64,000 nucleotides of DNA from Candidatus Hermodarchaeota archaeon (GTDB taxonomy: Archaea; Asgardarchaeota; Hermodarchaeia; Hermodarchaeales; Hermodarchaeaceae). The position numbers and the translations under genes are program-made. The stretch's first letter is position 1; each line of letters begins with the position of its first letter. Shown one piece after another: positions 1 through 64,000 of the stretch. The notes under the pieces are model-generated. The model saw nothing but the letters and a program-made list of their open reading frames with translations. It searched no databases and was not told the origin of the DNA. The stretch is taken from contig JAEOTO010000007.1 of assembly GCA_016839805.1 (NCBI GenBank), positions 1 through 64,000 of the forward strand, written 5' to 3'.

Positions 1-67
1 CTGAACATTATTGGATCTCCCATTAACTAAAGAAAACGGGTAGGTCTGTTTGATGCGAGCTGTTATA

Positions 68-1423
68 CTAATCGTCTTCCGTAATTTCAGGAGGGATGAA
101 TACTTCTTTCTTGCCTCCACGGAACCTTCCAATTGTGGTTCCCACAACTGTTCCTATATAGGGCCATAAGAAGGTGACAAATAAAAGTAAAAAGTAGGCG
201 ATTAAAAGATTGAGATTTAACGTAAGAACTGCGTCAATCCAACCTAATGAAGAGAAAACAAAAAGTGTTGTGGGAAGCGTAGGCCAAATGAAATAGAAAA
301 TAGCGAATAAAAGTGGTACGGCTACAACAAGGTTGATACCAAAGGCTACTTTTCTTGCTCTACCACGACTAATAATCCCTGCGATGATTCCAATAATCAT
401 TCCCACCAATAACAGAAAGAAGTATTGTCCCAATTCTACATGCATATAACTGAGAGGAATCAAGCCGATAAAGGGAATTATGTTCCATGGAATAAGATTC
501 ATCCAACTGACGAATAATGTGTAAGGTGAAGTAGTTACCCATGCCCGCACAAATCGAGCGGTAGCTTGGAAGTCTGCTAAGCCGAGCCCAAAGATAAATT
601 GACCACCCACAGCTAGCCCCCGAATAAAAGCAGCAGCCAGTAGCAGGCTAAGGAATATGACCATCACTAGATAATCCCCGGCTTTCATCTTAATTTCATG
701 AAGGTAGGTGCGAGCTCGCAGGTTATACCCAAACCCTCGAGACTCGATAGCAGTTGCGATATCACGAGTTCGACGCATTGAATTGGCAATAGATGGCACT
801 AACATTTTTGTGAGAAGGGCTGAGAAGCGTTTAATAGGGTTGCGGAATTCATATTCCCAACCTCGGGCTTGCTGGGCTTCCCTAATTCGGCGGTTCTCAT
901 CAATTAAAACAGGAAGATAACCCAGACCTATGCTTACAGCAAGAGCAAATTCCGGAGGAACACGTAATTTTGTTAGAGCTAGGATGAGGTCTCGAATTGG
1001 CGTCAGCATTAGCACCGTCCTAATCATCACTAAAATGATTAGGAAGCGAAAGAGGGCTCCAATCCCCCAAACTACTGATTCAACTGTAATAGGGAAAAGT
1101 GGAGGAAAAGTCCAGAACACTAAGTAAAATATGACTAAGGGATCAGGAACTCGAACAGGCGGAAGAATAAGGTTAAAGATAAAATACATAACGGCAACCG
1201 GAAAAATTGATCGAATAAAGGAAGCAATCTTGCTTAGGGGAATCCGGGCAAGTCGAAGAATAATCAATTCAAAGAAAAAGAGGGCAATTAGCCAGATTGG
1301 ATCATTAAACCATACAGACATGATGACGATGGATATCGCCATGAAGATTTTTGTCCGTGGATCACGCCGGTGGAAAAAATCGTCTCCTGGGACATACTCA
1401 AAAGCCATCTGTATACACCTCAT
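68..1423 (-). CDS. ecfT: ECF transporter transmembrane component T with a long extra C-terminal membrane region
   Basis: HRRDPRTK N-terminus, AQQARG and AIESRGF coupling motifs; directly downstream of the ECF ATPase. Likely start is ATG at 1408 after GAGGTG. Confidence 0.88.
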   Translation of the reverse strand: MRCIQMAFEYVPGDDFFHRRDPRTKIFMAISIVIMSVWFNDPIWLIALFFFELIILRLARIPLSKIASFIRSIFPVAVMYFIFNLILPPVRVPDPLVIFYLVFWTFPPLFPITVESVVWGIGALFRFLIILVMIRTVLMLTPIRDLILALTKLRVPPEFALAVSIGLGYLPVLIDENRRIREAQQARGWEYEFRNPIKRFSALLTKMLVPSIANSMRRTRDIATAIESRGFGYNLRARTYLHEIKMKAGDYLVMVIFLSLLLAAAFIRGLAVGGQFIFGLGLADFQATARFVRAWVTTSPYTLFVSWMNLIPWNIIPFIGLIPLSYMHVELGQYFFLLLVGMIIGIIAGIISRGRARKVAFGINLVVAVPLLFAIFYFIWPTLPTTLFVFSSLGWIDAVLTLNLNLLIAYFLLLFVTFLWPYIGTVVGTTIGRFRGGKKEVFIPPEITEDD

Positions 1424-3186
1424 AAAAGCTTGGATACATATTCTGCCATCTCATCTACATTTAATACATTAATTGGCAACCCATACTCGTGCAAGGCTTG
1501 ACCAAACCGAGTAATTTGTGGAGGCTGAATAAAACTGCGAGCGAGAATCTCTGATTGGGAATAAACATCACGAACTGGACCGTCCAAAAGAATACGTCCA
1601 TTACGGAGTACAACAATTCGGTTACAATACTCAGCGGCAAGGTTCATATCGTGAGTGATAATGATTATCGTCTTACCCCCTTCGTTAAGACGTTTATAAA
1701 ACCTCATCATTTCATTACCCGTTTTAAAATCTTGACCCGTTGTAGGTTCATCGACAATGAGAACCTCAGGGCGCATAGCAAGAACCGACGCCACAGCGAG
1801 CTTCTGCCGTTCACCTTTACTTAACGAAAAGGGTTTCTCGTCAAGTAGTTCATCAAAACCAAAGAGTTTAGCCACCTCATCCCGACGGCGGTTGATTTCT
1901 TCTTTATTGAGCTTCAGGTTCTTTGGACCAAACTCCATTTCGTCTTTAACGGACTGGCAACAAATTTGGAAATCTGGATTTTGGAAAACATAACCTACAT
2001 GAGTGGAGAGCTGTGCAATTGTTTTGTTTTTCGTGTTATCCCCCATCACCCATGCATCACCATGCGTAGGTAAAAGAAGACCGTTGAAGTGTTTGACGAG
2101 CGTGGTTTTCCCTGACCCGTTTTGTCCGATTATCCCTACGAAATCTCCTGCTTTAATTGAAAGATCGACACTCCGAAGCGCGTGGACTTCGCCCTCTTCA
2201 TAAACATGCCAAAGCGACTCCGTTCGTAGAATCTCTTCTCCTAAATTGACTCGCTTTTTTTCTTCTAATCTTACTGGTGATCCATCTTGTTTTTTTAGGA
2301 GAGATTTGAATTTGGTGATAGCTTCATCTAGTGTGAGTGGTAGTTCAGATCCAATACGTCCACTATCAATTTTGGAGGCTAGAAGGGCAACTTGAGGTGG
2401 TTTAAGGCCGATCTTGCCCATTAACTGTACATCCTTTAGTAACTCCCTGGGCGTTCCTTCGAGAATGATTTTGCCTTCATTAAGAATGATAAGGCGATCA
2501 ACGATAGGCAATACTTCTTCCATCTTATGCTCGACAATTAGCATGGTCTTCTTTTCTTCACGAACCATCTTGGTAATAAGTTCTAGCACACGGTGACTCC
2601 CAATTGGGTCCAAGTTAGAGGTGGGTTCATCAAGAACATAGATGTTAGGATGCATCGCCATGACCGCGGCAAGTGCACACGCCTGCTGTTCACCTCCTGA
2701 AAGCCGATGAGGACTTGTATTCGCATAGCGATCAAGACGCACTAGTTTTCTGAAATTTTCCACACGCTGAAGGATTTCGTCCCGTGGAACGCCATAGTTT
2801 TCAGCTCCAAAAGCAATCTCCTCGTTGACGGTAGGCGCGATCAATTGTGCAGCAGGATCTTGAAACAGTAGACCCACACGCTGAGATAAATACGCAATGG
2901 TGTTTTTCCGAGTGTCTTGACCTTGAATATGTACAGTTCCTGTCATGGTACCCCGGAAGAAGTGGGGAACCAACCCATTCAACATCTGGCAAAGGGTGGA
3001 TTTTCCTGCTCCCGCAGGACCGGAGAGCATAATAATCTCCCCTGGTTCCATTTGGAGATTAATTGAATCGAGGGCTGGCTGGTCAGACCCTTGATAGGTA
3101 AAAGAAACATCCTCGAGTAAGATATCTGGATCGCGTCCCATTACAACCACACATTCTGTAATGATTTGTTGCCAGTGATTATACAT
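1420..3186 (-). CDS. ECF transporter fused double ABC ATPase (EcfA-EcfA')
   Basis: Two Walker A motifs (GPAGAGKS, GQNGSGKT), LSGGE/LSKGE signatures, two DEPT motifs, FQDP/FQNP Q-loops. Likely start near 3141. Confidence 0.92.
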   Translation of the reverse strand: MYNHWQQIITECVVVMGRDPDILLEDVSFTYQGSDQPALDSINLQMEPGEIIMLSGPAGAGKSTLCQMLNGLVPHFFRGTMTGTVHIQGQDTRKNTIAYLSQRVGLLFQDPAAQLIAPTVNEEIAFGAENYGVPRDEILQRVENFRKLVRLDRYANTSPHRLSGGEQQACALAAVMAMHPNIYVLDEPTSNLDPIGSHRVLELITKMVREEKKTMLIVEHKMEEVLPIVDRLIILNEGKIILEGTPRELLKDVQLMGKIGLKPPQVALLASKIDSGRIGSELPLTLDEAITKFKSLLKKQDGSPVRLEEKKRVNLGEEILRTESLWHVYEEGEVHALRSVDLSIKAGDFVGIIGQNGSGKTTLVKHFNGLLLPTHGDAWVMGDNTKNKTIAQLSTHVGYVFQNPDFQICCQSVKDEMEFGPKNLKLNKEEINRRRDEVAKLFGFDELLDEKPFSLSKGERQKLAVASVLAMRPEVLIVDEPTTGQDFKTGNEMMRFYKRLNEGGKTIIIITHDMNLAAEYCNRIVVLRNGRILLDGPVRDVYSQSEILARSFIQPPQITRFGQALHEYGLPINVLNVDEMAEYVSKLL

Positions 3187-3370
3187 TAAGATATTTAGCT
3201 TTTACATCCGTACGAATCTTGGATTGAACAAACACCAGTCAAGCCCAAATAGTGAAAAGATTGGATTTTCTAAGGAAAAATATCGCCAAAATGCGCATTT
3301 TAACCGAATTCTTAGGTGTTTTTAAATAACCGTCAATGTATAAATATCACTTCTCTTCTTATTCGCTTCG

Positions 3371-3949
3371 GTGATAAAAATCACTGAAACAAAAGAATAT
3401 CGTCGACCACTGCTAACGTCGCGGCAAGTTGCTATGATCGCTGCCTTTGGTGGTCTTGGCTTTGCCTGGCGTGCTCTTGGACTAGTAATTCCTTTATATC
3501 CACCATACGTGCTTGACATTCGGGAAAGTATCAATGTAATCGCCGCTTTCGCAGGTGGACCTTGGGTTGCTGTAGGTGTAGGAATACTCATCGGCCTCCC
3601 ATCATCTGTTCCATTTTGTGATGTAATATACTATCCACTAATCGGGATTATCCTATCGATATTCAGTAAACACATCTTTGCGAAACGAGAGATGTGGTAC
3701 GGAGTCTACTCACTCATCATTTTGTCTATAGTAATTGTCGTAGCAGAAGCCATAGCATTAACTATCTTTAACTTCGAACTAGCAATCGTTGGACTCGTTT
3801 CCTTCGAAGCTGAGATGATCGCATCCTTCCTTGGTGGCACTTATCTAATCTATGTGATACAGGCGATTATACCACTTTGGATCATTCTAAAACTCTTCCC
3901 AGACTTTATGCGCCCAATCTGGCTATGGAAGGGAGGCGAGGAGGAATAG
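3371..3949 (+). CDS. ECF transporter substrate-specific S component
   Basis: About 190 aa, about 6 TM segments, N-terminal SRQVAMIAAF AxxxA-like motif, GGPW motif; divergent from ecfA/ecfT. Confidence 0.7.
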   Translation: MIKITETKEYRRPLLTSRQVAMIAAFGGLGFAWRALGLVIPLYPPYVLDIRESINVIAAFAGGPWVAVGVGILIGLPSSVPFCDVIYYPLIGIILSIFSKHIFAKREMWYGVYSLIILSIVIVVAEAIALTIFNFELAIVGLVSFEAEMIASFLGGTYLIYVIQAIIPLWIILKLFPDFMRPIWLWKGGEEE

Positions 3950-3952
3950 ATT

Positions 3953-4225
3953 ATGAGCGAATTCTTTAAGAAGAATTGGTGGGCATGGTTCCTAATCCTC
4001 ATCATCGTAATCGTCATCCTCGGTGTGGTCAGGCTCTTGGGAGGAAGTACCTGGGCTGATTGGTTTGGTCTGCAACTCTTTAATTTAGGAGTGTTCTGGG
4101 GTCAACGCCCCTTGCATTACGAAACCGTTGGACCATTACTTTCCTTCGGGCTCATGGTTGTCCTGATCATCATCCTCATCGTCATAATCTACTTCCTACG
4201 ACGCACTTTCTTCAAGAAGGGATAG
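3953..4225 (+). CDS. small membrane protein
   Basis: Two hydrophobic helices; GAGGAGG upstream; follows the S component by 3 nt. Confidence 0.7.
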   Translation: MSEFFKKNWWAWFLILIIVIVILGVVRLLGGSTWADWFGLQLFNLGVFWGQRPLHYETVGPLLSFGLMVVLIIILIVIIYFLRRTFFKKG

Positions 4226-4234
4226 ACCAACAAT

Positions 4235-4278
4235 CGGGTCATCCCCCGAGTCTATCCTCTCCCCCTTTTTTATTTTTC
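4235..4278 (+). terminator. probable terminator (short hairpin plus pyrimidine/T tract)
   Basis: TCGGG..CCCGA inverted repeat followed by CCCCCTTTTTTATTTTT just after the stop codon. Confidence 0.45.
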
Positions 4279-4359
4279 AATTAAATCCAATACTGTTTCC
4301 CTAGGGATACTGGTTATCCCCTAATTTTTGAGCAGTAAAAAAGTTAATCTATCACAAAT

Positions 4360-5607
4360 GTGAGTTTTTCATTTGAAGGATGTGAGTCCTTGAGCTGGAA
4401 AAGTATTGATTGGGAGCTTGAGTTGTTAGGAAAGTTAGTCGCGGTGGATACTACTAATACAGGTACAACACGACGTAACTATTCTGAATGTTCTTCTCTT
4501 ATCAAATCTGAAGCTGAAATGCTTGGACTTAAAACTCAAATCATTGATGGAAAGAGTGCTACAGAAGATGGGGAATCACGCCCCAATGTGATTGTTGATC
4601 TTGACACAGGCTCGAATGTTACAATTTTGTTTGTATGTCACTATGATGTTGTTCCTGTTGAACAAGAAAAATGGGTTACTGATCCTTTCTGCCTTACAGT
4701 GAAAGGCGATAAAGCCTTTGGACGAGGTGCCGCTGATGACAAATCAGGTATTGTCATCGTTTTAGGTGCAATGAGAAAGTTGTTGGATAAAAAAGTAAAC
4801 ATCAATTTACGGCTTTGTGCGGCTTGTGATGAAGAAACCGGTGGACCGGGAGGCATCCGGTACTTGTTTAACCAAGCGAAAATTAGAGGAAATGCTGGTA
4901 TTGTTGTTGATGCTGGTCCTCAATACATCGGGATTGGAGCCAGCGGTTCGATTTGGGGTAAAGTCATCGTGAAGGGTAAGGGAGGTCATAGTGGTAATCC
5001 TGATATCCTCGATAACCCAATTTATAAGGCAAGTCGTCTCATCCAATCGCTTGAAAGTTATCATGAAACGGTTAAAGAACGTGTCAATAGCAAACTTAGA
5101 GGTACACCTGCGGCAGTAAAACCTCACCTTTATGGACGCTTATCTGTGAGTATGATTAAAGCTTGGCAAAAGGAAAATATCATCCCTGATGACTGTGAAT
5201 TTCGGTTCGATCGTAGACTCATCCCTGAAGAAGACCCCGATGAAGCTGCAAATACCGTCAAAACCTTCATCGAAAATACAGCACAACAACAGGACACTGA
5301 AGTCACAATAGAGATTATCAATAAAGTTTCAGGTTATTATACAAAGCCTAAACACCCCTGGGTCCAGCTTTTTCACCAAGTCGCCGAAAAAACGTTAGGA
5401 CGTGAATTCTATCTTGGTGCTGATTTAGGCTTTGATGATGGAATGTATCTTGCAGAGGTAGCTATCCCTGTTATCACCTTTGGTGCACTCCGCGATGGCA
5501 CCCGCTATCACAGTCACAATGAGTTTGTCTGGCTGGAAGATCTTCGCGATTGTCGTGATGTTTTTGTCGCATTAGGTCAGCTCTCAGCAGACCATTTTAC
5601 ATTCTAA
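4360..5607 (+). CDS. M20 family metallopeptidase/deacylase (ArgE/DapE-like)
   Basis: HYDVVP, GRGAADDK, DEETGG, GGHS and a C-terminal HSHNE metal-binding motif. Confidence 0.9.
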   Translation: MSFSFEGCESLSWKSIDWELELLGKLVAVDTTNTGTTRRNYSECSSLIKSEAEMLGLKTQIIDGKSATEDGESRPNVIVDLDTGSNVTILFVCHYDVVPVEQEKWVTDPFCLTVKGDKAFGRGAADDKSGIVIVLGAMRKLLDKKVNINLRLCAACDEETGGPGGIRYLFNQAKIRGNAGIVVDAGPQYIGIGASGSIWGKVIVKGKGGHSGNPDILDNPIYKASRLIQSLESYHETVKERVNSKLRGTPAAVKPHLYGRLSVSMIKAWQKENIIPDDCEFRFDRRLIPEEDPDEAANTVKTFIENTAQQQDTEVTIEIINKVSGYYTKPKHPWVQLFHQVAEKTLGREFYLGADLGFDDGMYLAEVAIPVITFGALRDGTRYHSHNEFVWLEDLRDCRDVFVALGQLSADHFTF

Positions 5608-5634
5608 GAATGTGCCAACATTCCGGTAAATACG

Positions 5635-6120
5635 TTAACCCCGATATACTCGATGAACCACCCATGCACTCCCTATAATCCATCCCCCAATAGCCGTAAA
5701 TAAGCCTCCAAGAAGTAACACCGATGCCCAAGGATAACCCCCACAAAGGACACACCAGGTTGCTAAACTTCCAAAAAGGATAGTGCATATCCACCCCCAT
5801 AGGATAATAAAAAGAAGCTGAGATCGCCATGTACGATGTAAACGTTCTTCTTCTTGTTCTGTGGTCATTGGTTGCTGCCTAAGACTGATAGGACGCATCT
5901 TCTCACGGAAAGATGCGACTCCTGGAACTCGCCAAAGCCACCAACTTAATAAAAACAATTGAAAGGACACATAAGTAATGCCTGAATTCATCAAGGTTCC
6001 TGGATTCACGAAAAAGACTATACAGAAAAGACTGCCACCAATTATAGCATGAAAGATGCATAACATCTTGACCCCGTAACCGGATTCCAGTGAGAATCTG
6101 CTAGCCAATCTGGTCCACAT
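5635..6120 (-). CDS. hypothetical membrane protein
   Basis: Four hydrophobic segments; fills the intergenic space. Confidence 0.6.
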   Translation of the reverse strand: MWTRLASRFSLESGYGVKMLCIFHAIIGGSLFCIVFFVNPGTLMNSGITYVSFQLFLLSWWLWRVPGVASFREKMRPISLRQQPMTTEQEEERLHRTWRSQLLFIILWGWICTILFGSLATWCVLCGGYPWASVLLLGGLFTAIGGWIIGSAWVVHRVYRG

Positions 6121-6162
6121 CTCATTTTGTGTAATTTTATTGATTGTGATGGTATGATGCGG

Positions 6163-6378
6163 TCATTTTGTAGTACGCCCCCTCCACCAGATAATTACAC
6201 AAATAGCTAAAATAACCAGATAGGTTCCTATACCTGCCAAGATTGCATTAATAGGTCCTACGATTGGAAAAACGACCGTGTAGATTACAAGGGGAATCAC
6301 AAAAATTAACAGTGCAAAAATGCAAGGAACCATCTCTCTAATCTGATCTCTTTTCAGAGGAGGCTTCTGATCTGACAT
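6163..6378 (-). CDS. small membrane protein
   Basis: Two TM segments, ATG start, basic C-terminal tail. Confidence 0.6.
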   Translation of the reverse strand: MSDQKPPLKRDQIREMVPCIFALLIFVIPLVIYTVVFPIVGPINAILAGIGTYLVILAICVIIWWRGRTTK

Positions 6379-6585
6379 AAGGTATGGTGTGTTTTCAAAG
6401 TATATTACTAATATCCTCTAACAACTAACTTATGCTGAGTGATGGGTGTCAAGGAAGTAGACGCGACTAACACTCAGAAGAGATTCAGAATGAGACACAT
6501 CCCATGCAGTATGCATATGCAAGTGTGGAATGTAATAAAACCATAAAAGTTGAGTGATAAGAAAACTTATTCCAATAATGATTAA

Positions 6586-7626
6586 TTGGTGCATATTATG
6601 CCAGAGCCATTTCGTGTAATACAAATCGGGTTTGGAACCTTAGGCAAGTGGATTGCAAAGGCGATTATCGAGCGAGAAAATCTTCAATTGGCCGCAGTGG
6701 TTGATATCGCTCCCGTCCTCGAGGGCAAGCAGGTGGAAGCCCTTCTGAAGATGGAGCGAAAAACCTCAACGATCATCCACAATGATCTATCAAACACTTT
6801 AGATGAGCTCTCTGAGACTCCACCAGATGTAGCTCTTATTGCCACGTCGTCACACCTAAAGAAGGTTAAACCAACCATTTCAACGTGTTTGCAAGCGGGG
6901 ATGGATGTGATTTCCCTTTGTGAAGAGCTCTCCTATCCCTATGTGCGGCATCCTCAACTATCGAAGCAATTACATAACCTCGCCAATAGTGAGGGGAAAA
7001 CCCTACTTGGGACAGGTATTAATCCCGGATTTCTCATGGATCTTTTACCCATCATTCTTACTGCCCCTTGTCAAAGTGTGGATAAAATTCATGTGACCCG
7101 GAATATGAACTCCAGTTCCCGGCGCGAAGCTTTTCAGAAGAAAGTGGGTACGGGAATGACCAAAGAAGATTTCAAGAAAGCCATTGCAACCGGAACCATC
7201 ACAGGCCATGTGGGACTCGTTGAATCTATTCATATGATTGGCACCGCCCTAAATCTACAATTAGATCATGTAGAAGAATTTCCACCAGAACCTGTCATTG
7301 CTACAGAAAAAATCGTGACCACATACATAACAGTGAATGCGGGAGAAGTTCGGGGACTCAAGAGCCGAGGCGTCGGACAGAAAGCAGGTGACACCATCAT
7401 TACTCTCGACTTCAACGCGTACGCTGACGCTTCACCAGCCTATGATGAGGTGCGTCTTGAAGGACAACCAAACATCCAGCAACGTATTGAAGGTGGAATG
7501 CCAGGCGATGAAGGAACCGTTGGAATGCTTATCAACCTCGTGCCCCTTGTGATAAAAGCGCCTCCGGGGCTTCTCACAATGAAGGATATTCCTTGTCCAC
7601 ATAATACCGAACGTGTGTGGAAATAA
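6586..7626 (+). CDS. NAD(P)-dependent amine dehydrogenase / 2,4-diaminopentanoate dehydrogenase-like (DapB-like N domain)
   Basis: GFGTLG Rossmann motif; CEEL, GTGINPGFLMD and GHVGL motifs. Confidence 0.8.
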   Translation: MVHIMPEPFRVIQIGFGTLGKWIAKAIIERENLQLAAVVDIAPVLEGKQVEALLKMERKTSTIIHNDLSNTLDELSETPPDVALIATSSHLKKVKPTISTCLQAGMDVISLCEELSYPYVRHPQLSKQLHNLANSEGKTLLGTGINPGFLMDLLPIILTAPCQSVDKIHVTRNMNSSSRREAFQKKVGTGMTKEDFKKAIATGTITGHVGLVESIHMIGTALNLQLDHVEEFPPEPVIATEKIVTTYITVNAGEVRGLKSRGVGQKAGDTIITLDFNAYADASPAYDEVRLEGQPNIQQRIEGGMPGDEGTVGMLINLVPLVIKAPPGLLTMKDIPCPHNTERVWK

Positions 7627-7674
7627 TCGAGCTTACTATCAAGATACCATCATCGAACAGGAGATAGGTAAAAG

Positions 7675-8985
7675 ATGCTAGAGCGCTATAAAGAAGCTAC
7701 CAAAAAATCAAAGGTTAACTGGGATCATGCCCTCGAGATATTTCCCGGGGGTATGAGTCACAATATTCGGAGTTTTGGACTCGATCGGGTTCATGTCTAT
7801 CCGCCTTTCATGCAACGTGGTGAGGGCAGCCATATCTGGGACGTAGATGGTAACGAATACATAGATTATTGGATGACCCACTTTTCTCTCATCTTGGGTC
7901 ATAATTACCCCGCCATTCGAAAAACTATCCTAGATCAACTGGAACAGGGTGTACACCTAGGTACACTAAATGAACCACAGATCGAATTTGGTGAAATGCT
8001 CAAAAATGCGATTCCTTATATGAAGTTATTGCGATTCTGTACAACGGGTTCAGACGCCACGATGTATGCGACTCGCCTATGCCGACTATTTACAGGCAAG
8101 CAGCTTGTAGGGAAGGTCAAGGGTGGTTGGCATGGAGGCAATGACGCCCTTTGCTATCATCTCCACTATCCTTTCAAGGATGAGCCTTTCTTCGATGGGG
8201 TTTCCTTCGAATTCAACGATCGTAACAGCCTTGATACTCTGCTAAAAGCCCATGGTAAAAAATTAGCCGCCATTATCATTGAACCGGTTCTTGGTGCGGG
8301 TGGGGGACTAGCTCCTGAACCAGACTTTATTCCCTATCTTCGAGAAGAAACAGAGAGCCGTGATATACTCTTGGTCTTTGATGAAATAATTACTGGATTT
8401 CGCCTTTGTTTTGGGACAGCAGGCAATCAAGTTTTTGGAGTTGAACCTGATCTCGTCACTCTTGGCAAAATTGTGGCTGGGGGAATGCCTCTTGGTGTGT
8501 ATGGTGGTCGAGAAGACGTAATGGCATTAGCTGCACCGGGTGCACCTGGTGGTAGATGGGTTGGTGGTGGAACTTTTTCGTCTCATCATCTCTCCATGGT
8601 AGCCGGAAAAGCCACTCTAGCCGCTCTCAAAGATTATAAGAATAAATATTCCCAACTTAATCAGCGCGGAACCAAATTCCGCAAGAAAATAACCGCCATC
8701 TTCGATCACGTACAAATACCTGCAATAGTTACCGGGGAGGGATCTATCGTTTTCATCCATCTCCTTAAATCCTCCCTAACCGAAAGATATCCCACGGCCT
8801 CACAAATTGGTGACGTTTTTAACAAGACGCAGACCGATCTCTTCCAAGCCAGTCTCATCGAAAAAGGTATCTTCGGATATCACGGATTAGGAGGCCTTTC
8901 TTTTGCTCATTCAGAAGCGGATCTCCATCACACCCTGGATGTTATAGAAAAGATTACACCACACTTCAAAATCCACCCTACTTAA
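7675..8985 (+). CDS. class III PLP aminotransferase, glutamate-1-semialdehyde aminomutase-like
   Basis: DVDGNEYIDY, FDEIITGFR, PDLVTLGKIVAGGMP (PLP lysine) and GTFS motifs. Confidence 0.88.
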   Translation: MLERYKEATKKSKVNWDHALEIFPGGMSHNIRSFGLDRVHVYPPFMQRGEGSHIWDVDGNEYIDYWMTHFSLILGHNYPAIRKTILDQLEQGVHLGTLNEPQIEFGEMLKNAIPYMKLLRFCTTGSDATMYATRLCRLFTGKQLVGKVKGGWHGGNDALCYHLHYPFKDEPFFDGVSFEFNDRNSLDTLLKAHGKKLAAIIIEPVLGAGGGLAPEPDFIPYLREETESRDILLVFDEIITGFRLCFGTAGNQVFGVEPDLVTLGKIVAGGMPLGVYGGREDVMALAAPGAPGGRWVGGGTFSSHHLSMVAGKATLAALKDYKNKYSQLNQRGTKFRKKITAIFDHVQIPAIVTGEGSIVFIHLLKSSLTERYPTASQIGDVFNKTQTDLFQASLIEKGIFGYHGLGGLSFAHSEADLHHTLDVIEKITPHFKIHPT

Positions 8986-9235
8986 ACATCCGATCTTCAT
9001 TCAGCCTATACAATAAAGGTCAGTAACAACACGGAAGGTATGAGCCACGTTTATCAGAGCTGCGTAAATGCCCGGACTTCAATAGCAGGAACAGGGTGCC
9101 GCTAACATTACTACTTGTTAACATGTCAAGAGATACAATAGCAATCCAATAGGCGGGTATATTCATAACATAAACGTTGGGTAATTTTGAATCTCCAAAA
9201 TATATAATGCTACATAGCTGCTTAGCCATTGTCCG

Positions 9236-10015
9236 GTGAATACTGTGTCAGGAGATTTCATGCTTGGAAAAATGACTTGGCCCGAGGTAAAGCAGCGTCT
9301 TACTGAATCTAGCATTGCCATTGTACCTGTTGGTTCTACTGAACAGCATGGACCTGCACTTCCTCTTGATAATGATCACTTCACAGCGCTTCAGTTTGCC
9401 AAGATGGCCGCAGACCGGTTGTGGAAGAAGGTAAAGGTCGTTGTGACCCCTCCCATTTGCTTTGGCTATTCTCCACACCACATGGGATTCAAAGGCACCA
9501 TTACGTTGAGGGAAACCACACTTACTGATACAATCTATGACGTGTGTAAATCCTTGGATGCTCATGGTTTTAAGAACATCATTATTCTCAATGGACATGG
9601 TGGTAATAGTACTGCCATTGCTACTGCCTTACATCAACTGCATGGTCAAACAAACGCAAAAGTATTCCACATCGACTGGTGGACACTAGCATCTGATAAG
9701 ATTCTTGAAGTAGCTACAAGACCCGTATACCACGCCTGTGATATGGAAACATCCGTTTCATGGTACTTAGGACAACGGGTGCTTGAAGATAAACTGGTTG
9801 ATGAGCCAGGTAAAAGTCTTGTCCCAGGTTATGTCGAGCCCGATTTGTTCGCCCCATCCCCGAAGGCTTCTATGATGTATTCAATGACCGATATCACAAA
9901 GTCTGGTGTCGTCGGCTATGCACGCAAAGCCACTAAAGAAAAAGGGAAACTGATTGCTGAAGTAGTCTTGGAACGGTTTGTCAAATTCATTGAAAAACTT
10001 GTGAACTCAAAATAA
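9236..10015 (+). CDS. creatininase/creatinine amidohydrolase family protein
   Basis: PVGSTEQHGPALP, SPHH, NGHGGN and HA..ETS motifs. Likely start ATG 9260. Confidence 0.9.
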   Translation: MNTVSGDFMLGKMTWPEVKQRLTESSIAIVPVGSTEQHGPALPLDNDHFTALQFAKMAADRLWKKVKVVVTPPICFGYSPHHMGFKGTITLRETTLTDTIYDVCKSLDAHGFKNIIILNGHGGNSTAIATALHQLHGQTNAKVFHIDWWTLASDKILEVATRPVYHACDMETSVSWYLGQRVLEDKLVDEPGKSLVPGYVEPDLFAPSPKASMMYSMTDITKSGVVGYARKATKEKGKLIAEVVLERFVKFIEKLVNSK

Positions 10016-10151
10016 CCAACTCTGCAAGGAAACTCAAGACTTAATGCTCCCTTGAATTGATAGAAAATTCTTCACCCTGGATTGTCAATGATACTACAAA
10101 AAGAACCGCCAGCACTAATCAGAGAGGAAACAAAGGAGCTGTAGAGTGTTT

Positions 10152-11159
10152 CTATAAGATATGGAATCCATGCTTTAAAGGATCCCCAGATTGTAATACA
10201 AATTGATGAAAGCCCGTAATATGGGCTGACCCTGTGATTTCGGGACGTACAGCCTTAAATGAGTCTACTTGGGTAGCCTCCACAAGTCGTCCCTCAAAAG
10301 TTGTGCCGATAATGCTTTCATGGATGAATGGCTCTAGGAGCGCTAGCTTGTTTTTGGCATATAGACTGGCCATCTTGGCACTCGTACCCGTTCCGCATGG
10401 GGATCTGTCGAATTGTCCATTACCGAAGATTGTCACATTTCTAGCGTGGGCTCGAGGAGTCTGAGGAGGAGCAGAGATGAGCGTTAAGGCTACTTCACCT
10501 ATATTTGGATTTGTTGGGTGGCGAACTTTAACCCGATCATTAACTGCTTTTCGGATTTCTAAACCAGCATACACCAATTGTTGAAGGTGATCGATGTTGA
10601 CAGGTATAGCAAGAGCTGAGGAATCTACAATCGCAAAGAAGTTGCCACCAAAGGCAATATCGACGCTAAATTTTTCAAATTCAGGCAGAGTGATCTCTAC
10701 ATCCTGTGCGTAGAGAAATGAGGGTATGTTGCGCAGGGTCACATTCCTCACTACTCCTTCTTCGACCCTAGCTTTAGTATAAATTGAGCCTACAAGGGTA
10801 TCAATAGTTAGATTTGTATAAGGTTCTTGCTTTGAAACCATACCGAGTTCAAGAGCAAGAGTTACAACCCCAATCGTGCTATGAACACACAAGTGTAAAT
10901 ACCCAGCAGTATCGAAGAAGAGAAGACCCATTTGAGCTTCAGGAGTCACAGGAGGTGTTATGAAAACACCACACATATCGCGATGCCCCCGTGGCTCATG
11001 CATCAATATAGTGCGAAGCGAATCCAAATTGCTTTGAACGAAGACCAATCGTTCATGCATGGTTTCTCCACGGATTGGGAGAGTCCCACCAAGAACAACT
11101 CTAACTGGTTCGCCTGCCGTGTGAAGATCAGCTGTCGTGATGATTTTATCGAATTGCAT
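10152..11159 (-). CDS. proline racemase / hydroxyproline epimerase family protein
   Basis: HTAGEP, EPRGH, LCVH and DRSPCGTGTSA motifs; both catalytic Cys present. Confidence 0.92.
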   Translation of the reverse strand: MQFDKIITTADLHTAGEPVRVVLGGTLPIRGETMHERLVFVQSNLDSLRTILMHEPRGHRDMCGVFITPPVTPEAQMGLLFFDTAGYLHLCVHSTIGVVTLALELGMVSKQEPYTNLTIDTLVGSIYTKARVEEGVVRNVTLRNIPSFLYAQDVEITLPEFEKFSVDIAFGGNFFAIVDSSALAIPVNIDHLQQLVYAGLEIRKAVNDRVKVRHPTNPNIGEVALTLISAPPQTPRAHARNVTIFGNGQFDRSPCGTGTSAKMASLYAKNKLALLEPFIHESIIGTTFEGRLVEATQVDSFKAVRPEITGSAHITGFHQFVLQSGDPLKHGFHIL

Positions 11160-11242
11160 AAAAATTCTCCTTAGATTCGCATTTTGGTGGCAATTTTATA
11201 CTAAAACAGATTCGAGCTTTAAGATGTTCAGGTAGGCCCTGA

Positions 11243-11530
11243 CTAATCAACTTCTTCACGACTTTTCGTCTCTGCGTTTTTTCTGCGGAACAATCGAAGA
11301 TGTTTGGGGGATATTCTTGGTAACCCTTTGAGAGGGTAAACTGCCCAAGAGACCAAGGTCATAACTATTCCAAGGGTAATGATGGGTAAAAACAGCCAGG
11401 TGAAAGGAATCGAGGCTGGTGAAGAGTAGATTGGCTGGAGAGTAATTATCCTTGATTGAACATTAAGATATCCCCTGAATATGAAGAAGACGAGAAGTAG
11501 GATTACAATACTCCAGTTAACAAGCACCAC
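11243..11530 (-). CDS. hypothetical small membrane protein
   Basis: Two hydrophobic segments. Confidence 0.5.
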   Translation of the reverse strand: MVLVNWSIVILLLVFFIFRGYLNVQSRIITLQPIYSSPASIPFTWLFLPIITLGIVMTLVSWAVYPLKGLPRISPKHLRLFRRKNAETKSREEVD

Positions 11531-11810
11531 ATCATATGACTTTCTAATTTCCCGTTTGGCGTTTGTTGCAAGGTGTGAAATCGTGTAAGCCCTCCAAAAT
11601 ATCGAGTCAATCTAATTAATGTTAATCAATTCGTGTAAATATCTAAATTTATATACTTTGAATGAGGTTTTGCCCGGTAAGTAAACAAGGAATGAGTGAA
11701 TGGCCATTAGTCGTCTGCCTCTGTCGTCCATTGATCAATCGATAGTTGGTTCTTGTTTAAACTATTAACACATATGAGTAGTTTATTATTTCGATTAGCT
11801 TTTATTCAGC

Positions 11811-12869
11811 ATGGAGGAGAGTGAAGTTCAAAGTCGCCAAGTGGATGTGTGTATGCTGCGACCCAGAGTATTTGTAACACGAGCACTACCTGAACCGGGA
11901 CCATCAATTCTTCAAAAATATTGCCAAGTGGAATTTTGGTCCAAAGATATGCCTCCTTCAAAGTCGACAATTATTCAGAAAGCTAAAGTGGTAGATGGCT
12001 TTGTGTCTTTTCTTACCGATTCCTTTGACGAAGAAGTAATCAACGCTTGCGATCATGTTAAAGTCATCAGCCAGGTAGCTGTAGGTTATGATAATGTTGA
12101 CATTACTGCTGCCACAGCGAAGAACATTATCGTGACTAATACACCCGAAGTCTTAACAGAGACCACAGCTGATTTTGCGTTTGCCCTACTTCTTGCCACC
12201 GCGCGGCGAGTTGCAGAAGCAGACCGCTACGTTCGGGCTGGCAGTTGGAAGGTACCATGGGCCATTGATATGATGGTGGGTCAAGATGTGTATCAACAAA
12301 CATTAGGGATCATAGGTTTGGGGCGTATTGGTCGAGCTGTAGCACGACGGGCACAGGGATTTGGCATGAAAATATTGTATTTTGATGTGACTCCAGCGTC
12401 GGACCTTGAGAAAGAATTGGGGATCCAAGCCGTTTCCTTAGACAGGTTACTTCGAGAATCTGATTTCATTACATTACATGTACCCTTGACTCCGAAAACG
12501 CAAGGGATGATTGGCTATCAGGAATTGCAGAAGATGAAGCCTTCAGCCTGCCTAATCAATACATCGCGTGGAGCCGTTATTGACCAAAATGCATTAGTAC
12601 GCGCTTTAAAAGAAGATATCATTGCTTATGCGGGATTAGACGTATTTGCAGAAGAGCCTATTTCAGCAAATCACCCATTATTGTTCCTTGAAAACGTGAC
12701 ACTAGCACCACATATTGCAAGTGCAAGTACGCAGACTCGGTCGAAGATGGGAGTCATGGCGGTCGAAAACTGCCTAGCCGTTCTTAGAGGCAAAATTCCT
12801 CCAAATCCCGTGAATGCAGATCTTGCTAAAAAACTTCTAACTTCTACCAACGCCAAAAGCAATACCTAG
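11811..12869 (+). CDS. gyaR: glyoxylate reductase / D-2-hydroxyacid dehydrogenase
   Basis: AVGYDN, TNTP, GLGRIG, INTSRG, LDVF..EP and PHIAS motifs. Likely start ATG 11853. Confidence 0.88.
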   Translation: MEESEVQSRQVDVCMLRPRVFVTRALPEPGPSILQKYCQVEFWSKDMPPSKSTIIQKAKVVDGFVSFLTDSFDEEVINACDHVKVISQVAVGYDNVDITAATAKNIIVTNTPEVLTETTADFAFALLLATARRVAEADRYVRAGSWKVPWAIDMMVGQDVYQQTLGIIGLGRIGRAVARRAQGFGMKILYFDVTPASDLEKELGIQAVSLDRLLRESDFITLHVPLTPKTQGMIGYQELQKMKPSACLINTSRGAVIDQNALVRALKEDIIAYAGLDVFAEEPISANHPLLFLENVTLAPHIASASTQTRSKMGVMAVENCLAVLRGKIPPNPVNADLAKKLLTSTNAKSNT

Positions 12870-12963
12870 GGAATATGGTTCTTAGATCAACCGTGTTCGG
12901 ATGCTAGCGCCTGTATGAGCAGGTTCAACCACTGAAGCATACATTCGCATCTGAAATTTATGC

Positions 12964-13068
12964 AAAGAGAATGATCTCATTGTGACAACTTTTTAGATTA
13001 CTGTGACAGAAAATGTACAAATACACCGTCACTTGAAAAATCTGGATAAATGTATTATGACACTTTTT
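12964..13068 (+). repeat. cassette-boundary repeat, copies A and B with linker
   Basis: A (12964-12990): AAAGAGAATGA TCTCA TTGTGACAACT. B (13039-13065): AATCTGGATAA ATGTA TTATGACACTT. Linker TGTACAAATACACCGTCACTTGAAA lies between them. Confidence 0.75.
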
Positions 13069-13644
13069 GCATGATAAAACTATCACGGGTCTGCAGTCAG
13101 TTAAGGGGCTTAGATTTCCCTGGCAGCCTTCACGCACGTAGGAGTCAATGTACTTCTATAATCTTCGGTATCCAGAGAATATGGCGATTAAGTACAAGAA
13201 ATGATGTCGACGGAGCGAAAATTCTAGGGGTTTGAGAACTGACTGAACCAGATTAGTTGAGATGCACGGCGTATGTGAGGGACGAGTAGGTGCTACTCTC
13301 CTCGACTTCAAGAACCTATTGGTTAATTGAGGTGAAGATGTGGAGTGCACGGTTGCTTCGCCCAATCAGCTGGTGGGTTGGGGAAATCCTGTGAGCATGG
13401 TTGCAGGATGACATCCTCTGATTGAGAGTGATTGTAGTCAAGAGGTTGAGTGAACTAAACGGTCAACCGTTGACGTGGGGTTTTCACTGATGCAACCGCC
13501 GATGGAAGACCCATTATTAGGAAGAAATTTGGCAGAACTGGCTGATAGCGCTATGACCTCCTATCCCCAACAGGACGATTATTGATTCCAGCCACTATAA
13601 TAGGAACAGCAGCGTTTGAGTAGCACCTAAAATTTTTCTGCCAG

Positions 13645-13690
13645 ATGGGGAATGATCTCATTCTGAGACTTTTTGTACAAATACAACGTT
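13645..13690 (+). repeat. cassette-boundary repeat, copy C with partial linker
   Basis: ATGGGGAATGA TCTCA TTCTGAGACTT TTTGTACAAATACAACGT; shares GAATGATCTCATT with copy A. Confidence 0.7.
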
Positions 13691-13909
13691 TATCGTAAAG
13701 TTGCTAACAACAACTAGCAGCTTATCCCAGAATGCTTTTTTTCTTTCATACAAATACAAAAGCCACGTGGCAAATTCCCCTGTGCGAGTAATTTTTTAAA
13801 ATAGGTTGATACGAGGTTCAGAATGGCGACGTTAAAGGCACTCTTAAAACTTCATCACGAAATACTATGATTCGACTTAACGAACCGAGGACAGCCTAAA
13901 AAATAAACG

Positions 13910-14749
13910 GTGTCAAACATGGTTGGAATACTTATTGCAGCGGCCCTCACCACTGGGATAGTATTTCCACTTTTCTATCTATTTTGGCGTACTTCCAAGA
14001 CATCCGCTTTTACAATCCTTCCTTTCTTGTTCCAATTACCCATGAGTTTGGTGCTCAACTTGACGGTCAAGCCGTGGCTGAACACTGTAATTGTTGGGCT
14101 TGGATTGCCAATGCAAGCAATGCTTCTCCTACTCCTATTTGTGGCACCCTTCACGGAGGAGGCGGTCAAGTTAGTAGGTCTTTCCCTACTCTTTCTTCGT
14201 TGCTTTATTCGCCACGATGTTGGAGAAAACCAGGGGATACCTGCCTGGCGTTGGCTTCGAACGGTGGGTGTTATGAGCGGAATGGGCTTTGGCGTTGGTG
14301 AAATCTGGGCTGTTGCAGTATTAGTAGTTTTATATGAACCTCTTCTGGCGGTCTACCCTTGGTTCTTTTATCAGGGATTCATGATTGAACGCTTCGAAGT
14401 CGTCTTCATCCACGGCCTATTCGGTTTGGTGAGCTACTGGGGGTATCGCCGATGGTTACCTGCCACTTATCTAGCGGCCGTGGGACTACATGCCACACTT
14501 AATGCGCCGATTATCATATATCAATTGGGACTCCTTCCAGCGACGCACTTGTCCCTCTACGTCACACTCTTCTGCGTCATCAGTTTGGCTGTGATGAGTA
14601 CTACTCTGACAACCAAGGACCGCCGCAAACGGCGCCGTTCTCAGTTAGAGACGACTGATAAGCCTGTCACGACTGAAAAGGTTAAGAGACAACCGGAAGA
14701 CCGCATAGTCGGCGATGCCAAGGATAACGGCGACGAGGCTCAGGATTAA
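13910..14749 (+). CDS. PrsW-like glutamic intramembrane protease
   Basis: APFTEEAVK, GMGFGVGE, a conserved His (IHG) and LHATLN motifs; multiple TM segments. Confidence 0.75.
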   Translation: MSNMVGILIAAALTTGIVFPLFYLFWRTSKTSAFTILPFLFQLPMSLVLNLTVKPWLNTVIVGLGLPMQAMLLLLLFVAPFTEEAVKLVGLSLLFLRCFIRHDVGENQGIPAWRWLRTVGVMSGMGFGVGEIWAVAVLVVLYEPLLAVYPWFFYQGFMIERFEVVFIHGLFGLVSYWGYRRWLPATYLAAVGLHATLNAPIIIYQLGLLPATHLSLYVTLFCVISLAVMSTTLTTKDRRKRRRSQLETTDKPVTTEKVKRQPEDRIVGDAKDNGDEAQD

Positions 14750-15385
14750 CCAATCGAATCCTGAACCTTGAAGGAGTCCAATGTAGGGAACGAGCATTGC
14801 GGGAAGAACTATGAACGTACTGATTTGGTAGGCTTCATAGACCGTACTGACCCGACCAGAGATGATGACAGTAAACCCGACAGCCAGAGCCGAGAAGAGG
14901 GGGGGCATAATCAACGCTTGGACGACATCCAGTAGAGTGGGCCACACCCACAGCAAGAAGGGTGCCATAAAGAGGAGCATCCCGTTCATTATGCCAATGG
15001 CTAAGATGAAGTTAGCATAAGCGACTACCAAACCTGGCACAATGGCGGTGAGTGCCTTGCCAAGTAACAGCTCTGAATCGGTAAGTGGCGTAGCCAGTAA
15101 GGGGACTAGGGTGCGGCGCTCTTTCTCGCCTACAATGGAATCAGCCGCAATCATTACGGGTAATATCACCGGCATCATGACGACGACCAAACCCATTGTG
15201 GAGGCCATCATAACACGGTAGAAGAAAGGATCCGGGGGTGCAGGGATTACACTAATTAACCACGCCATAAACACAGAAAACATGACAGAGAATAGAACGA
15301 CCATCACAGGAATGGATTTAACTTGGCGACTCTTGAAGACCATACGGATTTCAGTACGAGCCATTACCCACACTTTTTTCAGCAT
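14645..15385 (-). CDS. ABC-2 type transporter permease
   Basis: AADSIVGEKERRTLVPLLATP...LLGK motif; about 6 TM segments. Confidence 0.88.
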   Translation of the reverse strand: MLKKVWVMARTEIRMVFKSRQVKSIPVMVVLFSVMFSVFMAWLISVIPAPPDPFFYRVMMASTMGLVVVMMPVILPVMIAADSIVGEKERRTLVPLLATPLTDSELLLGKALTAIVPGLVVAYANFILAIGIMNGMLLFMAPFLLWVWPTLLDVVQALIMPPLFSALAVGFTVIISGRVSTVYEAYQISTFIVLPAMLVPYIGLLQGSGFDWLILSLVAVILGIADYAVFRLSLNLFSRDRLISRL

Positions 15386-15392
15386 ACGTTCA

Positions 15393-16331
15393 TCAACCTC
15401 CGATGACTTTTAAGTAGACATCTTCAAGACTGGGCACACGTTCACGGAGCTCCACGATACGCAGACCAGCTTCAATGAGTACATAAACGATGGAAGGATT
15501 GTTGCGGTCGGCTTCCTCTACCACAAAGACGACGCGTCCGCCTTCCATCTTTACTGTCTTAGCGAGACCAGTGGCTTCAACAATGGCTTTGCCCTTGGCT
15601 GGATTGTTATTAACAAGTTGGAGTTCGAAGGTACGCTCAGTCCAGAATTTGTTGCGCAAATCACTGGGGCGCCCGACCTCCATGAGTCTTCCATTGGAGA
15701 TGAAAGCGACGCGGTCGCACACATGTTCAGCTTCGGAAAGAAGATGCGTACACATGAAAAATGTCTGCTTCTGACTTTCACCCATTTTGTCGATGAATTC
15801 GCGTACTTTTTTCGACATGATGGGGTCGAGAATCGATGTGGGCTCATCCAAAAAGACAACTGGTGGATTGTGGACAAGGGCGCGCGCAAGAGATAACTTC
15901 TGTTTAAGACCAGTGCTAAAGGTTCGGGGTGATTCATCGCGCCGGTCGGTGAGCTCAAGGAATTCAAGAAGTTCTTCAATGCGGTTTTGAAGTTCTTCAA
16001 TAGGAACATTATAAAGGCCACCAAAATATTGGAGGTTCTCATAGTTAGTAAGCCGGTCGTAATGGGTGTCTGCTCCATCTTCGGGCAGTAATCCGATAGT
16101 GATTCTCACTTCCTCCGGGTCTTCGAGGACATCATATCCATTAATGAAAACGGTACCTTTGTTTGGTGTAAGGAGTGTGGCTGCTATCTTTACTGTCGTA
16201 GATTTTCCTGCAGCATTCGGACCTAAAAAGCCAAAGACTTCTCCCTTTCGGACATCCAGGCTAACGTTGTTAACTGCCGTAATATCACCAAACTGCTTGG
16301 TTAAATCGTGGATTTCTATTCGTGTTATCAT
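15393..16331 (-). CDS. ABC transporter ATP-binding protein
   Basis: GPNAAGKST, FSTGLKQ, LDEPT and H-loop motifs; C-terminal PSLEDVYL. Confidence 0.92.
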   Translation of the reverse strand: MITRIEIHDLTKQFGDITAVNNVSLDVRKGEVFGFLGPNAAGKSTTVKIAATLLTPNKGTVFINGYDVLEDPEEVRITIGLLPEDGADTHYDRLTNYENLQYFGGLYNVPIEELQNRIEELLEFLELTDRRDESPRTFSTGLKQKLSLARALVHNPPVVFLDEPTSILDPIMSKKVREFIDKMGESQKQTFFMCTHLLSEAEHVCDRVAFISNGRLMEVGRPSDLRNKFWTERTFELQLVNNNPAKGKAIVEATGLAKTVKMEGGRVVFVVEEADRNNPSIVYVLIEAGLRIVELRERVPSLEDVYLKVIGG

Positions 16332-16658
16332 ATCTTTTCCTCGAGTGATGTATTCTCATATTTCCTATTAGCGCCTCTATAATTTAACAATAATTGATTA
16401 TTCCACTTGCAGATTCAATCTGATTCATGCCTTTTAATGATGTCAAGCTCACGGCTTGATATTTGTCACATTCAAAATCTTATTGGGTCAATAGGGTTCC
16501 TCTGCTAGTTACACTTGCTAGTGGGCCAGGGGCGAAAAAGTAATTGGCTGAATCCCAAGACTCAATCGACCAAGAAAATCTTCTCGCTGAATCCCCCGTA
16601 AGGGAATATTCTGGCACACCAAAGAAAGGTGGAAGTATTGGGTCTCCAGGACGACATG

Positions 16659-16723
16659 GTTCTTGATTAATCTATTCTGACACTTTTTGGCAGAATACAA
16701 TGGTTATTGCATAATCTGGATCA
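16659..16723 (+). repeat. cassette-boundary repeat, copy D with linker and left half-site
   Basis: GTTCTTGATTA ATCTA TTCTGACACTT, then linker, then AATCTGGATCA. 16680-16718 is identical to 42529-42567 over 39 bp. Confidence 0.8.
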
Positions 16724-17184
16724 CTCACATTCAACTCGTCCGCATTTTCGCATTATGGCTAGCTGAAAAAGAAAGAGCAGACCGACTAGTGGTAGAAATT
16801 GCAGCCTTACTCCATGATATCGGGAAATACCAAGGACGCAAGGACCACCACATTCACGGTCACAAACTTGCCAAAACATTCCTCAGCAACCAAAACACCT
16901 CACAAGAACAACAACACTTAATCCTAAAATGCATCCTGAAACACCGAACCCGTTTTTACTCTGAGGATAACGAACTCGAAGTTAAAATCATCCAGTGGGC
17001 TGATGTCCTCGGCACCCTCTTCAACGAGAACTGGCAAGAACACTGTAGACAAACGCTCCCTCAAGACCAAATCCAACAATTCTATGACCAAGCGAGTAAC
17101 CTCATAAGCCTTGAATCAGCAAAAACACTTGCCCAACAACGAGCCCAAACCCTATCAGCCATACTAACACAGCAAACAAAATGA
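16687..17184 (+). CDS. HD domain phosphohydrolase, possibly 5'-truncated
   Basis: H..(THIQLV), AALLHDIGK, DHH, ILKH and AD motifs. The only start (TTG) lies inside the repeat. Confidence 0.75.
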   Translation: MAEYNGYCIIWITHIQLVRIFALWLAEKERADRLVVEIAALLHDIGKYQGRKDHHIHGHKLAKTFLSNQNTSQEQQHLILKCILKHRTRFYSEDNELEVKIIQWADVLGTLFNENWQEHCRQTLPQDQIQQFYDQASNLISLESAKTLAQQRAQTLSAILTQQTK

Positions 17185-17318
17185 AAAACATCAATCTTTG
17201 AAGTTTCTAATCACCTGCGCCATTTTCTCACAATATTTCAGCACTTTAATCCGAACCGCCATCCGCCCATTAACTATGTGTTAAAATGAAGGCCTTTGGC
17301 TGATATCTAGTTTGAAGG

Positions 17319-18065
17319 TCATTTGAGAGTTTTGGTCGGTGAGTTTCGAAGATGGCGAATACCTTCATGGATAAGACCGCCTATTCCGATAATAAATACC
17401 ATCAGCCCAGCATAAACTGCAATAATAATTAACATAACCGTGAACATGTTATAGACGCCCAAGAAAATGTTGGTTGCATGGAGACGGTAAAATTCGTTGT
17501 CCTCATCACCATTATGATATTCATAAAACCAAGAAGTAACCAGTCCACATTCGACAACATACCGCCCGACGAACTGATTATTATCGGACATAATTGATCG
17601 AACTCCCACCACAACTTGGAATGAATTACCCTCATCTGCTTCATCAACACCGTCATACCCAATGCGATATATTTGGGCGATTTGATTGGTCAAGAGGTAG
17701 TGCACTGTCTCCCCGTAATCGACATCATTCGCAACCCAAAAATTCGTGGATTGATAAATGGGGAGCGTAAGCTCTGTTTCATTGGTCCACGAAACGTCGT
17801 TCCAGGTACTGACCTTTATAGTTGTAAAGTAAAGAGACCCTGCTACGACTTCCAAGCGTATGGACCCAGGCATCAACCTCCAGTACTCGACATGCCCCCG
17901 AGTGTATATGGCAGAGGCTCCAGGACATCTCAGCCAATTCAGCCGACGCGTCATCGGTTCAGGATAGTTGATGACCGCAAGTGCAAAGATAGATAGCGCT
18001 ATCAAAGCAACAAGGGCATAGGTTCTTACTCGTTGTCGAGGTTTCACTTCACTCTCCACAGCCAA
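17319..18065 (-). CDS. hypothetical membrane-anchored protein
   Basis: N-terminal and C-terminal TM helices around a soluble domain. Confidence 0.6.
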   Translation of the reverse strand: MAVESEVKPRQRVRTYALVALIALSIFALAVINYPEPMTRRLNWLRCPGASAIYTRGHVEYWRLMPGSIRLEVVAGSLYFTTIKVSTWNDVSWTNETELTLPIYQSTNFWVANDVDYGETVHYLLTNQIAQIYRIGYDGVDEADEGNSFQVVVGVRSIMSDNNQFVGRYVVECGLVTSWFYEYHNGDEDNEFYRLHATNIFLGVYNMFTVMLIIIAVYAGLMVFIIGIGGLIHEGIRHLRNSPTKTLK

Positions 18066-18358
18066 CTAGCACATCACACTTTATTAATTTTACTATATTT
18101 ACGATAAAAACAGTTAAAAATAGAACAGAAAACCCGAAAAACCACAATGCCATAGTAGAACCTAAAACGAAAGAAAGGTCAATAGTGGCTCGCATTACGA
18201 ACTAGCTACCAACAGACCATTCCTTAAAGTTCTGAATAACTTGTGTTTTTTCACCGAGATGAATCAAACCTTTGAAACGCATTCCATAGGATCATTCGTC
18301 GTAAACACTGGTATATTGTAAGCTAGGGTTAAAGGCAAACTTCGAACATTGTTTACAT

Positions 18359-19333
18359 ATGTTAGTTTTATTGACCGGAGCCTTTGGAAATATCGGTGAA
18401 AGCACACTATTAGCTCTGTTTGAGCTGAACCATCAGATTCGATGCTTTGATTTGCATACAAAACAAAACGAAAAACTCGCTAAGCACCTACAGAAATATG
18501 GAGACTTCGAAATCGTTTGGGGCGATATACGAGATACTGACACTACCAAGAAAATCGTTGAAGATGTCAAGTGCATCATTCATTTAGCTGCAATCATTCC
18601 ACCCAAAAGTGAAGATGACCCCGAATTCACCCATTCAGTGAATGTTGGTGGAACGTTAAGACTTATAGAAGCAGCAGAAGCTTTGCCTGTAAAACCGAAG
18701 TTCGTTTTTGCCAGTTCAATATCAGTATTCGGACCAACCATGCATCTCCCTCCACCAAGAACAGCGGAGGACCCCCTTAATCCCACTGATGTCTACACTA
18801 CCACTAAAGTCGAAAGTGAAACAGCCCTCCGAGCGAGCACACTTCCCTGGACCATTCTCCGCCTTGCCGCTGTCCCATCTCTCCGAATTAGTGGCGAAGT
18901 AGACCCAATGCTCTTTGAGATGCCATTAAAACAACGAATCGAATTTGTCCACACCCGCGACGTCGGCACTGCATTCGCCAACTCAGTAACCGCGGAGACT
19001 ACGAAGAAAGTCTTACTGATTGGAGGTGGTAAATCCAATCAACTGCTTCAACACGAGTTCATAACCAATATCCTCAACGCCATGGGAATCGGAATGCTTC
19101 CAAAAACTGCGTTTCGCGTCGCAACAAAGACAGAAGAATGGTACTACACCGATTGGATAGATACCACCGAATCACAACAGCTCTTACAATACCAACATTA
19201 CACCTATGACCAATACATCGAAGAACTCAAGCGCGCAATCGGATTCAAACGATATCTAGCACGAATATTCCGAAGTTTCGCACAAAAACGCCTCCTCGGT
19301 CAATCACCTTACTATCAAAAAACTGATAGCTAA
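18359..19333 (+). CDS. NAD-dependent epimerase/dehydratase (extended SDR)
   Basis: TGAFGNIG, HLAA and YTTTK (YxxxK) motifs. Confidence 0.88.
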   Translation: MLVLLTGAFGNIGESTLLALFELNHQIRCFDLHTKQNEKLAKHLQKYGDFEIVWGDIRDTDTTKKIVEDVKCIIHLAAIIPPKSEDDPEFTHSVNVGGTLRLIEAAEALPVKPKFVFASSISVFGPTMHLPPPRTAEDPLNPTDVYTTTKVESETALRASTLPWTILRLAAVPSLRISGEVDPMLFEMPLKQRIEFVHTRDVGTAFANSVTAETTKKVLLIGGGKSNQLLQHEFITNILNAMGIGMLPKTAFRVATKTEEWYYTDWIDTTESQQLLQYQHYTYDQYIEELKRAIGFKRYLARIFRSFAQKRLLGQSPYYQKTDS

Positions 19334-20613
19334 TCCTCGAAGTTCTGGATCTGCTGTTGTTTTTTCTCTATGTTCCAGAAGAAAGCGGCATATAACACAG
19401 TTGAAGTCGAATAACATGTGAGAGTAAACCAGAATGGAACTAGATACAATTGGAGGTCAAATAGGGGTCCTGTCACGAGGGTGCTTAATGCCCAGGGGAA
19501 ATTCCAGGCAAAACCGGAAATTGCACTCATAGTAGGTTGGAAATATTCGGGAACCAGTTCCATACGAAGAGTAGTATCGACAGGCATAGAGGCGTTCATG
19601 AGAACGACTCGAAAGATGTAACTGGTGATAGCTACAAAGGGATTAATGATTGTGGCAATGAAGAAGAGGAAGGGAAGTGATAAACCCTGTGTCACAATGA
19701 CAGTTTTTACTTTGCCAATTCGTGTTGATAGAACCGGTGATAAGAATACTCCCAGTGCGACTGAAAGGGATCCGAGGCCTTGTACTAGGCCCACGACTGG
19801 GGTGGGCAAATTATAGAATTCCCAGAAGAAGATGGTGAGGTAGGGAATTACGAAGCCTGCTCCAAGGCCAATGAAAACGTTGACTAAAGCAAATCGTAGG
19901 GCGAGTTTTTTCACGTCTTTCTTTGCCACAGGCTGTACTGTCTTGTGAGAGAACTCACTACCATTATTTGGTGGGGGACCTTCGGATTCTCGGATCACTA
20001 AGAGAGGTAAAATACTCAGTATAAGGGGAATTACATGAATGAATAGTGCCATTTGGAAGGTGGGGGGGCTATCGAATGGCAATGCATAATAGAGGGAGAA
20101 GAATCCGGGGAGGAAACCTGCTAGTGTGTTTGCGAGAAAGGAGCTGAGAATCATGGCTGACTGGGAGGTGCCAAATAAGTGAGTTCGTTCATAAGAGGTG
20201 CTGGATCGGGTGATGAAGGGGCTAAAAGAAACGTTAAGTAGTGCGAATCCAAGTCCTCCCAACACTGCTGTAATCAAGAGAACTTCAGGAACTGGAAAAG
20301 CTACCTGGCTGAAGCCCACGGTTACAGATATCATCATTCCTACAATGAGAGAATTTTTTGGTCCTACTCGGGTTACATATACTCCCATTACAATGGACGA
20401 GATTGCCATTGACATAGCATTGAGCGACATGAGTCCGCCTAAGAATGCATTGCTGTATCCGATACTGATTAGGTAGAGGTTGAAGAGTGTCTGGGTGATT
20501 CCCCAGCCAAAAGCTCGTGTGAAGTTGCTAATAATGAGCTTTTGTGCATTAGGGCTGAATTGGCGAATACGGTGCCAATAGCTGGTGACTTCCGTTCGGA
20601 GAATAGTGCTCAC
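19330..20613 (-). CDS. MFS transporter
   Basis: About 12 TM segments with MFS-like loop motifs (RVGPK, STRIGK). Confidence 0.85.
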   Translation of the reverse strand: MSTILRTEVTSYWHRIRQFSPNAQKLIISNFTRAFGWGITQTLFNLYLISIGYSNAFLGGLMSLNAMSMAISSIVMGVYVTRVGPKNSLIVGMMISVTVGFSQVAFPVPEVLLITAVLGGLGFALLNVSFSPFITRSSTSYERTHLFGTSQSAMILSSFLANTLAGFLPGFFSLYYALPFDSPPTFQMALFIHVIPLILSILPLLVIRESEGPPPNNGSEFSHKTVQPVAKKDVKKLALRFALVNVFIGLGAGFVIPYLTIFFWEFYNLPTPVVGLVQGLGSLSVALGVFLSPVLSTRIGKVKTVIVTQGLSLPFLFFIATIINPFVAITSYIFRVVLMNASMPVDTTLRMELVPEYFQPTMSAISGFAWNFPWALSTLVTGPLFDLQLYLVPFWFTLTCYSTSTVLYAAFFWNIEKKQQQIQNFED

Positions 20614-20689
20614 AGAACTCTCCTCTAGCTATCATGGTGGGCAGGTTCTTTAGATATTTTAAACTGCTGACTGTTTTAAGGTGAAAGAT

Positions 20690-21850
20690 TTAGAGGTCAT
20701 ATTCTTTGAAGACTTCACGTTGAATGAGGTATCGTAGAATCTCAGCAGTGCCACCACCGATGGTCATAAGACGTGCATCTCGTAGGAAGCGTTCAACGGG
20801 TTTCTGTTTAGTGTAGCCGATACCACCGAGTACCTGGAGCGCTTCCGTTGCTGATTCTATTGCTTTTTCACAGGCATACAATTTCGCGATTGCTGCATCT
20901 TTTGTGGCTCGTTGTCCTGCATCAATCATTCGCGCAGCTTTGAATGTAAGAAGGCGAGCTGCTTCGAGCTTCATGGCCATGTCAGCGATTTTGAAACTGA
21001 TTCCTTCAAATTCACGAATTTTTCGTCGAAACTGAACTCGGAAATTACTGTAATGGATGGCCTCTTCCATTGCTGCTCGTGCGACTCCATTCATCTCTGC
21101 AGCTAAGATGGTTCTTTCCGCATCTAATCCAGCCATTACAACGCGGAATCCTCCATTGTGTTCACCGAGGATATTTTCTTCAGGAACTTCAACATCATTG
21201 AGGGCTAGCCTGCCTACATGTGCGCCATGCATTCCCAGGAGGTCATATTCTTCGACGACCTCAAATCCTTTAGATTTTGTTTCTACGATAAACGCTGTCA
21301 TACCTTGCTTAGCCTTTACCTTGGGATCAGTAACAGTATAACAGAGAAGATAATCTGCAATTGGACCATTCGTGATGAAGCGTTTCTCACCATTGATGAT
21401 GTAGCTGTCATCTTGTTTCTCAGCACGAGTTTCGGTTCCTGCAACATCACTTCCAACGTTGGGCTCAGTGATTCCCAGGGCTCCAATTCTTTCTCCTTTT
21501 GCAACAGGTTTTAGGTATTTCTTTTTTTGGGCCACGGTGCCAAATTCGAAGACTGGATGAGCGAATAAAATGCAGGAGGCAACACGGGCCATATCAAAAC
21601 CGGCATGAACTGCACAAATCTCTTCGGTGACTAATACTTCATACATCAAGCCCTTGCCGATACCACCATACTCAGAAGGATAGCGAGAGCCAAGGTAACC
21701 TGCTTTCCCAAATTTCCGTATAACATCCCAGGCTTCGAGTTTTCCTTGCTCGATATCTTCGGCAACAGGGACTAAGTTCCGTTGAACGAAATCCCGAACT
21801 TTTTGCTGGAACTTTATTTCATCTTCGGTTAAAAATGATAAAATCGTCAT
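20690..21850 (-). CDS. acyl-CoA dehydrogenase
   Basis: TEPNVGSD, NGEKRFITNG, RVQF, QVLGGIGY and IGGGTAEI motifs. Confidence 0.93.
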   Translation of the reverse strand: MTILSFLTEDEIKFQQKVRDFVQRNLVPVAEDIEQGKLEAWDVIRKFGKAGYLGSRYPSEYGGIGKGLMYEVLVTEEICAVHAGFDMARVASCILFAHPVFEFGTVAQKKKYLKPVAKGERIGALGITEPNVGSDVAGTETRAEKQDDSYIINGEKRFITNGPIADYLLCYTVTDPKVKAKQGMTAFIVETKSKGFEVVEEYDLLGMHGAHVGRLALNDVEVPEENILGEHNGGFRVVMAGLDAERTILAAEMNGVARAAMEEAIHYSNFRVQFRRKIREFEGISFKIADMAMKLEAARLLTFKAARMIDAGQRATKDAAIAKLYACEKAIESATEALQVLGGIGYTKQKPVERFLRDARLMTIGGGTAEILRYLIQREVFKEYDL

Positions 21851-21960
21851 TGTTCTCACATCAACCCGAAATGAAATCGTGAATCGAATCACAATAGTAT
21901 GTGACGTTTAAAGTGCTTCGCAACACACCAAAAACAAACAAACGCTGGTTGCTTAGTTTA

Positions 21961-22353
21961 CTATTTTCGCTTAGACTTATGCAAGGCGGAAACAGCTTGT
22001 TGTCGAGTTTGCCTTTTGATTTCTTCGATCTGCTCGATAGCAGGAAGAATTGTATCTACCAGTTCACTTTTTGCCTGAATTCCCTCATGGGTTAAGAAAG
22101 CCACCGCCTCGCTTCGACTTTTGAATATATCCAAGGCAATTAACGCGTCAACTATGCGAAGATCACTATCCCATAATCGAGTCATAACGATGTTGTCACG
22201 GCTTTTCGCTTCAGGTAAATCCCCTTTCATGAAGAGTTGCTTCAACTCTTCCATTACTTCTTGCTTCAACGCAGGGGCTACAGGTGAATCCTTAGCTTCA
22301 GTTGAGTTTTCTGCAGCTTTGCGTTTAGATTTTGATTTAACTGATCGTGACAT
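21961..22353 (-). CDS. putative ribbon-helix-helix (CopG-like) DNA-binding protein
   Basis: NIVMTRL...IVDALI...FKSRSEAV pattern. Confidence 0.55.
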   Translation of the reverse strand: MSRSVKSKSKRKAAENSTEAKDSPVAPALKQEVMEELKQLFMKGDLPEAKSRDNIVMTRLWDSDLRIVDALIALDIFKSRSEAVAFLTHEGIQAKSELVDTILPAIEQIEEIKRQTRQQAVSALHKSKRK

Positions 22354-22539
22354 CTGACTTCCCTACTAGTTAAGGTGATTGTAACATTGCATTTTAGCGT
22401 TACGCCTCACTATCTTTTTGCGTTACGTGCTTGCATCTAACATTAGGGATTCGTGAGGGCGACAAGCTTATATAAGAGGTTAAGATACCACGTAACTAGG
22501 CTTAACACTGTTAAGGAAACTAAATGGAGGAACAAAGGG

Positions 22540-22809
22540 TTGCCAGTAAAACAGAATAAAACTAAGACTAGTGAAGTCGAAATCCATCAAAGTATTGACG
22601 CCAGAGGGCTATATTGTCCAATCCCCGTCTATAAAACCCGACAAGCGGTCCTAGAAGCAAAATCACAAGAAGTAATTGAAATTCTAGCCGATGACCCTGC
22701 AGCTGAAGAAGACATTTCTCGCTGGGCCAAGCGTACGGGGAATACCATTCTCTCCCTCGAGCACTGTGATGATTACATTCGGTTTCTAATTCAGAAAACA
22801 GATAGGTGA
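22540..22809 (+). CDS. tusA: TusA/SirA family sulfurtransferase
   Basis: DARGLYCPIP and ADDP...DI..WA motifs. TTG start at 22540 after GGAGG, in frame with ORF 22453..22809. Confidence 0.88.
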   Translation: MPVKQNKTKTSEVEIHQSIDARGLYCPIPVYKTRQAVLEAKSQEVIEILADDPAAEEDISRWAKRTGNTILSLEHCDDYIRFLIQKTDR

Positions 22810-23177
22810 AAGACATGACAAAGAAAATATTATATGTCGTAACCAGCGGGACCGATACTCCTGACAGATTATATGCTCCCTTTGTTTTGGGTACAACTGC
22901 GAAGACCATGGGAATTGATGCAACGATTTATTTTATGATGAGGGGTGTTACAGTGATCAAAAAGGGAGAAGCAGAAAAAATCCAGATGGGAGCCTTCCCA
23001 CCATTAAAAGAGGTTATTGATCAAGCTATCGACGCTGGTGTCGAGCTGATGGCTTGTGATCAAAGTACACAAGTGCTGGGAATCGAACGGGGTGGTTACG
23101 TTGATGCGTGTGGGATAGTTGGCAGCGCGACTTTAAATGATCTTGCGCTGGAAGCTGATGCAATTCTTACATTCTAG
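22806..23177 (+). CDS. DsrE/DsrF-like sulfur relay protein
   Basis: DsrE-type pattern: APF..G..A, GVELMACDQS with conserved Cys; overlaps tusA by 4 nt. Confidence 0.82.
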   Translation: MKDMTKKILYVVTSGTDTPDRLYAPFVLGTTAKTMGIDATIYFMMRGVTVIKKGEAEKIQMGAFPPLKEVIDQAIDAGVELMACDQSTQVLGIERGGYVDACGIVGSATLNDLALEADAILTF

Positions 23178-23209
23178 AGAGAAACGGAGAAAGATGGGAG
23201 GGACCTGGA

Positions 23210-24436
23210 ATGGTGGACCAAATAAATTTCAACCACAGTGCTGGAGTACCCATTGATGAACGTGTGCTCCAAGTTATGGAACCCTATTTCCGTCAATTCT
23301 ATGGTAATCCCTCATCAGTCCATAGTGCTGGGCAACAATCTGCAAAGGCTATTGAAAACGCGCGAGTTCAAGTAAGTCGGCTAATTGGAGCAGAAAGTAA
23401 AGACCGAATTATTTTCACTAATGGAGCCACCGAAGCTAATAATCTCGCTCTACAGGGGTTCGCCTACCGTCATCGTCGAAAAGGTAACCACATAATTATC
23501 TCCCAAATGGAGCACCTAAGTATCATTAACACCGCAAAATTTCTTAGCAAACAAGGATTCGAATACAGTCAAGTGAAAGTTGACGAATATGGAGTAGTCG
23601 ATGCTCAAGCATTACAAGACGCGATTACTGATCAGACCATCTTGATTTCAATACAACATGGCAACAATGAAGTAGGAACTCTTCAACCAATCGCTGAAAT
23701 CGCGAAAATCGCTAATGATGCCACAATTCCACTCCATGTTGATGCAGTAGCCAGTGCAGGTCAAGTGCCCATAGAAGTCACTGATATGGGAATTTCAATG
23801 CTATCACTCTCCTCTAATGATATATATGGTCCAAAAGGTGTTGGTGCCCTATTTGTAAAACGAGGAATCTCAATTCAACCAATCTTGCTCGGTGGTGGTC
23901 AAGAATATGGGATTCGCTCTGGATCCGAAAATGTGGCAGGTATTGTTGGTATGGGAGCTGCCGCAGAAATTGCTAAACAACAGCTCGAAAAAAATGCCAC
24001 ACACCTAAGACGCCTTCGCGATAGTCTGATTAAAGGTGTTTTAAATAAAGTGGATGAAGCCTACTTAAACGGGCATCCTAAAAATCGGCTTCCCAATAAT
24101 GCGAATATACGATTTGCGTTTGTTGAAGGTGAAGCTATCACTCTTCATCTTAGCTTCCAAGGATTCCTTGTAGCAACCAGCTCAGCTTGTACTTCAAAGA
24201 CTCTAGCCCCCTCTCACTGTCTTCTCAGTATGGGCGTCTCTGAAGCTGAAGCTCATGGTGCCTTACAACTCACACTCGGTCGGGAAAATACCCTAAAACA
24301 AGTCGATCGATTCGTAGAGGTCCTTCCCCCAATCATTAAAAAACTGCGGGCTATGTCACCCCTATCAAAAGAGGTCCCCTACGATTTATATGAAGATGAG
24401 GAACATGACCATGAACATGGTCAGGAACACGATTAA
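23210..24436 (+). CDS. iscS: IscS/NifS-family cysteine desulfurase homolog (PLP Lys replaced by Asp)
   Basis: GNPSS, GATEANN, NNEVG, HVDAV, SSNDIYGPKG, RSGSEN and SSACTS motifs. Confidence 0.9.
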   Translation: MVDQINFNHSAGVPIDERVLQVMEPYFRQFYGNPSSVHSAGQQSAKAIENARVQVSRLIGAESKDRIIFTNGATEANNLALQGFAYRHRRKGNHIIISQMEHLSIINTAKFLSKQGFEYSQVKVDEYGVVDAQALQDAITDQTILISIQHGNNEVGTLQPIAEIAKIANDATIPLHVDAVASAGQVPIEVTDMGISMLSLSSNDIYGPKGVGALFVKRGISIQPILLGGGQEYGIRSGSENVAGIVGMGAAAEIAKQQLEKNATHLRRLRDSLIKGVLNKVDEAYLNGHPKNRLPNNANIRFAFVEGEAITLHLSFQGFLVATSSACTSKTLAPSHCLLSMGVSEAEAHGALQLTLGRENTLKQVDRFVEVLPPIIKKLRAMSPLSKEVPYDLYEDEEHDHEHGQEHD

Positions 24437-24445
24437 GAAATACAA

Positions 24446-24853
24446 ATGGAGATGAATACAAACATGTACACTCAAAAAGTCATTGAACACTTCACTAATC
24501 CCCGAAACATGGGTGAAATGGAAGACGCCGATGCCATAGGTAAAGTCGGTAATCCAACCTGTGGAGATCTTATCTGGATTTATATCAAAGTCAAAGATGA
24601 CATTATAACTGATATAACCTTCAAGACCTTTGGCTGTGCAGCGGCCATAGCAACTAGTAGCATGATCACAGAACTAACCAAGGGGAAAACTCTGAAAGAA
24701 GCCTATCAAATAACGCGAAATGATGTGGCTGAAAATTTAGAAGGGTTACCGCCAATTAAGATGCATTGCTCAAATCTATCTGCTGATGGATTACATAAAG
24801 CCATTGAAGAATATCTTGAAAAAAATGGTCGCACAATTGATGATCTAAAGTAA
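24446..24853 (+). CDS. iscU: Fe-S cluster scaffold IscU/NifU-N
   Basis: HFTNPRNMG, CGD, FGCAAA and LPPIKMHCS; three conserved Cys. Confidence 0.95.
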   Translation: MEMNTNMYTQKVIEHFTNPRNMGEMEDADAIGKVGNPTCGDLIWIYIKVKDDIITDITFKTFGCAAAIATSSMITELTKGKTLKEAYQITRNDVAENLEGLPPIKMHCSNLSADGLHKAIEEYLEKNGRTIDDLK

Positions 24854-24865
24854 TAATCGAAAGGT

Positions 24866-25243
24866 TCAATCAGAGGAATCGATGAACCTGTCGATGATCG
24901 TCTTGAAGGTCTCAGATGAGAGAGCACCTTTTATTAGGTAATCTTTTGCTCCCATCTGCATTACCTCTTGAACAGTTTCATCATCATCAATAGCAGTCAA
25001 TGCTACGATAACGATATCTGGGTACTCACGGGTTACTTGGGAGATGAGGTCAGTCCCACTTATTTTAGGTAAAACGAGATCAACAAAGAAAATATCAGGA
25101 GGATTAGCCTTGATTTTTTCCAGTGCTTCTTCGCCATCAACCGCTGTTTCTATTTCATAATCGCGGAGTAAAAACTTGGCAGCACGAAGAAAAGTTTCTG
25201 AGTCATCTGCTAGTAGAATTCTAGGCAATTTCTTGGAACCCAA
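24866..25243 (-). CDS. single-domain response regulator (REC)
   Basis: LADD, VDLVLP (phospho-Asp), LTA and GAKDYLIK motifs. Confidence 0.9.
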   Translation of the reverse strand: MGSKKLPRILLADDSETFLRAAKFLLRDYEIETAVDGEEALEKIKANPPDIFFVDLVLPKISGTDLISQVTREYPDIVIVALTAIDDDETVQEVMQMGAKDYLIKGALSSETFKTIIDRFIDSSD

Positions 25244-26675
25244 CTTGGGGTTTACCCTCCTTAAGCTGAGTGTAGATACAATATTGCGGAGTCGACGGAT
25301 TAATCCCTCGCAAGATAGTGACCCCTTCTTTCACCTCTAACTCGACATGAATATCGGCTAAATCAGCAAGGTATCGGTTAATCTCGGGTGTACTACTGTA
25401 CCCAATTGTTACAGCTAAATTACTTTCAGTTGCAGTATCGTTTGTGATGCGTGTAGCCCATCTCGGAAGTTCGCTAGGTCCGACCCATGAGTGTAACCAT
25501 CCAAAGCCTATAACACTTAACAGATCTTGACAACCTTGGTTCCGTAGCTCTTCGAGAACCATACTCCAGGCATTTTCGAGGTCAGAGCTCTCTCGGAATG
25601 CGACGGTTTTGTAATATGGTTCACCAAGTTCGCCAGCAGCACTGGATACTCCCAGACTAGTAGCTGCACTAGTGAACAGGCGGAGATGTGTGTTGAGTTG
25701 GTCGACGAAGCCATATCGAAGTGCTGCCGCTTTCAATCTTCGGAAGCTAAGTTTGTTTGGTGGGACAATTATGACTCCACTTTGTTGACGGAGGAAGTTA
25801 GCGATCATACTCAGAACTAGGGTGTTGACGACTTCGTTGGAAACGCCTTCTAAAACGTCTATGAAAAACGTGCTTCCACGGCGGAAACCTCCGAAAATGG
25901 TGTCCATTTCTTGGATGCCTGAAGAGAACCGCCCAGCTGCATGAGGAATGACTTGGAAGTTTGATATGCGATGGGCTAGCTCTGCATCATAGGAATAAAG
26001 TATAGAAAAGTGACTGTTTCTTAATGAAAATCCCCGCTTACCTCTATCAATTGATGTTCCCCGTAATTTTAGCAATTGCATACTGCGCCACATACGGCCT
26101 TCCGTTTGTGTTTTTGTAACACAAATGATCCCGTCAACAATATGATCTAAAGGTGATTCCTCAATACCTTCTTGAACTAGAATAATTTTAGCGTAGAGGC
26201 TACGACCTAAATTCGTGAGAGCACTGGTTAGTCGTTGGGGATCAGCTTGGGCTGCTTCAATGATTGCATCAAAGGAGTCGATTACACATACAGGTGATGA
26301 AAGATCCCGGAGTTGATCATTGACAGCACTAATGAAAGTAAGTTCATCAGAGTATACAATTCGCTGCTCAATTGCATCATCAGATCTTATCTGGCTTTCT
26401 GGCATTCCCATTAGTAGTGGTGTTGCATCAATGATATTGTTAGCTGGAAATTTTTCGAACGCCCAGGGGAACTGTGTTCGTAAATTTTCACTCGCTACTC
26501 GTGAAGAGAGATAGATGAAGTTGTTCACTTTGAATAATTTCGGTAAGTGTTGTGAAAGTTCATCTAGAAGCGATAAAACAAAGGTACTTTTTCCGGTTCC
26601 CGCCCTTCCCTTAACTAATAGGGTTTGTCCTTGTTCCTGTTTGAGGAATTCAAGTAATTCCGGAGGGAGTGCCAC
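25221..26675 (-). CDS. GvpD-like/RAD55 double-domain KaiC-family ATPase
   Basis: GRAGTGKS, IDS and LLKLRG in the first domain; second degenerate domain starts FSSGIQEMDTIFGG. Confidence 0.8.
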   Translation of the reverse strand: MALPPELLEFLKQEQGQTLLVKGRAGTGKSTFVLSLLDELSQHLPKLFKVNNFIYLSSRVASENLRTQFPWAFEKFPANNIIDATPLLMGMPESQIRSDDAIEQRIVYSDELTFISAVNDQLRDLSSPVCVIDSFDAIIEAAQADPQRLTSALTNLGRSLYAKIILVQEGIEESPLDHIVDGIICVTKTQTEGRMWRSMQLLKLRGTSIDRGKRGFSLRNSHFSILYSYDAELAHRISNFQVIPHAAGRFSSGIQEMDTIFGGFRRGSTFFIDVLEGVSNEVVNTLVLSMIANFLRQQSGVIIVPPNKLSFRRLKAAALRYGFVDQLNTHLRLFTSAATSLGVSSAAGELGEPYYKTVAFRESSDLENAWSMVLEELRNQGCQDLLSVIGFGWLHSWVGPSELPRWATRITNDTATESNLAVTIGYSSTPEINRYLADLADIHVELEVKEGVTILRGINPSTPQYCIYTQLKEGKPQVGFQEIA

Positions 26676-26689
26676 GTGCTTCTACACCT

Positions 26690-27238
26690 TCAGCCTTTCT
26701 TAGGAGGGGGATTTGTAGTGTGTTCCAAGAGAAACTTGGAGATTGTCTGAAAGAGCTCCTTGACATTTGTCCCATCTTTCGCGGATGTCTCCATATATCC
26801 AAGCATCTTGAGGTCCTTCGCCAGCTTCTCAGCCTCTGCAGGCTTAACAACCCGTGAATCGGCTAAATCAACTTTATTACCCACCAAGAAGAGGAGAACC
26901 TCTGGTGCACCTTGTCTAACATCGTCAACCCACTCTTTAACGCAATCCAAAGTATCCTTACGAGTTACATCATAAACGACAATAGCAAAATCTGTACCAA
27001 AGAGATATTGTACACGAACTCTTCGAAAGGATGTCTGTCCAGCTAGATCCCAGACCTGTAAGGAGACGAGTGAATCGGCGACTGATGTCTTAAATGAGGA
27101 TATTGCCGCTCCAAGTGTCGCTTTGTAACCTTCATCAAAAGAATTCGTCATATACCGTTTTATAATAGATGTTTTACCAACAGCATAATCGCCAATCAAA
27201 GAGACTTTGAACATGAATTGGCTACCTTTCGCTTCCAT
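26690..27238 (-). CDS. Rab-like small GTPase
   Basis: G1 GDYAVGKTS, G2 YKATLG, G3 WDLAGQ, G4 GNKVD, G5 ETSAK. No C-terminal Cys prenylation motif. Confidence 0.93.
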   Translation of the reverse strand: MEAKGSQFMFKVSLIGDYAVGKTSIIKRYMTNSFDEGYKATLGAAISSFKTSVADSLVSLQVWDLAGQTSFRRVRVQYLFGTDFAIVVYDVTRKDTLDCVKEWVDDVRQGAPEVLLFLVGNKVDLADSRVVKPAEAEKLAKDLKMLGYMETSAKDGTNVKELFQTISKFLLEHTTNPPPKKG

Positions 27239-27338
27239 TTTTTTCTATCACCAACCCCTATCTGTTTACTCCCTGGGTACAATGGATTCGTTTAATGAAA
27301 TTTAAGCCCTTGGTTTTCAATAAGATTACTCCTTGATG

Positions 27339-28157
27339 TTATTGGATAGGTGGTAAATCTGAAATCTGTAATCCCTTGTCACCAATGATGAGCAGGAGAG
27401 GATTCATTTGGTGACTCGTTCCGCGCATCTTTCCAATTTCAATTGTTCGTATTCGAACATTTCCCTGGCTCATTAGCTTCATCATTAGAACTCCATCCAT
27501 AAGAAATCCTTCCACATCGAAGCGTCCTATACTTGTTTCAGTGGGACTCTCTACAGCGACTAAGCAAGTGGCTTCGCTCATCCGTAGGGAACGGACTAAA
27601 TTCAATAGGTCATGTCGAATACGAAATAGGTCCTTGTGTTGGAGGGTTAGTGTGGAAATGGAATCAATTGCTACACGTTTAGCTTTAATTCGTCGGATTT
27701 CACGATGAATTAATGATAGTAACGATTCCATCGTAAATTCTTCACGACCAAGCACAGGATGTTCAGGTTTCAACACTACTCGCTCGTTTTGAATCATAGG
27801 CGATGCATCGACTAGCGCTAATTTGCCGGTTTCCATCAATTCCTCAAGCTTCCATCCAAACTGGTCCATATTACGGAAAGTCGAAGCAAGAGATTCTTCC
27901 ATGGAAACTAAAACCCCGGGTTCATCGAACTCAGTTGCACCCATGTAGAGAAACTGGTTCATCAAGATCGATTTTCCGGTTCCGGGGCCACCACTAATGA
28001 GGATCACTGAACCCTTGGGAAAGCCACCGTGCAATGCTTCATCTAACCCTGGAATGCCTGATTTGGTCTTTTCAGTCACACTAATCCCCCGATTAGGTGG
28101 TCTCCTTACAAAGAAGTAACCTTTATTGTAGTTTAATAGGTTTGTGTCTCTTCTCAA
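27339..28157 (-). CDS. KaiC/RAD55 family ATPase
   Basis: SGIPGLDEALHGG, GGPGTGKS, SMEE, IDSI and KMRGT motifs. Likely start GTG 28079. Confidence 0.9.
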   Translation of the reverse strand: MRRDTNLLNYNKGYFFVRRPPNRGISVTEKTKSGIPGLDEALHGGFPKGSVILISGGPGTGKSILMNQFLYMGATEFDEPGVLVSMEESLASTFRNMDQFGWKLEELMETGKLALVDASPMIQNERVVLKPEHPVLGREEFTMESLLSLIHREIRRIKAKRVAIDSISTLTLQHKDLFRIRHDLLNLVRSLRMSEATCLVAVESPTETSIGRFDVEGFLMDGVLMMKLMSQGNVRIRTIEIGKMRGTSHQMNPLLLIIGDKGLQISDLPPIQ

Positions 28158-28279
28158 TATAATGGTAAACGACTACAGACTTCCCAAAACCTTTTTTCGT
28201 GTACAATGAGACTAGAGTATAGTTCGGGCTCCAGATTGGGTGATGAATGAAAGCACGTTAATTCTCAGAAGGGGCTATT

Positions 28280-28987
28280 ATGCTTCTCGATCCTATACTT
28301 CATGGAGGACTCCCACACGGTGCTAGTATTGTACTGGTAGGTTCTCCTGGTTCGGGAAAAACCTCTTTTTGCCTCCAACTAGCTCTTGAAGCAACTCATA
28401 ATGGGCAAGATGCTCTTTACTTATCAACTGAGAATACACCGTCCAATATCATCCAACACTCTCGGAGCTTTGGCATTCCACTTGGATCGAATGTTAAAGA
28501 AAATAAAATTCAATTCGTCGATGCTTATAGCTGGCGCCTTGGCATGCGAAAAGATCCTTTTGCAATCAGTCGAATTAGTAATCCAGGTAACCTAAATGAG
28601 GTTAATTTGATTATTACTGATCAAGCAAAACTATTAGCGCCAGGTTCTTTGATTGTAATAGATTCTGTTTCTGGCCTAAGTCTTTCTGCTCCAGATGAAC
28701 AGCGAATTCGTACTTTTGTTCATAGCTTGGCTCAACGGATATCTACAATGGATAAGATACTGATGTTCATCCTGGAAGATCAAGCTCATGATATCAGACT
28801 GATAACAAACCTCCGATCACTTGTACATGGCTCAATACAAACTAAAACCGTTGATGGTGCCGATGGTTGTCTATACTGGAAGATTCGGATGTACAGTCTT
28901 ATCGGGGCAAATCACGCTACACGCTGGTTTAATAATTTACTCGGGGCAAAGGGCTTAACACTAAATGGAGGGACGACCGATAAGTGA
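28280..28987 (+). CDS. RAD55/KaiC family ATPase
   Basis: LDPILHGGLP, GSPGSGKT, STE, VDAYSW and IDSVS motifs. Confidence 0.85.
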   Translation: MLLDPILHGGLPHGASIVLVGSPGSGKTSFCLQLALEATHNGQDALYLSTENTPSNIIQHSRSFGIPLGSNVKENKIQFVDAYSWRLGMRKDPFAISRISNPGNLNEVNLIITDQAKLLAPGSLIVIDSVSGLSLSAPDEQRIRTFVHSLAQRISTMDKILMFILEDQAHDIRLITNLRSLVHGSIQTKTVDGADGCLYWKIRMYSLIGANHATRWFNNLLGAKGLTLNGGTTDK

Positions 28988-29660
28988 GTTAATCACAGTG
29001 ACCTTTGCACCCAAAGGGGCATTAGAAATCCCCCGAGGGTCTCAAATCCTAATCGTCGGTCCTCCAGGCGTCGTAAAAACTACTTTTGCACTTAGATATC
29101 TAGCAGACAGATTGAAGGGAAATGAACAAGCGGTATTTGCCACGACTCTTTGGTCCCCTGAGCAAGTACGTGAAACCATCAGTCAGTTCGGTAGTAAGAA
29201 ACTCGCAACACAACTTCGTATAGCAGATGGAGTATCTTGCGTAACAGCTCGCCCTTCATCAGAACCGTTTGCTTTTCAAAATCTTTACGATTTAAACACT
29301 ATCAGTCTCGTGATGATTCAAGCCATTTCTGATATCAAAAATGGACATCTCTGTATAGATAATCTAACAACCCTCATGACTTACTCAGCCCCTCTGTTGG
29401 TAATTAAGTTTTTACAAGTACTTTGCGCCAGAGTCAAGGATCGAGGGTTAACAGGGCTTTACTTACTCGAAGATGGCGTCCACTCAAAAGAAGTCGTAGC
29501 TACTTTACGCTTTTCTGTCGATGGAGTTATCGAAATCCACGATGAAGAAGAATCCGATGAACTCATTCACAAAATCCGATTAGTACATCTTCGTGGAACC
29601 CAAGTTGATACACGATGGCTATTATATAACGAAAAACGACCTCTCCGACGAGTATCATAA
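28965..29660 (+). CDS. RAD55/KaiC family ATPase with degenerate Walker A
   Basis: GPPGVVKT, IDNL, DGVIE and LRGT motifs; overlaps the upstream paralog. Confidence 0.8.
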   Translation: MEGRPISELITVTFAPKGALEIPRGSQILIVGPPGVVKTTFALRYLADRLKGNEQAVFATTLWSPEQVRETISQFGSKKLATQLRIADGVSCVTARPSSEPFAFQNLYDLNTISLVMIQAISDIKNGHLCIDNLTTLMTYSAPLLVIKFLQVLCARVKDRGLTGLYLLEDGVHSKEVVATLRFSVDGVIEIHDEEESDELIHKIRLVHLRGTQVDTRWLLYNEKRPLRRVS

Positions 29661-29734
29661 TTGATACTCTGATGACTACTAAATATTGGCCTATTATTGC
29701 AAAGAAGTATATTTCGAGTGATTAAGAGTGGAAT

Positions 29735-30352
29735 CTAAGCTTCTTGAATACTTTGAACGTTTGTTGGTCTCAATCTTTGATTTACTTCTTCTGAATTCGG
29801 AGTTTCTTTTGATTTCGGTGGAAAAAGATAGTAGATCATGTCCTCAAAAGTCTCGATAAAACCGGGGACCAGTACGATAGCTACAATACAGAGAATAAAA
29901 ACACCTACTACTCCAAGGACAAAACTCATGGGGTAGTGAGCAAGTTCCCAAGGGAGTATTCCCAAATACACTAACCAGATTTCATATACGACTCGAAGAA
30001 CGTTTGCCACAAAAAGCATGATAGTGACAACTATTACTGCAAGAATTTTTCTGGGCCATGTCCCCCGTGGCAATGGCAAAATCAATCCAGCAAATACGGC
30101 GATGACTTGAATACCAGTACATTCACGTACGATTTGGAATTGTTGAAATCCTATGACGGCAACGTAAACGGCTCCATGCAACCAATCGACAGTGATGACT
30201 GAAGGAACCCCTATCCACGTGAGTAAAATTGCTGAAACGTAAGCGGTTGGAATAGCAAGAATGAATGGTTGGGGTAAGAAGTATACTAAAAGCGTTACAA
30301 TCACAGCAATACATAGGTACAAAACAAGCGCTCTAGGAGTCGGCCTTTCCAT
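29735..30352 (-). CDS. exosortase/archaeosortase family protein
   Basis: Catalytic-triad pattern ECTG (Cys), NVLRV (Arg), AHY (His); multi-TM. Start placed at ATG 30352 (MERPTP); the ORF stays open to 30523. Confidence 0.85.
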   Translation of the reverse strand: MERPTPRALVLYLCIAVIVTLLVYFLPQPFILAIPTAYVSAILLTWIGVPSVITVDWLHGAVYVAVIGFQQFQIVRECTGIQVIAVFAGLILPLPRGTWPRKILAVIVVTIMLFVANVLRVVYEIWLVYLGILPWELAHYPMSFVLGVVGVFILCIVAIVLVPGFIETFEDMIYYLFPPKSKETPNSEEVNQRLRPTNVQSIQEA

Positions 30353-30566
30353 GTCTTCAGAATCCTCTTCAGCTTCTCTTGTTTCCTCGTCACGGGCTAT
30401 TGTTGTTTTGTCCGTGGTTATTGGGTTCACCGTCCTGGTCGCTGGTGGAGTTGCTTTCATTTTAGGATTAAATCTTCTGGGAGAAGCTCTCGTTCTTGCG
30501 GGCGTGTTTCTCTTTGCGTTCACAATGCTGTGTTATTTGGCTGCACGCCGCAACCGGAACCAATAA
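30351..30566 (+). CDS. small two-TM membrane protein
   Basis: MSSESS...two strongly hydrophobic helices...RRNRNQ basic tail. Confidence 0.45.
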   Translation: MSSESSSASLVSSSRAIVVLSVVIGFTVLVAGGVAFILGLNLLGEALVLAGVFLFAFTMLCYLAARRNRNQ

Positions 30567-30649
30567 GCATGTACTCGTGTTTTCCCATTATTAGACTTAT
30601 CCCTTCTCTGGGCGAAGGATTGCTTGCATTAACAGTTTCAAAGGATGAT

Positions 30650-33325
30650 TTATTTCCAAAGTGGCAGAAGGAACACAAATTTTGCTCCTTTAGAATAATC
30701 ATTTTCTACCCGATTTTCAACCCAGATCTGGCCACCATATCTTCCAATTATTCTTTGAACGAGTGTTAATCCAATTCCAGACCCTTGGGCTTTCTCACCT
30801 ATCCGACGGGTAAACCTAGCGAAAATTAATTTCTTCAATTCATCTGAGATTCCAGGACCTTGGTCGGTTAATTCAATTCTTAAAAACCGTTTGTTATCAT
30901 CCGGGCTCACATTGACTTCAATCTCAACCTTTTCTCGGCGATCGAATTTGGTTGCATTGTGTAATAGGTTATAGAAGAGATCAAGTAACAATTCATCAGC
31001 TAAGATCATGTATTTTCCAGGATGTATGTTGGTATCAACCCGAATGGTCTTCTTTGGAAATGCTTGTTTAACTGCATTTAACGCACTCTGGAAGTCGGGT
31101 TCTATATCCCGCACCCCTAAATGTGGTCGTGTTGCATCAATTCGCGAAAACTTTCTAACACGACCAATTAGAGCGGAACTCCTCTCCACTTGCTCTAATG
31201 CAACCTGAAGCTGTTCACGAAGCGGTTCAGGAACATCAGGATCATAGAGTTGAATTTCTAATGCTGATAATATCGCTTGGTTGATGTTATTTAGATCATG
31301 CGCCATTAAATCAGTGAAAAATTCAGCTCGAGCTTTCGCCTCCTCGAGTTCTTTTTCTGCTTCTTTACGCTCTGTTATGTCACGGGCAACTAGAATGTAG
31401 CCTAATGGTACACTTTCTGCTCCATAAAGAATTGCGGCACTGATATCCGCTGGAAAAGTAGAACCATCTTTATGGATAAGTGTAAATTGTTCGGGTTTAG
31501 CAATACCTGTTTCTTTTGTAGATTCCAGGTTTTTGATGGCTCTCTTCCGATCCTCCGGTATTACCAATTCAAAACAACTTTTTCCAATTAATTCATCGAT
31601 TGCATCATATCCAAGTAATTTGATTGCTCGATCATTCACTAATGTGATATTTCCCTCTGCATCCGTAACCATGATGGCATCAGGTGAGGTTTCAACAAGT
31701 GCACGATAACGAGATTCAGATTGTTTGAGGATATCGTCTGCAATCATACGTTGAGTAATATCGCGACATACACCACGAAATCCAATAACCTGATTTGATT
31801 CATCGAAAATAGGTCGTGAACTCGTTTCCAGAATCAAAGTGTTTCCATCACGATGGAAAAAGTGATTGACTAAACTTCGAAATGAGCGATTTTGGTTCCC
31901 ACGTTCAGAAAAAGTGGTTCTTACTTCTTCGATTTCTGAAGGTTCCATTAAATCCCATAGTTCTCTTCCAATGATTTGTCCAGCTGTATAGCCCAATATA
32001 TCTTCAACTGAACAATTAGAATAGGTGAATTTGAACTCTTGGTCTACTTCCCAAACCCAATCAGCAGTGTCTTCAACAAGTAAACGGAATTTCTCTTCAG
32101 ATTCTTTGAGCGCCTCTTCAGCGATTTTTCGTTCCGTTACATCCTCTCCAGAACTAAGTATTCCCGTCATAGTTCCATCATCTTCACGAAGAACTGTCGT
32201 ATGCCACTGAATGATGCGCTCGGATCCATCCTTTCTGATGATAGGGTTTTCCACAAACTCTTTTAATTCACATTGTCCAGTCAAGGCTTTTTCATAAAAT
32301 TCCTTCATTGCTGTGCGGTTAGGTTCAGTGATGCAGGTATCAAAATAATTCTGACCTATCAGTTCGTTTTCCGTATACCCGAAAATTTCACAGGCTTTCC
32401 TATTAACTAGGAAAATACGCTGTTGTACATCAATCCCTATAAATGCTGCACCAGCGATTTCTAAATATTGCTGCCCTCGATCGCGTTCGTGGAATAGCGC
32501 CTCTTGCGACACTTTGCGTTCAGTAATATCTCTTGTAACTTCAACACATCCAATGACATTTCCTTCTTCATCCTTGAGTGGATAACCACGAATGAACCAA
32601 TACCGACCATCAGGTGTGCTCATTTCATTCTCTTTGACCTCACCGGTTTTTCGGGCTTCGACTATCGGGCATCCTTCACAAGGAGTTTCCCTTCCAGGCC
32701 AAACTTCGTAGCAAAATCGGCCAGTTATCTCATCAAGGGTAAGGTTCACTGAATCTGCGGCAGCTCGGTTCGCCCATATAATCCGGTTTTCCATATCCTG
32801 ATAGATTACATGTTCAGAAATGCTATCCAAAATGAGGGACTTTTCTTCAACTATTTTTTTCAGAGCCAACTCACTCTCTTGTAATACTCGCTCAATTTCC
32901 TTACGTTCACTGATGTCCTTTTGAATTGAAATCGAATAAAGAACTTGACCATCATCATCCATAATCATGTTGGCATTCAGTAAGACCGTACGCTGGTGCC
33001 CTTCCCTATTTTGAATGATAAGTTCCTCATCGGAAATCGAGGCATTTTCCTTCCACCTTTTGAAAATCTCCATAACCTTGTCCTGGCATTCATCGGCATA
33101 AATGGTCCGAATGTGTTTACCAATTAATTCTACACGGCTATAACCTAAAGCCTGAAGAGCTGATTGGTTAACATCGAGGATTATTCCTTGAGGAGAGATC
33201 ATATAACAATACAAGGGTGCATTTTCGAAAAACAAGCGAAACCGATTATCCTCATCACGCTCCTTGGAATCCTGCGCGTCTGGCCTATTCAAAGACATAA
33301 TTTTGCACCATGACATTGAAGCCAA
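30650..33325 (-). CDS. multi-PAS sensor histidine kinase (cytoplasmic)
   Basis: Five PAS/PAC repeats ending DI(S/T)ERK-like; H-box AHDLNN; N-box NLLHNA; DQGPG and GSGIGL. Confidence 0.93.
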   Translation of the reverse strand: MASMSWCKIMSLNRPDAQDSKERDEDNRFRLFFENAPLYCYMISPQGIILDVNQSALQALGYSRVELIGKHIRTIYADECQDKVMEIFKRWKENASISDEELIIQNREGHQRTVLLNANMIMDDDGQVLYSISIQKDISERKEIERVLQESELALKKIVEEKSLILDSISEHVIYQDMENRIIWANRAAADSVNLTLDEITGRFCYEVWPGRETPCEGCPIVEARKTGEVKENEMSTPDGRYWFIRGYPLKDEEGNVIGCVEVTRDITERKVSQEALFHERDRGQQYLEIAGAAFIGIDVQQRIFLVNRKACEIFGYTENELIGQNYFDTCITEPNRTAMKEFYEKALTGQCELKEFVENPIIRKDGSERIIQWHTTVLREDDGTMTGILSSGEDVTERKIAEEALKESEEKFRLLVEDTADWVWEVDQEFKFTYSNCSVEDILGYTAGQIIGRELWDLMEPSEIEEVRTTFSERGNQNRSFRSLVNHFFHRDGNTLILETSSRPIFDESNQVIGFRGVCRDITQRMIADDILKQSESRYRALVETSPDAIMVTDAEGNITLVNDRAIKLLGYDAIDELIGKSCFELVIPEDRKRAIKNLESTKETGIAKPEQFTLIHKDGSTFPADISAAILYGAESVPLGYILVARDITERKEAEKELEEAKARAEFFTDLMAHDLNNINQAILSALEIQLYDPDVPEPLREQLQVALEQVERSSALIGRVRKFSRIDATRPHLGVRDIEPDFQSALNAVKQAFPKKTIRVDTNIHPGKYMILADELLLDLFYNLLHNATKFDRREKVEIEVNVSPDDNKRFLRIELTDQGPGISDELKKLIFARFTRRIGEKAQGSGIGLTLVQRIIGRYGGQIWVENRVENDYSKGAKFVFLLPLWK

Positions 33326-33547
33326 TGAGTTTCAAACTCTAGAGGGAGGAGTATTACTGAACCAGGTGGTTAGCCTTTCATGTTCCCCAAAGTCGATCGA
33401 CTTCAAAGATTCTGTGTTGGATTACAATAAATATCTGTTTCGGGCTTTACAAAAAACAGTTCCAAAAACTGAGTTAATCACACCTAAATTTCCAGAACTT
33501 TTAACTTTTGTACTAAAAAGTACAAAAGTTAGGAAAAAAATTGAAAG

Positions 33548-33928
33548 TTAACCGACATAGGAGGGTGTATCCGGTTTATCGGTCGGTGAACGTCGCTTCT
33601 TCTGCTGCTTCTTGATCTGTTGTTCTAGCTCCACAACCTTCTGCGTCATGTAGTTTGCTAAGTCTTTCCACATCCACGGCGCCATTTTGACAGTAGCGAC
33701 AATTTGAAAGTCAGCGTGTTCTGCTTCGAGTCTTTCTTGTTTGGTTATCTTCGGCACTTCAACATGCGAGATGAGGTTGATGAATCCTTCGTGCTGGTTG
33801 ACGCCGGCATAATACCCATTCGCGAAAATGATGCGGTGTTCTGGGCTTATAGTCACCTGAACAGGAATGCCTTTCATCCCTTCAGGTGCTGAATCTTCTT
33901 TTTTCGGTTTAGATTTATGAGTTGACAT
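33548..33928 (-). CDS. DUF3467-like small protein
   Basis: IFANG...INL...VATVKMAP followed by a coiled coil; family assignment is from memory only. Confidence 0.55.
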   Translation of the reverse strand: MSTHKSKPKKEDSAPEGMKGIPVQVTISPEHRIIFANGYYAGVNQHEGFINLISHVEVPKITKQERLEAEHADFQIVATVKMAPWMWKDLANYMTQKVVELEQQIKKQQKKRRSPTDKPDTPSYVG

Positions 33929-34158
33929 GCTGTCGGGTGGCAGGCACCACATAAAAGGACTGCTAAGGGTTGTTGATAGCTAAAGTTTCAGACGGTTTTA
34001 TGATATTGTGTGTTGTGTGACGGATAATTTTAAATATCGCCTTCAGGCACCGGAACTCGTTCCTGTCCGTAAAGACGGGTATCCCCGATTTTTGAGGGGA
34101 AGAAGAACAGTATTGATTGAAGCATCATACTTGCTATTACATACACCGGTGACAAGCC

Positions 34159-36123
34159 GTGAGTAAAATTGAGATTACGTCAACAGAATCCCGGGTGTTC
34201 CCACCTCCTAAAGCCTTCAGTAAACAGGCTCATATCAAGAACATGGAAGAATTAGGTAAACTTTACCAAGAATCCATCAAGAATCCCACTGGCTTTTGGA
34301 CAAAACAAGCTGAGAAACTCGATTGGTTTGAAAAATGGTCAGAACCTGTTCACACTTGGGATCCAGCTGAAGCACGTCACACCTGGTTTAAAGGTGGTAA
34401 ACTCAACGCCTGCTATAACTGTCTTGACCGTCATGTAAAGGGCGAAAATAAAGACAAAATTGCGATTATCTGGGAAGGTGACGATCCCCAAGAAAGTAAG
34501 ACCTTTACTTTCCAACAACTCCATACTGAAGTCAGTAAGTTCGCTAACGCTCTCAAGAAACTCGGATATAGAAAAGGAGACCGTATGGCAATTTATCTGC
34601 CCATGATTCCGGAACTAGCTATTGCTATGTTAGCATGTGCGCGGTTGGGCATCATTCATAGCATCGTCTTTGGCGGGTTTAGTGCAGACAGTCTGAAAGA
34701 TCGCATTCTGGATGCCAATTGCACAGGTCTCATTACCAGTGACGGGAGTTACCGTGGAGGGAAAACTATCCCTCTGAAGGACAATGCTGATGTAGCACTG
34801 AAAAGCTGTCCCAAGGTAAAACATAACATCGTCGTAAAACGCACTGGCATAGAAGTTGAAATGAGAAAGAAACGGGATCTCTGGTGGCACGAACTCATGA
34901 AGGATCTCGAAGTCCAAGGTGAATGCCCAGCTGAACCAATGGATGCGGAAGATTGTCTATTCATCCTCTATACGAGCGGTTCGACTGGTAAGCCAAAGGG
35001 CGTCCTTCATACCACTGGTGGTTACCTTACATATACTATGACCACCTTCAAGTGGATTTTCGATTATCAACCTACTGATATCTATTGGTGTACTGCTGAC
35101 ATTGGTTGGATTACTGGGCACAGCTATATTGTCTATGGTCCTCTAGCAGCCGGCGCAACAAGTGTAATGTTTGAAGGTGTACCAACCTATCCGGAACCAG
35201 ACCGTTTCTGGGCAATTGTAGAAAAATGGAATATCAACCAATTTTACACTGCTCCAACTGCTATTCGGGCTATCATGCGTCATGGCGACGAATGGGTCAA
35301 CAAACATGATCTTAGCAGTCTAAAGCTCCTTGGTACAGTTGGAGAACCTATCAATCCCGAAGCATGGATTTGGTATCATCAAGTTGTCGGAAAGGGCAAG
35401 ACACCCATTGTTGATACATACTGGCAAACGGAAACTGGGGGAGTAGTCATTTCACCTATTCCTGGTGCAGTTCCACTAAAACCTGGATCGGCCACACTGC
35501 CATTCTTTGGCATAGAAGCAATGATAGTTGACGAGTCGGGCCAAGAAGTAGGTGTAAACGAAGGCGGTTACCTTGTCATTAAGAAACCATGGCCAGGACT
35601 AATGCGCACCGTTTATGGCGACCATCAACGCTTTATTGATACCTATTTCAAGACTTTCCCACCCTACTACATGACCGGGGACGGGGCTCGAATAGACGAA
35701 GATGGTTATTTCTGGGTCGTTGGTCGAATTGACGACGTCGTAAATGTTAGTGGTCACCGTATGGGTACTGCTGAAATCGAATCCGCTCTGGTTAAACATC
35801 CCGCTGTGGCTGAAGCAGCTGTAGTCGGTTTTCCTCATGACATTAAGGGCCAAGCCCTCTACTGCTTTGTTACCCTCAAATTGGGTTACGAAAAAACTGA
35901 TGAGCTAAGACAAGAACTTCGAAAACACGTCCGTAAAGATATTGGTCCCATTGCGACCCCAGATAAAGTCCAATTCGCAGATGCCCTTCCCAAGACCCGA
36001 AGTGGCAAGATTATGCGACGGATTTTAAAGAAAATCGCAGCAGGCGAGACCAAAGATTTGGGTGACACTACAACGTTAGCTGATCCATCAATTGTCCAAA
36101 AGCTCATAAAAGAACGGGTTTAA
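34159..36123 (+). CDS. acs: acetyl-CoA synthetase (AMP-forming)
   Basis: YTSGSTGKPKG, ADIGWITGH, WQTETG and PKTRSGKIMRR motifs. Confidence 0.97.
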   Translation: MSKIEITSTESRVFPPPKAFSKQAHIKNMEELGKLYQESIKNPTGFWTKQAEKLDWFEKWSEPVHTWDPAEARHTWFKGGKLNACYNCLDRHVKGENKDKIAIIWEGDDPQESKTFTFQQLHTEVSKFANALKKLGYRKGDRMAIYLPMIPELAIAMLACARLGIIHSIVFGGFSADSLKDRILDANCTGLITSDGSYRGGKTIPLKDNADVALKSCPKVKHNIVVKRTGIEVEMRKKRDLWWHELMKDLEVQGECPAEPMDAEDCLFILYTSGSTGKPKGVLHTTGGYLTYTMTTFKWIFDYQPTDIYWCTADIGWITGHSYIVYGPLAAGATSVMFEGVPTYPEPDRFWAIVEKWNINQFYTAPTAIRAIMRHGDEWVNKHDLSSLKLLGTVGEPINPEAWIWYHQVVGKGKTPIVDTYWQTETGGVVISPIPGAVPLKPGSATLPFFGIEAMIVDESGQEVGVNEGGYLVIKKPWPGLMRTVYGDHQRFIDTYFKTFPPYYMTGDGARIDEDGYFWVVGRIDDVVNVSGHRMGTAEIESALVKHPAVAEAAVVGFPHDIKGQALYCFVTLKLGYEKTDELRQELRKHVRKDIGPIATPDKVQFADALPKTRSGKIMRRILKKIAAGETKDLGDTTTLADPSIVQKLIKERV

Positions 36124-36132
36124 CACCGTACA

Positions 36133-36182
36133 TCCGTGGGTTCAATAAGAACTCACGGAAGTATTTCTTTTTTTCTTTCTTC
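36133..36182 (+). terminator. intrinsic-type terminator after acs
   Basis: Hairpin TCCGTGGGTTC-AATAA-GAACTCACGGA followed by a T-rich tract. Confidence 0.7.
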
Positions 36183-36316
36183 ACAGGTACTACCACTAAT
36201 TTACTTTTTTCAAGTCTTAATCAGAATTAAGCTGAACCAAATATAATTCATATAAATAGGACCTTAACTAGACTGTTAACGAGTAGTAAAATGGTTTAAA
36301 AGGATGAGTTAGACTG

Positions 36317-36892
36317 ATGACTTTTGGATTAACAGGAATATTCAGCACAATTCGAATGGCTCAGGTTGATATTTCAAATCCACTTTTTTGGCTGGCAGTA
36401 TTTTTCGTATCAGGGTTGGGCGTTGCACTACTCGTTGGAATAATTGCCGGATCTATATTGACTCTGCAGGGCAGAAGTATCCGTAAGAGAGCCGCAGAAG
36501 CGGGTGTCTCAGTTAAGTTACCGAGAAGCGAAGGTGGCATTGATCCTTATGACATTGAGGGATGTGGATATTGTATTATCTTCATTGTAATCATAATTCT
36601 CGGTGCCATGGGGATTTCACTTCCTATCATATTACCCCAGCAAACAGAGGCCATAATAATGGCTGTAGTCCTAGTCATTTTTGGTGGTCTCTTTTGGGGA
36701 TTGGTCATCTGGTCCATTTTCTATACTGCCCGTGAATATCCAAAACGTCGGAAATTACTAGCAGCAGCTTTACAGGGGACTCCCAAAGCCAGGATTAGAA
36801 AAGAGGGAGAAACCCTAACATGTTCAACATGTGGTTTACCTTTACGAGCCGATGACAAATTCTGTGGTAGTTGTGGGGCTGCTACTGATTAG
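36317..36892 (+). CDS. 3-TM membrane protein with C-terminal zinc ribbon
   Basis: CSTCG...FCGSCG at the C-terminus. Confidence 0.75.
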   Translation: MTFGLTGIFSTIRMAQVDISNPLFWLAVFFVSGLGVALLVGIIAGSILTLQGRSIRKRAAEAGVSVKLPRSEGGIDPYDIEGCGYCIIFIVIIILGAMGISLPIILPQQTEAIIMAVVLVIFGGLFWGLVIWSIFYTAREYPKRRKLLAAALQGTPKARIRKEGETLTCSTCGLPLRADDKFCGSCGAATD

Positions 36893-37103
36893 ATTCACAT
36901 CGATGATCGGCTATTCCTATTTGATTTTTTTTTAAAAAAAATGCTCACTATTGTACATATTTTATAAACAGTGATAGTGCATAGACGGTATCTGTGTGAG
37001 AAAGGATGGTTTCAAAAGTACAGTGGGCAAATTTACCTAATATTGCATTAATGATAGCCCGAATCTGTTTTCATAACAAACACAATGGAATGGAGGTGAA
37101 TTA

Positions 37104-37634
37104 ATGAAACGAAAAATATTACCCTGTATTCTAGTGTGCTGTTTATGGTCCCTGACAATCGTTGAAGTAAGTGCCAATGGGTATTGGATGCCAACAGAAT
37201 TTGGGAGCCTGCTTGGTCCTATTCCAGCTCTTGGGCATAAGCATATGCAAAAAACAACCGCTCATTCACGAGAAGAATTCGAATTTAACTGGACAACTGG
37301 TCTTGTTGCCGTTAACTTCCACATTATGAACGCAGTTAACTACCAAAACTGGTCAACAGGCCAGCCTTGGACTGGCACCGTAAATCACCTAAACATCACC
37401 GGTGAAGCCTTTTCCTGGGAAACTTATGGAGCTAATGCCACATATCATTTCATCTGGTACAACCCATCCGTGATTGGTACAAACATAGTTGGTGATTGGC
37501 ATCGTAGTCGATGGGTCGAAGTTGAAGGAAACATACCAGGTTTTCCAATTGAAACCATCGTAATTGGCCTTGCCATTGCAATAGGACTAGGTATTGTCAT
37601 TAGGCACAGAATGAAAAAACAAGATTCGAAGTAA
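37104..37634 (+). CDS. secreted protein with IPGF C-terminal sorting signal
   Basis: Signal peptide, several N-glycosylation sequons, IPGFP + TM + basic tail. Confidence 0.75.
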   Translation: MKRKILPCILVCCLWSLTIVEVSANGYWMPTEFGSLLGPIPALGHKHMQKTTAHSREEFEFNWTTGLVAVNFHIMNAVNYQNWSTGQPWTGTVNHLNITGEAFSWETYGANATYHFIWYNPSVIGTNIVGDWHRSRWVEVEGNIPGFPIETIVIGLAIAIGLGIVIRHRMKKQDSK

Positions 37635-37662
37635 CACTATTAGAAACAATTCAACAGTCATA

Positions 37663-38157
37663 CTACTGCTCTTCAAGAAGTAGTTGTAGGATTTTCTGTT
37701 GATCGCGAACATCGAATACTAAAGCAGCGACCATAGGAATTGGAATAACTACCCATACTAAAACTAAGACGAAATAGAACATGCCAAAGACAAAACTAGC
37801 AATGGCTGCTACAATCCCAATGATAAAGAGGATACAAAAACACCCTTCCGCTGCATTCGCGTCTTGAATTGCGAGTGACCACCCTCGAAAATAGGTCAAC
37901 CTTCCCCGGGTCCATGTGATAGTCTTACCAGCTTCTTCGGCTTTTCTCCTCATTTTTCTTCGATGGAGATTACGAAGCATTATTAAAAATCCGGGGAATA
38001 GAACATCGAAGAAGACACCAGCAAAGACAAAAATGAATGCCACGACAATCGGATCCCAAAATCTTTGTTGCATCAAAAAACCTGTTGTAATAAATGATGT
38101 CAACATCATGAAATGAAAAATCATAGTAATCACGTTACCTTCCCTCCTGATAATCAC
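37663..38157 (-). CDS. membrane protein (RKAEEAG/EGC paralog family)
   Basis: TM segments; RRKAEEAG and EGCFC motifs shared with 36317..36892. Confidence 0.65.
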   Translation of the reverse strand: MIIRREGNVITMIFHFMMLTSFITTGFLMQQRFWDPIVVAFIFVFAGVFFDVLFPGFLIMLRNLHRRKMRRKAEEAGKTITWTRGRLTYFRGWSLAIQDANAAEGCFCILFIIGIVAAIASFVFGMFYFVLVLVWVVIPIPMVAALVFDVRDQQKILQLLLEEQ

Positions 38158-38809
38158 CTAGATGAGCTCCACATCTGCCACAGAACTTATCCGTTTCGGT
38201 GATTGATTCTCCACATACTGGACAACTCGTAGGTTTGTCTTTCATTGGTTTCTCTCTAAGAAGTGGTGTTGATGTCTTATCCACTGCTTCGGAATACCTT
38301 CGACTACCCCGTCTTAATCCGATGATTCCACAAACGAGAATGATTGGTATGATCACCGCAAAGAGCACCGCCATAACTACGAATCCAATTAATTGACCGA
38401 CTTCTTCAGGAACAAGTGGGAAAGTTGGAAGTGGGATATCAAAGAGTATCATGAAACCAGCAATTGTCACAATTGCAAGGAAGCAGAAGAATGGATATCC
38501 GTGAGAGAGAGATTCATCTTGGTGGGGAGGTTGTGGTTTCACCACAGGAATTACTTGCTGTTCTAAGGCTTGCTTTTTTAGCTTTGCATGGCGTCTACCA
38601 TAGATGCAGCATATAAGAGATAGAATAATTGTAAATCCAATTCCAAAAATGATAGCATAAACAAAAAGATTGTCGATATTGAACCCAGGAGCCTGAGCGA
38701 GTATATTTGTATATGTCAAGAACTGATGTATCATCTTTGGGAGACTAGATTGATCAAGTATTTGTCGTGCTATTGCCATTAGAGAACACCCTAGAAATGT
38801 TTCATACAC
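38135..38809 (-). CDS. 3-TM membrane protein with C-terminal zinc ribbon
   Basis: CPVCG...FCGRCG at the C-terminus. Confidence 0.72.
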   Translation of the reverse strand: MYETFLGCSLMAIARQILDQSSLPKMIHQFLTYTNILAQAPGFNIDNLFVYAIIFGIGFTIILSLICCIYGRRHAKLKKQALEQQVIPVVKPQPPHQDESLSHGYPFFCFLAIVTIAGFMILFDIPLPTFPLVPEEVGQLIGFVVMAVLFAVIIPIILVCGIIGLRRGSRRYSEAVDKTSTPLLREKPMKDKPTSCPVCGESITETDKFCGRCGAHLGDYQEGR

Positions 38810-39038
38810 TGTACTTAGTTTTTTAAATAAGTTATTTCAGTTACATATTCCACAGAAATAAACTGATTCTGTGCGCTAGAACTACATTTACTTTGTTCAC
38901 TGCTTTAATATTGTTTGTAAAGGGTTTTTAATATTTTAAGGGCATATAGTATTTATTAAATATGGAAAGCTTTTTCAGTAATAGCAAATCAAAGAATTCA
39001 ATTACCCAGCTTATGGGAAAAAACTGGGAGAGATCATC

Positions 39039-39635
39039 ATGGTTTCGGCTAAAATACCAAAAGTATTGGCTGTTATTGCACTGGTCGTAAATCTCATCGC
39101 AGTACTCATAACGGTCTATTGGCTCATCCAAATCTGGATACTTATCGGGTGGATCATTATCATTCCCTTTATTGGCATCATTTTCCTTGCGATGATCCTT
39201 GGCCCCTGGCTCTTAACGTTCATCTTCGTCTTAATTTTCACACTAATCCTCCCTCTACGAACATATCGTGACATTACTCCAGAAAATCCCCAGTCACCTG
39301 CCACTATCTTCGCGATAGGCGGAATCATTGGAATTATACTCGGCGCTTTCGGCCTATTTCCCAATCCTCTTATTGCTTTTGTATTCTTGGTTTTTGGACC
39401 TAGCGTGCTTTTTAATGCTGTTCCTCAACTCATCGGAGGAATTTTCCTGGTAATTGCAGGTGCGTTATCATTAACAGTAGAAGAGGAATATGAAGCAACA
39501 CCTCCCATAGAAGAACCAAAAGAACCACCAAGTCCTTCAGTAACTGAAAAGTCCGAAGTTAACATATGCCAATCATGTGGATCCGAGTTGTCCGAGAATG
39601 AGAAATTCTGTCGGAATTGCGGTGCAGAAGTGTAG
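39039..39635 (+). CDS. membrane protein with C-terminal zinc ribbon
   Basis: About 4 TM segments, Pro/Glu linker, CQSCG...FCRNCG. Confidence 0.75.
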   Translation: MVSAKIPKVLAVIALVVNLIAVLITVYWLIQIWILIGWIIIIPFIGIIFLAMILGPWLLTFIFVLIFTLILPLRTYRDITPENPQSPATIFAIGGIIGIILGAFGLFPNPLIAFVFLVFGPSVLFNAVPQLIGGIFLVIAGALSLTVEEEYEATPPIEEPKEPPSPSVTEKSEVNICQSCGSELSENEKFCRNCGAEV

Positions 39636-39676
39636 CAGATATTAAAAAGAACGCACAGAAAATGGAGTGAACCTAA

Positions 39677-40144
39677 TTGGATTTCCGAAAGCCTGCTAGA
39701 ATAACTATCTTGATTGGAACCATTATCGGCTTAATTCCTCTTGCACTCTCAATATTGGCAACCGTCACACTCATTATCACTTGGTGGGAATTCATAGTGA
39801 CCCCAATTCTAGGGCTTGGTATGATTATCTACTTAGGTATCGCAATAGTCCTAATCGTCGTAATTTTGATTCTCAACATCATTATTCCACTTATTGGGTT
39901 TTTCCGAATTCACTATGAAATCAGGGAGCGCTTTTCCATTATCTTCCTATTCATTGCTATTATCACATTCTTTCTCGCATACCTTTTCTGGGAACTTTGG
40001 CTAGGACGTGCACCTGAGATATTTCCAATCTTCAGCATGGCATTCGCACCATTCTCATATTTTCTCATGATCTTTCTAATTGCAGTTGGAATTGTCTATA
40101 TTTTGGCTAGTATACTTACAATTCTCATTCGCGAACCAAGTTAA
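39677..40144 (+). CDS. hypothetical 4-TM membrane protein
   Basis: Very hydrophobic; topology similar to the upstream gene. Confidence 0.65.
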   Translation: MDFRKPARITILIGTIIGLIPLALSILATVTLIITWWEFIVTPILGLGMIIYLGIAIVLIVVILILNIIIPLIGFFRIHYEIRERFSIIFLFIAIITFFLAYLFWELWLGRAPEIFPIFSMAFAPFSYFLMIFLIAVGIVYILASILTILIREPS

Positions 40145-40265
40145 TAACCAAGCTAAATACAAGTGCAGTTGTGTGACTTAACAACAGATTATGCCATCTT
40201 CATCAAAGTGAGAAATTTTAGTTAATAGCTTTGTCCATACCGGTTAATGATGGAAGCGCCTGTAT

Positions 40266-40294
40266 TATCTGGAAAATGCTATTAAGACACTTTT
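40266..40294 (+). repeat. cassette-boundary repeat, copy E
   Basis: TATCTGGAAAA TGCTA TTAAGACACTT TT. Confidence 0.72.
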
Positions 40295-40414
40295 AAGTCG
40301 GTGGACCCAACCTCAAAAATAGAAGATAAATTGAGTATTGGCGGTGTTTTCCTATAAAGGTGAATTAAGTTTTGTTTAATAGTTCGCATTAGTAATTGAT
40401 ACTAGGGTGGTTCT

Positions 40415-41470
40415 ATGGAGTCGCTGCTAAGAAATTGGAATGGGGAAAGCGTGATTATCCGCTTTGATCGACCTTCAGGCGCTTGGATAATCATCGCCAT
40501 TCATTCGACTTTTCTAGGACCCGCAATAGGTGGCACGCGTATGAAGTCTTATCCGAATTTTAAAGCTGCCCTAGAGGATGCTCTTCAATTAGCAGCCAGC
40601 ATGACTTACAAATTTGCAGCAGCTGATTTCCCTTCTGGCGGTGGTAAAGCTGTAATCGCGCTCCCTTCCTCCTTCGACATACATGAGAGACCGAGCTTAT
40701 TGCGGCATTATGGGACATTGCTGAAGCAATTAGGTGGGTTGTTTCAAGCTGGACCTGATGTAGGAACCTCTCCTGCCGATATGGATATTATAGCAGAGAC
40801 CGGGGCACCATTTGTTTTTTGTCGAACCCCCGAAAAAGGGGGAGCTGGAGGTTCGGGAAAATGGACCGCCCTAGGCGTCTTTCATGGCATGCAAGCTGTA
40901 TGCAAACAGCTTTTTGACAATGAATCACTTAGGGAGCGAGTCGTCATGGTTCAGGGAACGGGTAGTGTTGGTCACCCATTGATTGAGTTACTATTGAAGG
41001 ATGGAGCTGAGGTATTGTTTAGTGAAGTAAACCAAACGGCTATTCAACATTTCCGCGATAAACTCAAATTGCCATTTGTCCCACCTAAACGCGTTTATGA
41101 TACTCCCTGTGACATATTTGCGCCCTGTGCTTTAGGTGGAATTCTTAACAAGGATACGATTCCCCGTCTGAAATGCACCGCAATTGCTGGAGCCGCCAAC
41201 AACCAACTCGCTGAACCAACCGATGCTGTGAGACTAATGAAGAGAAATATCTTGTATGCACCTGATTTTATAATTAGTATAGGTGGAGCCATGGCAATCA
41301 TTGGAATTGAGAGAATGGGCTGGTCAACAGATGAAGCCCGAGCGAAAGTAAACTCAATTAAGCAAACAATGCTGCGAGTTTTTAAACTGGCTAAAGATGA
41401 CCATATTACTACTGATGCCGCGGCTAAACGTATAGTTGACTCTCGACTGTCTAGAACTGAAAGTAAATGA
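40415..41470 (+). CDS. Leu/Phe/Val amino acid dehydrogenase
   Basis: GGTRM, MTYK, GGGKAVI, GPDVGT, QGTGSVG, APCALG and GAANNQL motifs. Confidence 0.92.
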   Translation: MESLLRNWNGESVIIRFDRPSGAWIIIAIHSTFLGPAIGGTRMKSYPNFKAALEDALQLAASMTYKFAAADFPSGGGKAVIALPSSFDIHERPSLLRHYGTLLKQLGGLFQAGPDVGTSPADMDIIAETGAPFVFCRTPEKGGAGGSGKWTALGVFHGMQAVCKQLFDNESLRERVVMVQGTGSVGHPLIELLLKDGAEVLFSEVNQTAIQHFRDKLKLPFVPPKRVYDTPCDIFAPCALGGILNKDTIPRLKCTAIAGAANNQLAEPTDAVRLMKRNILYAPDFIISIGGAMAIIGIERMGWSTDEARAKVNSIKQTMLRVFKLAKDDHITTDAAAKRIVDSRLSRTESK

Positions 41471-41513
41471 CGAAAAAGATGTGGGCGGAAAGACTAGATA
41501 GGAATAATCAAAA

Positions 41514-41542
41514 TTTCTGGATGAGCCTATTATGACACTTTT
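41514..41542 (+). repeat. cassette-boundary repeat, copy F
   Basis: TTTCTGGATGA GCCTA TTATGACACTT TT. Confidence 0.75.
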
Positions 41543-41678
41543 CTATGGATATTTTACTTGAATCCGTCTTGTGGCGTAGGGGCTCATTTTTGCCTGATAC
41601 GGAAAGCGCTATCTTTGCGTGTGTGCTGCCCCTGGCTAGTGAAATATTGTCTTGTAGCCAGCCAATGCTTGAATTGCT

Positions 41679-42350
41679 TTAGAATCCAACGGTTTCTCCG
41701 AGTAAGATAATTGTTGAATCTGTATGGACAGGTCGGCGTTCAATTATCGTCGTTACATTGCAGATCCTATTCGGTGACTCACAATCTGAACAGATACCAG
41801 TTTTTGCACATGGCACTTGAAAATTTAAGCGTTTAGCGTTCATTGGAGCCGCGACATATCTGATTCTGTCCATGGCTTGTTCCACATTCCTGACTATCTT
41901 ATTTACTCCTGCAATGATGATAACCTTCTGCGGGCCAAAGATCATAGCAGCGACACGTTGACCAGCGTGATCAATGTTAACGAGATGGCCTTCCTCTGTG
42001 ATCGCGTTAGTGCTTGTCAAAAAGATATCCGCGTGTGCCAGCATTTTTCTTGCTTTCATCACGTCTTCCGGTTTTTGTCTTTTCTTTTGTGCCTCCCAGT
42101 GACTAATAATTGTATTTCCTCGTTGTTCAAGGGAATCTACAAGACCAATTTCCCTTATAGTGACAGATCCTCCAACGCCTACTAAGGCATTAGGAGGAAT
42201 AAGCTGTAAGACCCTAGCCATAACTTCATTTCTTGTAGGAAAATACATCACGTCAAAGCCATTCTTTTTCAGTGCAGTCAAGGTTCTTTGAACCTTCTTT
42301 TTCCAATACCAGTTCCTAACCTCCTGCCACACTTTTACATCATGCCACAT
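41679..42350 (-). CDS. LUD domain (lactate utilization LutC/YkgG-like) protein
   Basis: GGSVT, TSTNAIT..G.LVNID, GVNKIV and APMNAKRL...PC...GICSDC...RIC motifs. Confidence 0.85.
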   Translation of the reverse strand: MWHDVKVWQEVRNWYWKKKVQRTLTALKKNGFDVMYFPTRNEVMARVLQLIPPNALVGVGGSVTIREIGLVDSLEQRGNTIISHWEAQKKRQKPEDVMKARKMLAHADIFLTSTNAITEEGHLVNIDHAGQRVAAMIFGPQKVIIIAGVNKIVRNVEQAMDRIRYVAAPMNAKRLNFQVPCAKTGICSDCESPNRICNVTTIIERRPVHTDSTIILLGETVGF

Positions 42351-42461
42351 TTTACCACCACATTAAATGCTAAGTTAACAACCCAAAAATACCTTTCATA
42401 GTAGTACTAGCAAAATCAATAGATATTCAGCATCAATCATTGTAAGGAAAAAATCAAAAAA

Positions 42462-42572
42462 GGTACGAATACATCGATAGTTGAAAAATCTGTAAAGGGG
42501 CATTATGACACTTTTGCAAATTATTGTAACACTTTTTGGCAGAATACAATGGTTATTGCATAATCTGAATTT
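42462..42572 (+). repeat. cassette-boundary repeat, copy G with linkers on both sides
   Basis: GGTACGAATACATCGATAGTTGAAA AATCTGTAAAG GGGCA TTATGACACTT (42487-42513), then a 21-bp sub-repeat and the 39-bp copy of 16680-16718. Confidence 0.8.
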
Positions 42573-42689
42573 GGTTCCTTAGGATTTAAGATGCAGGCGC
42601 TCCTCAGGATAAATGAACACTATTCTAGAATTATTACTATTTGATACTGTGAAATCCTGTCATGGCTTTCCGAGAAAGGGGCTAGGTCC

Positions 42690-43346
42690 TTGCGGCTTAT
42701 CAGTTCTTTTTTTAATTTTTTTGAAGCAGGACCTTTTTTATTCGATGGTTCAAGCATAGCTGTTGAGGGAATATCATTCATTCTTACATTAGTTAGTGGG
42801 GTTTTGGTCTTTGGCGTCCTTCGATGGCGAACACACCGTAAGCTTGCACCCTATCTGGTTACGCTGGGCGTTATGCTCCTTTTCGCGGTGTTGGAAACGT
42901 GGATCGTCACGATTTGGCAGCCCGACCTCGGGCGACGTGATCTAGAAGACGCCGTAGCTAAGTTTTTCGCCTTCCCTTACACCGTAACTATACGTGAAGG
43001 CGAGTTTCTATGGATATATTCCTATATCGGTGTACTCATTGAGTGTGGAAACCTTCGATTGTTTCTCTTTTTATCCCCTACAGTTATTCATGGGTCAGCT
43101 GAAATGGTGTTCTGGTTCGCCCAGATCCGGCTGCTGGCCTTCCGCATCGTCATCAGTTTTCACCTCATCGCCCTCCTCCTCTTCATGCTCATCTTAACCA
43201 GCGTCGATATCATCTACAGGCGATTCCACATCCGAGCTGTCACCAAACACTCAAAGGCAGCCCATGAGGGGTTCTCGTGCAGCTCTGAGGAAGAACGAGC
43301 GGATGGTAGTGTTACTCAAACCGCTTCAAGGAACTTAGCTTCTTAG
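42690..43346 (+). CDS. hypothetical membrane protein
   Basis: Several TM segments; lies between repeat copies G and H; start uncertain. Confidence 0.55.
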   Translation: MRLISSFFNFFEAGPFLFDGSSIAVEGISFILTLVSGVLVFGVLRWRTHRKLAPYLVTLGVMLLFAVLETWIVTIWQPDLGRRDLEDAVAKFFAFPYTVTIREGEFLWIYSYIGVLIECGNLRLFLFLSPTVIHGSAEMVFWFAQIRLLAFRIVISFHLIALLLFMLILTSVDIIYRRFHIRAVTKHSKAAHEGFSCSSEEERADGSVTQTASRNLAS

Positions 43347-43430
43347 TTGAGGAGCACCGGTTAGAGTGGTAGTACTGAAGTTTTGGTGGGTACAATACAC
43401 GTAGCGTGCGGTATTTCCTTTTTTAATCGG

Positions 43431-43465
43431 TTGCAGAATCTGGATAATCCCATTGTGACACTTTC
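43431..43465 (+). repeat. cassette-boundary repeat, copy H
   Basis: TTGCAG AATCTGGATAA TCCCA TTGTGACACTT TT. Confidence 0.78.
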
Positions 43466-43686
43466 TCTTTTGATTATTCACATGAGGCAATATTGCAAAG
43501 TGGGACCATTAGGATGAATATAGAAAATTGGTTTCTCATTTTCATCCGACAAAGAAGGTTAGCTTTAACGCGTCAAATCTATCTATTAAGAGTATTGTTT
43601 CTTTTCCTTTGAATCAGAAATAAACTGTCAAGTAGTTCGACACATTTAAGACTGAACTTTGGAATCGTTCAAATGATTACTCGTAG

Positions 43687-44880
43687 TTGAGTAATTGTTT
43701 AAATATCGAGGTTTCAAACATGCGTATTACTCGAAATTTTCTCTTATTCTTAGCAATGTGTACTTTGCTTCTACCGTTTTTCTCAATTGGTTTTTCAGGG
43801 ATTCAAATGGCGCCTTCAATGACTGTAATGGCCCTGCCTGCTCCAACACTTACACCACGAATTCTTTACTTTACTCAGTTTGCTGATAATACTCCTGCTG
43901 GCGAAGTACAGAATGTCTGGGGGGCGATTAATGATACTCATGGAACCAATTATGTTCGAACCAACCTAACTTCCTACACGGATCTTGCTAGCGAGCTCCC
44001 GAACTGTGATATTCTTCTCATTCCCGAACAAGAGCAGATTTATTCAGAAAATATCACCGCTATTGCGCCAACTTGGCTAACGCCACTTAACACCTTCCTG
44101 AGTCAAGGTGGAATTATAATCGGCATGACCTACTCCAGTGATAACTTCGGACCTATTGCCACTGCGCATATACTCAATGACACGGGATTAATGGATATTC
44201 AGGGATCATCACCTATGACAGGGTCACCGGTCACTATTCTTGACGCTACAGATCCCCTTGTTGATGGGGTAAGTGCATTTACCGCTCCAGATGGCAGTGT
44301 AGATTTCATTACTACAGAAACCGGAATTGTGGCGAATACCACTTTGGGACCAATCCTTCTTCACAAACAGAGTAGTCTTGGGCACATCGTTCTGATGGGA
44401 ATGGATTTCTTTGCACGAGATTCTGAAGCTGACAAAATTCTTGGCAACGCCATCCGATTATACCAACCACCTTCAGCACCGGTTCTAAATGATCCAGGGG
44501 TTACGATTTCAGGATTTCAGGTCCCACTTACTTGGACTGCGGCAACAGACACCGATGGTATTATTGACCATTATGAAGTGCAGGCTAGCGCTGATGCCGG
44601 CTTTTCCATTATTGGTCAAAGTGATACCACAACGATGTTGAATTACAGTTTTACCTTTTTGTCAAATGGAACCTATTATTTCCGCGTTCTAGCTGTTGAC
44701 AATAATACATTAGAAGGTCCATGGAGTACTGTGGTAAGTACCTATATTGAACTCCCACCCTTAACTTTTCCAACTGGTATTCCGGGGTTCCCGATTGAAG
44801 CGATAGCTCTGGGGCTAGTACTTTCATTGGGAATAATTTTCGTCGTACGCCATCATAAACAGCAAAAGGTATCTTCATAG
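43687..44880 (+). CDS. surface protein with fibronectin type III domain and IPGF sorting signal
   Basis: Signal peptide; LTW...YEVQ...YYFRVLAV..GPWS FN3 pattern; IPGFP + TM + basic tail. Likely start ATG 43720. Confidence 0.8.
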   Translation: MSNCLNIEVSNMRITRNFLLFLAMCTLLLPFFSIGFSGIQMAPSMTVMALPAPTLTPRILYFTQFADNTPAGEVQNVWGAINDTHGTNYVRTNLTSYTDLASELPNCDILLIPEQEQIYSENITAIAPTWLTPLNTFLSQGGIIIGMTYSSDNFGPIATAHILNDTGLMDIQGSSPMTGSPVTILDATDPLVDGVSAFTAPDGSVDFITTETGIVANTTLGPILLHKQSSLGHIVLMGMDFFARDSEADKILGNAIRLYQPPSAPVLNDPGVTISGFQVPLTWTAATDTDGIIDHYEVQASADAGFSIIGQSDTTTMLNYSFTFLSNGTYYFRVLAVDNNTLEGPWSTVVSTYIELPPLTFPTGIPGFPIEAIALGLVLSLGIIFVVRHHKQQKVSS

Positions 44881-45084
44881 GGAGATACCTTCTATCCTTT
44901 CTTTTTTGGTTAGATTGTTATCATTTCGCCTACTCTAATGATCATATCAAGGTGTCTATGTGAGGATTTCGAACGATGTGGGTTTTACATTTCAAAACTT
45001 GTTTTACCTGTGTCCCATTTGTCTAAGCCGACTATGAATTCTGGATGTTTCCTTAATTAGAGGAGTATCAACACTATACAAGAG

Positions 45085-45495
45085 CTATGCTCCTGCTTCA
45101 GATCTCTTCGACACTAGACCACCAATGAGTCCGATGAGGCCAGGTAAGAATCCAATGATAAAGGGGAAAATTCCCAGTATCAAGCTTATGATACCAGTAA
45201 TAATTATGCCCATTTTGTGTTCACCAGGATGTCGGAACCAACGGAACCATAGTATCATTGTTATAAGAGACCATACTCCCTGAGCTGCGGAGATTACCAT
45301 AATTGGAACACCAGTGATAAACCAGTAAGCCATTATGTCTGGATGATAATCTGGTGAGCTGGGAACAAACCAACCCGTCCAATAGTAATTCAGATGCAAC
45401 AAATAGAACAGTGCAAAAATAGTGAATGAAGCAAGCATTCCTAGGAGGTGAAGTACTGCTCCTGCGAGGACATAATTTGAACCTTTTTCAGACAT
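45085..45495 (-). CDS. hypothetical membrane protein
   Basis: 3-4 TM segments; paralog of 53850..54184. Confidence 0.7.
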   Translation of the reverse strand: MSEKGSNYVLAGAVLHLLGMLASFTIFALFYLLHLNYYWTGWFVPSSPDYHPDIMAYWFITGVPIMVISAAQGVWSLITMILWFRWFRHPGEHKMGIIITGIISLILGIFPFIIGFLPGLIGLIGGLVSKRSEAGA

Positions 45496-45818
45496 TACTC
45501 TGTTCCCTCCATTCCAGTTGGTAACGTAGCTTCTTTGGCTAGATGTATAAAGCTGTTTGCTATTAAGAAAAAACTGTATTTCAAAGTTTAATATCCACTT
45601 TACGAACCGCTCTTTTTCCTTTACACAATGCCAAATACATGTGTTTTTTCTCGTATGATATATAAGGTAGAACAGGCAATTCTATCTCAGTGCTGGGAAG
45701 ATTGGTTTCAATGAAGTGGCTAAGTGACAACTTAAACGATGAGCGTAGTTTTACTTCTTCTAAGCACTAGTGAAGGCTTTCCGAAGGTTGTATTTAGACA
45801 TGCTGTTACGGCCCTCTC

Positions 45819-48800
45819 TTGCATTTCATCAAGAAATGCGTACTACTACTCTTCGGAAGCGTTCCTCATAATAAAGGAGAGATTTCAATGAAACAATTTC
45901 AAAACAGAAGTAATCGACTACGATTACTCCTTTTCGTTCTCTTGTTATCCATTTCAGCTCTAAGTGTTCCTTACTATTATTCCAATGCACTCCCGATGAG
46001 CGCAAATAACGGCATTCACTCAGAACAGAATTTGGTCTCAACTGCAAGTGCTTTCTCCAAAATCCCATCTACACGATCGACTGATAGACAAGTATCTTCC
46101 GTAATTAATTTCGTTTCACAGCAGGAGATGCCTTCTAGGGTGTTATTGGGAAAATCTAGTTCCTCTCCCTTGACATATGGCACACCACATGGCCCGATCA
46201 TCATTACCAGTGATTCTAATTTCGCAACCCAGGCTGGTAATGAAATGTGGCCAGGGAATGGAAGTAGCAGTAACCCCTATATTATCGCGAGTTTTGATGT
46301 CGATGTTGCTGGAGGTAATTACGGGATTCATATCAGTGATACCACTGTGTATTTCATAATCCAGCATTGTTTCCTTCAAGACGCTATCATTGCTTGTATC
46401 TTTCTTGAACGCGTCCAAAATGGACAACTATTCAATAATACGTGCTATGATTATGACACTGGTATCCTTCTCGAAGATTCAGATGATAATCGAATAACTA
46501 ATAACAACTGTACCATGAGCAAATTTGGCGGATACGGAATCGATCTTGATGATTCACACTATAACGTGATCGCAAATAACACCTGTTCAGACAACGATAG
46601 TCGCGGTATCTATCTTTATTGGTCAGATTTTTGTCAGCTAATTAATAACACCTGCTATGCCAATGATAGGGGTATCATTACAAATGTGGCTGATCACACC
46701 ACGCTCACTGACAACACCTGTTATAGTAATACCTTACGTGGTATTGTCATCTGGGGCGGGGATCAGCTCACTGTCGCAAATAATACGGTTTACAATACAG
46801 GGGCATGGGGGTTTGAAATTGACGCTGTATATGATAGTACCTTCTCAGACAATCTCTGTTACCAAAATAGTCATGGAATGTACATTGAAGGTAATTCACA
46901 AGAAAATCAAATTAGTGATAATACTTGTTATCTTAATGATTACGGCATCTTTCTTAGTGGCTCACGCACCAACAGTATCGTCAACAATAACTGTAGCGAC
47001 AATAATCTTGCTGGAATATCTTTGTCTAATTCAGATTTGAATACTTTGAGCGACAATATCTGTGAAACTAATCTTGAAAATGGCATTAGTCTTACTAACT
47101 CGGATTCTAACACCTTAGACTACAATAACTGCTCAAGTAACACATTGAATGGCATTCACCTCATTAATTCTATTTCCAATAGACTGACTGATAACATCTG
47201 TCAGGACAGTGATATCGGAATCAATGTGGAATATTCACCGAGAAACGAGCTCATTGATAACTTATGCCAGGTCAATGACTATGGTATTTTACTCAACAAT
47301 TCAAAATTCAATCAACTCAGTCACAATACCTGTGAATCTAATAACATCGTAGGCATCCGCCTCTACCAAGTCAATTCCTCAACTGTTATTTACAACGACG
47401 TGAAAACGAATAATATTGGCATTCTCCTCGAAGAATCAGATTCCAACAAGATCTACTATAACACCTTTGAAGATAACACTGGCTATGGTGTTCGAGTTAT
47501 AGGATTTTCACATTTCAATCAAATCAAGTGGAACCTCTTACAGACCAACGTAAACAATGCTTTGGACAACTGCACCAATAATTTGTTTGATTACAACTAT
47601 TGGTCTAACTATACAGGTCCAGATGCCAATTCAGACGGCATTGGAGATATTCCCCATCCGATTCCAGGTTGGGGGAATAATACTGACCCTCATCCAGCAT
47701 TGATTTCACCACTGCCACCAACATGGCTACAACCGCTCGTTAACCAAACCGTTGAATTAGGAACATCCTTTACCTATGATGTCGATGCTGACGCTATTGC
47801 TCCCATGGATACATATTGGATCAACAACACACTCTACTTTACGATTGATGATAGCGGTGTGATTAGCAACAAAGGCCTCATACCAATAGGAACCTATTGG
47901 CTACTCATTATTGCCACGAACGTGTATCAAGCCCAACTAACAGGAATTTTCAATGTGACAGTGGTGGACACCACACCTCCCATCTGGTACGAACAGCCAC
48001 AAGACATGATAATTCATCATGACCAAGATGTTGCCTACCAGGTACCCTTACCCTTTGACCTTTCTGGAATACTGTATATCTGGCTTGAAGGATCGGGATC
48101 CTCAAGGTTTGATATCAATGCAACTGGATATCTTACCAATAATATGTCACTATTCCCTGAGGTTTACAACATCACAGTAGTTGCTGAAGACCCATATCAC
48201 AACTATAATTCCGTAACCTTCTTCATCGATGCAAAAGAATACATTTTCACTCCTCCTGAAGTACCATGGGCAGAAATTAATTTCTGGGTGATACTACTCT
48301 GTTCAATCATTGGAGGAGTAGTCATACTATATCTCAGCGTCCTCATCATAATGAACTTCAGAAAAACTCGTGTCCCCAAGTCATCAACAAACTTACTTCG
48401 ACTCCAGACCCCCATACTTCTCATTGTTCTAATACTACTATTGATTTTTGCACCCCTAATGCACGCAGTTATTCAAGGAGGCACTCAACCCACCGGAAGA
48501 AGCGGAATCACCACCAATCAAACAACACCATTTACTAGTCTAACCGTAGACAGTAAACAAGATCCAATGGTTCCTAGTTCGCCATTTTCCAATCCCTACA
48601 TGATTTGGAATCAAACCTTCTCATTTTCAGATTGGGATGATGGTCGATCACTTGTAGCATGTAGTGATGGAGGATACCTTATCGTGGGACGTACCAGTAC
48701 AGCAACAAATACTGATTTCTTAACGATACGAACTGATGCTAATGGGAATCACCTATGGAATCGAACCTTTGGAGGTCCTGATCATGACTATCCTGAACAA

Positions 48801-50303
48801 GGGATTGAATGCAGTGATGGTGGCTTCGCCATCATTGGATATACAGATAGCTTCGGTCTTTCCACCGGCGCTGTAATTCTCTTACGGTATGATGCCAGCG
48901 GGAACCTCCTATGGAACCAAACATATGACGGAAGTAACTCTGATTACGGTTATTCTTTAACTGAGTATTCAGGTGGAGGCTACTTGCTAACAGGTTACAC
49001 ATACAGTTATGGTACAAATGGTGACATGTGGCTGATTCGTGTAGATTCCAGTGGTACCCATTTATGGAATCAGACCTACGGCGGAGCAGCCTATGATACT
49101 GGGCAATCGATTGTCGAGTGCAGTACTGGAGGTTTTGCCATTGCAGGTAGAACTGGTAGTTTTGGTGTAGGAACCGATATCTGGCTTGTACGTACACTAG
49201 CAGATGGTACAGCGATTTGGAATGCTACTTACGGTGGCTCCAGTTATGAATATGGAAACCAACTGCTTGAAACCACCGATGGTGGCTTTGCAATATTAGG
49301 AAACACCAATTCTTTTGGCGCTGGTGGATCGGATGGTTGGGTGGTCCGTACCAATGATACAGGAATTACTTTATGGAATCAGACTTTCGGTGGTGCTGAT
49401 TACGATGAGTTTTATTCAATTTCTCCATGCCCATCTGGCGGATTTATCGTAGTTGGAGAAACATATGGCTTTGGACCCGGTTTAATGGATGCGACGTTAT
49501 ACCGGATTAATTCAGCTGGTCACCATCTCTGGAATCAAACCTTTGGCGGCATTGAATCCGATGTTGGCTTCTCTGTAGTGAATGCTAGTTCTGGTGGTTA
49601 TGTGTTTGTAGGCTATCTGCGACCAAGTCCATCAGAAACCGTTGTTTGGCTGGTTCATATGTCACCCATTGCCTGGTGGCCTATACCAGTCGATATGGTC
49701 ATCGAGACAGATTCTATATATCACTTTGATGTTACAGTTCAAACTCTTTCTACAATCGATTCTTGGTTGCTCAATGATTTAACTCACTTTTCAATGCAAT
49801 CGATCGAATATTCTAAAGGCGGTATTGCCCGAATAACTACTATTGGTTCACCAAGCCCGAACACCTATAATCTCGCATTGCGAGTAAACGATACCAACGG
49901 CGATTACATACGGGTAAACTTCGCCCTGACCATAACGGCTGTCAGCCCTCCAACATGGGTTGCAGCCCCAACTGACCATAGCATCATCTTTGGTGAGCGA
50001 TTCCAAGATCAACTCAATGCAACTGATGAAAGTGGTATTGATCATTGGTGGCTTAATGATACAGAACACTTCTCGATCAATATGTTTGGTGTCATAAGGG
50101 ATAATGCCATTCTTCCGATTGGTATCTACGCTGTTCAGGTTTCAGTCAACGATACCCTTGGCAATACCTTATCAGGCGATTTCATTCTTACGGTGATAGC
50201 TGGTATACCTCCAATACCATGGCTTCCTACAGTTCTCGCAGTTACACTACTTGTCGTCATTATTGTTGTATTATTCGTAATTTATCAGAAAGTACGCAAA
50301 TAA
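45819..50303 (+). CDS. large surface protein: parallel beta-helix (NosD/CASH-like) + Ig-like + 2 TM + beta-propeller-like repeats + Ig-like + TM
   Basis: Many N.I.NN.C..N..GI.L repeats; WNQT(F/Y)GG repeats; C-terminal PPIPW-TM-basic tail. Likely start ATG 45888. Confidence 0.82.
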   Translation: MHFIKKCVLLLFGSVPHNKGEISMKQFQNRSNRLRLLLFVLLLSISALSVPYYYSNALPMSANNGIHSEQNLVSTASAFSKIPSTRSTDRQVSSVINFVSQQEMPSRVLLGKSSSSPLTYGTPHGPIIITSDSNFATQAGNEMWPGNGSSSNPYIIASFDVDVAGGNYGIHISDTTVYFIIQHCFLQDAIIACIFLERVQNGQLFNNTCYDYDTGILLEDSDDNRITNNNCTMSKFGGYGIDLDDSHYNVIANNTCSDNDSRGIYLYWSDFCQLINNTCYANDRGIITNVADHTTLTDNTCYSNTLRGIVIWGGDQLTVANNTVYNTGAWGFEIDAVYDSTFSDNLCYQNSHGMYIEGNSQENQISDNTCYLNDYGIFLSGSRTNSIVNNNCSDNNLAGISLSNSDLNTLSDNICETNLENGISLTNSDSNTLDYNNCSSNTLNGIHLINSISNRLTDNICQDSDIGINVEYSPRNELIDNLCQVNDYGILLNNSKFNQLSHNTCESNNIVGIRLYQVNSSTVIYNDVKTNNIGILLEESDSNKIYYNTFEDNTGYGVRVIGFSHFNQIKWNLLQTNVNNALDNCTNNLFDYNYWSNYTGPDANSDGIGDIPHPIPGWGNNTDPHPALISPLPPTWLQPLVNQTVELGTSFTYDVDADAIAPMDTYWINNTLYFTIDDSGVISNKGLIPIGTYWLLIIATNVYQAQLTGIFNVTVVDTTPPIWYEQPQDMIIHHDQDVAYQVPLPFDLSGILYIWLEGSGSSRFDINATGYLTNNMSLFPEVYNITVVAEDPYHNYNSVTFFIDAKEYIFTPPEVPWAEINFWVILLCSIIGGVVILYLSVLIIMNFRKTRVPKSSTNLLRLQTPILLIVLILLLIFAPLMHAVIQGGTQPTGRSGITTNQTTPFTSLTVDSKQDPMVPSSPFSNPYMIWNQTFSFSDWDDGRSLVACSDGGYLIVGRTSTATNTDFLTIRTDANGNHLWNRTFGGPDHDYPEQGIECSDGGFAIIGYTDSFGLSTGAVILLRYDASGNLLWNQTYDGSNSDYGYSLTEYSGGGYLLTGYTYSYGTNGDMWLIRVDSSGTHLWNQTYGGAAYDTGQSIVECSTGGFAIAGRTGSFGVGTDIWLVRTLADGTAIWNATYGGSSYEYGNQLLETTDGGFAILGNTNSFGAGGSDGWVVRTNDTGITLWNQTFGGADYDEFYSISPCPSGGFIVVGETYGFGPGLMDATLYRINSAGHHLWNQTFGGIESDVGFSVVNASSGGYVFVGYLRPSPSETVVWLVHMSPIAWWPIPVDMVIETDSIYHFDVTVQTLSTIDSWLLNDLTHFSMQSIEYSKGGIARITTIGSPSPNTYNLALRVNDTNGDYIRVNFALTITAVSPPTWVAAPTDHSIIFGERFQDQLNATDESGIDHWWLNDTEHFSINMFGVIRDNAILPIGIYAVQVSVNDTLGNTLSGDFILTVIAGIPPIPWLPTVLAVTLLVVIIVVLFVIYQKVRK

Positions 50304-50307
50304 TTCA

Positions 50308-50342
50308 GGGAGCCCCCTCAGGGCTCCCCTTACAACTTTTTT
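50308..50342 (+). terminator. terminator hairpin
   Basis: GGGAGCCC-CCTCA-GGGCTCCC followed by a T tract. Confidence 0.65.
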
Positions 50343-50518
50343 GGCTGATTGAAAGAAAGCATTTTCTATGAATCAACGCCAGAACATCTGTTATCTGAAT
50401 AAAACGACTGTATCGTGAAGTTAATGTTTTATAGAACATAGGAAGCAGTACACTAGGCGCATAAGGAAGGTTTCACACACTAGTTGAATCAACTAGTGAT
50501 AAACACAGCACTTAGATT

Positions 50519-51055
50519 GTGTGTTCACTACTTGTCAGTGAGATGGTAACGATGTGTTGGGTCCTTCAACCCGTGGTTCTTCCCCCCGATCTCTTACTTT
50601 TAATCATTCTTTTCGTTGGGGGTCTTGTCGCTATTATCGTAATTGGATTTATTTTATTAATCGTCTACTATGCCTATAGGAGATCGATACGAAAAAAAGC
50701 GGAACGCGCTGGAGTCTATATAGGAGAAAATCTTCCCTCAAAGAGAGTATGGAACTTCTGTAGCAATGTATGGGTCATCTTTCTTTGTGTGATGCTGTTA
50801 ATTATCATGGTTGTTCCGCAATTATTTTTTTCCTTCTTTACCATCCCAATAAATCTAACAGCTGAGACGGTGGTGTTGATTGTGTGGGGATTAGCAATTA
50901 TTTGGGCTGTAGGAATTCCCCTCTTCATGGTCATCATTACTATAGCAGATTGCCTTTGGCTTAGAAATGAATATCTGAGTGCTATTGGTGAAAAATCGCT
51001 AGGTCAAAAATCGGCTGATTATACGGAAGCTGAACCAGAAAACAGTACAGAGTAA
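50519..51055 (+). CDS. 3-TM membrane protein (RKKAERAG paralog family)
   Basis: RRSIRKKAERAGV matches RSIRKRAAEAGV in 36317..36892. Confidence 0.68.
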   Translation: MCSLLVSEMVTMCWVLQPVVLPPDLLLLIILFVGGLVAIIVIGFILLIVYYAYRRSIRKKAERAGVYIGENLPSKRVWNFCSNVWVIFLCVMLLIIMVVPQLFFSFFTIPINLTAETVVLIVWGLAIIWAVGIPLFMVIITIADCLWLRNEYLSAIGEKSLGQKSADYTEAEPENSTE

Positions 51056-51168
51056 GTAAGGATAGCTTTTCACGTGTTATGTATTTATTAATTCCAAACT
51101 CCATACAAGTCTAACATGGTGCGAGGAAGAATGGGTTCACAGGTCAGTGAATTACCAAAAAGAAATTA

Positions 51169-51876
51169 GTGAGTTATGAAGAGAATTCTCCCTCCTCCAT
51201 TAATAAAACTCCAAAAAAGGTGATCCTAAAGGGAGGTTCCATTACATTGAGCGAACCAAAGAAAGGCAGCTCATGGGATTTTTCAGGAGGTGCCTGTGAA
51301 GGTTGCTTTTACGTATCCATTGCGGTAATAATTGGCTGCATCATTATAGGATTCATCGTTTGGCAACTTATCATGTTAGGTCAAATTCTTGGAGTGATTC
51401 TCGGAATCATTACGTTTTCATCTCTCCTTGTCATTCTTATTCTCTACTTTAGAGCTACTGGTGTCGAAGGCGATCCCCAACTCGCGTTTAAGTTAAGAGT
51501 AGTTGCGACGGTCCTATTTGTAGCGTTTCTAATTGAAGCCATACATACTATTGTATTCTTTTGGACGCCAATCTTGCACCCAGTAGTGAGTCAGCTCTTT
51601 GCCCAAGCCAATTGGACAGTCGATAGTGGTTTTGTAATGATATGCGTTATAGGATTCTTTCTTGTAATTATCGGGGCTTTCTTCTCCATTCCTGTTTGTT
51701 TATGGACCAGCATCTGTAGAAATTCGAAAGAAGCCAAGGAAATTACTCCCAAAGTGGTTCAACCACCTGCCACGGTTGATGAAAAAATCCATCCCAAGAA
51801 ATGCCCTGTTTGTGGAATGAAACTTTCAGGGATTGAGAAATTCTGTAGCTATTGTGGTGCAGCAATCTCAAAATAA
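51169..51876 (+). CDS. membrane protein with C-terminal zinc ribbon
   Basis: About 4 TM segments, EGCF motif, CPVCG...FCSYCG. Confidence 0.72.
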   Translation: MSYEENSPSSINKTPKKVILKGGSITLSEPKKGSSWDFSGGACEGCFYVSIAVIIGCIIIGFIVWQLIMLGQILGVILGIITFSSLLVILILYFRATGVEGDPQLAFKLRVVATVLFVAFLIEAIHTIVFFWTPILHPVVSQLFAQANWTVDSGFVMICVIGFFLVIIGAFFSIPVCLWTSICRNSKEAKEITPKVVQPPATVDEKIHPKKCPVCGMKLSGIEKFCSYCGAAISK

Positions 51877-51987
51877 ACTACGGAATAGTGAAATCTAATT
51901 CGAAATAAAACGAGTTGAGTAAATTTCATCATAAATTATTGGGGGGAGACAATGACGTCTCCATTTTTTGAGTTATTGTTGAGTAGC

Positions 51988-53685
51988 CTAGCGTACTTGG
52001 TCGCGTTTTCTTCGTAACACAATTAGTATGCCAATTGCAGCAATTGTACCTAGTATAATGGAAGCGATTGGGAACCCCGGAATTGGTGGGGGAATTATTT
52101 CAGTAAGAAGGAGATGAATGTAACCAGTGTAGTTGTTACCGATTAACAGGGTATTGTTCTCTCCTAGGTCCGTTTGTGAGATCGTGAGTGATATGGGTCC
52201 AGATTGAGCAGCCGCAATGGCGGGGAAGGTGTGGAGTAGGAGACCGTTAATATTCCGGAATTCAATTTCGTCGATAGTGCTAAGTCGTGGAATGAGATTG
52301 TGAATATTAATCGTAGCAGTAATAGTGTCATTATCGAAAACAGCACTGGTTAAAGCAGCTGTCAAGCGTGGTGTTAATTGGAGAAGATAATCAAACGCAG
52401 GTACAATGTCAGTCCAAAGGGCATCGATGCCTGCAGAGACGGGATTAAAATATCCATAAATGCCGGTCCACTCTTCGATATGGTGGGTAGCATTATCTTC
52501 AATTACAGTAATTGCGTCTCCGCTTACCGATGAAGCATTGCGGAAGATTTCAAAACAAATGGGCACGATTGTATTTCGTTCTTCATACATCCAATCTTGC
52601 CATAAGCCGTAGTAACCTGCTGCTAGGTCTTCACGGATACCTCGAGTCGACGGGGCAGAGTAGCCAACATCCTCATTCCACCAAGGTGGAAGGAGGCTTT
52701 CAAGGTCATTGTAAACAGTATTGTAGAGTAATGGTTCAATCCAGTTCTCAGATTGATCTGAGGGAAAGAAGGTCGCGTTGATACCAGAGTGAAGGGAAAA
52801 GGCCATCGCAAAGCGATGCTGGGATGTAAAATCGCGAAAGACTTGGGTTTCATGTTCGGAAAAAGCTGAGGGGCCACGATATGCGTCATGATAGGGATCC
52901 GAGGATGAACCTGGCTCATTCCCAAAGCCACTGGGATAATTACGGTTTAAATCCACGTATCCAACTGGATCTTCGTTTTTTTCACCATCGGCATCGTTGT
53001 CGATACCTTCAAAATAGGTAAATTGGTAAACCATTGAAGAATCGTAGACGTCATAACTTGATATGGTTCCATCGGCGTTGATGTCTTCATAACCATCTTC
53101 GTCAAATTGTCCGTCTGAGTCATGGTCAAAGGGTCGGAGGTTCTTTCGAAGCCAATAGTTTCCTTGATTAACGACGTATTCGAGGGTATCAGGGTTCAAA
53201 CTGGGGATGATGTAGATTTCTTGGGTGTTCACATACTCAGTTAGTGTTGGGTCAATCCCATAATTGTTTATGAGCCGAATAATGAATCGCAAGGCAGCTT
53301 CTACCGTGATTTGTTCGCGACCATGATGGTGGGCTACAACAAGTGTCTTAGCTTTTTGGCGAGTGTCAGTTTCATTGGTTATTCGAAGGCAAGTGATGTT
53401 TAGTCCATTAAAGCTGTGCCCGATTACTTCGAGGTCAATGAGTTCTGGGGCCTGTGAATGGAAATAGGCAATTTCTTCTTCCATTTCATTATAATCGTGA
53501 AACTGTCCTGGATATTGAAGAGTGACTGGATTCAGAACTCGATTAATTGATGGAATTGCTTTCACTTTAAGAGTCCTTGTATTAGAAATAAAAGAAAGGC
53601 TCATAACCGGTAATAGGGACAAGCAGAAAAGACCTAGTAAACCAATTACAAATGCTTTTTTCATGGAATAGATGAAGCCTCTCAT
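51988..53685 (-). CDS. M14 zinc carboxypeptidase, secreted, with IPGF sorting signal
   Basis: HHGRE (HxxE), NPD, RKN, DLNRNY, FSEHET and SLHS motifs; D-rich Ca-binding-like inserts; IPGFP-TM-RRKR tail. Confidence 0.88.
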   Translation of the reverse strand: MRGFIYSMKKAFVIGLLGLFCLSLLPVMSLSFISNTRTLKVKAIPSINRVLNPVTLQYPGQFHDYNEMEEEIAYFHSQAPELIDLEVIGHSFNGLNITCLRITNETDTRQKAKTLVVAHHHGREQITVEAALRFIIRLINNYGIDPTLTEYVNTQEIYIIPSLNPDTLEYVVNQGNYWLRKNLRPFDHDSDGQFDEDGYEDINADGTISSYDVYDSSMVYQFTYFEGIDNDADGEKNEDPVGYVDLNRNYPSGFGNEPGSSSDPYHDAYRGPSAFSEHETQVFRDFTSQHRFAMAFSLHSGINATFFPSDQSENWIEPLLYNTVYNDLESLLPPWWNEDVGYSAPSTRGIREDLAAGYYGLWQDWMYEERNTIVPICFEIFRNASSVSGDAITVIEDNATHHIEEWTGIYGYFNPVSAGIDALWTDIVPAFDYLLQLTPRLTAALTSAVFDNDTITATINIHNLIPRLSTIDEIEFRNINGLLLHTFPAIAAAQSGPISLTISQTDLGENNTLLIGNNYTGYIHLLLTEIIPPPIPGFPIASIILGTIAAIGILIVLRRKRDQVR

Positions 53686-53849
53686 AAACCAAAATATCCT
53701 CTTGTTTTGCTTTTTTATTCATGGGAACCGGCAAGTTCGGAAACCAACGAGGTTATTATGAGTTCTTAGTCAAAAAAAGAGGAAAAAGCATTTTGAGCGC
53801 TTGGATATTTAAGGATAACAACTACCTGAAAAGCACAAGGCGGTTCCTT

Positions 53850-54184
53850 ATGTCGGATGAAACAGCTTCGACACTAATACTAATTGGTGCGATTCTCCAA
53901 ATTCTTCTTTCAATTGCCCTTCTCGCGCTTGGAGGACTCGGGTTCATACTACCACTCATATCGGGGCATCATTAGATCTTTGGCTGCTTATTCCAGCCTT
54001 CTTCTTTATTGGCGGAATCATCAGCCTCATTTTCTGTATCCTCTGGCTAAACTGGCGTAACGACCCTGGAGCGAACAAAACAGCAATTATTGTTACAAGT
54101 ATTCTTGGATTGATTTTCGGGGGATTCTTGCCTGGGCTTCTCGTCCTCATTGGTGGAATCACCGCAACTGAAGAATCAGCATAA
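53850..54184 (+). pseudogene. frameshifted small membrane protein (paralog of 45085..45495)
   Basis: MSDETAS...LISG stops at 53975. Adding one G to the run at 53963-53966 restores ASLDLW...WRNDPGANKTAII...FLPGLLVLIGG...ESA* ending at 54184. Confidence 0.7.
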
Positions 54185-54280
54185 CTGGGTCAATACATCA
54201 TTTTGACCCGCTCTCCATTTTTTCCCTTACTAGTATTATTCGAAAATGTTGAGTTTATAATCGAATCTGCAAACCTACCT

Positions 54281-54374
54281 ATGACGTTGCCTGCGTCGCC
54301 CCCTGCCTGGGTGTCGCTGCGGAGTCCGGGAGCCAACTCAACGGGTGCAGAGAACCCGGGTTACTCTTTCTTTT
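54281..54374 (+). ncRNA. candidate structured small RNA, family not recognised
   Basis: 52/72 GC in 54289-54360; two hairpins; TTTATAA at 54254-54260 upstream; T-rich tract downstream. Confidence 0.4.
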
Positions 54375-54436
54375 CGCCAGTTTGATTTATAGAATCTCGT
54401 GAGTAAATAATCAAGAATCTAACCGAGGCAATCTTC

Positions 54437-55204
54437 ATGGTATTACAGGATCTGTTAATCCTAGATCATTTTCTCTATTCATTTAAAATACCGATTTTTA
54501 ACCGTCTAAAAAGCTTAGGCGATTCACTCAAAAACTGCGAATACAGAAAAATCACTCGACCGGATACAAGCTATGAAGGTGTCTACATCTTCGCTCAAGA
54601 TGGCAGTTATCTTGAATTACTCAAGAACCCTGAACAAACTCCAAATGTTTTTGCCCTAGCTGTTAGCTCTCTATCTCCAAAACAAGAAACCGTCAAAGCA
54701 CTTCCCTCACTCTATCCAAAGTTACAGTGGTCAACTCAACAGATTCAAGACACTGACAATAAACCCTGGTATACCTATTATGGTCAATCACCCATTCAGG
54801 ATACCCAACGGCAAGGTCTAGTACTATGGGCAATGCAATACCACAATTTGCGGCGTCACCGTCCCTATCAGTATCAGAAGAAACTCCCTTCAAAAAAGAA
54901 ATTCACCATCAAAGAATTCATCTCAACGCGAATCAAAATTCCCCCCAGACATCTGGATTTAATCCGAGTTCAATCCCAATGGATCCCTGGCAACCACAGT
55001 ATCAGTGACCAAAAAGTTGTATTACGCGTTCTTAATCCCTCTTTTAACGAGTTTGAAATTATCATGGAAATCGATGAAGAGAAGGCGGAGAATAAACCAG
55101 TGAGTGTAACGATGCGATTAGTTGAAGGCACAAAATTAGTATCCCAAGAAGTCAAAGGCATACGCTTGACCCGACTACAAAATGTGCTTATCATTAACTT
55201 TTGA
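54437..55204 (+). CDS. hypothetical protein, possible VOC/glyoxalase-like fold (DUF5829-like)
   Basis: LDHF, YEGVYIF and YLELL motifs; family recalled, not verified. Confidence 0.55.
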   Translation: MVLQDLLILDHFLYSFKIPIFNRLKSLGDSLKNCEYRKITRPDTSYEGVYIFAQDGSYLELLKNPEQTPNVFALAVSSLSPKQETVKALPSLYPKLQWSTQQIQDTDNKPWYTYYGQSPIQDTQRQGLVLWAMQYHNLRRHRPYQYQKKLPSKKKFTIKEFISTRIKIPPRHLDLIRVQSQWIPGNHSISDQKVVLRVLNPSFNEFEIIMEIDEEKAENKPVSVTMRLVEGTKLVSQEVKGIRLTRLQNVLIINF

Positions 55205-55251
55205 AGCTTCAATGATAGTGCCCAATCTGAGAAAACCGAAACAATGGGTGC

Positions 55252-55578
55252 TTAATCTCTTATCCCTTCGAACATATGCTGCATTTGTCGCTGATAGTCA
55301 CGGAAAGCTTCGCGTCCCCCTTTCGTCAGTTGAATCACCGTTAAGGGTTTCCTATCTACAAACTTCTTGATAATTTCAACATACCCTGCATTCTCAAGTT
55401 TCGTAATATGTGATGACAGATTACCATCCGATAATCCCGTTTGTCGCTTGAGAAACAAAAAGTTAGCACTATCAAGAACATAAAGGTGAGACATAATTAA
55501 CAAGCGGGCTGGCTCATGTATGACTCGATCAATGTCATCAATAATTGGAAATCCAGTATCACTGGGCTCCTCAGGCAC
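55252..55578 (-). CDS. winged-helix transcriptional regulator (ArsR/MarR-like HTH)
   Basis: IHEPARL.I, GLSDGNLSSHITKLENAGYV and LTKGGR motifs; GTG start overlaps the upstream stop. Confidence 0.88.
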   Translation of the reverse strand: MPEEPSDTGFPIIDDIDRVIHEPARLLIMSHLYVLDSANFLFLKRQTGLSDGNLSSHITKLENAGYVEIIKKFVDRKPLTVIQLTKGGREAFRDYQRQMQHMFEGIRD

Positions 55579-56185
55579 CCGCCACCTCTCCAACTAGTTG
55601 TTTTGGATACTTCAATAAAAACCGATATAACAAAACCAACCCATAAGAAAGGATCGTGAGGCTGATCACAATGAGGGGTAGAATTACTACGAAGGGGAAG
55701 AAAAATGTCACAACTGATGAGGCTAAAAATACACTTCCATAAGAATAAAACCTCTTCATATCTGAGATGTATCCAATAAAACTGAAAATGATCGCTCCGA
55801 ATATTCCAATCAGGAGTATGGTATATTGGGATTCAAAAATAAAAATACCCAGGGGGGGATAGATCATGGCTAAAATACCAAGAAGATTAGCAAAAACAAG
55901 CACTATGACTCCAACTAATAAAACATTTTGAATTCTACGTTTTCGTGCAGCTGAGAATTCAACATAGCCCATACGGGGAACTGTAATTTTCTTTTTTATT
56001 CCCGTATAGACTGACATCCAAGCAATTAATCCTCCAACCACAAAGAACCAGAACTCGGGTAACAACCAAATAAAAATCACTAAATTTAAAATGACACTAC
56101 CAATGCAGATGTCTAAAATCCCATCTTGATGATAGGAAATGAACGCCTTTCTTTCTATTTCTTTTAGCTTCACATTCTCAGTCAT
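55571..56185 (-). CDS. membrane protein, tandem paralog 3
   Basis: YHQDGILDI and ITVPRMGYVEF motifs; about 6 TM segments. Confidence 0.8.
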   Translation of the reverse strand: MTENVKLKEIERKAFISYHQDGILDICIGSVILNLVIFIWLLPEFWFFVVGGLIAWMSVYTGIKKKITVPRMGYVEFSAARKRRIQNVLLVGVIVLVFANLLGILAMIYPPLGIFIFESQYTILLIGIFGAIIFSFIGYISDMKRFYSYGSVFLASSVVTFFFPFVVILPLIVISLTILSYGLVLLYRFLLKYPKQLVGEVAGA

Positions 56186-56798
56186 AAGATGCCTTCCCTC
56201 CTTCATCAATTCCGTTCTTGGGAAACCGACGAACAAATCGAATAACCAATACTACGCCAATACTCAAAGAGAGTAATCCGACAAAACCAAGTGGTAAAAA
56301 TAAAACAGGAAGCCAAAAGTTGCTTAACACAAAGAGCAAAGCCAGCAAAACCCCATACAAGTAGAAACGACGAATCCCTGAGTAATAACCAGCTGCAATA
56401 AGCGCTACTAGACCACTAGAAGCGAGTATCAACATATAATTGGCTTCAAGTAGTGGCATAACATTTGGAACCAAGAGCAAAACTAGTAATACTCCAATTA
56501 GTGGGGTAAAAATAACGGCGAAAAGGGCAAAAATGACCATGAAATTCTTCTCTTGACGTGTATAAGAAAATTCTACAAAACCTAATCGAGGAATTGTCAC
56601 GTTTTTCTTCAACGAAATATAGGCAAATAACCAAACGATGGATGAGCCCATCATCCCACCAAGTAATGGTGGAAATAGAAAAATGATTACAGCCATTTGC
56701 GTCAAGGCACCACCCAGGCATAGGTCAAGCAAACCATCTTGGTGATAGGAGAGGAAGACCCTTTGCTCAATAGCTTTAAGATCAGAAGACTCATTCAT
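56178..56798 (-). CDS. membrane protein, tandem paralog 2
   Basis: YHQDGLLDL and VTIPRLGFVEF motifs. Confidence 0.8.
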   Translation of the reverse strand: MNESSDLKAIEQRVFLSYHQDGLLDLCLGGALTQMAVIIFLFPPLLGGMMGSSIVWLFAYISLKKNVTIPRLGFVEFSYTRQEKNFMVIFALFAVIFTPLIGVLLVLLLVPNVMPLLEANYMLILASSGLVALIAAGYYSGIRRFYLYGVLLALLFVLSNFWLPVLFLPLGFVGLLSLSIGVVLVIRFVRRFPKNGIDEGGKASYD

Positions 56799-56815
56799 TA
56801 TTAATCACCTTTGGT

Positions 56816-57439
56816 TCATTCATCCTCCCAATTATCATAGGATCCTTCACTTGATTCTACCTTCGGGTATTTCTGTACAAATTGGTATAACATAACAAAA
56901 CCGGTCACAGTTATTGTCAGTCCCAACACAAAAATGGGAAAGAAGAGGTGCAATTGAAATACGTGGGTTATTATGAACACTAAGAAGGCTAAGGCACCAT
57001 AGCCAGAAAGTCGGTATACTTGGGTTACCCACCCAAAAAGGGCAAACAATCCTCCAACAACACCAGCGACAACCAACAGTCCATACTGGTTTAAGAAAAT
57101 TCGGAGTTCAGGTGTCAATAATCCAAACGCCATAATCGCAAAGATTACAAAGTTCAAAACTAACAACAATGTGACAAGGAACATGACTCGATATCGCCGG
57201 CTCTGTTTAAACTCTACATAACCAATACGAGGTACAGTTATCGACCTTTTTGCACCAGCATAACTTACCACCCAGACAACGAGGATACCTCCTATCAGGT
57301 AAAAGATGGTTTCAAAAAATAGAAGTATGATGCTTAATGTAACAATCGCCAGGCCCAGAAAGATGTCAACAATTCCATCTTGATGATAGGATGTATAGGC
57401 TCTTCGTTCCAAGGCTTTCAAGTCCACATGTTCAGTCAT
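56816..57439 (-). CDS. membrane protein, tandem paralog 1
   Basis: YHQDGIVDI and ITVPRIGYVEF motifs. Confidence 0.8.
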   Translation of the reverse strand: MTEHVDLKALERRAYTSYHQDGIVDIFLGLAIVTLSIILLFFETIFYLIGGILVVWVVSYAGAKRSITVPRIGYVEFKQSRRYRVMFLVTLLLVLNFVIFAIMAFGLLTPELRIFLNQYGLLVVAGVVGGLFALFGWVTQVYRLSGYGALAFLVFIITHVFQLHLFFPIFVLGLTITVTGFVMLYQFVQKYPKVESSEGSYDNWEDE

Positions 57440-57549
57440 TTTAATTCGCCTTGACGTAATAGTGCTTTGCCACACTTAAATACTTTGTGATAGTATAGCA
57501 CTTTGTATGGCAAAGTTAATAAGGAGGTAATTAACAAACAATCCATAAG

Positions 57550-58326
57550 GTGAAACGCATGTACAACGGCGTTAGCATCGAAACACAAAAACTCAACAAA
57601 CAATTTGGACCCGTCCACGCTGTACGAAACCTAACCTTACAAGTTCGGGAAGGTAGTCGTTTTGGCTTCCTTGGTCCGAACGGCGCTGGAAAAACTACGA
57701 CAGTGCGGATTCTCTCAGGTCTAATGAAACCGTCAAGCGGTACGGCTACCGTATGTGGTCTACCACTAGCCTCAAAACGTAATGAAATCAAGGCTATAAC
57801 TGGCCTATTACCAGAAACACCCGGATTATATTCGAAACTATCTGCAGTTGAATTCCTTGAATTCATCGGTGCACTCAATGGTCGTAATGGCAAAGCCTTG
57901 AATGGTCGTATCGACCGATTACTGGCTATCTTAGGTTTAGAATCTCGCCAAGATGATTTACTTGAATCCTATTCGTCAGGAATGAAACAAAAAGTGCTCA
58001 TTGCCTCAACAATATTACATGAGCCAAAACTGGTTTTTCTAGATGAACCCACAGCACGCCTTGACCCCAGTGCAAGCGCTATTGTGAAAGAATTGATCGG
58101 TATCCTTGCAGAGTCAACGGGAACAACCTTCTTCATTTGCACTCATCAAACATCTTTTGCTGAGGATGTTTGTGATCAAATTGGGATCATCAATGAAGGC
58201 CAGTTAGTGGCACTTGGACCAGTTGAAGAGCTTATTGAAACTTCAAAGGCAAAGGATTTGGAAAACGCATACCTGCAAATTGTTGGCGGGAAAGTCGACC
58301 GTGAAGCCCTCCTTGCTTGGAGGTGA
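57550..58326 (+). CDS. ABC transporter ATP-binding protein
   Basis: GPNGAGKTT, YSSGMKQ and LDEPT motifs. Confidence 0.92.
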   Translation: MKRMYNGVSIETQKLNKQFGPVHAVRNLTLQVREGSRFGFLGPNGAGKTTTVRILSGLMKPSSGTATVCGLPLASKRNEIKAITGLLPETPGLYSKLSAVEFLEFIGALNGRNGKALNGRIDRLLAILGLESRQDDLLESYSSGMKQKVLIASTILHEPKLVFLDEPTARLDPSASAIVKELIGILAESTGTTFFICTHQTSFAEDVCDQIGIINEGQLVALGPVEELIETSKAKDLENAYLQIVGGKVDREALLAWR

Positions 58327-58330
58327 GCAA

Positions 58331-60025
58331 ATGGCAAGTAAATGGTATAGTATTGCGAAAGCTGAATACCAGGTTAGTACTTCATCAATGCGAAAAAGTC
58401 GTACACGAAACATGATTCTACTTCTAGCATTTGGACTAGTCTGGGCGATCTTTCTAGCACCATTCATGATAGGAACAATCACAGGGTTGATTCTGCCCTT
58501 TGAATTCCTTCAAATCCTATTAGTCACCATTCTTCCGGGATTTATGCGAGCTGTCATGTTCTTCCTTTGGATGATGATTCTCATCATTCCCTTGTCACGG
58601 GCCCTTCAGGAGATTAAAATTGGTCAATGGGAAATCCTACTCTCAAACGATGTGAGAACTCGGGATATTCTAATTGGTTCATTTCTGGGTAAACTCCCAA
58701 TCTATGGACTCCTAGTCTTGTATCTTGCTCCACCTTTCTTTGCATTATTTTTCCTTGCTTTCGAAGTCACCCTAATAGGACAAATCCTAATCTACTTGAC
58801 ACTCTTCATTGCAGTGCTATCAACAATCTGGTTATCAAATCTCATCACCGTGGCCATCCAAGCCAAACTTGGTGAATCCCCCCGTGGAAAAGACATCGCA
58901 AATGGCGTAGGAATCTTACTCGCCATAGTTAGCATTATCCCCATGTACGGTATTATGTTCTTTAGCCTTCAGTTTTCTGCCATATTAGGGTTAAACGTCT
59001 TCCTCATCTTTCCCTTCACCTGGCCTGCCGACGTCATCAGCTGGATCACCATTCTATTCAGCCAAATTGGATTAACTTCCAACCACATCCTAATCTTCCA
59101 ACAGACACTTCAATTTGACATAAACATAAGCACAACGCTGCTCAGTCTCTTTGCTGCAGTTTGCATTATTATTGGACTAGCATCCGCAGACCGTATCTTC
59201 ACATACAATATCGGCGCCCGTACCGAACAGATCACCACCATCAAGGGCGAAAACGTCATACTTCGTGGAATACGAAAAGTCGCATCAGGTTCATTTGGTA
59301 CGCTCTTAGTGACATGCCTTAAGGACTTCTTCCGCAAAGCATCAAATCTCTCCCGAATCGCCTATGGTATCATACTCGCAATAGTTCTACCATTCATTAT
59401 GACTCAAATGATCCTCATTGTCGGCCGTGACTCCGGAGGCGTCGATATGATGATGGTCGTCATGATAAGTGGTATCAGCATGGCGCTCATCGGATCATTC
59501 GCTTTTTCAGGCACAGCTTTCATGGAAAGTAAAGACCAATTATGGATTATTCAAAGCACGCCCTCTGGCACGACTCGTTATGTTAAAGCCCGTTTGATTG
59601 CAGGTTTTCTAATAGCCTTACCGCTGTGCATCATTCCCGCACTCGCGATAACCATCATCATCACAGGAACCCTCGCAACCCTTGGATTTCTACTCATCTA
59701 TGGATACATCATCATCTGTGGAGCGATTATGTTCAGTACTGGTGTTACAGCACTCAATCCCTACTACGAAGATACTAAATCCCCTGAACACCAAATGAAT
59801 GTCATGGTGACTACAATGGGTGTAGAGTTCACGATATTAGCTCCCATAATGATTTCACTTTTCGGTGACATTCTTGGATTACCTTTCTGGGACATAATCC
59901 GCAGCATTGCTGGATCTGCAGGCATGCCTTTTGCTTTTGCAATAATCGGCATGGTCGCACTCCTCATCGTTGGAGGAGGGGCCCTTCTCATTGGAACTCG
60001 ACGGTTAGCACAACCTGAAGTCTAA
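58331..60025 (+). CDS. ABC exporter permease (about 12-14 TM)
   Basis: Follows the ATPase after GGAGGTGA; two-halved multi-TM protein. Confidence 0.75.
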   Translation: MASKWYSIAKAEYQVSTSSMRKSRTRNMILLLAFGLVWAIFLAPFMIGTITGLILPFEFLQILLVTILPGFMRAVMFFLWMMILIIPLSRALQEIKIGQWEILLSNDVRTRDILIGSFLGKLPIYGLLVLYLAPPFFALFFLAFEVTLIGQILIYLTLFIAVLSTIWLSNLITVAIQAKLGESPRGKDIANGVGILLAIVSIIPMYGIMFFSLQFSAILGLNVFLIFPFTWPADVISWITILFSQIGLTSNHILIFQQTLQFDINISTTLLSLFAAVCIIIGLASADRIFTYNIGARTEQITTIKGENVILRGIRKVASGSFGTLLVTCLKDFFRKASNLSRIAYGIILAIVLPFIMTQMILIVGRDSGGVDMMMVVMISGISMALIGSFAFSGTAFMESKDQLWIIQSTPSGTTRYVKARLIAGFLIALPLCIIPALAITIIITGTLATLGFLLIYGYIIICGAIMFSTGVTALNPYYEDTKSPEHQMNVMVTTMGVEFTILAPIMISLFGDILGLPFWDIIRSIAGSAGMPFAFAIIGMVALLIVGGGALLIGTRRLAQPEV

Positions 60026-60040
60026 ACAAATCTACCAAAA

Positions 60041-60072
60041 GGCACCTTCTTAAGGTGCCCTTCTCTTTTTTC
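60041..60072 (+). terminator. terminator hairpin
   Basis: GGCACCTT-CTT-AAGGTGCC followed by a T tract. Confidence 0.65.
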
Positions 60073-60174
60073 ATAATTTGATATTTTTTACAGCCGTATA
60101 GTAATGCTTAGAATTAAAATGTTCTATCAAAAAAGCGAGTCCCGGAGCTTTCAATGCTCCGGGTTAATGTCTAG

Positions 60175-61398
60175 TTATATGGTTTCACTTCTTGCAGTCT
60201 CATGGAAAAGTAATGATACAACCAAAGCGATTACATTGAGGACTATCAGCATCATCATGGCCCAGAAGAAGGTCATCATGAAGTCGCTTACGAGGCTCAT
60301 TAGAAGGATAAGTACGATACCGCCAGCTTGACCAAAGATCATTAGAACACCCGCTGATGTGCCTTCAGGGATAGGTTTAGTCATTTCAGCGCCTGCTTGT
60401 AAACCGATGGGAAGGGCTGGCATCAAGAAAAAGCCGAGTAAGAAAGAAGAAACGAGCAGCACCATGTAATCTGAATGATAGGCAAGGAGAAAGGTGAAGG
60501 GAATTGCCATTAGAAGTGAAAGTAGTATGAAAGGTTTCCGACGTTGTATTCTGTCTGAAAGCTCCGGTATAATGACAGCACCGATGATTCCTCCAAAAAT
60601 CATGATGGCACCGACAATGCCTGCTTGTGTCAAATCAACAATTCGTCCGAGGAGTATTTGTTCGATCCAAGTCGCAATACCATTGAAGATACCTAGTCCA
60701 ATGAAGAAGAGCACAATGAGAATAAAGAATTGTTTGATGCCAAAGAGGCGACGTAAACCTGCCATCATTTTCTCATCTTCAGGTTCATCAACCATTGGAG
60801 GAGTTGGGGGGTATTCCTTTGCGAGGAACACAAAAAGAATGGCGGCAACAATGGCAATAGTTGCATAGAGCAGCATCATATTGGTAAATCCAATTGCGAT
60901 GGTTGCGAAGGGAGTGACTAGTAAACCGAGTAAGATTCCAAGAAAAATTGCCATGGTACCCAATCCAGTAGCAAGCCCTCGTTCTTTAACTGGAAACCAG
61001 CGACGAGCAATTTTGGTTGGGCTATTAAACACAAAGGGTTGACCAATAGCAATACCTGCTGAAAAGATTAGAAGAAACAGATAAGTTGGGGAGAAGGCTC
61101 GGAATATGGCAAAGATTGCTGTAATAAATGCACCAACGGCACAGGCATAGCGGAATCCTTTGTTGTCGATTAAATATGCTGAGGGTATTGATACAGGAAT
61201 ATAGACTACCATGAAAATCAAAGAAAGAAATGCAACATCTAGTTCAGTTACCCCAAATAGTATAGCAACGAGTGATGAGATGGGCGCAAAGGTAATCCAA
61301 AGAATTTGTGTAACTGCTGCAATAAACATGAACACTAACAAGACAATCCAACGGTATCCATAGGCTTGTGATTCTTCTGTTGATGGCAAAGAAATCAT
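60175..61398 (-). CDS. MFS transporter (FLVCR-like N-terminus)
   Basis: YRWIVL, W.TFAPI, GQPF, WFPVKER and SDRIQRRKP motifs; about 12 TM segments. Confidence 0.87.
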   Translation of the reverse strand: MISLPSTEESQAYGYRWIVLLVFMFIAAVTQILWITFAPISSLVAILFGVTELDVAFLSLIFMVVYIPVSIPSAYLIDNKGFRYACAVGAFITAIFAIFRAFSPTYLFLLIFSAGIAIGQPFVFNSPTKIARRWFPVKERGLATGLGTMAIFLGILLGLLVTPFATIAIGFTNMMLLYATIAIVAAILFVFLAKEYPPTPPMVDEPEDEKMMAGLRRLFGIKQFFILIVLFFIGLGIFNGIATWIEQILLGRIVDLTQAGIVGAIMIFGGIIGAVIIPELSDRIQRRKPFILLSLLMAIPFTFLLAYHSDYMVLLVSSFLLGFFLMPALPIGLQAGAEMTKPIPEGTSAGVLMIFGQAGGIVLILLMSLVSDFMMTFFWAMMMLIVLNVIALVVSLLFHETARSETI

Positions 61399-61674
61399 TC
61401 CTTAGATGTATTTTTTTTCAAGGTTAATTGTGGAACCCACTAAAACCATATGATAAGTTGTGCTAGTATAAATAGCCAAACATAACAGGGCTAGGAAGTT
61501 CAAAGGAATGATAGTACAATTGCTTCAAGAACAATTTTAACAGCAGCATTCAAAATTTTGAAAAGCAGCAATTGATTCAGGATGGAGTAACTGATGAACT
61601 TTAAGAATCTATATGAAGCCACTTGCTTCTATAAATAGTCCAACGAATGTTACAGCTAAATGGATGTATGAACA

Positions 61675-63369
61675 ATGATTTTGATGAACCCAAGAGAATA
61701 CAAACACACCTTTCCCGACGAACAAACACAACAAATTATGCAAAAAACAATCGCTTATTTCGAAAAACGAGGTAAACAAAAACTCAAAGAAGACGACCAC
61801 AAACGTGAATTTTACACTGATTTTATCGAGTTCCAAAAGAACGAACAAATCTTCTACAATCTACTAACTCCCCCTCAATACAGTGACAAAAAAACACGCT
61901 GGGACATGTGGCGTAACTTTGCTTTTAATGAAATTCTAGCCTTCTACGGCCTCGCCTACTGGTATACCTGGCAAGTTAGTATTCTAGGACTGGGTCCTAT
62001 TTGGATGAGTAAGAACGAGAACCTCAAGAAACAAGCAGCACAGCATCTAAAAGATGGAGCAGTATTCGCTTTCGGACTCTCCGAAAAAACCCATGGTGCA
62101 GATATTTACTCCACTGAAATGACCCTAACACCACAATCTGATGGGAGCTTTCTAGCAAACGGGTCCAAATACTACATTGGTAACGCTAACACAGCACCCA
62201 TGGTCTCCACCTTTGGAAAAATGGCAGACACAAATGACTATGTCTTCTTTGTCGCGGACTACCGCAACCAGAATTATGATCTTGTGAAAAATGTGTGTAA
62301 CAGCCAAAACTTCGTTGCTGAATTCGGTCTCCGAAACTACAAGATAACAAAAAATGAAATTTTATCACAGGGGCAAGACGCTTGGGACTCAGCTCTCAAT
62401 ACTGTCAACGTGGGTAAATACAATCTGGGCGTAGCATCCATTGGCATCTGTACACACGCTCTTTACGAAGCCATCAACCATGCGGCAAATCGACAATTAT
62501 ACGGTATGATGGTTACCGATTTCCCACACGTCAAGCAAATGCTCGTCGATGCTTATACCCGTCTTGTCGCCATGAAACTCTTCGCACTTCGTGCAGTCGA
62601 TTACATGCGCATCGCATCTCCTAACGATCGTCGATACATCCTCTACAATACAATGGTGAAAATGAAAGTCACATTGCAAGGCGAAGAAGTCATCAACCTC
62701 CTCTGGAATATCATTGCAGCCAAAGGCTTCGAAAAAGACACATACTTTGAAATGGCAGCTCGTGACATCCGAGCACTCCCTAAACTCGAAGGCACTGTCC
62801 ATGTCAATTTGGCGCTGGTAGCGAAGTTTATCTTCAATTACTTTTTCAATCCAGCAGAGTACCCTGAAGTTTCACGTCAAGACAACTCACAACATGATGC
62901 CTTCCTCTTTGAACAAGGGCCCACTCGAGGTCTAGGAAAGATTCAATTTCACGACTATAATACCTCATTCAAGGAATATGATTTACCTAACGTGAACATT
63001 TTCCATGAACAAATTAGTGTCTTCAAGGAATTATTGGAAAAAGCAACACCCAACGCAGACCAACAACGCGATACCGATTTCGCCATGGCCTTTACTGAAC
63101 TTTTTGCTCTCATTGTTTATGGACAGCTTATTCTAGAAAACGCGAAAATCTATGAACTTGATGAGGAAACCATTGACCAGATTTTTGATTTCCTCATTCG
63201 CGACTTCTCAAAATATGCCCTTCAGTTATTCAGTAAGTCAAGTATCACTGAAGAACAAGCGACATTCTGTGTGGAAATGTTTCGTAAACCTACACACAAT
63301 CCTACACGGTTTCAGTATGTACTTGACCGAGTCATGGCACTTAATGGCACTTACGAAATGAACAAATGA
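61675..63369 (+). CDS. acyl-CoA dehydrogenase family protein
   Basis: FGLSEKTHGAD, NGSKYYIGN, R.LYG and PKLEGT motifs. Confidence 0.88.
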   Translation: MILMNPREYKHTFPDEQTQQIMQKTIAYFEKRGKQKLKEDDHKREFYTDFIEFQKNEQIFYNLLTPPQYSDKKTRWDMWRNFAFNEILAFYGLAYWYTWQVSILGLGPIWMSKNENLKKQAAQHLKDGAVFAFGLSEKTHGADIYSTEMTLTPQSDGSFLANGSKYYIGNANTAPMVSTFGKMADTNDYVFFVADYRNQNYDLVKNVCNSQNFVAEFGLRNYKITKNEILSQGQDAWDSALNTVNVGKYNLGVASIGICTHALYEAINHAANRQLYGMMVTDFPHVKQMLVDAYTRLVAMKLFALRAVDYMRIASPNDRRYILYNTMVKMKVTLQGEEVINLLWNIIAAKGFEKDTYFEMAARDIRALPKLEGTVHVNLALVAKFIFNYFFNPAEYPEVSRQDNSQHDAFLFEQGPTRGLGKIQFHDYNTSFKEYDLPNVNIFHEQISVFKELLEKATPNADQQRDTDFAMAFTELFALIVYGQLILENAKIYELDEETIDQIFDFLIRDFSKYALQLFSKSSITEEQATFCVEMFRKPTHNPTRFQYVLDRVMALNGTYEMNK

Positions 63370-63374
63370 ACTAA

Positions 63375-63944
63375 CTATTCATTCATTATTCGGTACTCAT
63401 CCACCAGCAGATCCATTATGTACAAATCATAGAATTGGCCAAATCGCTGAATAGCTTCACGTTGACGACCCGTTTCCTTGAAACCTATTTTTTCATAGAC
63501 TCGTTTACCACGGTAGTTGTACTCATAGCAAGTAAGATAGATTCTATGTAAGTTCAGAACATCAAAACCAAAGGTGACTAGGAGACTTACTGCCTCGGTT
63601 CCGAGCCCTTTATTCCAATGTTTCTTATTATGAATTGAGATGCCTAATTCAGCACTTCTATGAATTGCTTTCACTTTATTCAACCCACAAATCCCTAGAA
63701 AGGATTTGGGTTTTTGGAGTTCAATCGCAAATACATAATCAGTGCCTTCACGTCGTTGTCGTGTAAGTTGCTTAATCCATTCTTTCTCTTGCTCTGCTGA
63801 GACTGGTGTGATCGAATGAAGGGCTTGCCGAACTTCAAAATCGTTGAAATACCGGAGTATATCCGGAATATCCTCAAATTCGGGACACCGTAATGTCACT
63901 CGTTCGCCATGAAACATAGGACAAACCAGCTTCTTGGGTTGCAA
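63375..63944 (-). CDS. GNAT family N-acetyltransferase (RimJ/RimL-like)
   Basis: AELGI, WNKGLGTEA, LNLHRI and YEKIGFKETG motifs. Confidence 0.88.
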   Translation of the reverse strand: MQPKKLVCPMFHGERVTLRCPEFEDIPDILRYFNDFEVRQALHSITPVSAEQEKEWIKQLTRQRREGTDYVFAIELQKPKSFLGICGLNKVKAIHRSAELGISIHNKKHWNKGLGTEAVSLLVTFGFDVLNLHRIYLTCYEYNYRGKRVYEKIGFKETGRQREAIQRFGQFYDLYIMDLLVDEYRIMNE

Positions 63945-64000
63945 GTTAATTCACTTTTATTCCTGAAAAGATTTCTATAACACCTTCTTCAAGGTTAATT

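Follow-up and report, generated by a model that had tools for sequence, protein, structure and literature searches.

A bipartite repeat that is probably the junction site of a mobile gene-cassette family in the genus Candidatus Hermodarchaeum

A stretch of 64,000 nucleotides from a Candidatus Hermodarchaeota archaeon (the window, positions 1 to 64,000 of contig JAEOTO010000007.1) contains eight copies of a motif described in a sequence-only reading as two 11-nt arms around a variable 5-nt centre, all in the same orientation and bounding individual genes. The question raised by this locus is whether these copies are recombination sites at which genes are captured or shuffled as cassettes by an enzyme encoded in trans, or whether a more ordinary signal is involved. 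We conclude that the motif is probably the junction site of a mobile gene-cassette family specific to the genus Candidatus Hermodarchaeum, and we found no published description of this cassette system in the literature.

All eight copies are present on the plus strand (at 12964, 13039, 13645, 16659, 40266, 41514, 42487 and 43437), as are two left half-sites at 16713 and 42562. Seven copies lie between long ORFs, in keeping with the description of the motif as intergenic; the exception is the copy at 16659, whose end overlaps a TTG-started HD ORF (16687). We built a 32-nt matrix from the eight sites and scanned the whole 2.31-Mb genome (G000; 4.6 million positions). Exactly 10 positions score above 20 bits, namely the eight window copies and two additional ones at C18:6628 (36 bits) and C18:8956 (21 bits), and only 6 positions outside the family exceed 16 bits. 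With leave-one-out matrices the eight sites score 16-32 bits, and the right arm by itself is only weakly over-represented (13 matches compared to 7.0 expected). The scan found no copies on the reverse strand, as had been noted earlier. The 10 copies form three short clusters on two contigs and on one strand, two of the clusters being 24 kb apart, and the sites all point the same way, also where they enclose minus-strand genes. The distance to gene starts is not fixed; plus-strand genes start 150-265 nt downstream of the motif, which also adjoins minus-strand genes, two copies facing their 3' ends. The motif regions contain no tRNA and have no match in Rfam at the gathering score or at E-value thresholds of 1-5. 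The genome is a MAG of 50 contigs and all compared genomes are likewise MAGs; repeats of such length break assemblies, and several copies are found at contig ends.

The anatomy of the site differs from the one first proposed. The recurring parts are a core, TCTGGA, a variable spacer of 7-8 nt, a box, ATTNTGACAC, with T3-5 after it in every case, and, ahead of the core at many unit ends, a B box of ~26 nt. A unit starts with the core, followed by a unit-specific spacer of 7-8 bp, the box and the T-run, and it closes with the core again; in many units the closing part is a conserved composite of 66 nt made up of two further boxes 21 nt apart, the 26-nt B box and the core. The supposed inverted arms are complementary at just 6 of 11 positions and do not make a convincing inverted repeat, and the left arm is absent from the copies at 12964 and 13645, both of which are the first box of the longer right-end composite. 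Nor is the 5-nt spacer the place of exchange; the exchange point is TCTGGA, within what had been taken as the left arm, and sometimes the box. The consensus fold of the left-end module amounts to -4 kcal/mol.

The first cluster of the window opens with a degenerate right-end composite (12979-13046, plus strand) whose parts are arranged as in the genus-wide composite (alignment A1), that is, a box (12979-12994), a box remnant (13002-13013), a B box (13014-13040) and the core (13041-13046). The same core begins a left-end module on the plus strand (13041-13176) with the spacer TAAATGT, a box (13054-13068), ~110 nt of further sequence and an inverted core, TCCAGA (13171-13176); in 10 copies from 8 genomes (alignment A2) the similarity starts at TCTGGA and fades near the inverted core. 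It is followed by non-coding filler unique to this genome (13177-13644), with no long ORF, no Rfam match and no similarity in relatives. At the core-less junction 13645-13674 (plus strand) a composite-type first box (13660-13674) is joined straight to the body of an ABC-transporter unit; in G008 and G013 this body is preceded by a core, a spacer and two boxes, and the join at 13645 therefore falls inside a box. The ABC unit (13660-16720, plus strand) encodes a membrane protein (13910-14749, plus) and, on the minus strand, an ABC-2 permease (14645-15385) and an ABC ATPase (15393-16331), and its GC content is 0.49 as opposed to ~0.43 for the genome. It ends in a composite (16659-16720) with a box at 16674-16688, a B box at 16689-16714 and the core at 16715-16720. 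Beyond this core there is no similarity to the composite, host DNA follows directly, and the composite supplies the first 11 codons of the HD-domain gene (16687-17184, plus strand).

The second cluster in the window, also on the plus strand, starts with a junction site (40268-40315) that comprises a core (40268-40273), a spacer, a box (40281-40294) and ~20 nt of TnpB-tail-like sequence. Its cargo is annotated as an amino-acid dehydrogenase of the Glu/Leu/Phe/Trp dehydrogenase family (40415-41470, plus). The LUD unit (41516-42494) has a core at 41516-41521, the spacer TGAGCCT, a box at 41529-41542, a LUD-domain-like gene on the minus strand (41679-42350), a B box at 42462-42486 and a worn core, TCTGTA, at 42489-42494. 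Next comes an empty mini-unit (42495-42569) made of a spacer, two boxes (42502-42515 and 42523-42537), a B box (42538-42563) and a worn core, TCTGAA (42564-42569); it is 94% identical to 16673-16721 and 80-95% identical to sequences in 11 genus genomes. A membrane-protein unit (42570-43438, gene at 42690-43346) has a 79% identical copy on C43, and the cluster closes with a junction site (43439-43464) consisting of a core (43439-43444), the spacer TAATCCC and a box (43452-43464).

The units are shared between species and have sharp ends. Copies of the ABC unit with 88-95% identity occur in other contexts in six further species (G006, G008, G013, G005, G001 and G011), while flanking genes are 65-72% identical and located on other contigs. 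In G009:C51 and G011:C16 the LUD unit is matched at 89% identity over its full length between unrelated flanks, the alignment edges being 41512/41516 and 42495/42515. Ordinary genes are 65-80% identical between these species, compared to ~90% for the shared units. Nine right ends from 8 genomes (A1) are alike through ATCTGGA and unrelated beyond it; conversely, ten left ends (A2) are unrelated ahead of TCTGGA and alike from there on. The enclosed genes are not kept in synteny among relatives, and the breakpoints fall at the motif; this outcome of the synteny test named in the sequence-only reading supports the initial proposal that genes are captured or shuffled as cassettes at this site by an enzyme encoded in trans. 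The 66-nt composite is confined to Hermodarchaeota-type MAGs among the 185,579 species genomes searched.

Presence and absence of units can also be observed at the site. In a contig from a sequencing run of an unrelated study (X2), position 41515 is followed directly by 43439, a core-to-core joint that leaves out 1923 bp, so that both the LUD and the membrane-protein units are missing; 7 shared letters, TCTGGAT, span the joint. The close relative G013 (C124) is without 42536-43451, that is, the membrane-protein unit, with breakpoints within boxes. Both deletions are between direct copies and could also come from slippage or homologous recombination within the 27-nt repeat. In G006:C34 a 2.7-kb array lies between GTAAC and TGGAGAAACACATAAAC, while in G000:C11, at an empty CTGGA site, the two sides are contiguous as GTAAC and TGGAAGAAACACATAAAC; both junctions in G006 read TCTGGA, and this base-level comparison concerns one insertion only, in genomes that are only ~70% identical. 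In G012:C93, ~9.3 kb is inserted between stretches of DNA that are 0.7 kb apart in G000:C15. Insertion can also cut host genes at the right end, as with the HD gene in the window and a NUDIX-like gene in G009:C114 (compare G000:C21:49071). The core occurs ~1350 times in the genome; therefore, further target features must exist. No circular junction was seen in the assembled contigs examined.

The alternative that survives best, although we regard it as unlikely, is that there is no dedicated system at all and that an intergenic signal kept by conservation (such as a terminator formed by box and T-run, with promoter elements nearby) acts, being repeated, as a substrate for homologous recombination and slippage, by which the intervening DNA would be shuffled, deleted and imported. 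A box followed by T3-5 is a plausible archaeal terminator, six of the eight copies lie downstream of plus-strand ORFs, the deletions in X2 and G013 are between direct copies with breaks inside the repeat, and box-to-box joins such as that at 13645 fit homology. However, homology cannot yield nine right ends and ten left ends that stop at a 6-bp core, it is insufficient for a 2.7-kb insertion where the target shares CTGGA only, and it does not account for host genes truncated at the core. Moreover, the orientation is uniform despite minus-strand genes, and the copies occupy three clusters rather than accompanying most genes.

If the site is indeed a cassette junction, which enzyme acts on it? 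No intact recombinase was found linked to any array, and none occurs among the recurring cargo. Serine recombinases (PF00239) are absent from all 15 genus genomes, the Y1 HUH transposase TnpA (PF01797) is found once, in G013:C208 and away from any box, the other 14 genomes having none, and the IS110 DEDD/Tnp20 recombinase (PF01548, PF02371) has no match in G000. The sole universal match to PF00589 is XerA, a protein of 315 aa found in 13 of the 15 genomes, one in every reasonably complete genome, and encoded away from the arrays, at a distance or on separate contigs. The 315-aa protein in G000:C28 matches P. abyssi XerA (4a8e) with an E-value of 6.6e-52 and scores 266 bits, compared to the cut-off of 220 bits for archaeal XerA in NCBIfam (NF040815). 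A site for a homodimeric XerA would need inverted repeats, which the flanks of the core do not clearly form. The sequence-only reading had suggested looking for a tyrosine recombinase next to some cluster; there is one in G009, a degraded, frameshifted fragment directly after a site, and none that is intact. Apart from this pseudogene fragment, XerA and the other integrases are all more than 1.5 kb away from every site.

Because the cassettes carry no recombinase, yet the genomes encode XerA, the enzyme is one that we infer. The circular intermediates and the chemistry belong to the same model, in which units would be excised and inserted as circles, the joining of their ends restoring the series of B box, core, spacer and box, and a recombinase encoded elsewhere would swap strands at the core. 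Entry at a core-like chromosomal sequence would leave a bare half-site on the right, and entry at the core of a resident unit would give rise to arrays in one orientation. The spacer moves sometimes with the right-hand DNA and sometimes with the core on the left, and, as a sign of shuffling, a core plus spacer of the TGAACCT type stands before four different partners, namely the bodies of the LUD unit, the ABC unit and one further unit as well as the composite. Since the spacer travels with either neighbour, exchange appears to take place at either border of the 7-8 bp centre, and a match in the centre may not be required. This behaviour of the borders resembles that of mismatch-tolerant tyrosine recombinases, as with the coupling sequences of Tn916 and CTnDOT or the single-strand exchange that Xer performs on IMEX elements, which makes a tyrosine recombinase the most likely candidate, either the host XerA or an integrase of an unbinned plasmid or virus; since none of the arrays has an intact recombinase linked to it, we offer this assignment as a proposal.

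A further alternative, which we consider improbable, is that the units are derivatives of TnpB-type (IS200/IS605-like) elements or are spread by TnpB-guided homing, with the box as guide target and cuts driving the copying of neighbouring DNA. C18:6963-8402 on the minus strand encodes a TnpB inside a unit (99 bits to NF040570), and the non-coding tail on its 3' side runs right up to the T-run of the box, so that a guide read from the flank would be the reverse complement of the box and spacer. A TnpB that is 65% identical occupies the same position at a metagenome locus (L124), units lacking TnpB retain ~20 nt of the tail (40295-40315, G006 and G004), and strict co-orientation and insertion beside a fixed short word are typical of IS200/IS605. 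On the other hand, the C18 TnpB has no close copy in the genus (the next best is 40% identical) and lies on the strand opposite to the units, the other TnpB loci have no box, a GC content of 55-65% marks the C18 TnpB as nested foreign DNA, the Y1 transposase is limited to that single genome of the 15, most units contain no TnpB remnant, and strong subterminal hairpins were not found in the units. Least of all do we favour a mere transcription-factor operator or specialised promoter of a regulon with no role in rearrangement, which is highly improbable: the motif is intergenic, asymmetric and of fixed orientation, and paired boxes 21 nt apart resemble tandem protein-binding sites, but the next start codon lies at a varying distance of 150-265 nt, two copies face the 3' ends of minus-strand genes, the genes concerned are functionally unrelated, and relatives have breakpoints at the site instead of conserved synteny.

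Returning to the cassette reading, integrons are known as an integrase, IntI, with an attI site and arrays of attC sites, including sedentary chromosomal forms, integrase-less CALINs and archaeal integrons (Ghaly et al. 2022, PMC9668308). The Hermodarchaeum system works like an integron with a different site and a presumed enzyme. The similarities include arrays of small, mostly one-gene units that lack a recombinase and whose sites share one orientation, the recurrence of a unit in several species and at several positions, the occurrence of empty mini-units, and accessory cargo. In contrast to integrons, the arrays have no adjacent IntI, attI platform or common promoter, the genes point in either direction, and the arrays occupy several chromosomal locations and can interrupt host genes. 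Instead of a folded attC with GTTRRRY/RYYYAAC, which is missing from all copies as the sequence-only reading had stated, the site consists of TCTGGA, a variable spacer of 7-8 bp and the box.

The system also shares features with elements that exploit Xer (IMEX such as the CTX and TLC phages, and Acinetobacter pdif modules), notably a putative host-encoded enzyme acting in trans, one well-kept and one loose arm and, in IMEX, serial entry that produces tandem elements of the same orientation and a tolerance of mismatched centres via single-strand exchange. The resemblance to dif extends to the look of the site (ATAA, a short centre, TTATG) but not to its arms, which are not inverted repeats, nor to its centre, which has 5 nt as first described or 7-8 nt as revised, compared to 6; furthermore, there are three or more loci here as opposed to a single dif at the replication terminus, and pdif modules are bounded by oppositely oriented sites. 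Tn916 and CTnDOT recombine with non-identical coupling sequences; there, too, the partners differ in a short centre, breakpoints seem to fall at either border and the targets are weakly specific. Unlike the units here, which have neither Int nor Xis, these elements are large and encode both. CIMEs and accretion arrays at tRNA or gene 3' ends consist of integrase-less tandem units presumably moved in trans; unlike there, the host gene end is not duplicated and the repeat shared with the target is only the 5-6 bp core. With IS200/IS605-TnpB the units have in common a fixed short insertion word, co-orientation, the absence of a long target duplication and a TnpB nested at the box, and they differ in the Y1 transposase, missing in 14 of 15 genomes, and in a TnpB that is single-copy and on the other strand. 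A more elaborate version, which we regard as possible rather than probable, is integron-like capture in Hermodarchaeum by XerA or an unseen enzyme acting on a new bipartite site with a mismatch-tolerant centre, which would carry single-gene units into many chromosomal places and between species, together with a TnpB that would have specialised on these junctions and whose guide would read the same site.

No closer relatives of eukaryotes are known than the Asgard archaea, and the ways in which these archaea acquire genes are actively debated. The cassettes described here offer a concrete, sequence-defined route of gene exchange between Asgard species, in small units with exact ends that are ~90% identical between genomes whose ordinary genes are ~70% identical, and the site can be used to look for accessory genes and to delimit foreign DNA in Hermodarchaeum MAGs. 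Should the host XerA be the enzyme, a housekeeping system for chromosome resolution would double as an archaeal gene-capture machine; if it is not, a new recombinase would still be there to be discovered.

The 27-nucleotide motif that the sequence-only reading had described as a recombination-like site is a portion of a longer modular structure. The recurrent parts of this structure are a 6-bp core, TCTGGA, a spacer of 7–8 nt that varies from unit to unit, a box of the form ATTNTGACAC followed by T3–5, and, upstream of the core at many unit ends, a B box of ~26 nt with the variants GGCAGAATACAATGGTTATTGCATAA or GTACAAATACA... The most frequent right end of a unit is a 66-nt composite in the order box, 7–8 nt, box, B box, core. 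The copies at window positions 12964 and 13645 are without a core, each being the first box of a composite, and the half-sites at 16713 and 42562 are cores closing composites. The inverted arms claimed for the motif are complementary at just 6 of their 11 positions. A 135-nt left-end module terminates in an inverted core at window 13171–13176 (TCCAGA there, TCTAGA in relatives), near the point where between-species similarity ends, and this inverted core may be an inversion site or a second type of boundary. Upstream of two arrays (window 12901–12918 and 40245–40265) lies a short word, AGCGCCTGTAT, which resembles part of a conserved module of 170–420 nt found upstream of composites in other genomes and suggests that these words are worn remnants of the module.

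All eight copies and both half-sites reported earlier were recovered, every one on the + strand (repeat families D1, D3, D7 and D9). As the sequence-only reading had recommended, a 32-nt matrix made from the eight window sites was used to scan the source genome (G000; 2.31 Mb in 50 contigs, 4.6 million positions), and the separation was clean, i.e., exactly ten positions exceeded 20 bits: the eight window copies, contig C18 at 6628 (36 bits, outside the training set) and C18 at 8956 (21 bits). Only six unrelated positions exceeded 16 bits, and leave-one-out scores of the eight sites were 16–32 bits; the right arm by itself is mildly enriched (13 matches versus 7.0 expected). The copies are limited to three short clusters, at 12.9–16.7 kb and 40.2–43.5 kb of the window and at 6.6–9.0 kb of C18. 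Their reported intergenic position applies to seven of the eight, which lie between long ORFs, and not to the copy at 16659, whose end overlaps a TTG-started HD-domain ORF (16687–17184, + strand).

Comparison with the 14 other genomes of the genus Candidatus Hermodarchaeum (G001–G014) points to the sites as boundaries of mobile units. Nine right ends from eight genomes (alignment A1) can be aligned through ...ATCTGGA and are unrelated directly afterwards, while ten left ends (A2) are unrelated upstream of TCTGGA and alignable downstream of it. The unit carrying an ABC transporter (window 13660–16720) is 88–95% identical, over 13660–15562 and 16186–16419, in six species (G006:C14, G008:C34, G013:C88/C403, G005:C130, G001:C14 and G011:C34); ordinary genes and the neighbours of this unit show 65–80% identity and are on different contigs. 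G009:C51 and G011:C16 carry the LUD unit (41516–42494) at 89% identity with unrelated flanks, the similarity running from site to site, i.e., from 41512/41516 to 42495/42515. The LUD insertion in G011 lies in a hypervariable hot spot, an intergenic gap between two conserved genes that measures ~46 nt in G014 (G014:C19:18336–18494) and 1.1–2.4 kb elsewhere, with mutually unrelated inserts in five species (G004:C36, G006:C75, G007:C22, G008:C34 and G011:C16); boxes occur in the G011 insert only, and no clean pre-insertion state was found when the same locus was compared among relatives.

An insertion can be followed to the base by comparing G006:C34 with G000:C11; the two are collinear at ~70% identity apart from an insert of 2.7 kb in G006, 3' of a conserved gene's stop codon. 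The empty site in G000 reads GTAAC|TGGAAGAAACACATAAAC and the filled site in G006 reads GTAAC-ATTCTGGA-spacer-box ... TATC-TGGAGAAACACATAAAC; therefore the target had CTGGA and the core is present at both junctions, in what is the single base-precise empty-site comparison and one between diverged species. In G012:C93, ~9.3 kb ending in a composite separates sequences whose distance in G000:C15 is 0.7 kb. The HD-domain ORF of the window begins within a composite, and a NUDIX-like gene in G009:C114, with an intact counterpart in G000:C21, starts only past the core. The same core-plus-spacer of the TGAACCT type precedes the LUD body, the ABC body (metagenome locus L142) and another body (L141) and also stands in front of a composite (G005:C316), and bodies of the type at window 13041 occur with differing spacers (A2). 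Spacers are thus shared by differing bodies and a body is found with differing spacers, which places breakpoints at both borders of the spacer.

Two deletions also involve the sites. In a 3.3-kb contig from an unrelated study of sediment (sequencing run X2), window position 41515 is directly followed by 43439, and the 1923 bp of the LUD unit and the membrane-protein unit (42570–43438) are missing; since the seven letters TCTGGAT fit both sides of the joint, it runs from core to core. The close relative G013 (90–96% identity) is without 42536–43451, with breakpoints within two boxes. Both deletions would also be accounted for if the repeats were intergenic signals serving as substrates for homology-driven shuffling. 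However, such shuffling gives no account of sharp ends at 6 bp, of insertion at a target with CTGGA only, or of truncated host genes.

As for the enzyme that would act on these sites, no recombinase family was found among the recurrent cargo when the 388 ORFs lying no more than 2.5 kb from a box were clustered. The 15 genus genomes contain no serine recombinase, and G000 contains no IS110-type enzyme. Movement of the units by IS200/IS605-type transposition is a further alternative, but its enzyme is missing; a Y1 HUH transposase was found in one of the 15 genomes only, distant from boxes. A single tyrosine recombinase of ~315 aa is present in each of 13 of the 15 genomes, and the G000 protein is closest to XerA of P. 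abyssi (E-value 6.6e-52) and scores above the NCBIfam cut-off for archaeal XerA. A second, sporadic integrase type occurs in G000:C24 (359 aa), and its relative in G009, immediately behind a site, is frameshifted and N-terminally cut. No boxes were found near any of the intact integrases checked (XerA and six others). No separate canonical dif was found in G000, which has no 11-6-11 ATAA/TTAT palindrome with at least 9 matched arm bases, and relaxed scans of G000 returned unconvincing candidates only. By elimination, and because the site behaves as a 6-bp core with a short centre that is free to mismatch, we infer that a tyrosine recombinase acting in trans is the best candidate for the enzyme of the cassette sites.

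The cargo includes an ABC-2 transporter, which is accompanied by a membrane protein, as well as small membrane proteins; also carried are a LUD-domain-like protein, an amino-acid dehydrogenase, an AAA-type ATPase, a 167-aa protein that recurs in G006 and G004, and non-coding fillers. The GC content of the cargo is frequently away from the genome mean (0.49 in the ABC unit). Cargo genes point in both directions, and the site therefore does not act as the promoter or terminator of every gene. The reading of the motif as an operator or promoter also fails on the synteny of relatives, the test that the sequence-only reading had set against it. The ABC ATPase stretch at window 15563–16186 is missing from the 88–95% identical unit in G006, G008, G011 and G013; either these copies have a truncated ATPase or the window copy was repaired from a paralogue. 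The membrane-protein cargo gene (42690–43346) has a second copy, at 79% identity, in G000:C43:14125–14776. Just upstream of the second array, window 36317–40144 contains five adjoining genes for small multi-pass membrane proteins, three of them with a zinc-ribbon motif (..FCG.CGA..) at the end.

Of the 14 other genus genomes, 11 contain the composite, at 75–98% identity and often at contig ends; all of these genomes are MAGs, and repeats of 30–90 nt break up assemblies. With one genome per species (185,579 species), the exact degenerate composite pattern matches MAGs of Hermodarchaeota/"Promethearchaeota", including Candidatus Hermodarchaeum, and beyond these only a 2.3-kb contig binned as a spirochaete. 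Public metagenome contigs hold ~14 true copies; about half of the 27 matches, which belong to other organisms and are due to chance or to coding sequence, were left out, and the composite is absent from the viral contigs searched.

The reading of the repeat as an RNA gene was rejected: the window and four related loci gave no Rfam match and no tRNA, and the left-end module has a weak consensus fold (-4 kcal/mol), in which the core and the inverted core form the sole notable pairing. The right-end module (A3) has one possible compensated hairpin, for which nine similar sequences provide too little power. A GC-rich (55–65%) TnpB element at C18:6657–8567 (locus L040; ORF 6963–8402, - strand) is nested in a cassette on the opposite strand. 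Its 3' non-coding tail ends flush with the T-run of a box, so that a predicted guide RNA taken from the flank would be the reverse complement of box and spacer. Metagenome locus L124 has a TnpB of 65% identity at the corresponding position, and ~20 nt of the tail are kept in several units without TnpB, including window 40295–40315, a pattern suggestive of an RNA-guided nuclease element that has specialised in cassette junctions. TnpB was rejected as the cause of the units: other TnpB loci are without boxes. The C18 TnpB is not multi-copy. A separate repeat family of ~145–230 nt (77–88% identity) is scattered over the genome, with members at L035:2959–3185 (G006:C34) and on ten G000 contigs, among them C2, C4, C8, C21, C26, C29, C41, C44 and C45, and it overlaps C4:7662–7805.

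Our literature search found no published description of this cassette system. Functionally nearest are integrons and Xer-exploiting elements, but the cassette sites are without the defining features of either. Judged from the sequence comparisons, the units would move site-specifically, through putative circles, cleavage and binding, with the cuts predicted at the TCTGGA/spacer and spacer/box borders. Several site families may coexist in the phylum, for example with a different core, TACTCACAAA, in other Hermodarchaeota.

Follow-up and report, generated by a model that had tools for sequence, protein, structure and literature searches.

The six genes between positions 24866 and 29660 of the window (the whole 64,000-nt stretch of Hermodarchaeota DNA analyzed here) are best explained as an archaeal KaiC-type signaling cluster whose core is a GvpD-like protein and a stand-alone receiver and in which a Rab-like protein serves as an accessory, coregulated GTPase, a reading to which we attach about an even chance. 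The open reading frames and strands described in a first-pass annotation are borne out. On the minus strand lie the CheY-like stand-alone receiver (REC; 125 aa; positions 24866 to 25243), the GvpD-like protein with two domains of KaiC/RecA fold (484 aa; 25221 to 26675), the Rab-like small GTPase (182 aa; 26690 to 27238), and KaiC1, a single-domain KaiC-family ATPase (27339 to 28079, with an uncertain start, as the open frame runs on to 28157; PF06745, 216 bits). The plus strand carries KaiC2, which is KaiC/RAD55-like (28280 to 28987; PF06745, 90 bits), and KaiC3, an inactivated, DUF7504-like KaiC homologue (28965 to 29660; PF06745, 81 bits; PF24336, 54 bits). The tight packing reported earlier agrees with the coordinates: Rab and the GvpD-like gene are 14 nt apart, and overlaps of 23 nt join the GvpD-like gene to REC, whose start is backed by a conserved N terminus (M-x-S-K-K), and KaiC2 to KaiC3.

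KaiC1 possesses every catalytic motif expected of a KaiC-family ATPase, i.e., Walker A, the catalytic EE, Walker B, and the KxRG finger (GGPGTGKS, EE, IDS, and KMRG in the alignment), and is the most conserved gene of the cluster (73 to 96% in Hermodarchaeia and 57% in Thorarchaeota). KaiC2, KaiC3, and the GvpD-like protein each lack part of the catalytic motif set that an active ATPase carries in a single chain. In alignments with orthologues from the sister genus (g2), a hot-spring lineage, and Thorarchaeota, KaiC2 has an intact Walker A and one Glu and lacks the Lys/Arg finger. The degenerate Walker A (GPPGVVKT) that the first-pass annotation had seen in one of the two divergent genes is located in KaiC3 and conserved across the genus; KaiC3 also lacks the catalytic Glu and retains the Arg finger (xLRG), and 14 orthologues all share K38 and R210.

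By sequence, the GvpD-like protein belongs to the GvpD family (PF07088, 60 bits against a cutoff of 24; PF20440, 37 against 27.9). Its AF2 model (pLDDT of 88) has two alpha/beta domains, and its best PDB fold match is KaiC (E value of 3e-25; TM of about 0.38). The earlier description as a double ATPase is therefore accurate for the two RecA/KaiC folds only, as Walker A is confined to the N-domain and absent from the C-domain. The N-domain also retains the Walker B Asp and a KLRG finger and lacks the catalytic Glu, with SSRV at the place of the catalytic EE of KaiC1. REC is a CheY-like receiver (PF00072, 79 bits against a cutoff of 30) in which the phosphoacceptor D55, the acidic pair D13/D14, T83, and K105 are invariant in 17 aligned orthologues, and it is one of three strong REC domains in the genome. 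The 23-nt overlap of the GvpD-like gene and REC is retained as far as a Thorarchaeota copy, REC genes lie within 300 nt of 30 of 100 other Asgard GvpD-like genes, spanning six families, and a KaiC-KaiC-GvpD-REC cluster without a GTPase is present in a further lineage. From these comparisons, the GvpD-like gene and the receiver appear to be the stable core of the cluster.

The Rab-like protein is a Ras-superfamily member (PF00071, 161 bits against a cutoff of 21.6) with intact G1 to G5 motifs (GxxxVGKT, T41, DLAGQ, NKxD, and ETSAK) that are invariant in 21 aligned orthologues, and its best PDB sequence matches are Rab6/Ypt6 (E value of 1e-39). No Cys occurs in its tail or in the final 14 positions of 16 orthologues, so the C-terminal prenylation cysteines of eukaryotic Rabs are missing. 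Values of dN/dS between 0.05 and 0.19 point to purifying selection on the gene. The orthologue clade is well supported (FastTree, 0.996; SH-aLRT, 99) and occurs on both sides of the root of the GvpD tree, so Rab is ancestral at this site.

The linkage proposed in the first-pass annotation is not unique to this genome, being found in 11 of 11 loci of the same genus, in four deeper relatives, and in one Thorarchaeota copy. Rab stays beside GvpD-REC where an opposite-strand LplA gene parts it from KaiC1 and, in Thorarchaeota, where KaiC1 to KaiC3 are gone. The absence of GvpD and Rab from G003 and G010 was not accepted as true loss and is probably an assembly gap, because iscU is missing too. Thorarchaeota loci of the L108 type, in which a Rab lies near KaiC genes, were rejected as the same system; their Rab belongs to a different clade, and roadblock and thioredoxin-like genes lie between.

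The four-gene operon suggested earlier (KaiC1-Rab-GvpD-REC) is only partly supported: the spacing fits the Rab-GvpD-REC portion, but the 100 nt that separate KaiC1 from Rab hold a conserved promoter-like motif. This BRE/TATA-like motif (AACC-x5-CTTAAAT; 27300 to 27318, minus strand), a putative promoter, lies 68 nt before the Rab start. CTT(A/T)AAT recurs at −62 to −84 of Rab in 17 of 21 loci, both Rab-only loci included, against a chance expectation of ~0.03 per 45-nt window. A Rab-GvpD spacing of 14 to 26 nt is restricted to one genus; elsewhere it is 134 to 377 nt with a separate TATA-like box, and GvpD-REC has its own TATA-like upstream motif in all deeper lineages examined. A 101-aa ORF in this gap at the hot-spring locus matches no family and is probably not a gene. 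AAGGTG, a presumptive Shine-Dalgarno sequence, occupies the gap in the window (26685 to 26690, minus strand) and occurs ~8 to 10 nt before the GvpD-like start in most same-genus loci. A sigma-70 promoter/terminator scan, a model unsuited to archaea, gave chance-level results. Rab would thus ancestrally have been a separate transcription unit within the cluster; the genus of the window would since have lost the GvpD-REC promoter, so that Rab, the GvpD-like gene, and REC would now be coexpressed from the Rab promoter.

A candidate cognate kinase for REC is a soluble five-PAS histidine kinase (30650 to 33325, minus strand; five PAS domains and HATPase_c, with HisKA below the cutoff), one of four histidine kinases in the genome. 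It lies at a distance of one convergent gene pair plus a sortase gene and is syntenic in the genus of the window (g1); it is not beside the hot-spring copy of the cluster, and in the Thorarchaeota copy L200 kinases lie directly behind REC. We infer a pathway in which this kinase would phosphorylate D55 of REC and phosphorylated REC would bind the translationally coupled GvpD-like protein, a putative scaffold that would bind nucleotide and hydrolyze it little or not at all by itself. KaiC1 would be the sole fully active ATPase, and a mixed ring may combine KaiC2 and KaiC3 as complementary halves, the former with a P-loop but no finger and the latter with a finger but a broken P-loop. Rab would act as an accessory soluble GTP/GDP switch, probably an optional input or output of the same pathway rather than an obligatory subunit.

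It is possible, if somewhat doubtful, that Rab is a mere neighbor, one of many scattered GTPase genes that landed in the KaiC-REC cluster of a Hermodarchaeia ancestor, persisted there through slow genome rearrangement, and became cotranscribed by accidental loss of a spacer. Genome G000 has ~23 small GTPases among ~2,300 genes, giving any gene a ~2% chance of a GTPase neighbor. The whole surrounding 16-kb block is kept within the genus just as the cluster is, with the unrelated IscS/IscU, sortase, and acyl-CoA dehydrogenase genes syntenic to an equal degree, and the promoter motif of Rab is its own, surviving in Rab-only loci. Losses are reciprocal, contrary to an obligate GTPase-KaiC-REC association: the sister genus has lost Rab at three of three loci, and an intact Rab in the wetland lineage L106 (dN/dS of 0.06 to 0.13) has no KaiC, GvpD, or REC on either side. 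L106 alone shows a two-sided loss, since L104 ends 35 nt after Rab and reveals only the upstream absence of KaiC1 to KaiC3, and in both unbinned genomes the cluster could lie elsewhere. No GTPase occurs within 4.5 kb of 75 of 100 other GvpD-like loci, and a single clade for the GTPases adjacent to GvpD-like genes is rejected (AU P of 0.008 with the Baldrarchaeia copies included). Against mere proximity, the orthologous Thorarchaeota cluster contains Rab too, at another position and in a different chromosomal setting, and Rab-only copies are altered at Y18, A19, F49, P112, and G147, which are invariant in cluster-linked copies, and one Rab-only copy (L107) carries an internal deletion. GvpD-like genes also adjoin small GTPase genes in Promethearchaeaceae (11 of 11 loci, including cultured MK-D1), Baldrarchaeia, Freyarchaeia, and two Thorarchaeota, in the first two with the GTPase tightly following (−45 to +42 nt between stop-to-stop frames).

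Tight coupling of this kind, recurrent in three Asgard classes, also favors the hybrid switch of the first-pass annotation, in which the GvpD-like protein, with phosphorylated REC and KaiC partners, would directly bind Rab as a GAP, GEF, or effector and pass phosphorelay input to the GTP cycle. The slot right after the GvpD-like gene holds a GTPase in 18 of 103 cases, against at most 3 of 93 for other slots, but this excess comes from 4 of 35 independent GvpD lineages besides that of the window, two of them convergent, and over independent lineages the enrichment is weak (P of 0.005 to 0.1, depending on GTPase density). The AU test does not reject one origin of the Hermodarchaeia, Thorarchaeota, and Loki GTPases (P of 0.51 to 0.83); the GTPase trees behind it are short, with little resolution at depth, and constrained topologies beat the quick free search. 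The cluster contains no GAP/GEF-type roadblock gene; the earlier statement that Asgard Rabs usually neighbor roadblock/longin genes finds little backing here, as a PF03259 gene, from the one family counted, lies 5 kb or less from only 1 of the 23 GTPases in this genome. A direct switch of this kind is possible but unlikely: Rab and cluster each persist alone, close spacing is limited to one genus, and Rab keeps the switch II Gln (Q68) and therefore needs no unusual activator. A predicted complex of the GvpD-like protein with Rab, GTP, and Mg scored 0.00, a "no answer" that is evidence neither way. The KaiC and GvpD labels in Pfam and the KaiC fold match might also suggest a circadian-type clock or gas vesicle regulator. 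This is very improbable, as KaiC1 falls far below clock KaiC cutoffs (TIGR02655, 161 against 546; PRK09302, 186 against 408), the GvpD-like protein scores only 26 and 38 with its C-domain lacking Walker A, and kaiA, kaiB, and gvp genes are absent from the flanks; PF00741 (gas vesicle) had no match in G000, and the control matched nowhere.

For the accessory-GTPase reading, we counted the GvpD/REC overlap, REC adjacency, KaiC motif complementarity, promoter motifs, gap lengths, Rab clade ancestry, the LplA locus, the Rab of the Thorarchaeota cluster, and the excess in the slot after GvpD; against it, within-genus conservation equal to background synteny, the few lineages behind that excess, the intact L106 Rab without a cluster, and the distance of the kinase.

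To our knowledge, the dozens of Rab-like GTPases in Asgard archaea mostly lack conserved neighbors, and hardly any regulators or effectors are known for them. The KaiC-GvpD-REC cluster provides one Rab clade with candidate partners. A broader conjecture, which we consider improbable, is that, in several Asgard classes, phosphorylated receivers gate GvpD-like proteins of KaiC fold and these proteins act directly on the Rab-like GTPases encoded next to them; they would then be a prokaryotic class of Asgard Rab regulators or effectors through which two-component input reaches a GTP switch of eukaryotic type. The adjacent pair in MK-D1 (Promethearchaeum syntrophicum; WP_147662823.1 and WP_147662822.1) makes the GvpD-Rab question testable in a living Asgard strain. 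Real coupling would reveal the way in which GTP switches that predate eukaryotes became connected to archaeal KaiC and two-component signaling; otherwise, the locus is a KaiC-receiver hub of the ordinary kind.

The GvpD-like protein shares a double RecA/KaiC fold with the cyanobacterial clock KaiC but differs in its 17% identity, low TM, dead C-domain, and lack of KaiA/KaiB in the cluster. Haloarchaeal GvpD is a repressor of GvpE (PMC4390858). The likeness lies in a P-loop N-domain followed by a second domain matching GvpD_bR2 and in nucleotide binding that would serve regulation through protein-protein contact, whereas the partner gene here is a receiver, there are no gas vesicle or GvpE neighbors, and the PF20440 match covers only ~73 of 254 positions. 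Like other Asgard Rab-like GTPases, e.g., the Thorarchaeota Rab (PDB 7EZB), the window Rab has intact G1 to G5 motifs, no prenylation motif, and closest similarity to Rab6/Rab5; among the sequences compared, only those from Hermodarchaeia fall in its clade. For most ESP genes no conserved neighborhood exists, a LAMTOR1-Rab-DENN operon exists in Asgards, and "eukaryotic" regulators feeding Asgard two-component systems have already been proposed (bioRxiv 10.1101/2020.10.19.343400); unlike that operon, the window Rab neighbors KaiC, GvpD, and REC genes rather than roadblock/DENN genes. In the literature searched, no relevant paper combining Asgards, KaiC, and GTPases was found, although the 2017 account of archaeal KaiC-like ATPase signaling hubs by Makarova, Galperin, and Koonin may mention GTPase neighbors. 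As described in PMC5847659, such hubs include KaiC-REC fusions and inactivated KaiC domains, and the window resembles them in clustering several active and inactivated KaiC-family genes with a receiver and differs in housing a Rab-like GTPase within the cluster.

The six ORFs of the cluster, the 14-nt gap between the Rab-like GTPase and GvpD-like genes, and the 23-nt overlaps described in the first-pass annotation were all confirmed in the window sequence. The minus strand carries REC (24866-25243), the GvpD-like gene (25221-26675), Rab (26690-27238), and KaiC1 (27339-28079/28157), and the plus strand carries KaiC2 (28280-28987) and KaiC3 (28965-29660). Pfam profile matches are Response_reg for REC, GvpD_P-loop and GvpD_bR2 for the GvpD-like protein, and Ras for Rab; KaiC1, KaiC2, and KaiC3, each single-domain, match the KaiC profile. 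The genome (2.3 Mb, 87% complete) contains about 23 small GTPase genes, seven clear KaiC-like matches, four of them within the cluster, three strong receivers, and four histidine kinases. Relatives place the lineage in Hermodarchaeia: H03M_Hermod_104 (93%) and “Ca. Hermodarchaeum yapensis” (81%). A TusA-DsrE-IscS-IscU sulfur-relay/Fe-S cluster (22453-24853), syntenic family-wide, is convergent with REC. On the other side, the long N terminus of an archaeosortase-like ORF (29735-30523, minus strand) overlaps an opposite-strand ORF (30261-30566, plus strand) with a hydrophobic C-terminal part that is also kept in the related locus L104; the true sortase start is probably at about 30352, and the plus-strand ORF is probably a small two-helix membrane gene.

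REC retains all phospho-site residues. The “double ATPase” of the first-pass annotation stands as to its two KaiC-type domains, present in the predicted structure (pLDDT, 88; best PDB match, KaiC at a TM of about 0.38), but not as to its two ATPase sites: Walker A is found in the N-domain only, which has SSRV where the catalytic Glu is expected. KaiC1 alone among the KaiC-type chains has the complete motif set. KaiC2 has a P-loop and lacks the Lys/Arg finger, while KaiC3 has the finger and the degenerate P-loop already noted, a split retained in the sister genus, the hot-spring relative, and Thorarchaeota. Because the finger of RecA/KaiC rings acts in trans, KaiC2 and KaiC3 may function as a pair.

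Gene-neighborhood comparison, proposed earlier as a check, found the linkage beyond the window's genome. The order KaiC1-Rab-GvpD-REC is kept in 11/11 same-genus genomes having DNA at the locus, as is, equally, the surrounding block (from the acyl-CoA dehydrogenase gene, past IscS/IscU, as far as the sortase and the PAS kinase), and Rab also precedes GvpD in deeper relatives (GvpD, 55 to 66%), one a Great Boiling Spring contig. The Rab-less sister genus joins this Rab-bearing hot-spring copy in the GvpD tree (bootstrap, 88), which indicates that Rab was ancestral at the site and later lost in the sister genus. No Rab orthologue was found in four sister-genus genomes (80 to 83% complete), where the best matches reached 40 to 44% and none of the top 30 fell inside the orthologue clade. 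The reverse loss is seen in L106, with sortase, intact Rab, and iscU but no KaiC1-3, GvpD, or REC; the gene order of L107 matches that of L106, its Rab carrying an internal deletion, and in L104 KaiC1-3 are missing upstream of Rab. The Rab copies of L104 and L106 are nested within the orthologue clade. At L091:117-3145, adjoining the KaiC cluster of the hot-spring relative, two genes with TackOD1 (response-regulator output) domains are headed by a second Rab, whose sister is a paralogue in the window's genome (C33:72016). Two metagenome contigs have a GvpD-like gene broken over two frames (L097:6558-7936 and L101:1174-2620), through frameshift or assembly error.

The motif AACC-x5-CTTAAAT (27300-27318 in the window) lies 62 to 84 nt upstream of the Rab start in 17/21 loci, Rab-only loci included, and is kept although synonymous sites among loci are near saturation. 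In every examined lineage outside the window's genus, GvpD has its own TTTAT box about 45 to 60 nt upstream, and the Rab-GvpD gap, where Rab is present, is 134 to 377 nt. Both motifs are putative promoters. Loci within the genus have lost the TTTAT box, and their gap of 14 to 26 nt holds an AAGGTG element, so that Rab, GvpD, and REC probably form a single transcript there, a derived state. Read-through from KaiC1 into Rab is possible but not required.

GvpD-like genes were found in 116/400 Asgard genomes by alignment search. Among 100 loci mapped outside Hermodarchaeia, 30 have an adjacent REC and 25 a small GTPase within 4.5 kb. The sister clade to the window's GvpD (support, 1.0) comprises two Thorarchaeota. 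The first has the full orthologous cluster, including the 23-nt overlap, with kinases behind REC and a Rab (33% identical) behind KaiC3; the second has lost KaiC1-3 and has Rab and GvpD-REC back to back. A GTPase follows the GvpD-like gene in 11/11 loci of one Lokiarchaeia family, including Promethearchaeum syntrophicum MK-D1 (WP_147662823.1 and WP_147662822.1), and in Baldrarchaeia (9-nt gap); the pairs of Freyarchaeia are convergent. One Freyarchaeia family has two or three GvpD-like paralogues inside 8 kb (L204, L206, and L211), and in Helarchaeota a roadblock-GTPase fusion lies about 0.8 kb upstream of the GvpD-like gene on the same strand (L219:2809-3759 and L222:1947-2900). A separate, conserved KaiC/Rab arrangement occurs on other Asgard metagenome contigs that are probably from Thorarchaeota (L108, L113, L116, L118, L121, L123, L125, L126, L129-L133, L136-L138, and L150). 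There, a Rab is divergent from a group of roadblock, thioredoxin-like, KaiC, and KaiC-like genes, and behind this Rab come a WD40 gene in convergent orientation and another Rab.

A GTPase occupies the slot directly after GvpD in 18/103 cases, versus at most 3/93 in other slots. With the discovery clade left out, this holds for 4/35 independent GvpD lineages (P = 0.005 at a 2% background and 0.1 at 5%), only two of them codirectional. The GvpD-adjacent GTPases do not all form one clade (AU test of a single clade including Baldrarchaeia, P = 0.008), and a common origin of the Hermodarchaeia, Thorarchaeota, and Lokiarchaeia GTPases is neither established nor rejected. That Rab is a mere neighbor of the cluster is a plausible, if somewhat doubtful, reading of the locus. 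Rab is under purifying selection like its neighbors (dN/dS of 0.09 versus 0.04 to 0.07, compared with the nearest relative). Its G1 to G5 motifs are intact, including T41 and Q68, Rab6 is the nearest solved structure, and no prenylation Cys was found. The first-pass annotation envisaged a hybrid switch coupling this GTPase to KaiC and two-component signaling; direct coupling by GAP, GEF, or effector action seems unlikely. A clock or gas-vesicle role is very improbable, as clock-family cutoffs were missed and no such genes neighbor the cluster. The reading put forward here, with roughly even confidence, is that a histidine kinase, probably the soluble five-PAS protein at 30650-33325 (minus strand), REC, and the GvpD-like protein would form a signaling module operating together with KaiC1 and the KaiC2/KaiC3 pair, and that Rab would be an optional, coexpressed switch in the same pathway.

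No description of a GTPase embedded in a KaiC cluster was found in the searchable literature, a key 2017 paper being outside that search. Asgard “eukaryotic” regulators feeding two-component systems have already been proposed, and conserved neighborhoods are absent for most such regulator genes (bioRxiv 10.1101/2020.10.19.343400). Archaeal KaiC hubs are known to include KaiC-REC fusions as well as inactivated KaiC domains (PMC5847659), and the window cluster would work in a similar way. GvpD regulates its partner through a nucleotide-binding P-loop (PMC4390858), and the central protein of the cluster resembles GvpD.

Follow-up and report, generated by a model that had tools for sequence, protein, structure and literature searches.

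How three unrelated genes came to be stacked between same-direction copies of one short site in the genome of a Candidatus Hermodarchaeota archaeon is the question raised by this locus. The window (the whole stretch of DNA analysed, 64,000 nt) carries four such copies, and the original prediction interpreted them as the joints of stacked one-gene cassettes inserted into a membrane-protein gene region, arguing against a promoter or operator role. The analysis presented here confirms the arrangement and supports the cassette reading, as related species and contigs from independent metagenome studies carry or lack gene packets at the site. In its behaviour the locus resembles a bacterial integron, but with a different site and with no known enzyme.

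Organisation of the site and the array

The four copies conform to WTCTGGA-N6-TATTATGACACTTTT, each pair enclosing exactly one long ORF. A pattern search with TCTGGA-N7-ATTATGACACTTT placed all four on the + strand with 0-1 mismatch, 2 nt after the originally predicted positions (40266, 41514, 42487 and 43437). Six matches were found in the window, including 13041 and 16661, whereas 0.02 were expected and 0 of 100 shuffles reached 6. Furthermore, a weight matrix built only from 21 copies in other genomes recovered exactly these 6 places (28.7-44.4 bits), with nothing else at 12 bits or more and 0 hits in 5 shuffles. The features of the array and of the other array in the window are as follows.

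40268-40293 (+), site copy 1 (TCTGGA-AAATGCT-ATTAAGACACTTT; 38.5 bits)
40294-41515 (+), cassette 1; the gene at 40415-41470 (+) is an ELFV-family (Glu/Leu/Phe/Val) amino-acid dehydrogenase, LeuDH-like (PF00208, PF02812)
41516-41541 (+), site copy 2 (41.3 bits), between two convergent 3' ends (41470 and 41679)
41542-42488 (+), cassette 2; the gene at 41679-42350 (-) encodes a LUD-domain protein (PF02589)
42489-42570 (+), compound site 3: TCTGTA-N7-core a (42502-42514; the copy spans 42489-42514), core b (42523-42535), a 27-nt E element (42537-42563) and TCTGAAT (42564-42570)
42571-43438 (+), cassette 3; the gene at 42690-43346 (+) encodes a hypothetical membrane protein with no Pfam or NCBIfam family
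43439-43464 (+), site copy 4 (TCTGGA-TAATCCC-ATTGTGACACTTT; 28.7 bits)
43687-44880 (+), fn3-domain gene (PF00041) to the right of the array, more widely held in the genus and the resident neighbour
13041-13176 (+), site copy of the other array plus the 135-nt family A element, which ends in an inverted partial site
13660-16660 (+), three-gene cassette (279-aa ORF, ABC-2 permease and ABC ATPase; with Pfam hits) that starts at a worn core plus a variant of the 27-nt element
16661-16721 (+), site copy followed by the 27-nt E element and TCTGGAT, abutting the HD-domain ORF

The flanking ORFs are predicted membrane proteins by a crude hydropathy count. The contrast in codon usage is modest, as the LeuDH and LUD genes look native (GC3 0.37-0.40) and only the hypothetical gene stands out (GC3 0.51). 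No tRNA was found in the window, so the sites are not tRNA-end copies. No Rfam family matched at gathering score in the window or in 4 loci, nor at E<=1 in C18:6500-9200 (contig C18 of this genome), window 44850-45120 or window 13000-13920, and the family A element showed no net covariation.

Distribution of the site and mobility of the cassettes

The site has 56 copies in 14 of 15 genomes of the genus, against 1 control match, and is near noise in 385 other genomes of the phylum. All 6 contigs with two or more copies have them on one strand. The stretch 42502-42567 of compound site 3 recurs in many genus genomes, often at contig ends. Metagenome contigs yielded 15 loci with the same kinds of cassettes, while viral contigs gave 0 exact matches.

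If the three genes had been vertically inherited in this order, the cassette reading would have failed; however, none of the 14 other genomes of the genus holds them in this order. Close orthologues are patchy, with LeuDH in 2 of 14, LUD in 3 of 14 and the family of the hypothetical gene in 4 of 14. Interestingly, single cassettes recur in other contexts with homology breaking at the sites. In G014 (genus genomes are denoted by G numbers, contigs by C numbers), the LeuDH unit 40307-41521 is 92% identical on contig C9; the homology starts 13 nt after site copy 1 and ends right after TCTGGA, although the unit has only worn sites there. The LUD unit is 89% identical in G009 (41516-42515, on C51) and in G011 (41512-42495, on C16), where the protein is 96% and 91% identical, and it was not found in the other 11 genus genomes. 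Similarly, 13660-15562 of the three-gene cassette is 91% identical in G008, behind a full double-core site, and 93% identical in G013.

Precise presence and absence of cassettes was also observed. G013 lacks the hypothetical gene and joins LUD straight to the fn3 gene, linking 42535 to 43452 with a 13-nt overlap equal to the core. Contigs of runs X2 and X5, from two independent metagenome studies, join 41515 to 43439 with the 7 shared letters TCTGGAT, thereby skipping LUD and the hypothetical gene. Site copy 4 is the right edge of both deletion joints. The join of 40144 to about 43690 (all three cassettes missing), suggested as a check in the original prediction, was not found, and the fn3 orthologues of G009, G008, G011 and G001 (61-77% identity) have other neighbours and no site beside them, making them uninformative as empty sites. 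Of 64 distinct internal ends of alignments at 85% identity or more, 20 fall within 10 nt of a site, where 0.7% of positions do; however, these ends are non-independent and the loci were chosen because they hold sites. The syntenic core (window 19.3-36.1 kb) is only 65-78% identical to G014, G009, G011 and G008, whereas the cassettes are 89-92% identical, so the cassettes moved recently.

The cargo is typical of accessory genes (Imm5-like, GNAT, ABC transporter and TnpB), and of 13 distinct cassettes, 9 have the main gene in the direction of the site. The closest named relatives of the LeuDH-like protein are bacterial, at 61-69% identity.

Search for the recombining enzyme

No recombinase gene linked to the arrays was found. 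In this genome, which is 87% complete, tyrosine recombinases lie only on contigs C28 and C24, and no serine recombinase, IS110, Y1 or Cas1 gene was found. Among 222 ORFs within 4 kb of the sites, no gene family recurs apart from shared cassettes. The C28 gene (C28:24037-24984) scores 266 bits on NF040815 (XerA_Arch, cut-off 220), and homologues of about 315 aa were seen in most genus genomes; XerA is the only recombinase found to be conserved in the genus. Nevertheless, it remains a candidate only. The C24 integrase has no site near it and its homologues are patchy; one decayed fragment follows a site in G009, but this is a single case and serves only as a lead.

The stretch is best explained, with moderate confidence, as an array of three mobile single-gene cassettes stacked in front of a resident fn3 gene, with each joint formed by one copy of an oriented, asymmetric 28-nt site (W-TCTGGA, a 6-7 nt variable spacer, then TATTATGACACTTTT) specific to one genus. 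Cassettes are gained, lost and exchanged between species as units, and the breakpoints fall inside the site, although all comparisons rest on metagenome assemblies. The mechanism is inferred: a cassette would leave as a circle carrying one reconstituted site and re-enter at any other copy by conservative recombination, through an enzyme acting in trans. No circular cassette form was seen in these data. The observed exchange points lie at either edge of the variable spacer, one at TCTGGAT and another in the core, and the lack of a single fixed position also fits homologous recombination. Furthermore, 5 of 6 window copies show no dyad symmetry, unlike the usual substrates of tyrosine recombinases, including dif (PMC2958812).

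Alternative explanations

The main rival, though unlikely, is that the site is a shared regulatory module (promoter and/or oligo-T terminator) whose copies are shuffled by the homologous recombination of the host without a dedicated recombinase, as with the PeSL “mobile regulatory cassettes” of T4-type phages, for which exchanges and mini-circles are documented (Arbiol et al., 2010; PMC2839356). By inspection, the part GGA-WWAAG-n-TATTATGA loosely resembles the purine-rich box plus TTTAAA box seen 30-40 nt before the tRNA genes of this genome, and the core ends in T4-T6; the differing exchange points and the fact that no linked recombinase was found also agree with this view. However, 28 nearly invariant bases with sharp edges are far more than the tRNA promoters of this genome share, LeuDH and fn3 appear to have their own TTTAAT/TTTAAATA boxes 25-45 nt before the start codon, copy 41516 faces the 3' end of a reversed gene, no stem-loop was found, and the 7 shared bases at one joint are short for homologous recombination. 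A promoter-like role, which the original prediction had argued against, is not excluded, but it cannot explain the data alone.

It is very unlikely that the site is an ordinary operator or promoter of a regulon of vertically inherited genes, or an artefact of metagenome assembly at short repeats. The copies are intergenic, most lie 80-220 nt before a co-oriented gene, and all the genomes are MAGs. Nevertheless, gene order is not conserved in any of the 14 relatives, the identity of the cassettes exceeds the background, the same units and joints appear in independent assemblies and studies, and the identical part of the site is probably shorter than the k-mers usual in assembly.

Equally improbable is the cutting of the site by a TnpB-type RNA-guided nuclease, with homing repair spreading the cassettes. 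A TnpB-like ORF of this genome (C18:6963-8402, minus strand) does sit in a cassette whose 3' flank abuts the full site, so that its guide would match the site, and a remnant of that flank follows a site in G001. However, this TnpB has no close homologue in the other 14 genus genomes (the best is 40% identical), none of the 10 other TnpB loci hold the site, no conserved motif follows the core where a TAM would lie, no Y1 or resolvase gene as expected of IS200/IS605-IS607 elements was found, and the gene has foreign composition (GC 0.58). It looks like cargo.

The weakest alternative, a canonical integron remnant (CALIN), recalls the mostly CALIN-type archaeal integrons enriched in Asgard genomes (Ghaly et al., 2022; PMC9668308) and matches the architecture of one-gene units with co-oriented sites, but can be set aside (without a dedicated attC-calling program) since 8 single-strand folds (4 sites on both strands) gave z from -1.25 to +0.22, 5 of 6 copies had a best 11-bp dyad no better than shuffles, no GTTRRRY-type box was seen, and both tyrosine recombinases of this 87% complete genome score below the integron-integrase cut-off of TIGR02249 (148 and 51 bits against 265).

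Comparison with known systems

Like integrons, including sedentary chromosomal integrons, CALINs and the archaeal ones, the arrays consist of mostly one-gene, mostly co-oriented, individually mobile cassettes joined by one kind of oriented site, carry accessory genes including one of bacterial type, and lack an adjacent integrase, as CALINs do. However, the conserved block is only 28 nt and asymmetric, as opposed to the 57-141 nt imperfect palindrome of attC with R''/R' boxes, no attI/Pc platform was found, and the arrays are short (1-4 sites) and scattered over different loci in different species. Functionally, this is an integron-like gene-capture platform, but not a member of the integron family.

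PeSLs share the short, conserved, co-oriented intergenic motifs flanking non-essential genes in variable regions, with insertions, deletions and replacements between close relatives breaking at the motifs. They are, however, a sigma-70 promoter plus a terminator stem-loop in phage genomes and recombine by the homologous recombination of the phage, while the present genome is that of a cellular archaeon.

Xer-exploiting elements (dif modules of Acinetobacter plasmids and IMEX such as CTX phage) also appear to lack a recombinase gene of their own, so that a housekeeping Xer recombinase could act in trans. Archaeal dif, however, is made of two 11-bp inverted arms with a 6-bp spacer (PMC2958812); five of the 6 copies were at or below the shuffle mean for such a dyad, and only 16661 reaches 9/11, between the core and the start of the E element. 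Moreover, dif modules are probably bounded by inverted sites, whereas all the sites here are direct. The true dif of the genome was not found; a perfect-looking 11+6+11 palindrome at C8:10061, sharing GACACT with the core, was rejected as it lies in the last codons of a gene and is kept in only 4 of 15 genus genomes. The core of the present site (TGACACTTT) is also different from the core TACTCACA of putative, unverified arrays in other Hermodarchaeota.

Implications for gene flow in Asgard archaea

Available literature describes integrons with canonical attC in archaea and other Asgard mobile elements, but nothing like this site was found in the searches made. It is possible, though tentative, that the locus represents an undescribed site-specific gene-capture system of Asgard archaea, in which genus-specific asymmetric 28-nt sites are recombined by an enzyme encoded elsewhere (XerA used in a new way or an unrecognised recombinase), moving single genes between species and taking in bacterial genes; such a system would be an independently evolved archaeal counterpart of the integron. 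Gene flow into Asgard archaea, including from bacteria, is central to ideas on how the eukaryotic gene set arose, but its routes are poorly known. This locus provides a concrete, testable route, with a defined 28-nt site, defined cassettes, natural variants that differ by whole cassettes and a short list of candidate enzymes. If the enzyme is XerA or a new recombinase, cassette capture has evolved more than once, and the system would also supply a new site/recombinase pair.

Repeat copies and the genes between them

The four repeat copies of the original prediction, which placed exactly one gene between each pair, are real. The pattern TCTGGA-N7-ATTATGACACTTT matches at the following six positions, all on the + strand with 0-2 mismatches:
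40268 (+), first site
41516 (+), second site
42489 (+), third site
43439 (+), fourth site
13041 (+), site of the other array in the window (array 1)
16661 (+), site of array 1

Thus, 6 matches are observed where 0.02 are expected, and 0 of 100 shuffled sequences reached 6. Furthermore, a weight matrix made only from 21 copies in other genomes recovered exactly these six (28.7-44.4 bits), while nothing else was found at 12 bits or more and nothing was found in 5 shuffles. One long ORF lies between each pair of the four copies:
40415-41470 (+), an ELFV-family amino-acid dehydrogenase (LeuDH-like), whose best NCBIfam model is Trp dehydrogenase ScyB at 255 bits, below that model's cut-off
41679-42350 (-), a LUD-domain protein
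42690-43346 (+), a hypothetical protein with no family and four hydrophobic segments

The neighbours on both sides are predicted membrane proteins, as judged by a crude hydropathy count. The stretch to the left (36124-40267) carries a run of small membrane proteins with C-terminal zinc ribbons (ORFs at 36317, 38135 and 39039) and has no DNA match in 13 of the 14 other genomes of the genus, representing a variable region without site copies.

Structure of the site

Across 30 distinct copies with flanks, conservation rises sharply at position -1 and falls sharply after +26, yielding the consensus W-TCTGGA-WWA-nnn-T-ATTATGACACTTTT, of which the middle six or seven bases vary. The block has no dyad symmetry in 5 of the 6 copies in the window, and the surrounding 120-135 nt do not fold better than shuffled sequences on either strand (z from -1.25 to +0.22 in 8 folds). 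Interestingly, many copies are compound, comprising a first core, 7-8 nt, a second core (ATTGTRACACTTTT) exactly 21 nt after the first, a 27-nt element (TGGCAGAATACAATGGTTATTGCATAA or a variant) and another TCTGGAT; the third site (42489-42570) is of this kind. Where the 27-nt element follows a core, the core and the first nine bases of the element form a 9/11 inverted repeat around CTTTT, as seen for the copy at 16661. An HD-domain ORF (16687-17184) begins inside the 27-nt element that follows this copy, its only start codon being the TTG at 16687.

A 135-nt element (‘family A’; 13041-13176) starts with the full site and ends in an imperfect inverted copy of the site's first ~20 nt (...CTATAATCTTCGGTATCCAGA). 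It is conserved in 6 copies of 5 genomes with unrelated DNA after it and is MITE-like or structured; no net covariation and no Rfam match were found. A 63-nt non-coding element (44985-45047) downstream of the fn3-domain gene to the right of the array is 76-86% conserved in 7 genus genomes, in some of them not next to fn3, and ends in TTCTGGAT, the left half of the site; it has no Rfam match.

Mobility of the cassettes

Window 36000-48000 was compared with the 14 other genomes of the genus, and 24 stretches were aligned all against all. The LeuDH unit (40307-41521), and nothing around it, is 92% identical to contig C9 of the genus genome G014, where it sits between an ECF-transporter gene and a hypothetical gene; the homology ends immediately after TCTGGA and begins 13 nt after the first site. 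The LUD unit runs from site to site, with 41516-42515 being 89% identical in contig C51 of genome G009 and 41512-42495 being 89% identical in contig C16 of genome G011. Genome G013, the closest relative (83-93% identity in core genes), joins 42139-42535 directly to 43452-48362 with a 13-nt overlap that is the core, and so lacks the hypothetical cassette. In array 1, the three-gene unit 13660-15562 is 91% identical in genome G008, where it lies behind a full double-core site with a different gene before it. Of 64 distinct internal alignment ends (85% identity or more, 150 nt or more, between genomes), 20 lie within 10 nt of a site, where 0.7% of positions do; however, these ends are not independent, some of the other 44 merely mirror a partner's contig end, and the loci were chosen for holding sites.

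Independent evidence from populations was obtained by placing Logan contigs of four metagenome runs on 39600-44900. The joint 41515->43439, which skips 1,923 nt (the LUD and hypothetical cassettes) and where seven letters (TCTGGAT) fit both sides, appears in run X2 (one contig) and in run X5, in which a 9,226-nt contig covers 39600-41515 and 43439-44900 at about 94% identity. These runs belong to two different studies (a sediment and a mangrove). Run X5 also holds a contig in which the 27-nt element directly precedes the LUD unit. In run X1, probably the source sample, the piece 42538-43110 has a depth of 5.4 against 11 and 9.3 for its neighbours, which is only a hint that the third cassette is not in all cells. 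Three natural arrangements thus exist in front of the same fn3 gene, namely LeuDH-fn3 (X2, X5), ...LUD-fn3 (G013) and LeuDH-LUD-hypothetical-fn3 (this genome).

Recent transfer and patchy occurrence

The syntenic core next door (19.3-36.1 kb of the window) keeps its order in the genus but is only 65-78% identical to every genome except G013, while the cassettes shared with G014, G009, G011 and G008 are 89-92% identical. Close orthologues of LeuDH are found in 2 of 14 genus genomes (93% and 66%) and in none of 26 further relatives, while those of LUD are found in 3 of 14. The hypothetical family is found in 4 of 14, in addition to a paralogue in this genome (C43:14125-14793; 66% amino acid and 79% DNA identity) that carries two in-frame stops, so it is probably a dead copy. 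Beyond two near-identical metagenome proteins, the best hits of the LeuDH-like protein are 60-71% identical, and all five that carry an organism name are bacterial MAGs (Thermodesulfobacteriota, Desulfobacteraceae, Desulfobacterales, Zixibacteria and Chloroflexota). Composition is native-like for LeuDH and LUD (GC3 0.37-0.40), while it is raised for the hypothetical gene (0.51) and the array-1 cassette (0.52-0.58).

Distribution of the site

With 2 mismatches or fewer, the pattern has 56 matches in 14 of 15 genus genomes against 1 control match, and all 6 contigs with two or more copies have them on one strand. In contrast, 385 other genomes of the phylum have 38 matches in 35 genomes (36 of them with 2 mismatches) against 16 control matches, which is close to noise. 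Arrays are short (1-4 sites) and lie at different loci in different species. Other cassettes encode an Imm5-like protein, a GNAT acetyltransferase, a 2-oxoacid-dehydrogenase-type acyltransferase, an ABC transporter and a TnpB-like nuclease, and in 9 of 13 distinct cassettes the main gene runs with the site. Apart from shared cassettes, no gene family recurs near the sites among 222 ORFs within 4 kb.

Possible mechanism and alternative explanations

The two best-resolved events put the exchange at the left edge of the variable spacer (X2/X5 against this genome) and at its right edge, in the core (G013 against this genome). The spacer tends to travel with the right-hand flank; for example, T[GT]A[AG]CCT goes with one family of right arms and TAAAGAT with another. 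Exchange at either edge of a 6-7 bp spacer is what a tyrosine recombinase would leave, and XerA is the only recombinase found to be conserved in the genus. Nevertheless, the asymmetric arms argue against a simple XerA site, and XerA is considered a lead only. The only recombinase trace seen beside a site is a decayed, frameshifted fragment (residues 112-231) of a tyrosine recombinase like that at C24:291-1367 of this genome, which lies 55 nt after a site copy in G009 (contig C51; 7246-7628 of locus L013, minus strand).

The main rival, which is possible although less favoured, is recombination between shared regulatory modules, as shown for PeSLs in T4-type phages (PMC2839356). In its favour, the site loosely resembles the tRNA promoters of this genome and ends in a T-run. 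However, the 28 nearly invariant bases, the promoter-like boxes that the cassettes appear to have near their own start codons, the second site facing a reversed gene and the 7-base joint stand against it.

A role for TnpB is unlikely. A cassette on contig C18 of this genome (6630-9040; 2631-5041 of locus L033) holds a TnpB-like 479-aa ORF on the minus strand, whose 3' flank abuts the full site, so its guide would match the site; it is followed by a ~230-nt conserved non-coding ‘F’ element ending in a double core, which is also found in genomes G012, G004 and G001. Nevertheless, this TnpB-like gene is unique to this genome, has foreign composition (GC 0.58), and none of the 10 other TnpB loci carry the site, so that it looks like cargo. 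The sites are also not dif-like in form; archaeal dif is two 11-bp inverted arms and a 6-bp spacer (PMC2958812; PMC8371274). The array is not an IS200/IS605 or IS110 system either; no Y1, serine-recombinase, IS110 or Cas1 gene was found in this 87%-complete genome. Lastly, the array is not an integron: it has no attC-type fold or dyad, both tyrosine recombinases of the genome (one being a clear archaeal XerA) fall below the integron-integrase cut-off, and the sites lack the design of the archaeal integrons with canonical attC, enriched in Asgard genomes and mostly without integrase, described by Ghaly et al. (PMC9668308).

No description of such sites was found in the literature searched, and Wu et al. 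2022 (PMC8813620) has no occurrence of ‘integron’, ‘cassette’ or ‘direct repeat’. Although all the evidence comes from metagenome assemblies, and no enzyme or circular intermediate has been seen, the cassettes behave as units, the breaks are in the site and exchange between species is recent. It is inferred that conservative recombination between two site copies excises a circle with one site and inserts it at another copy.
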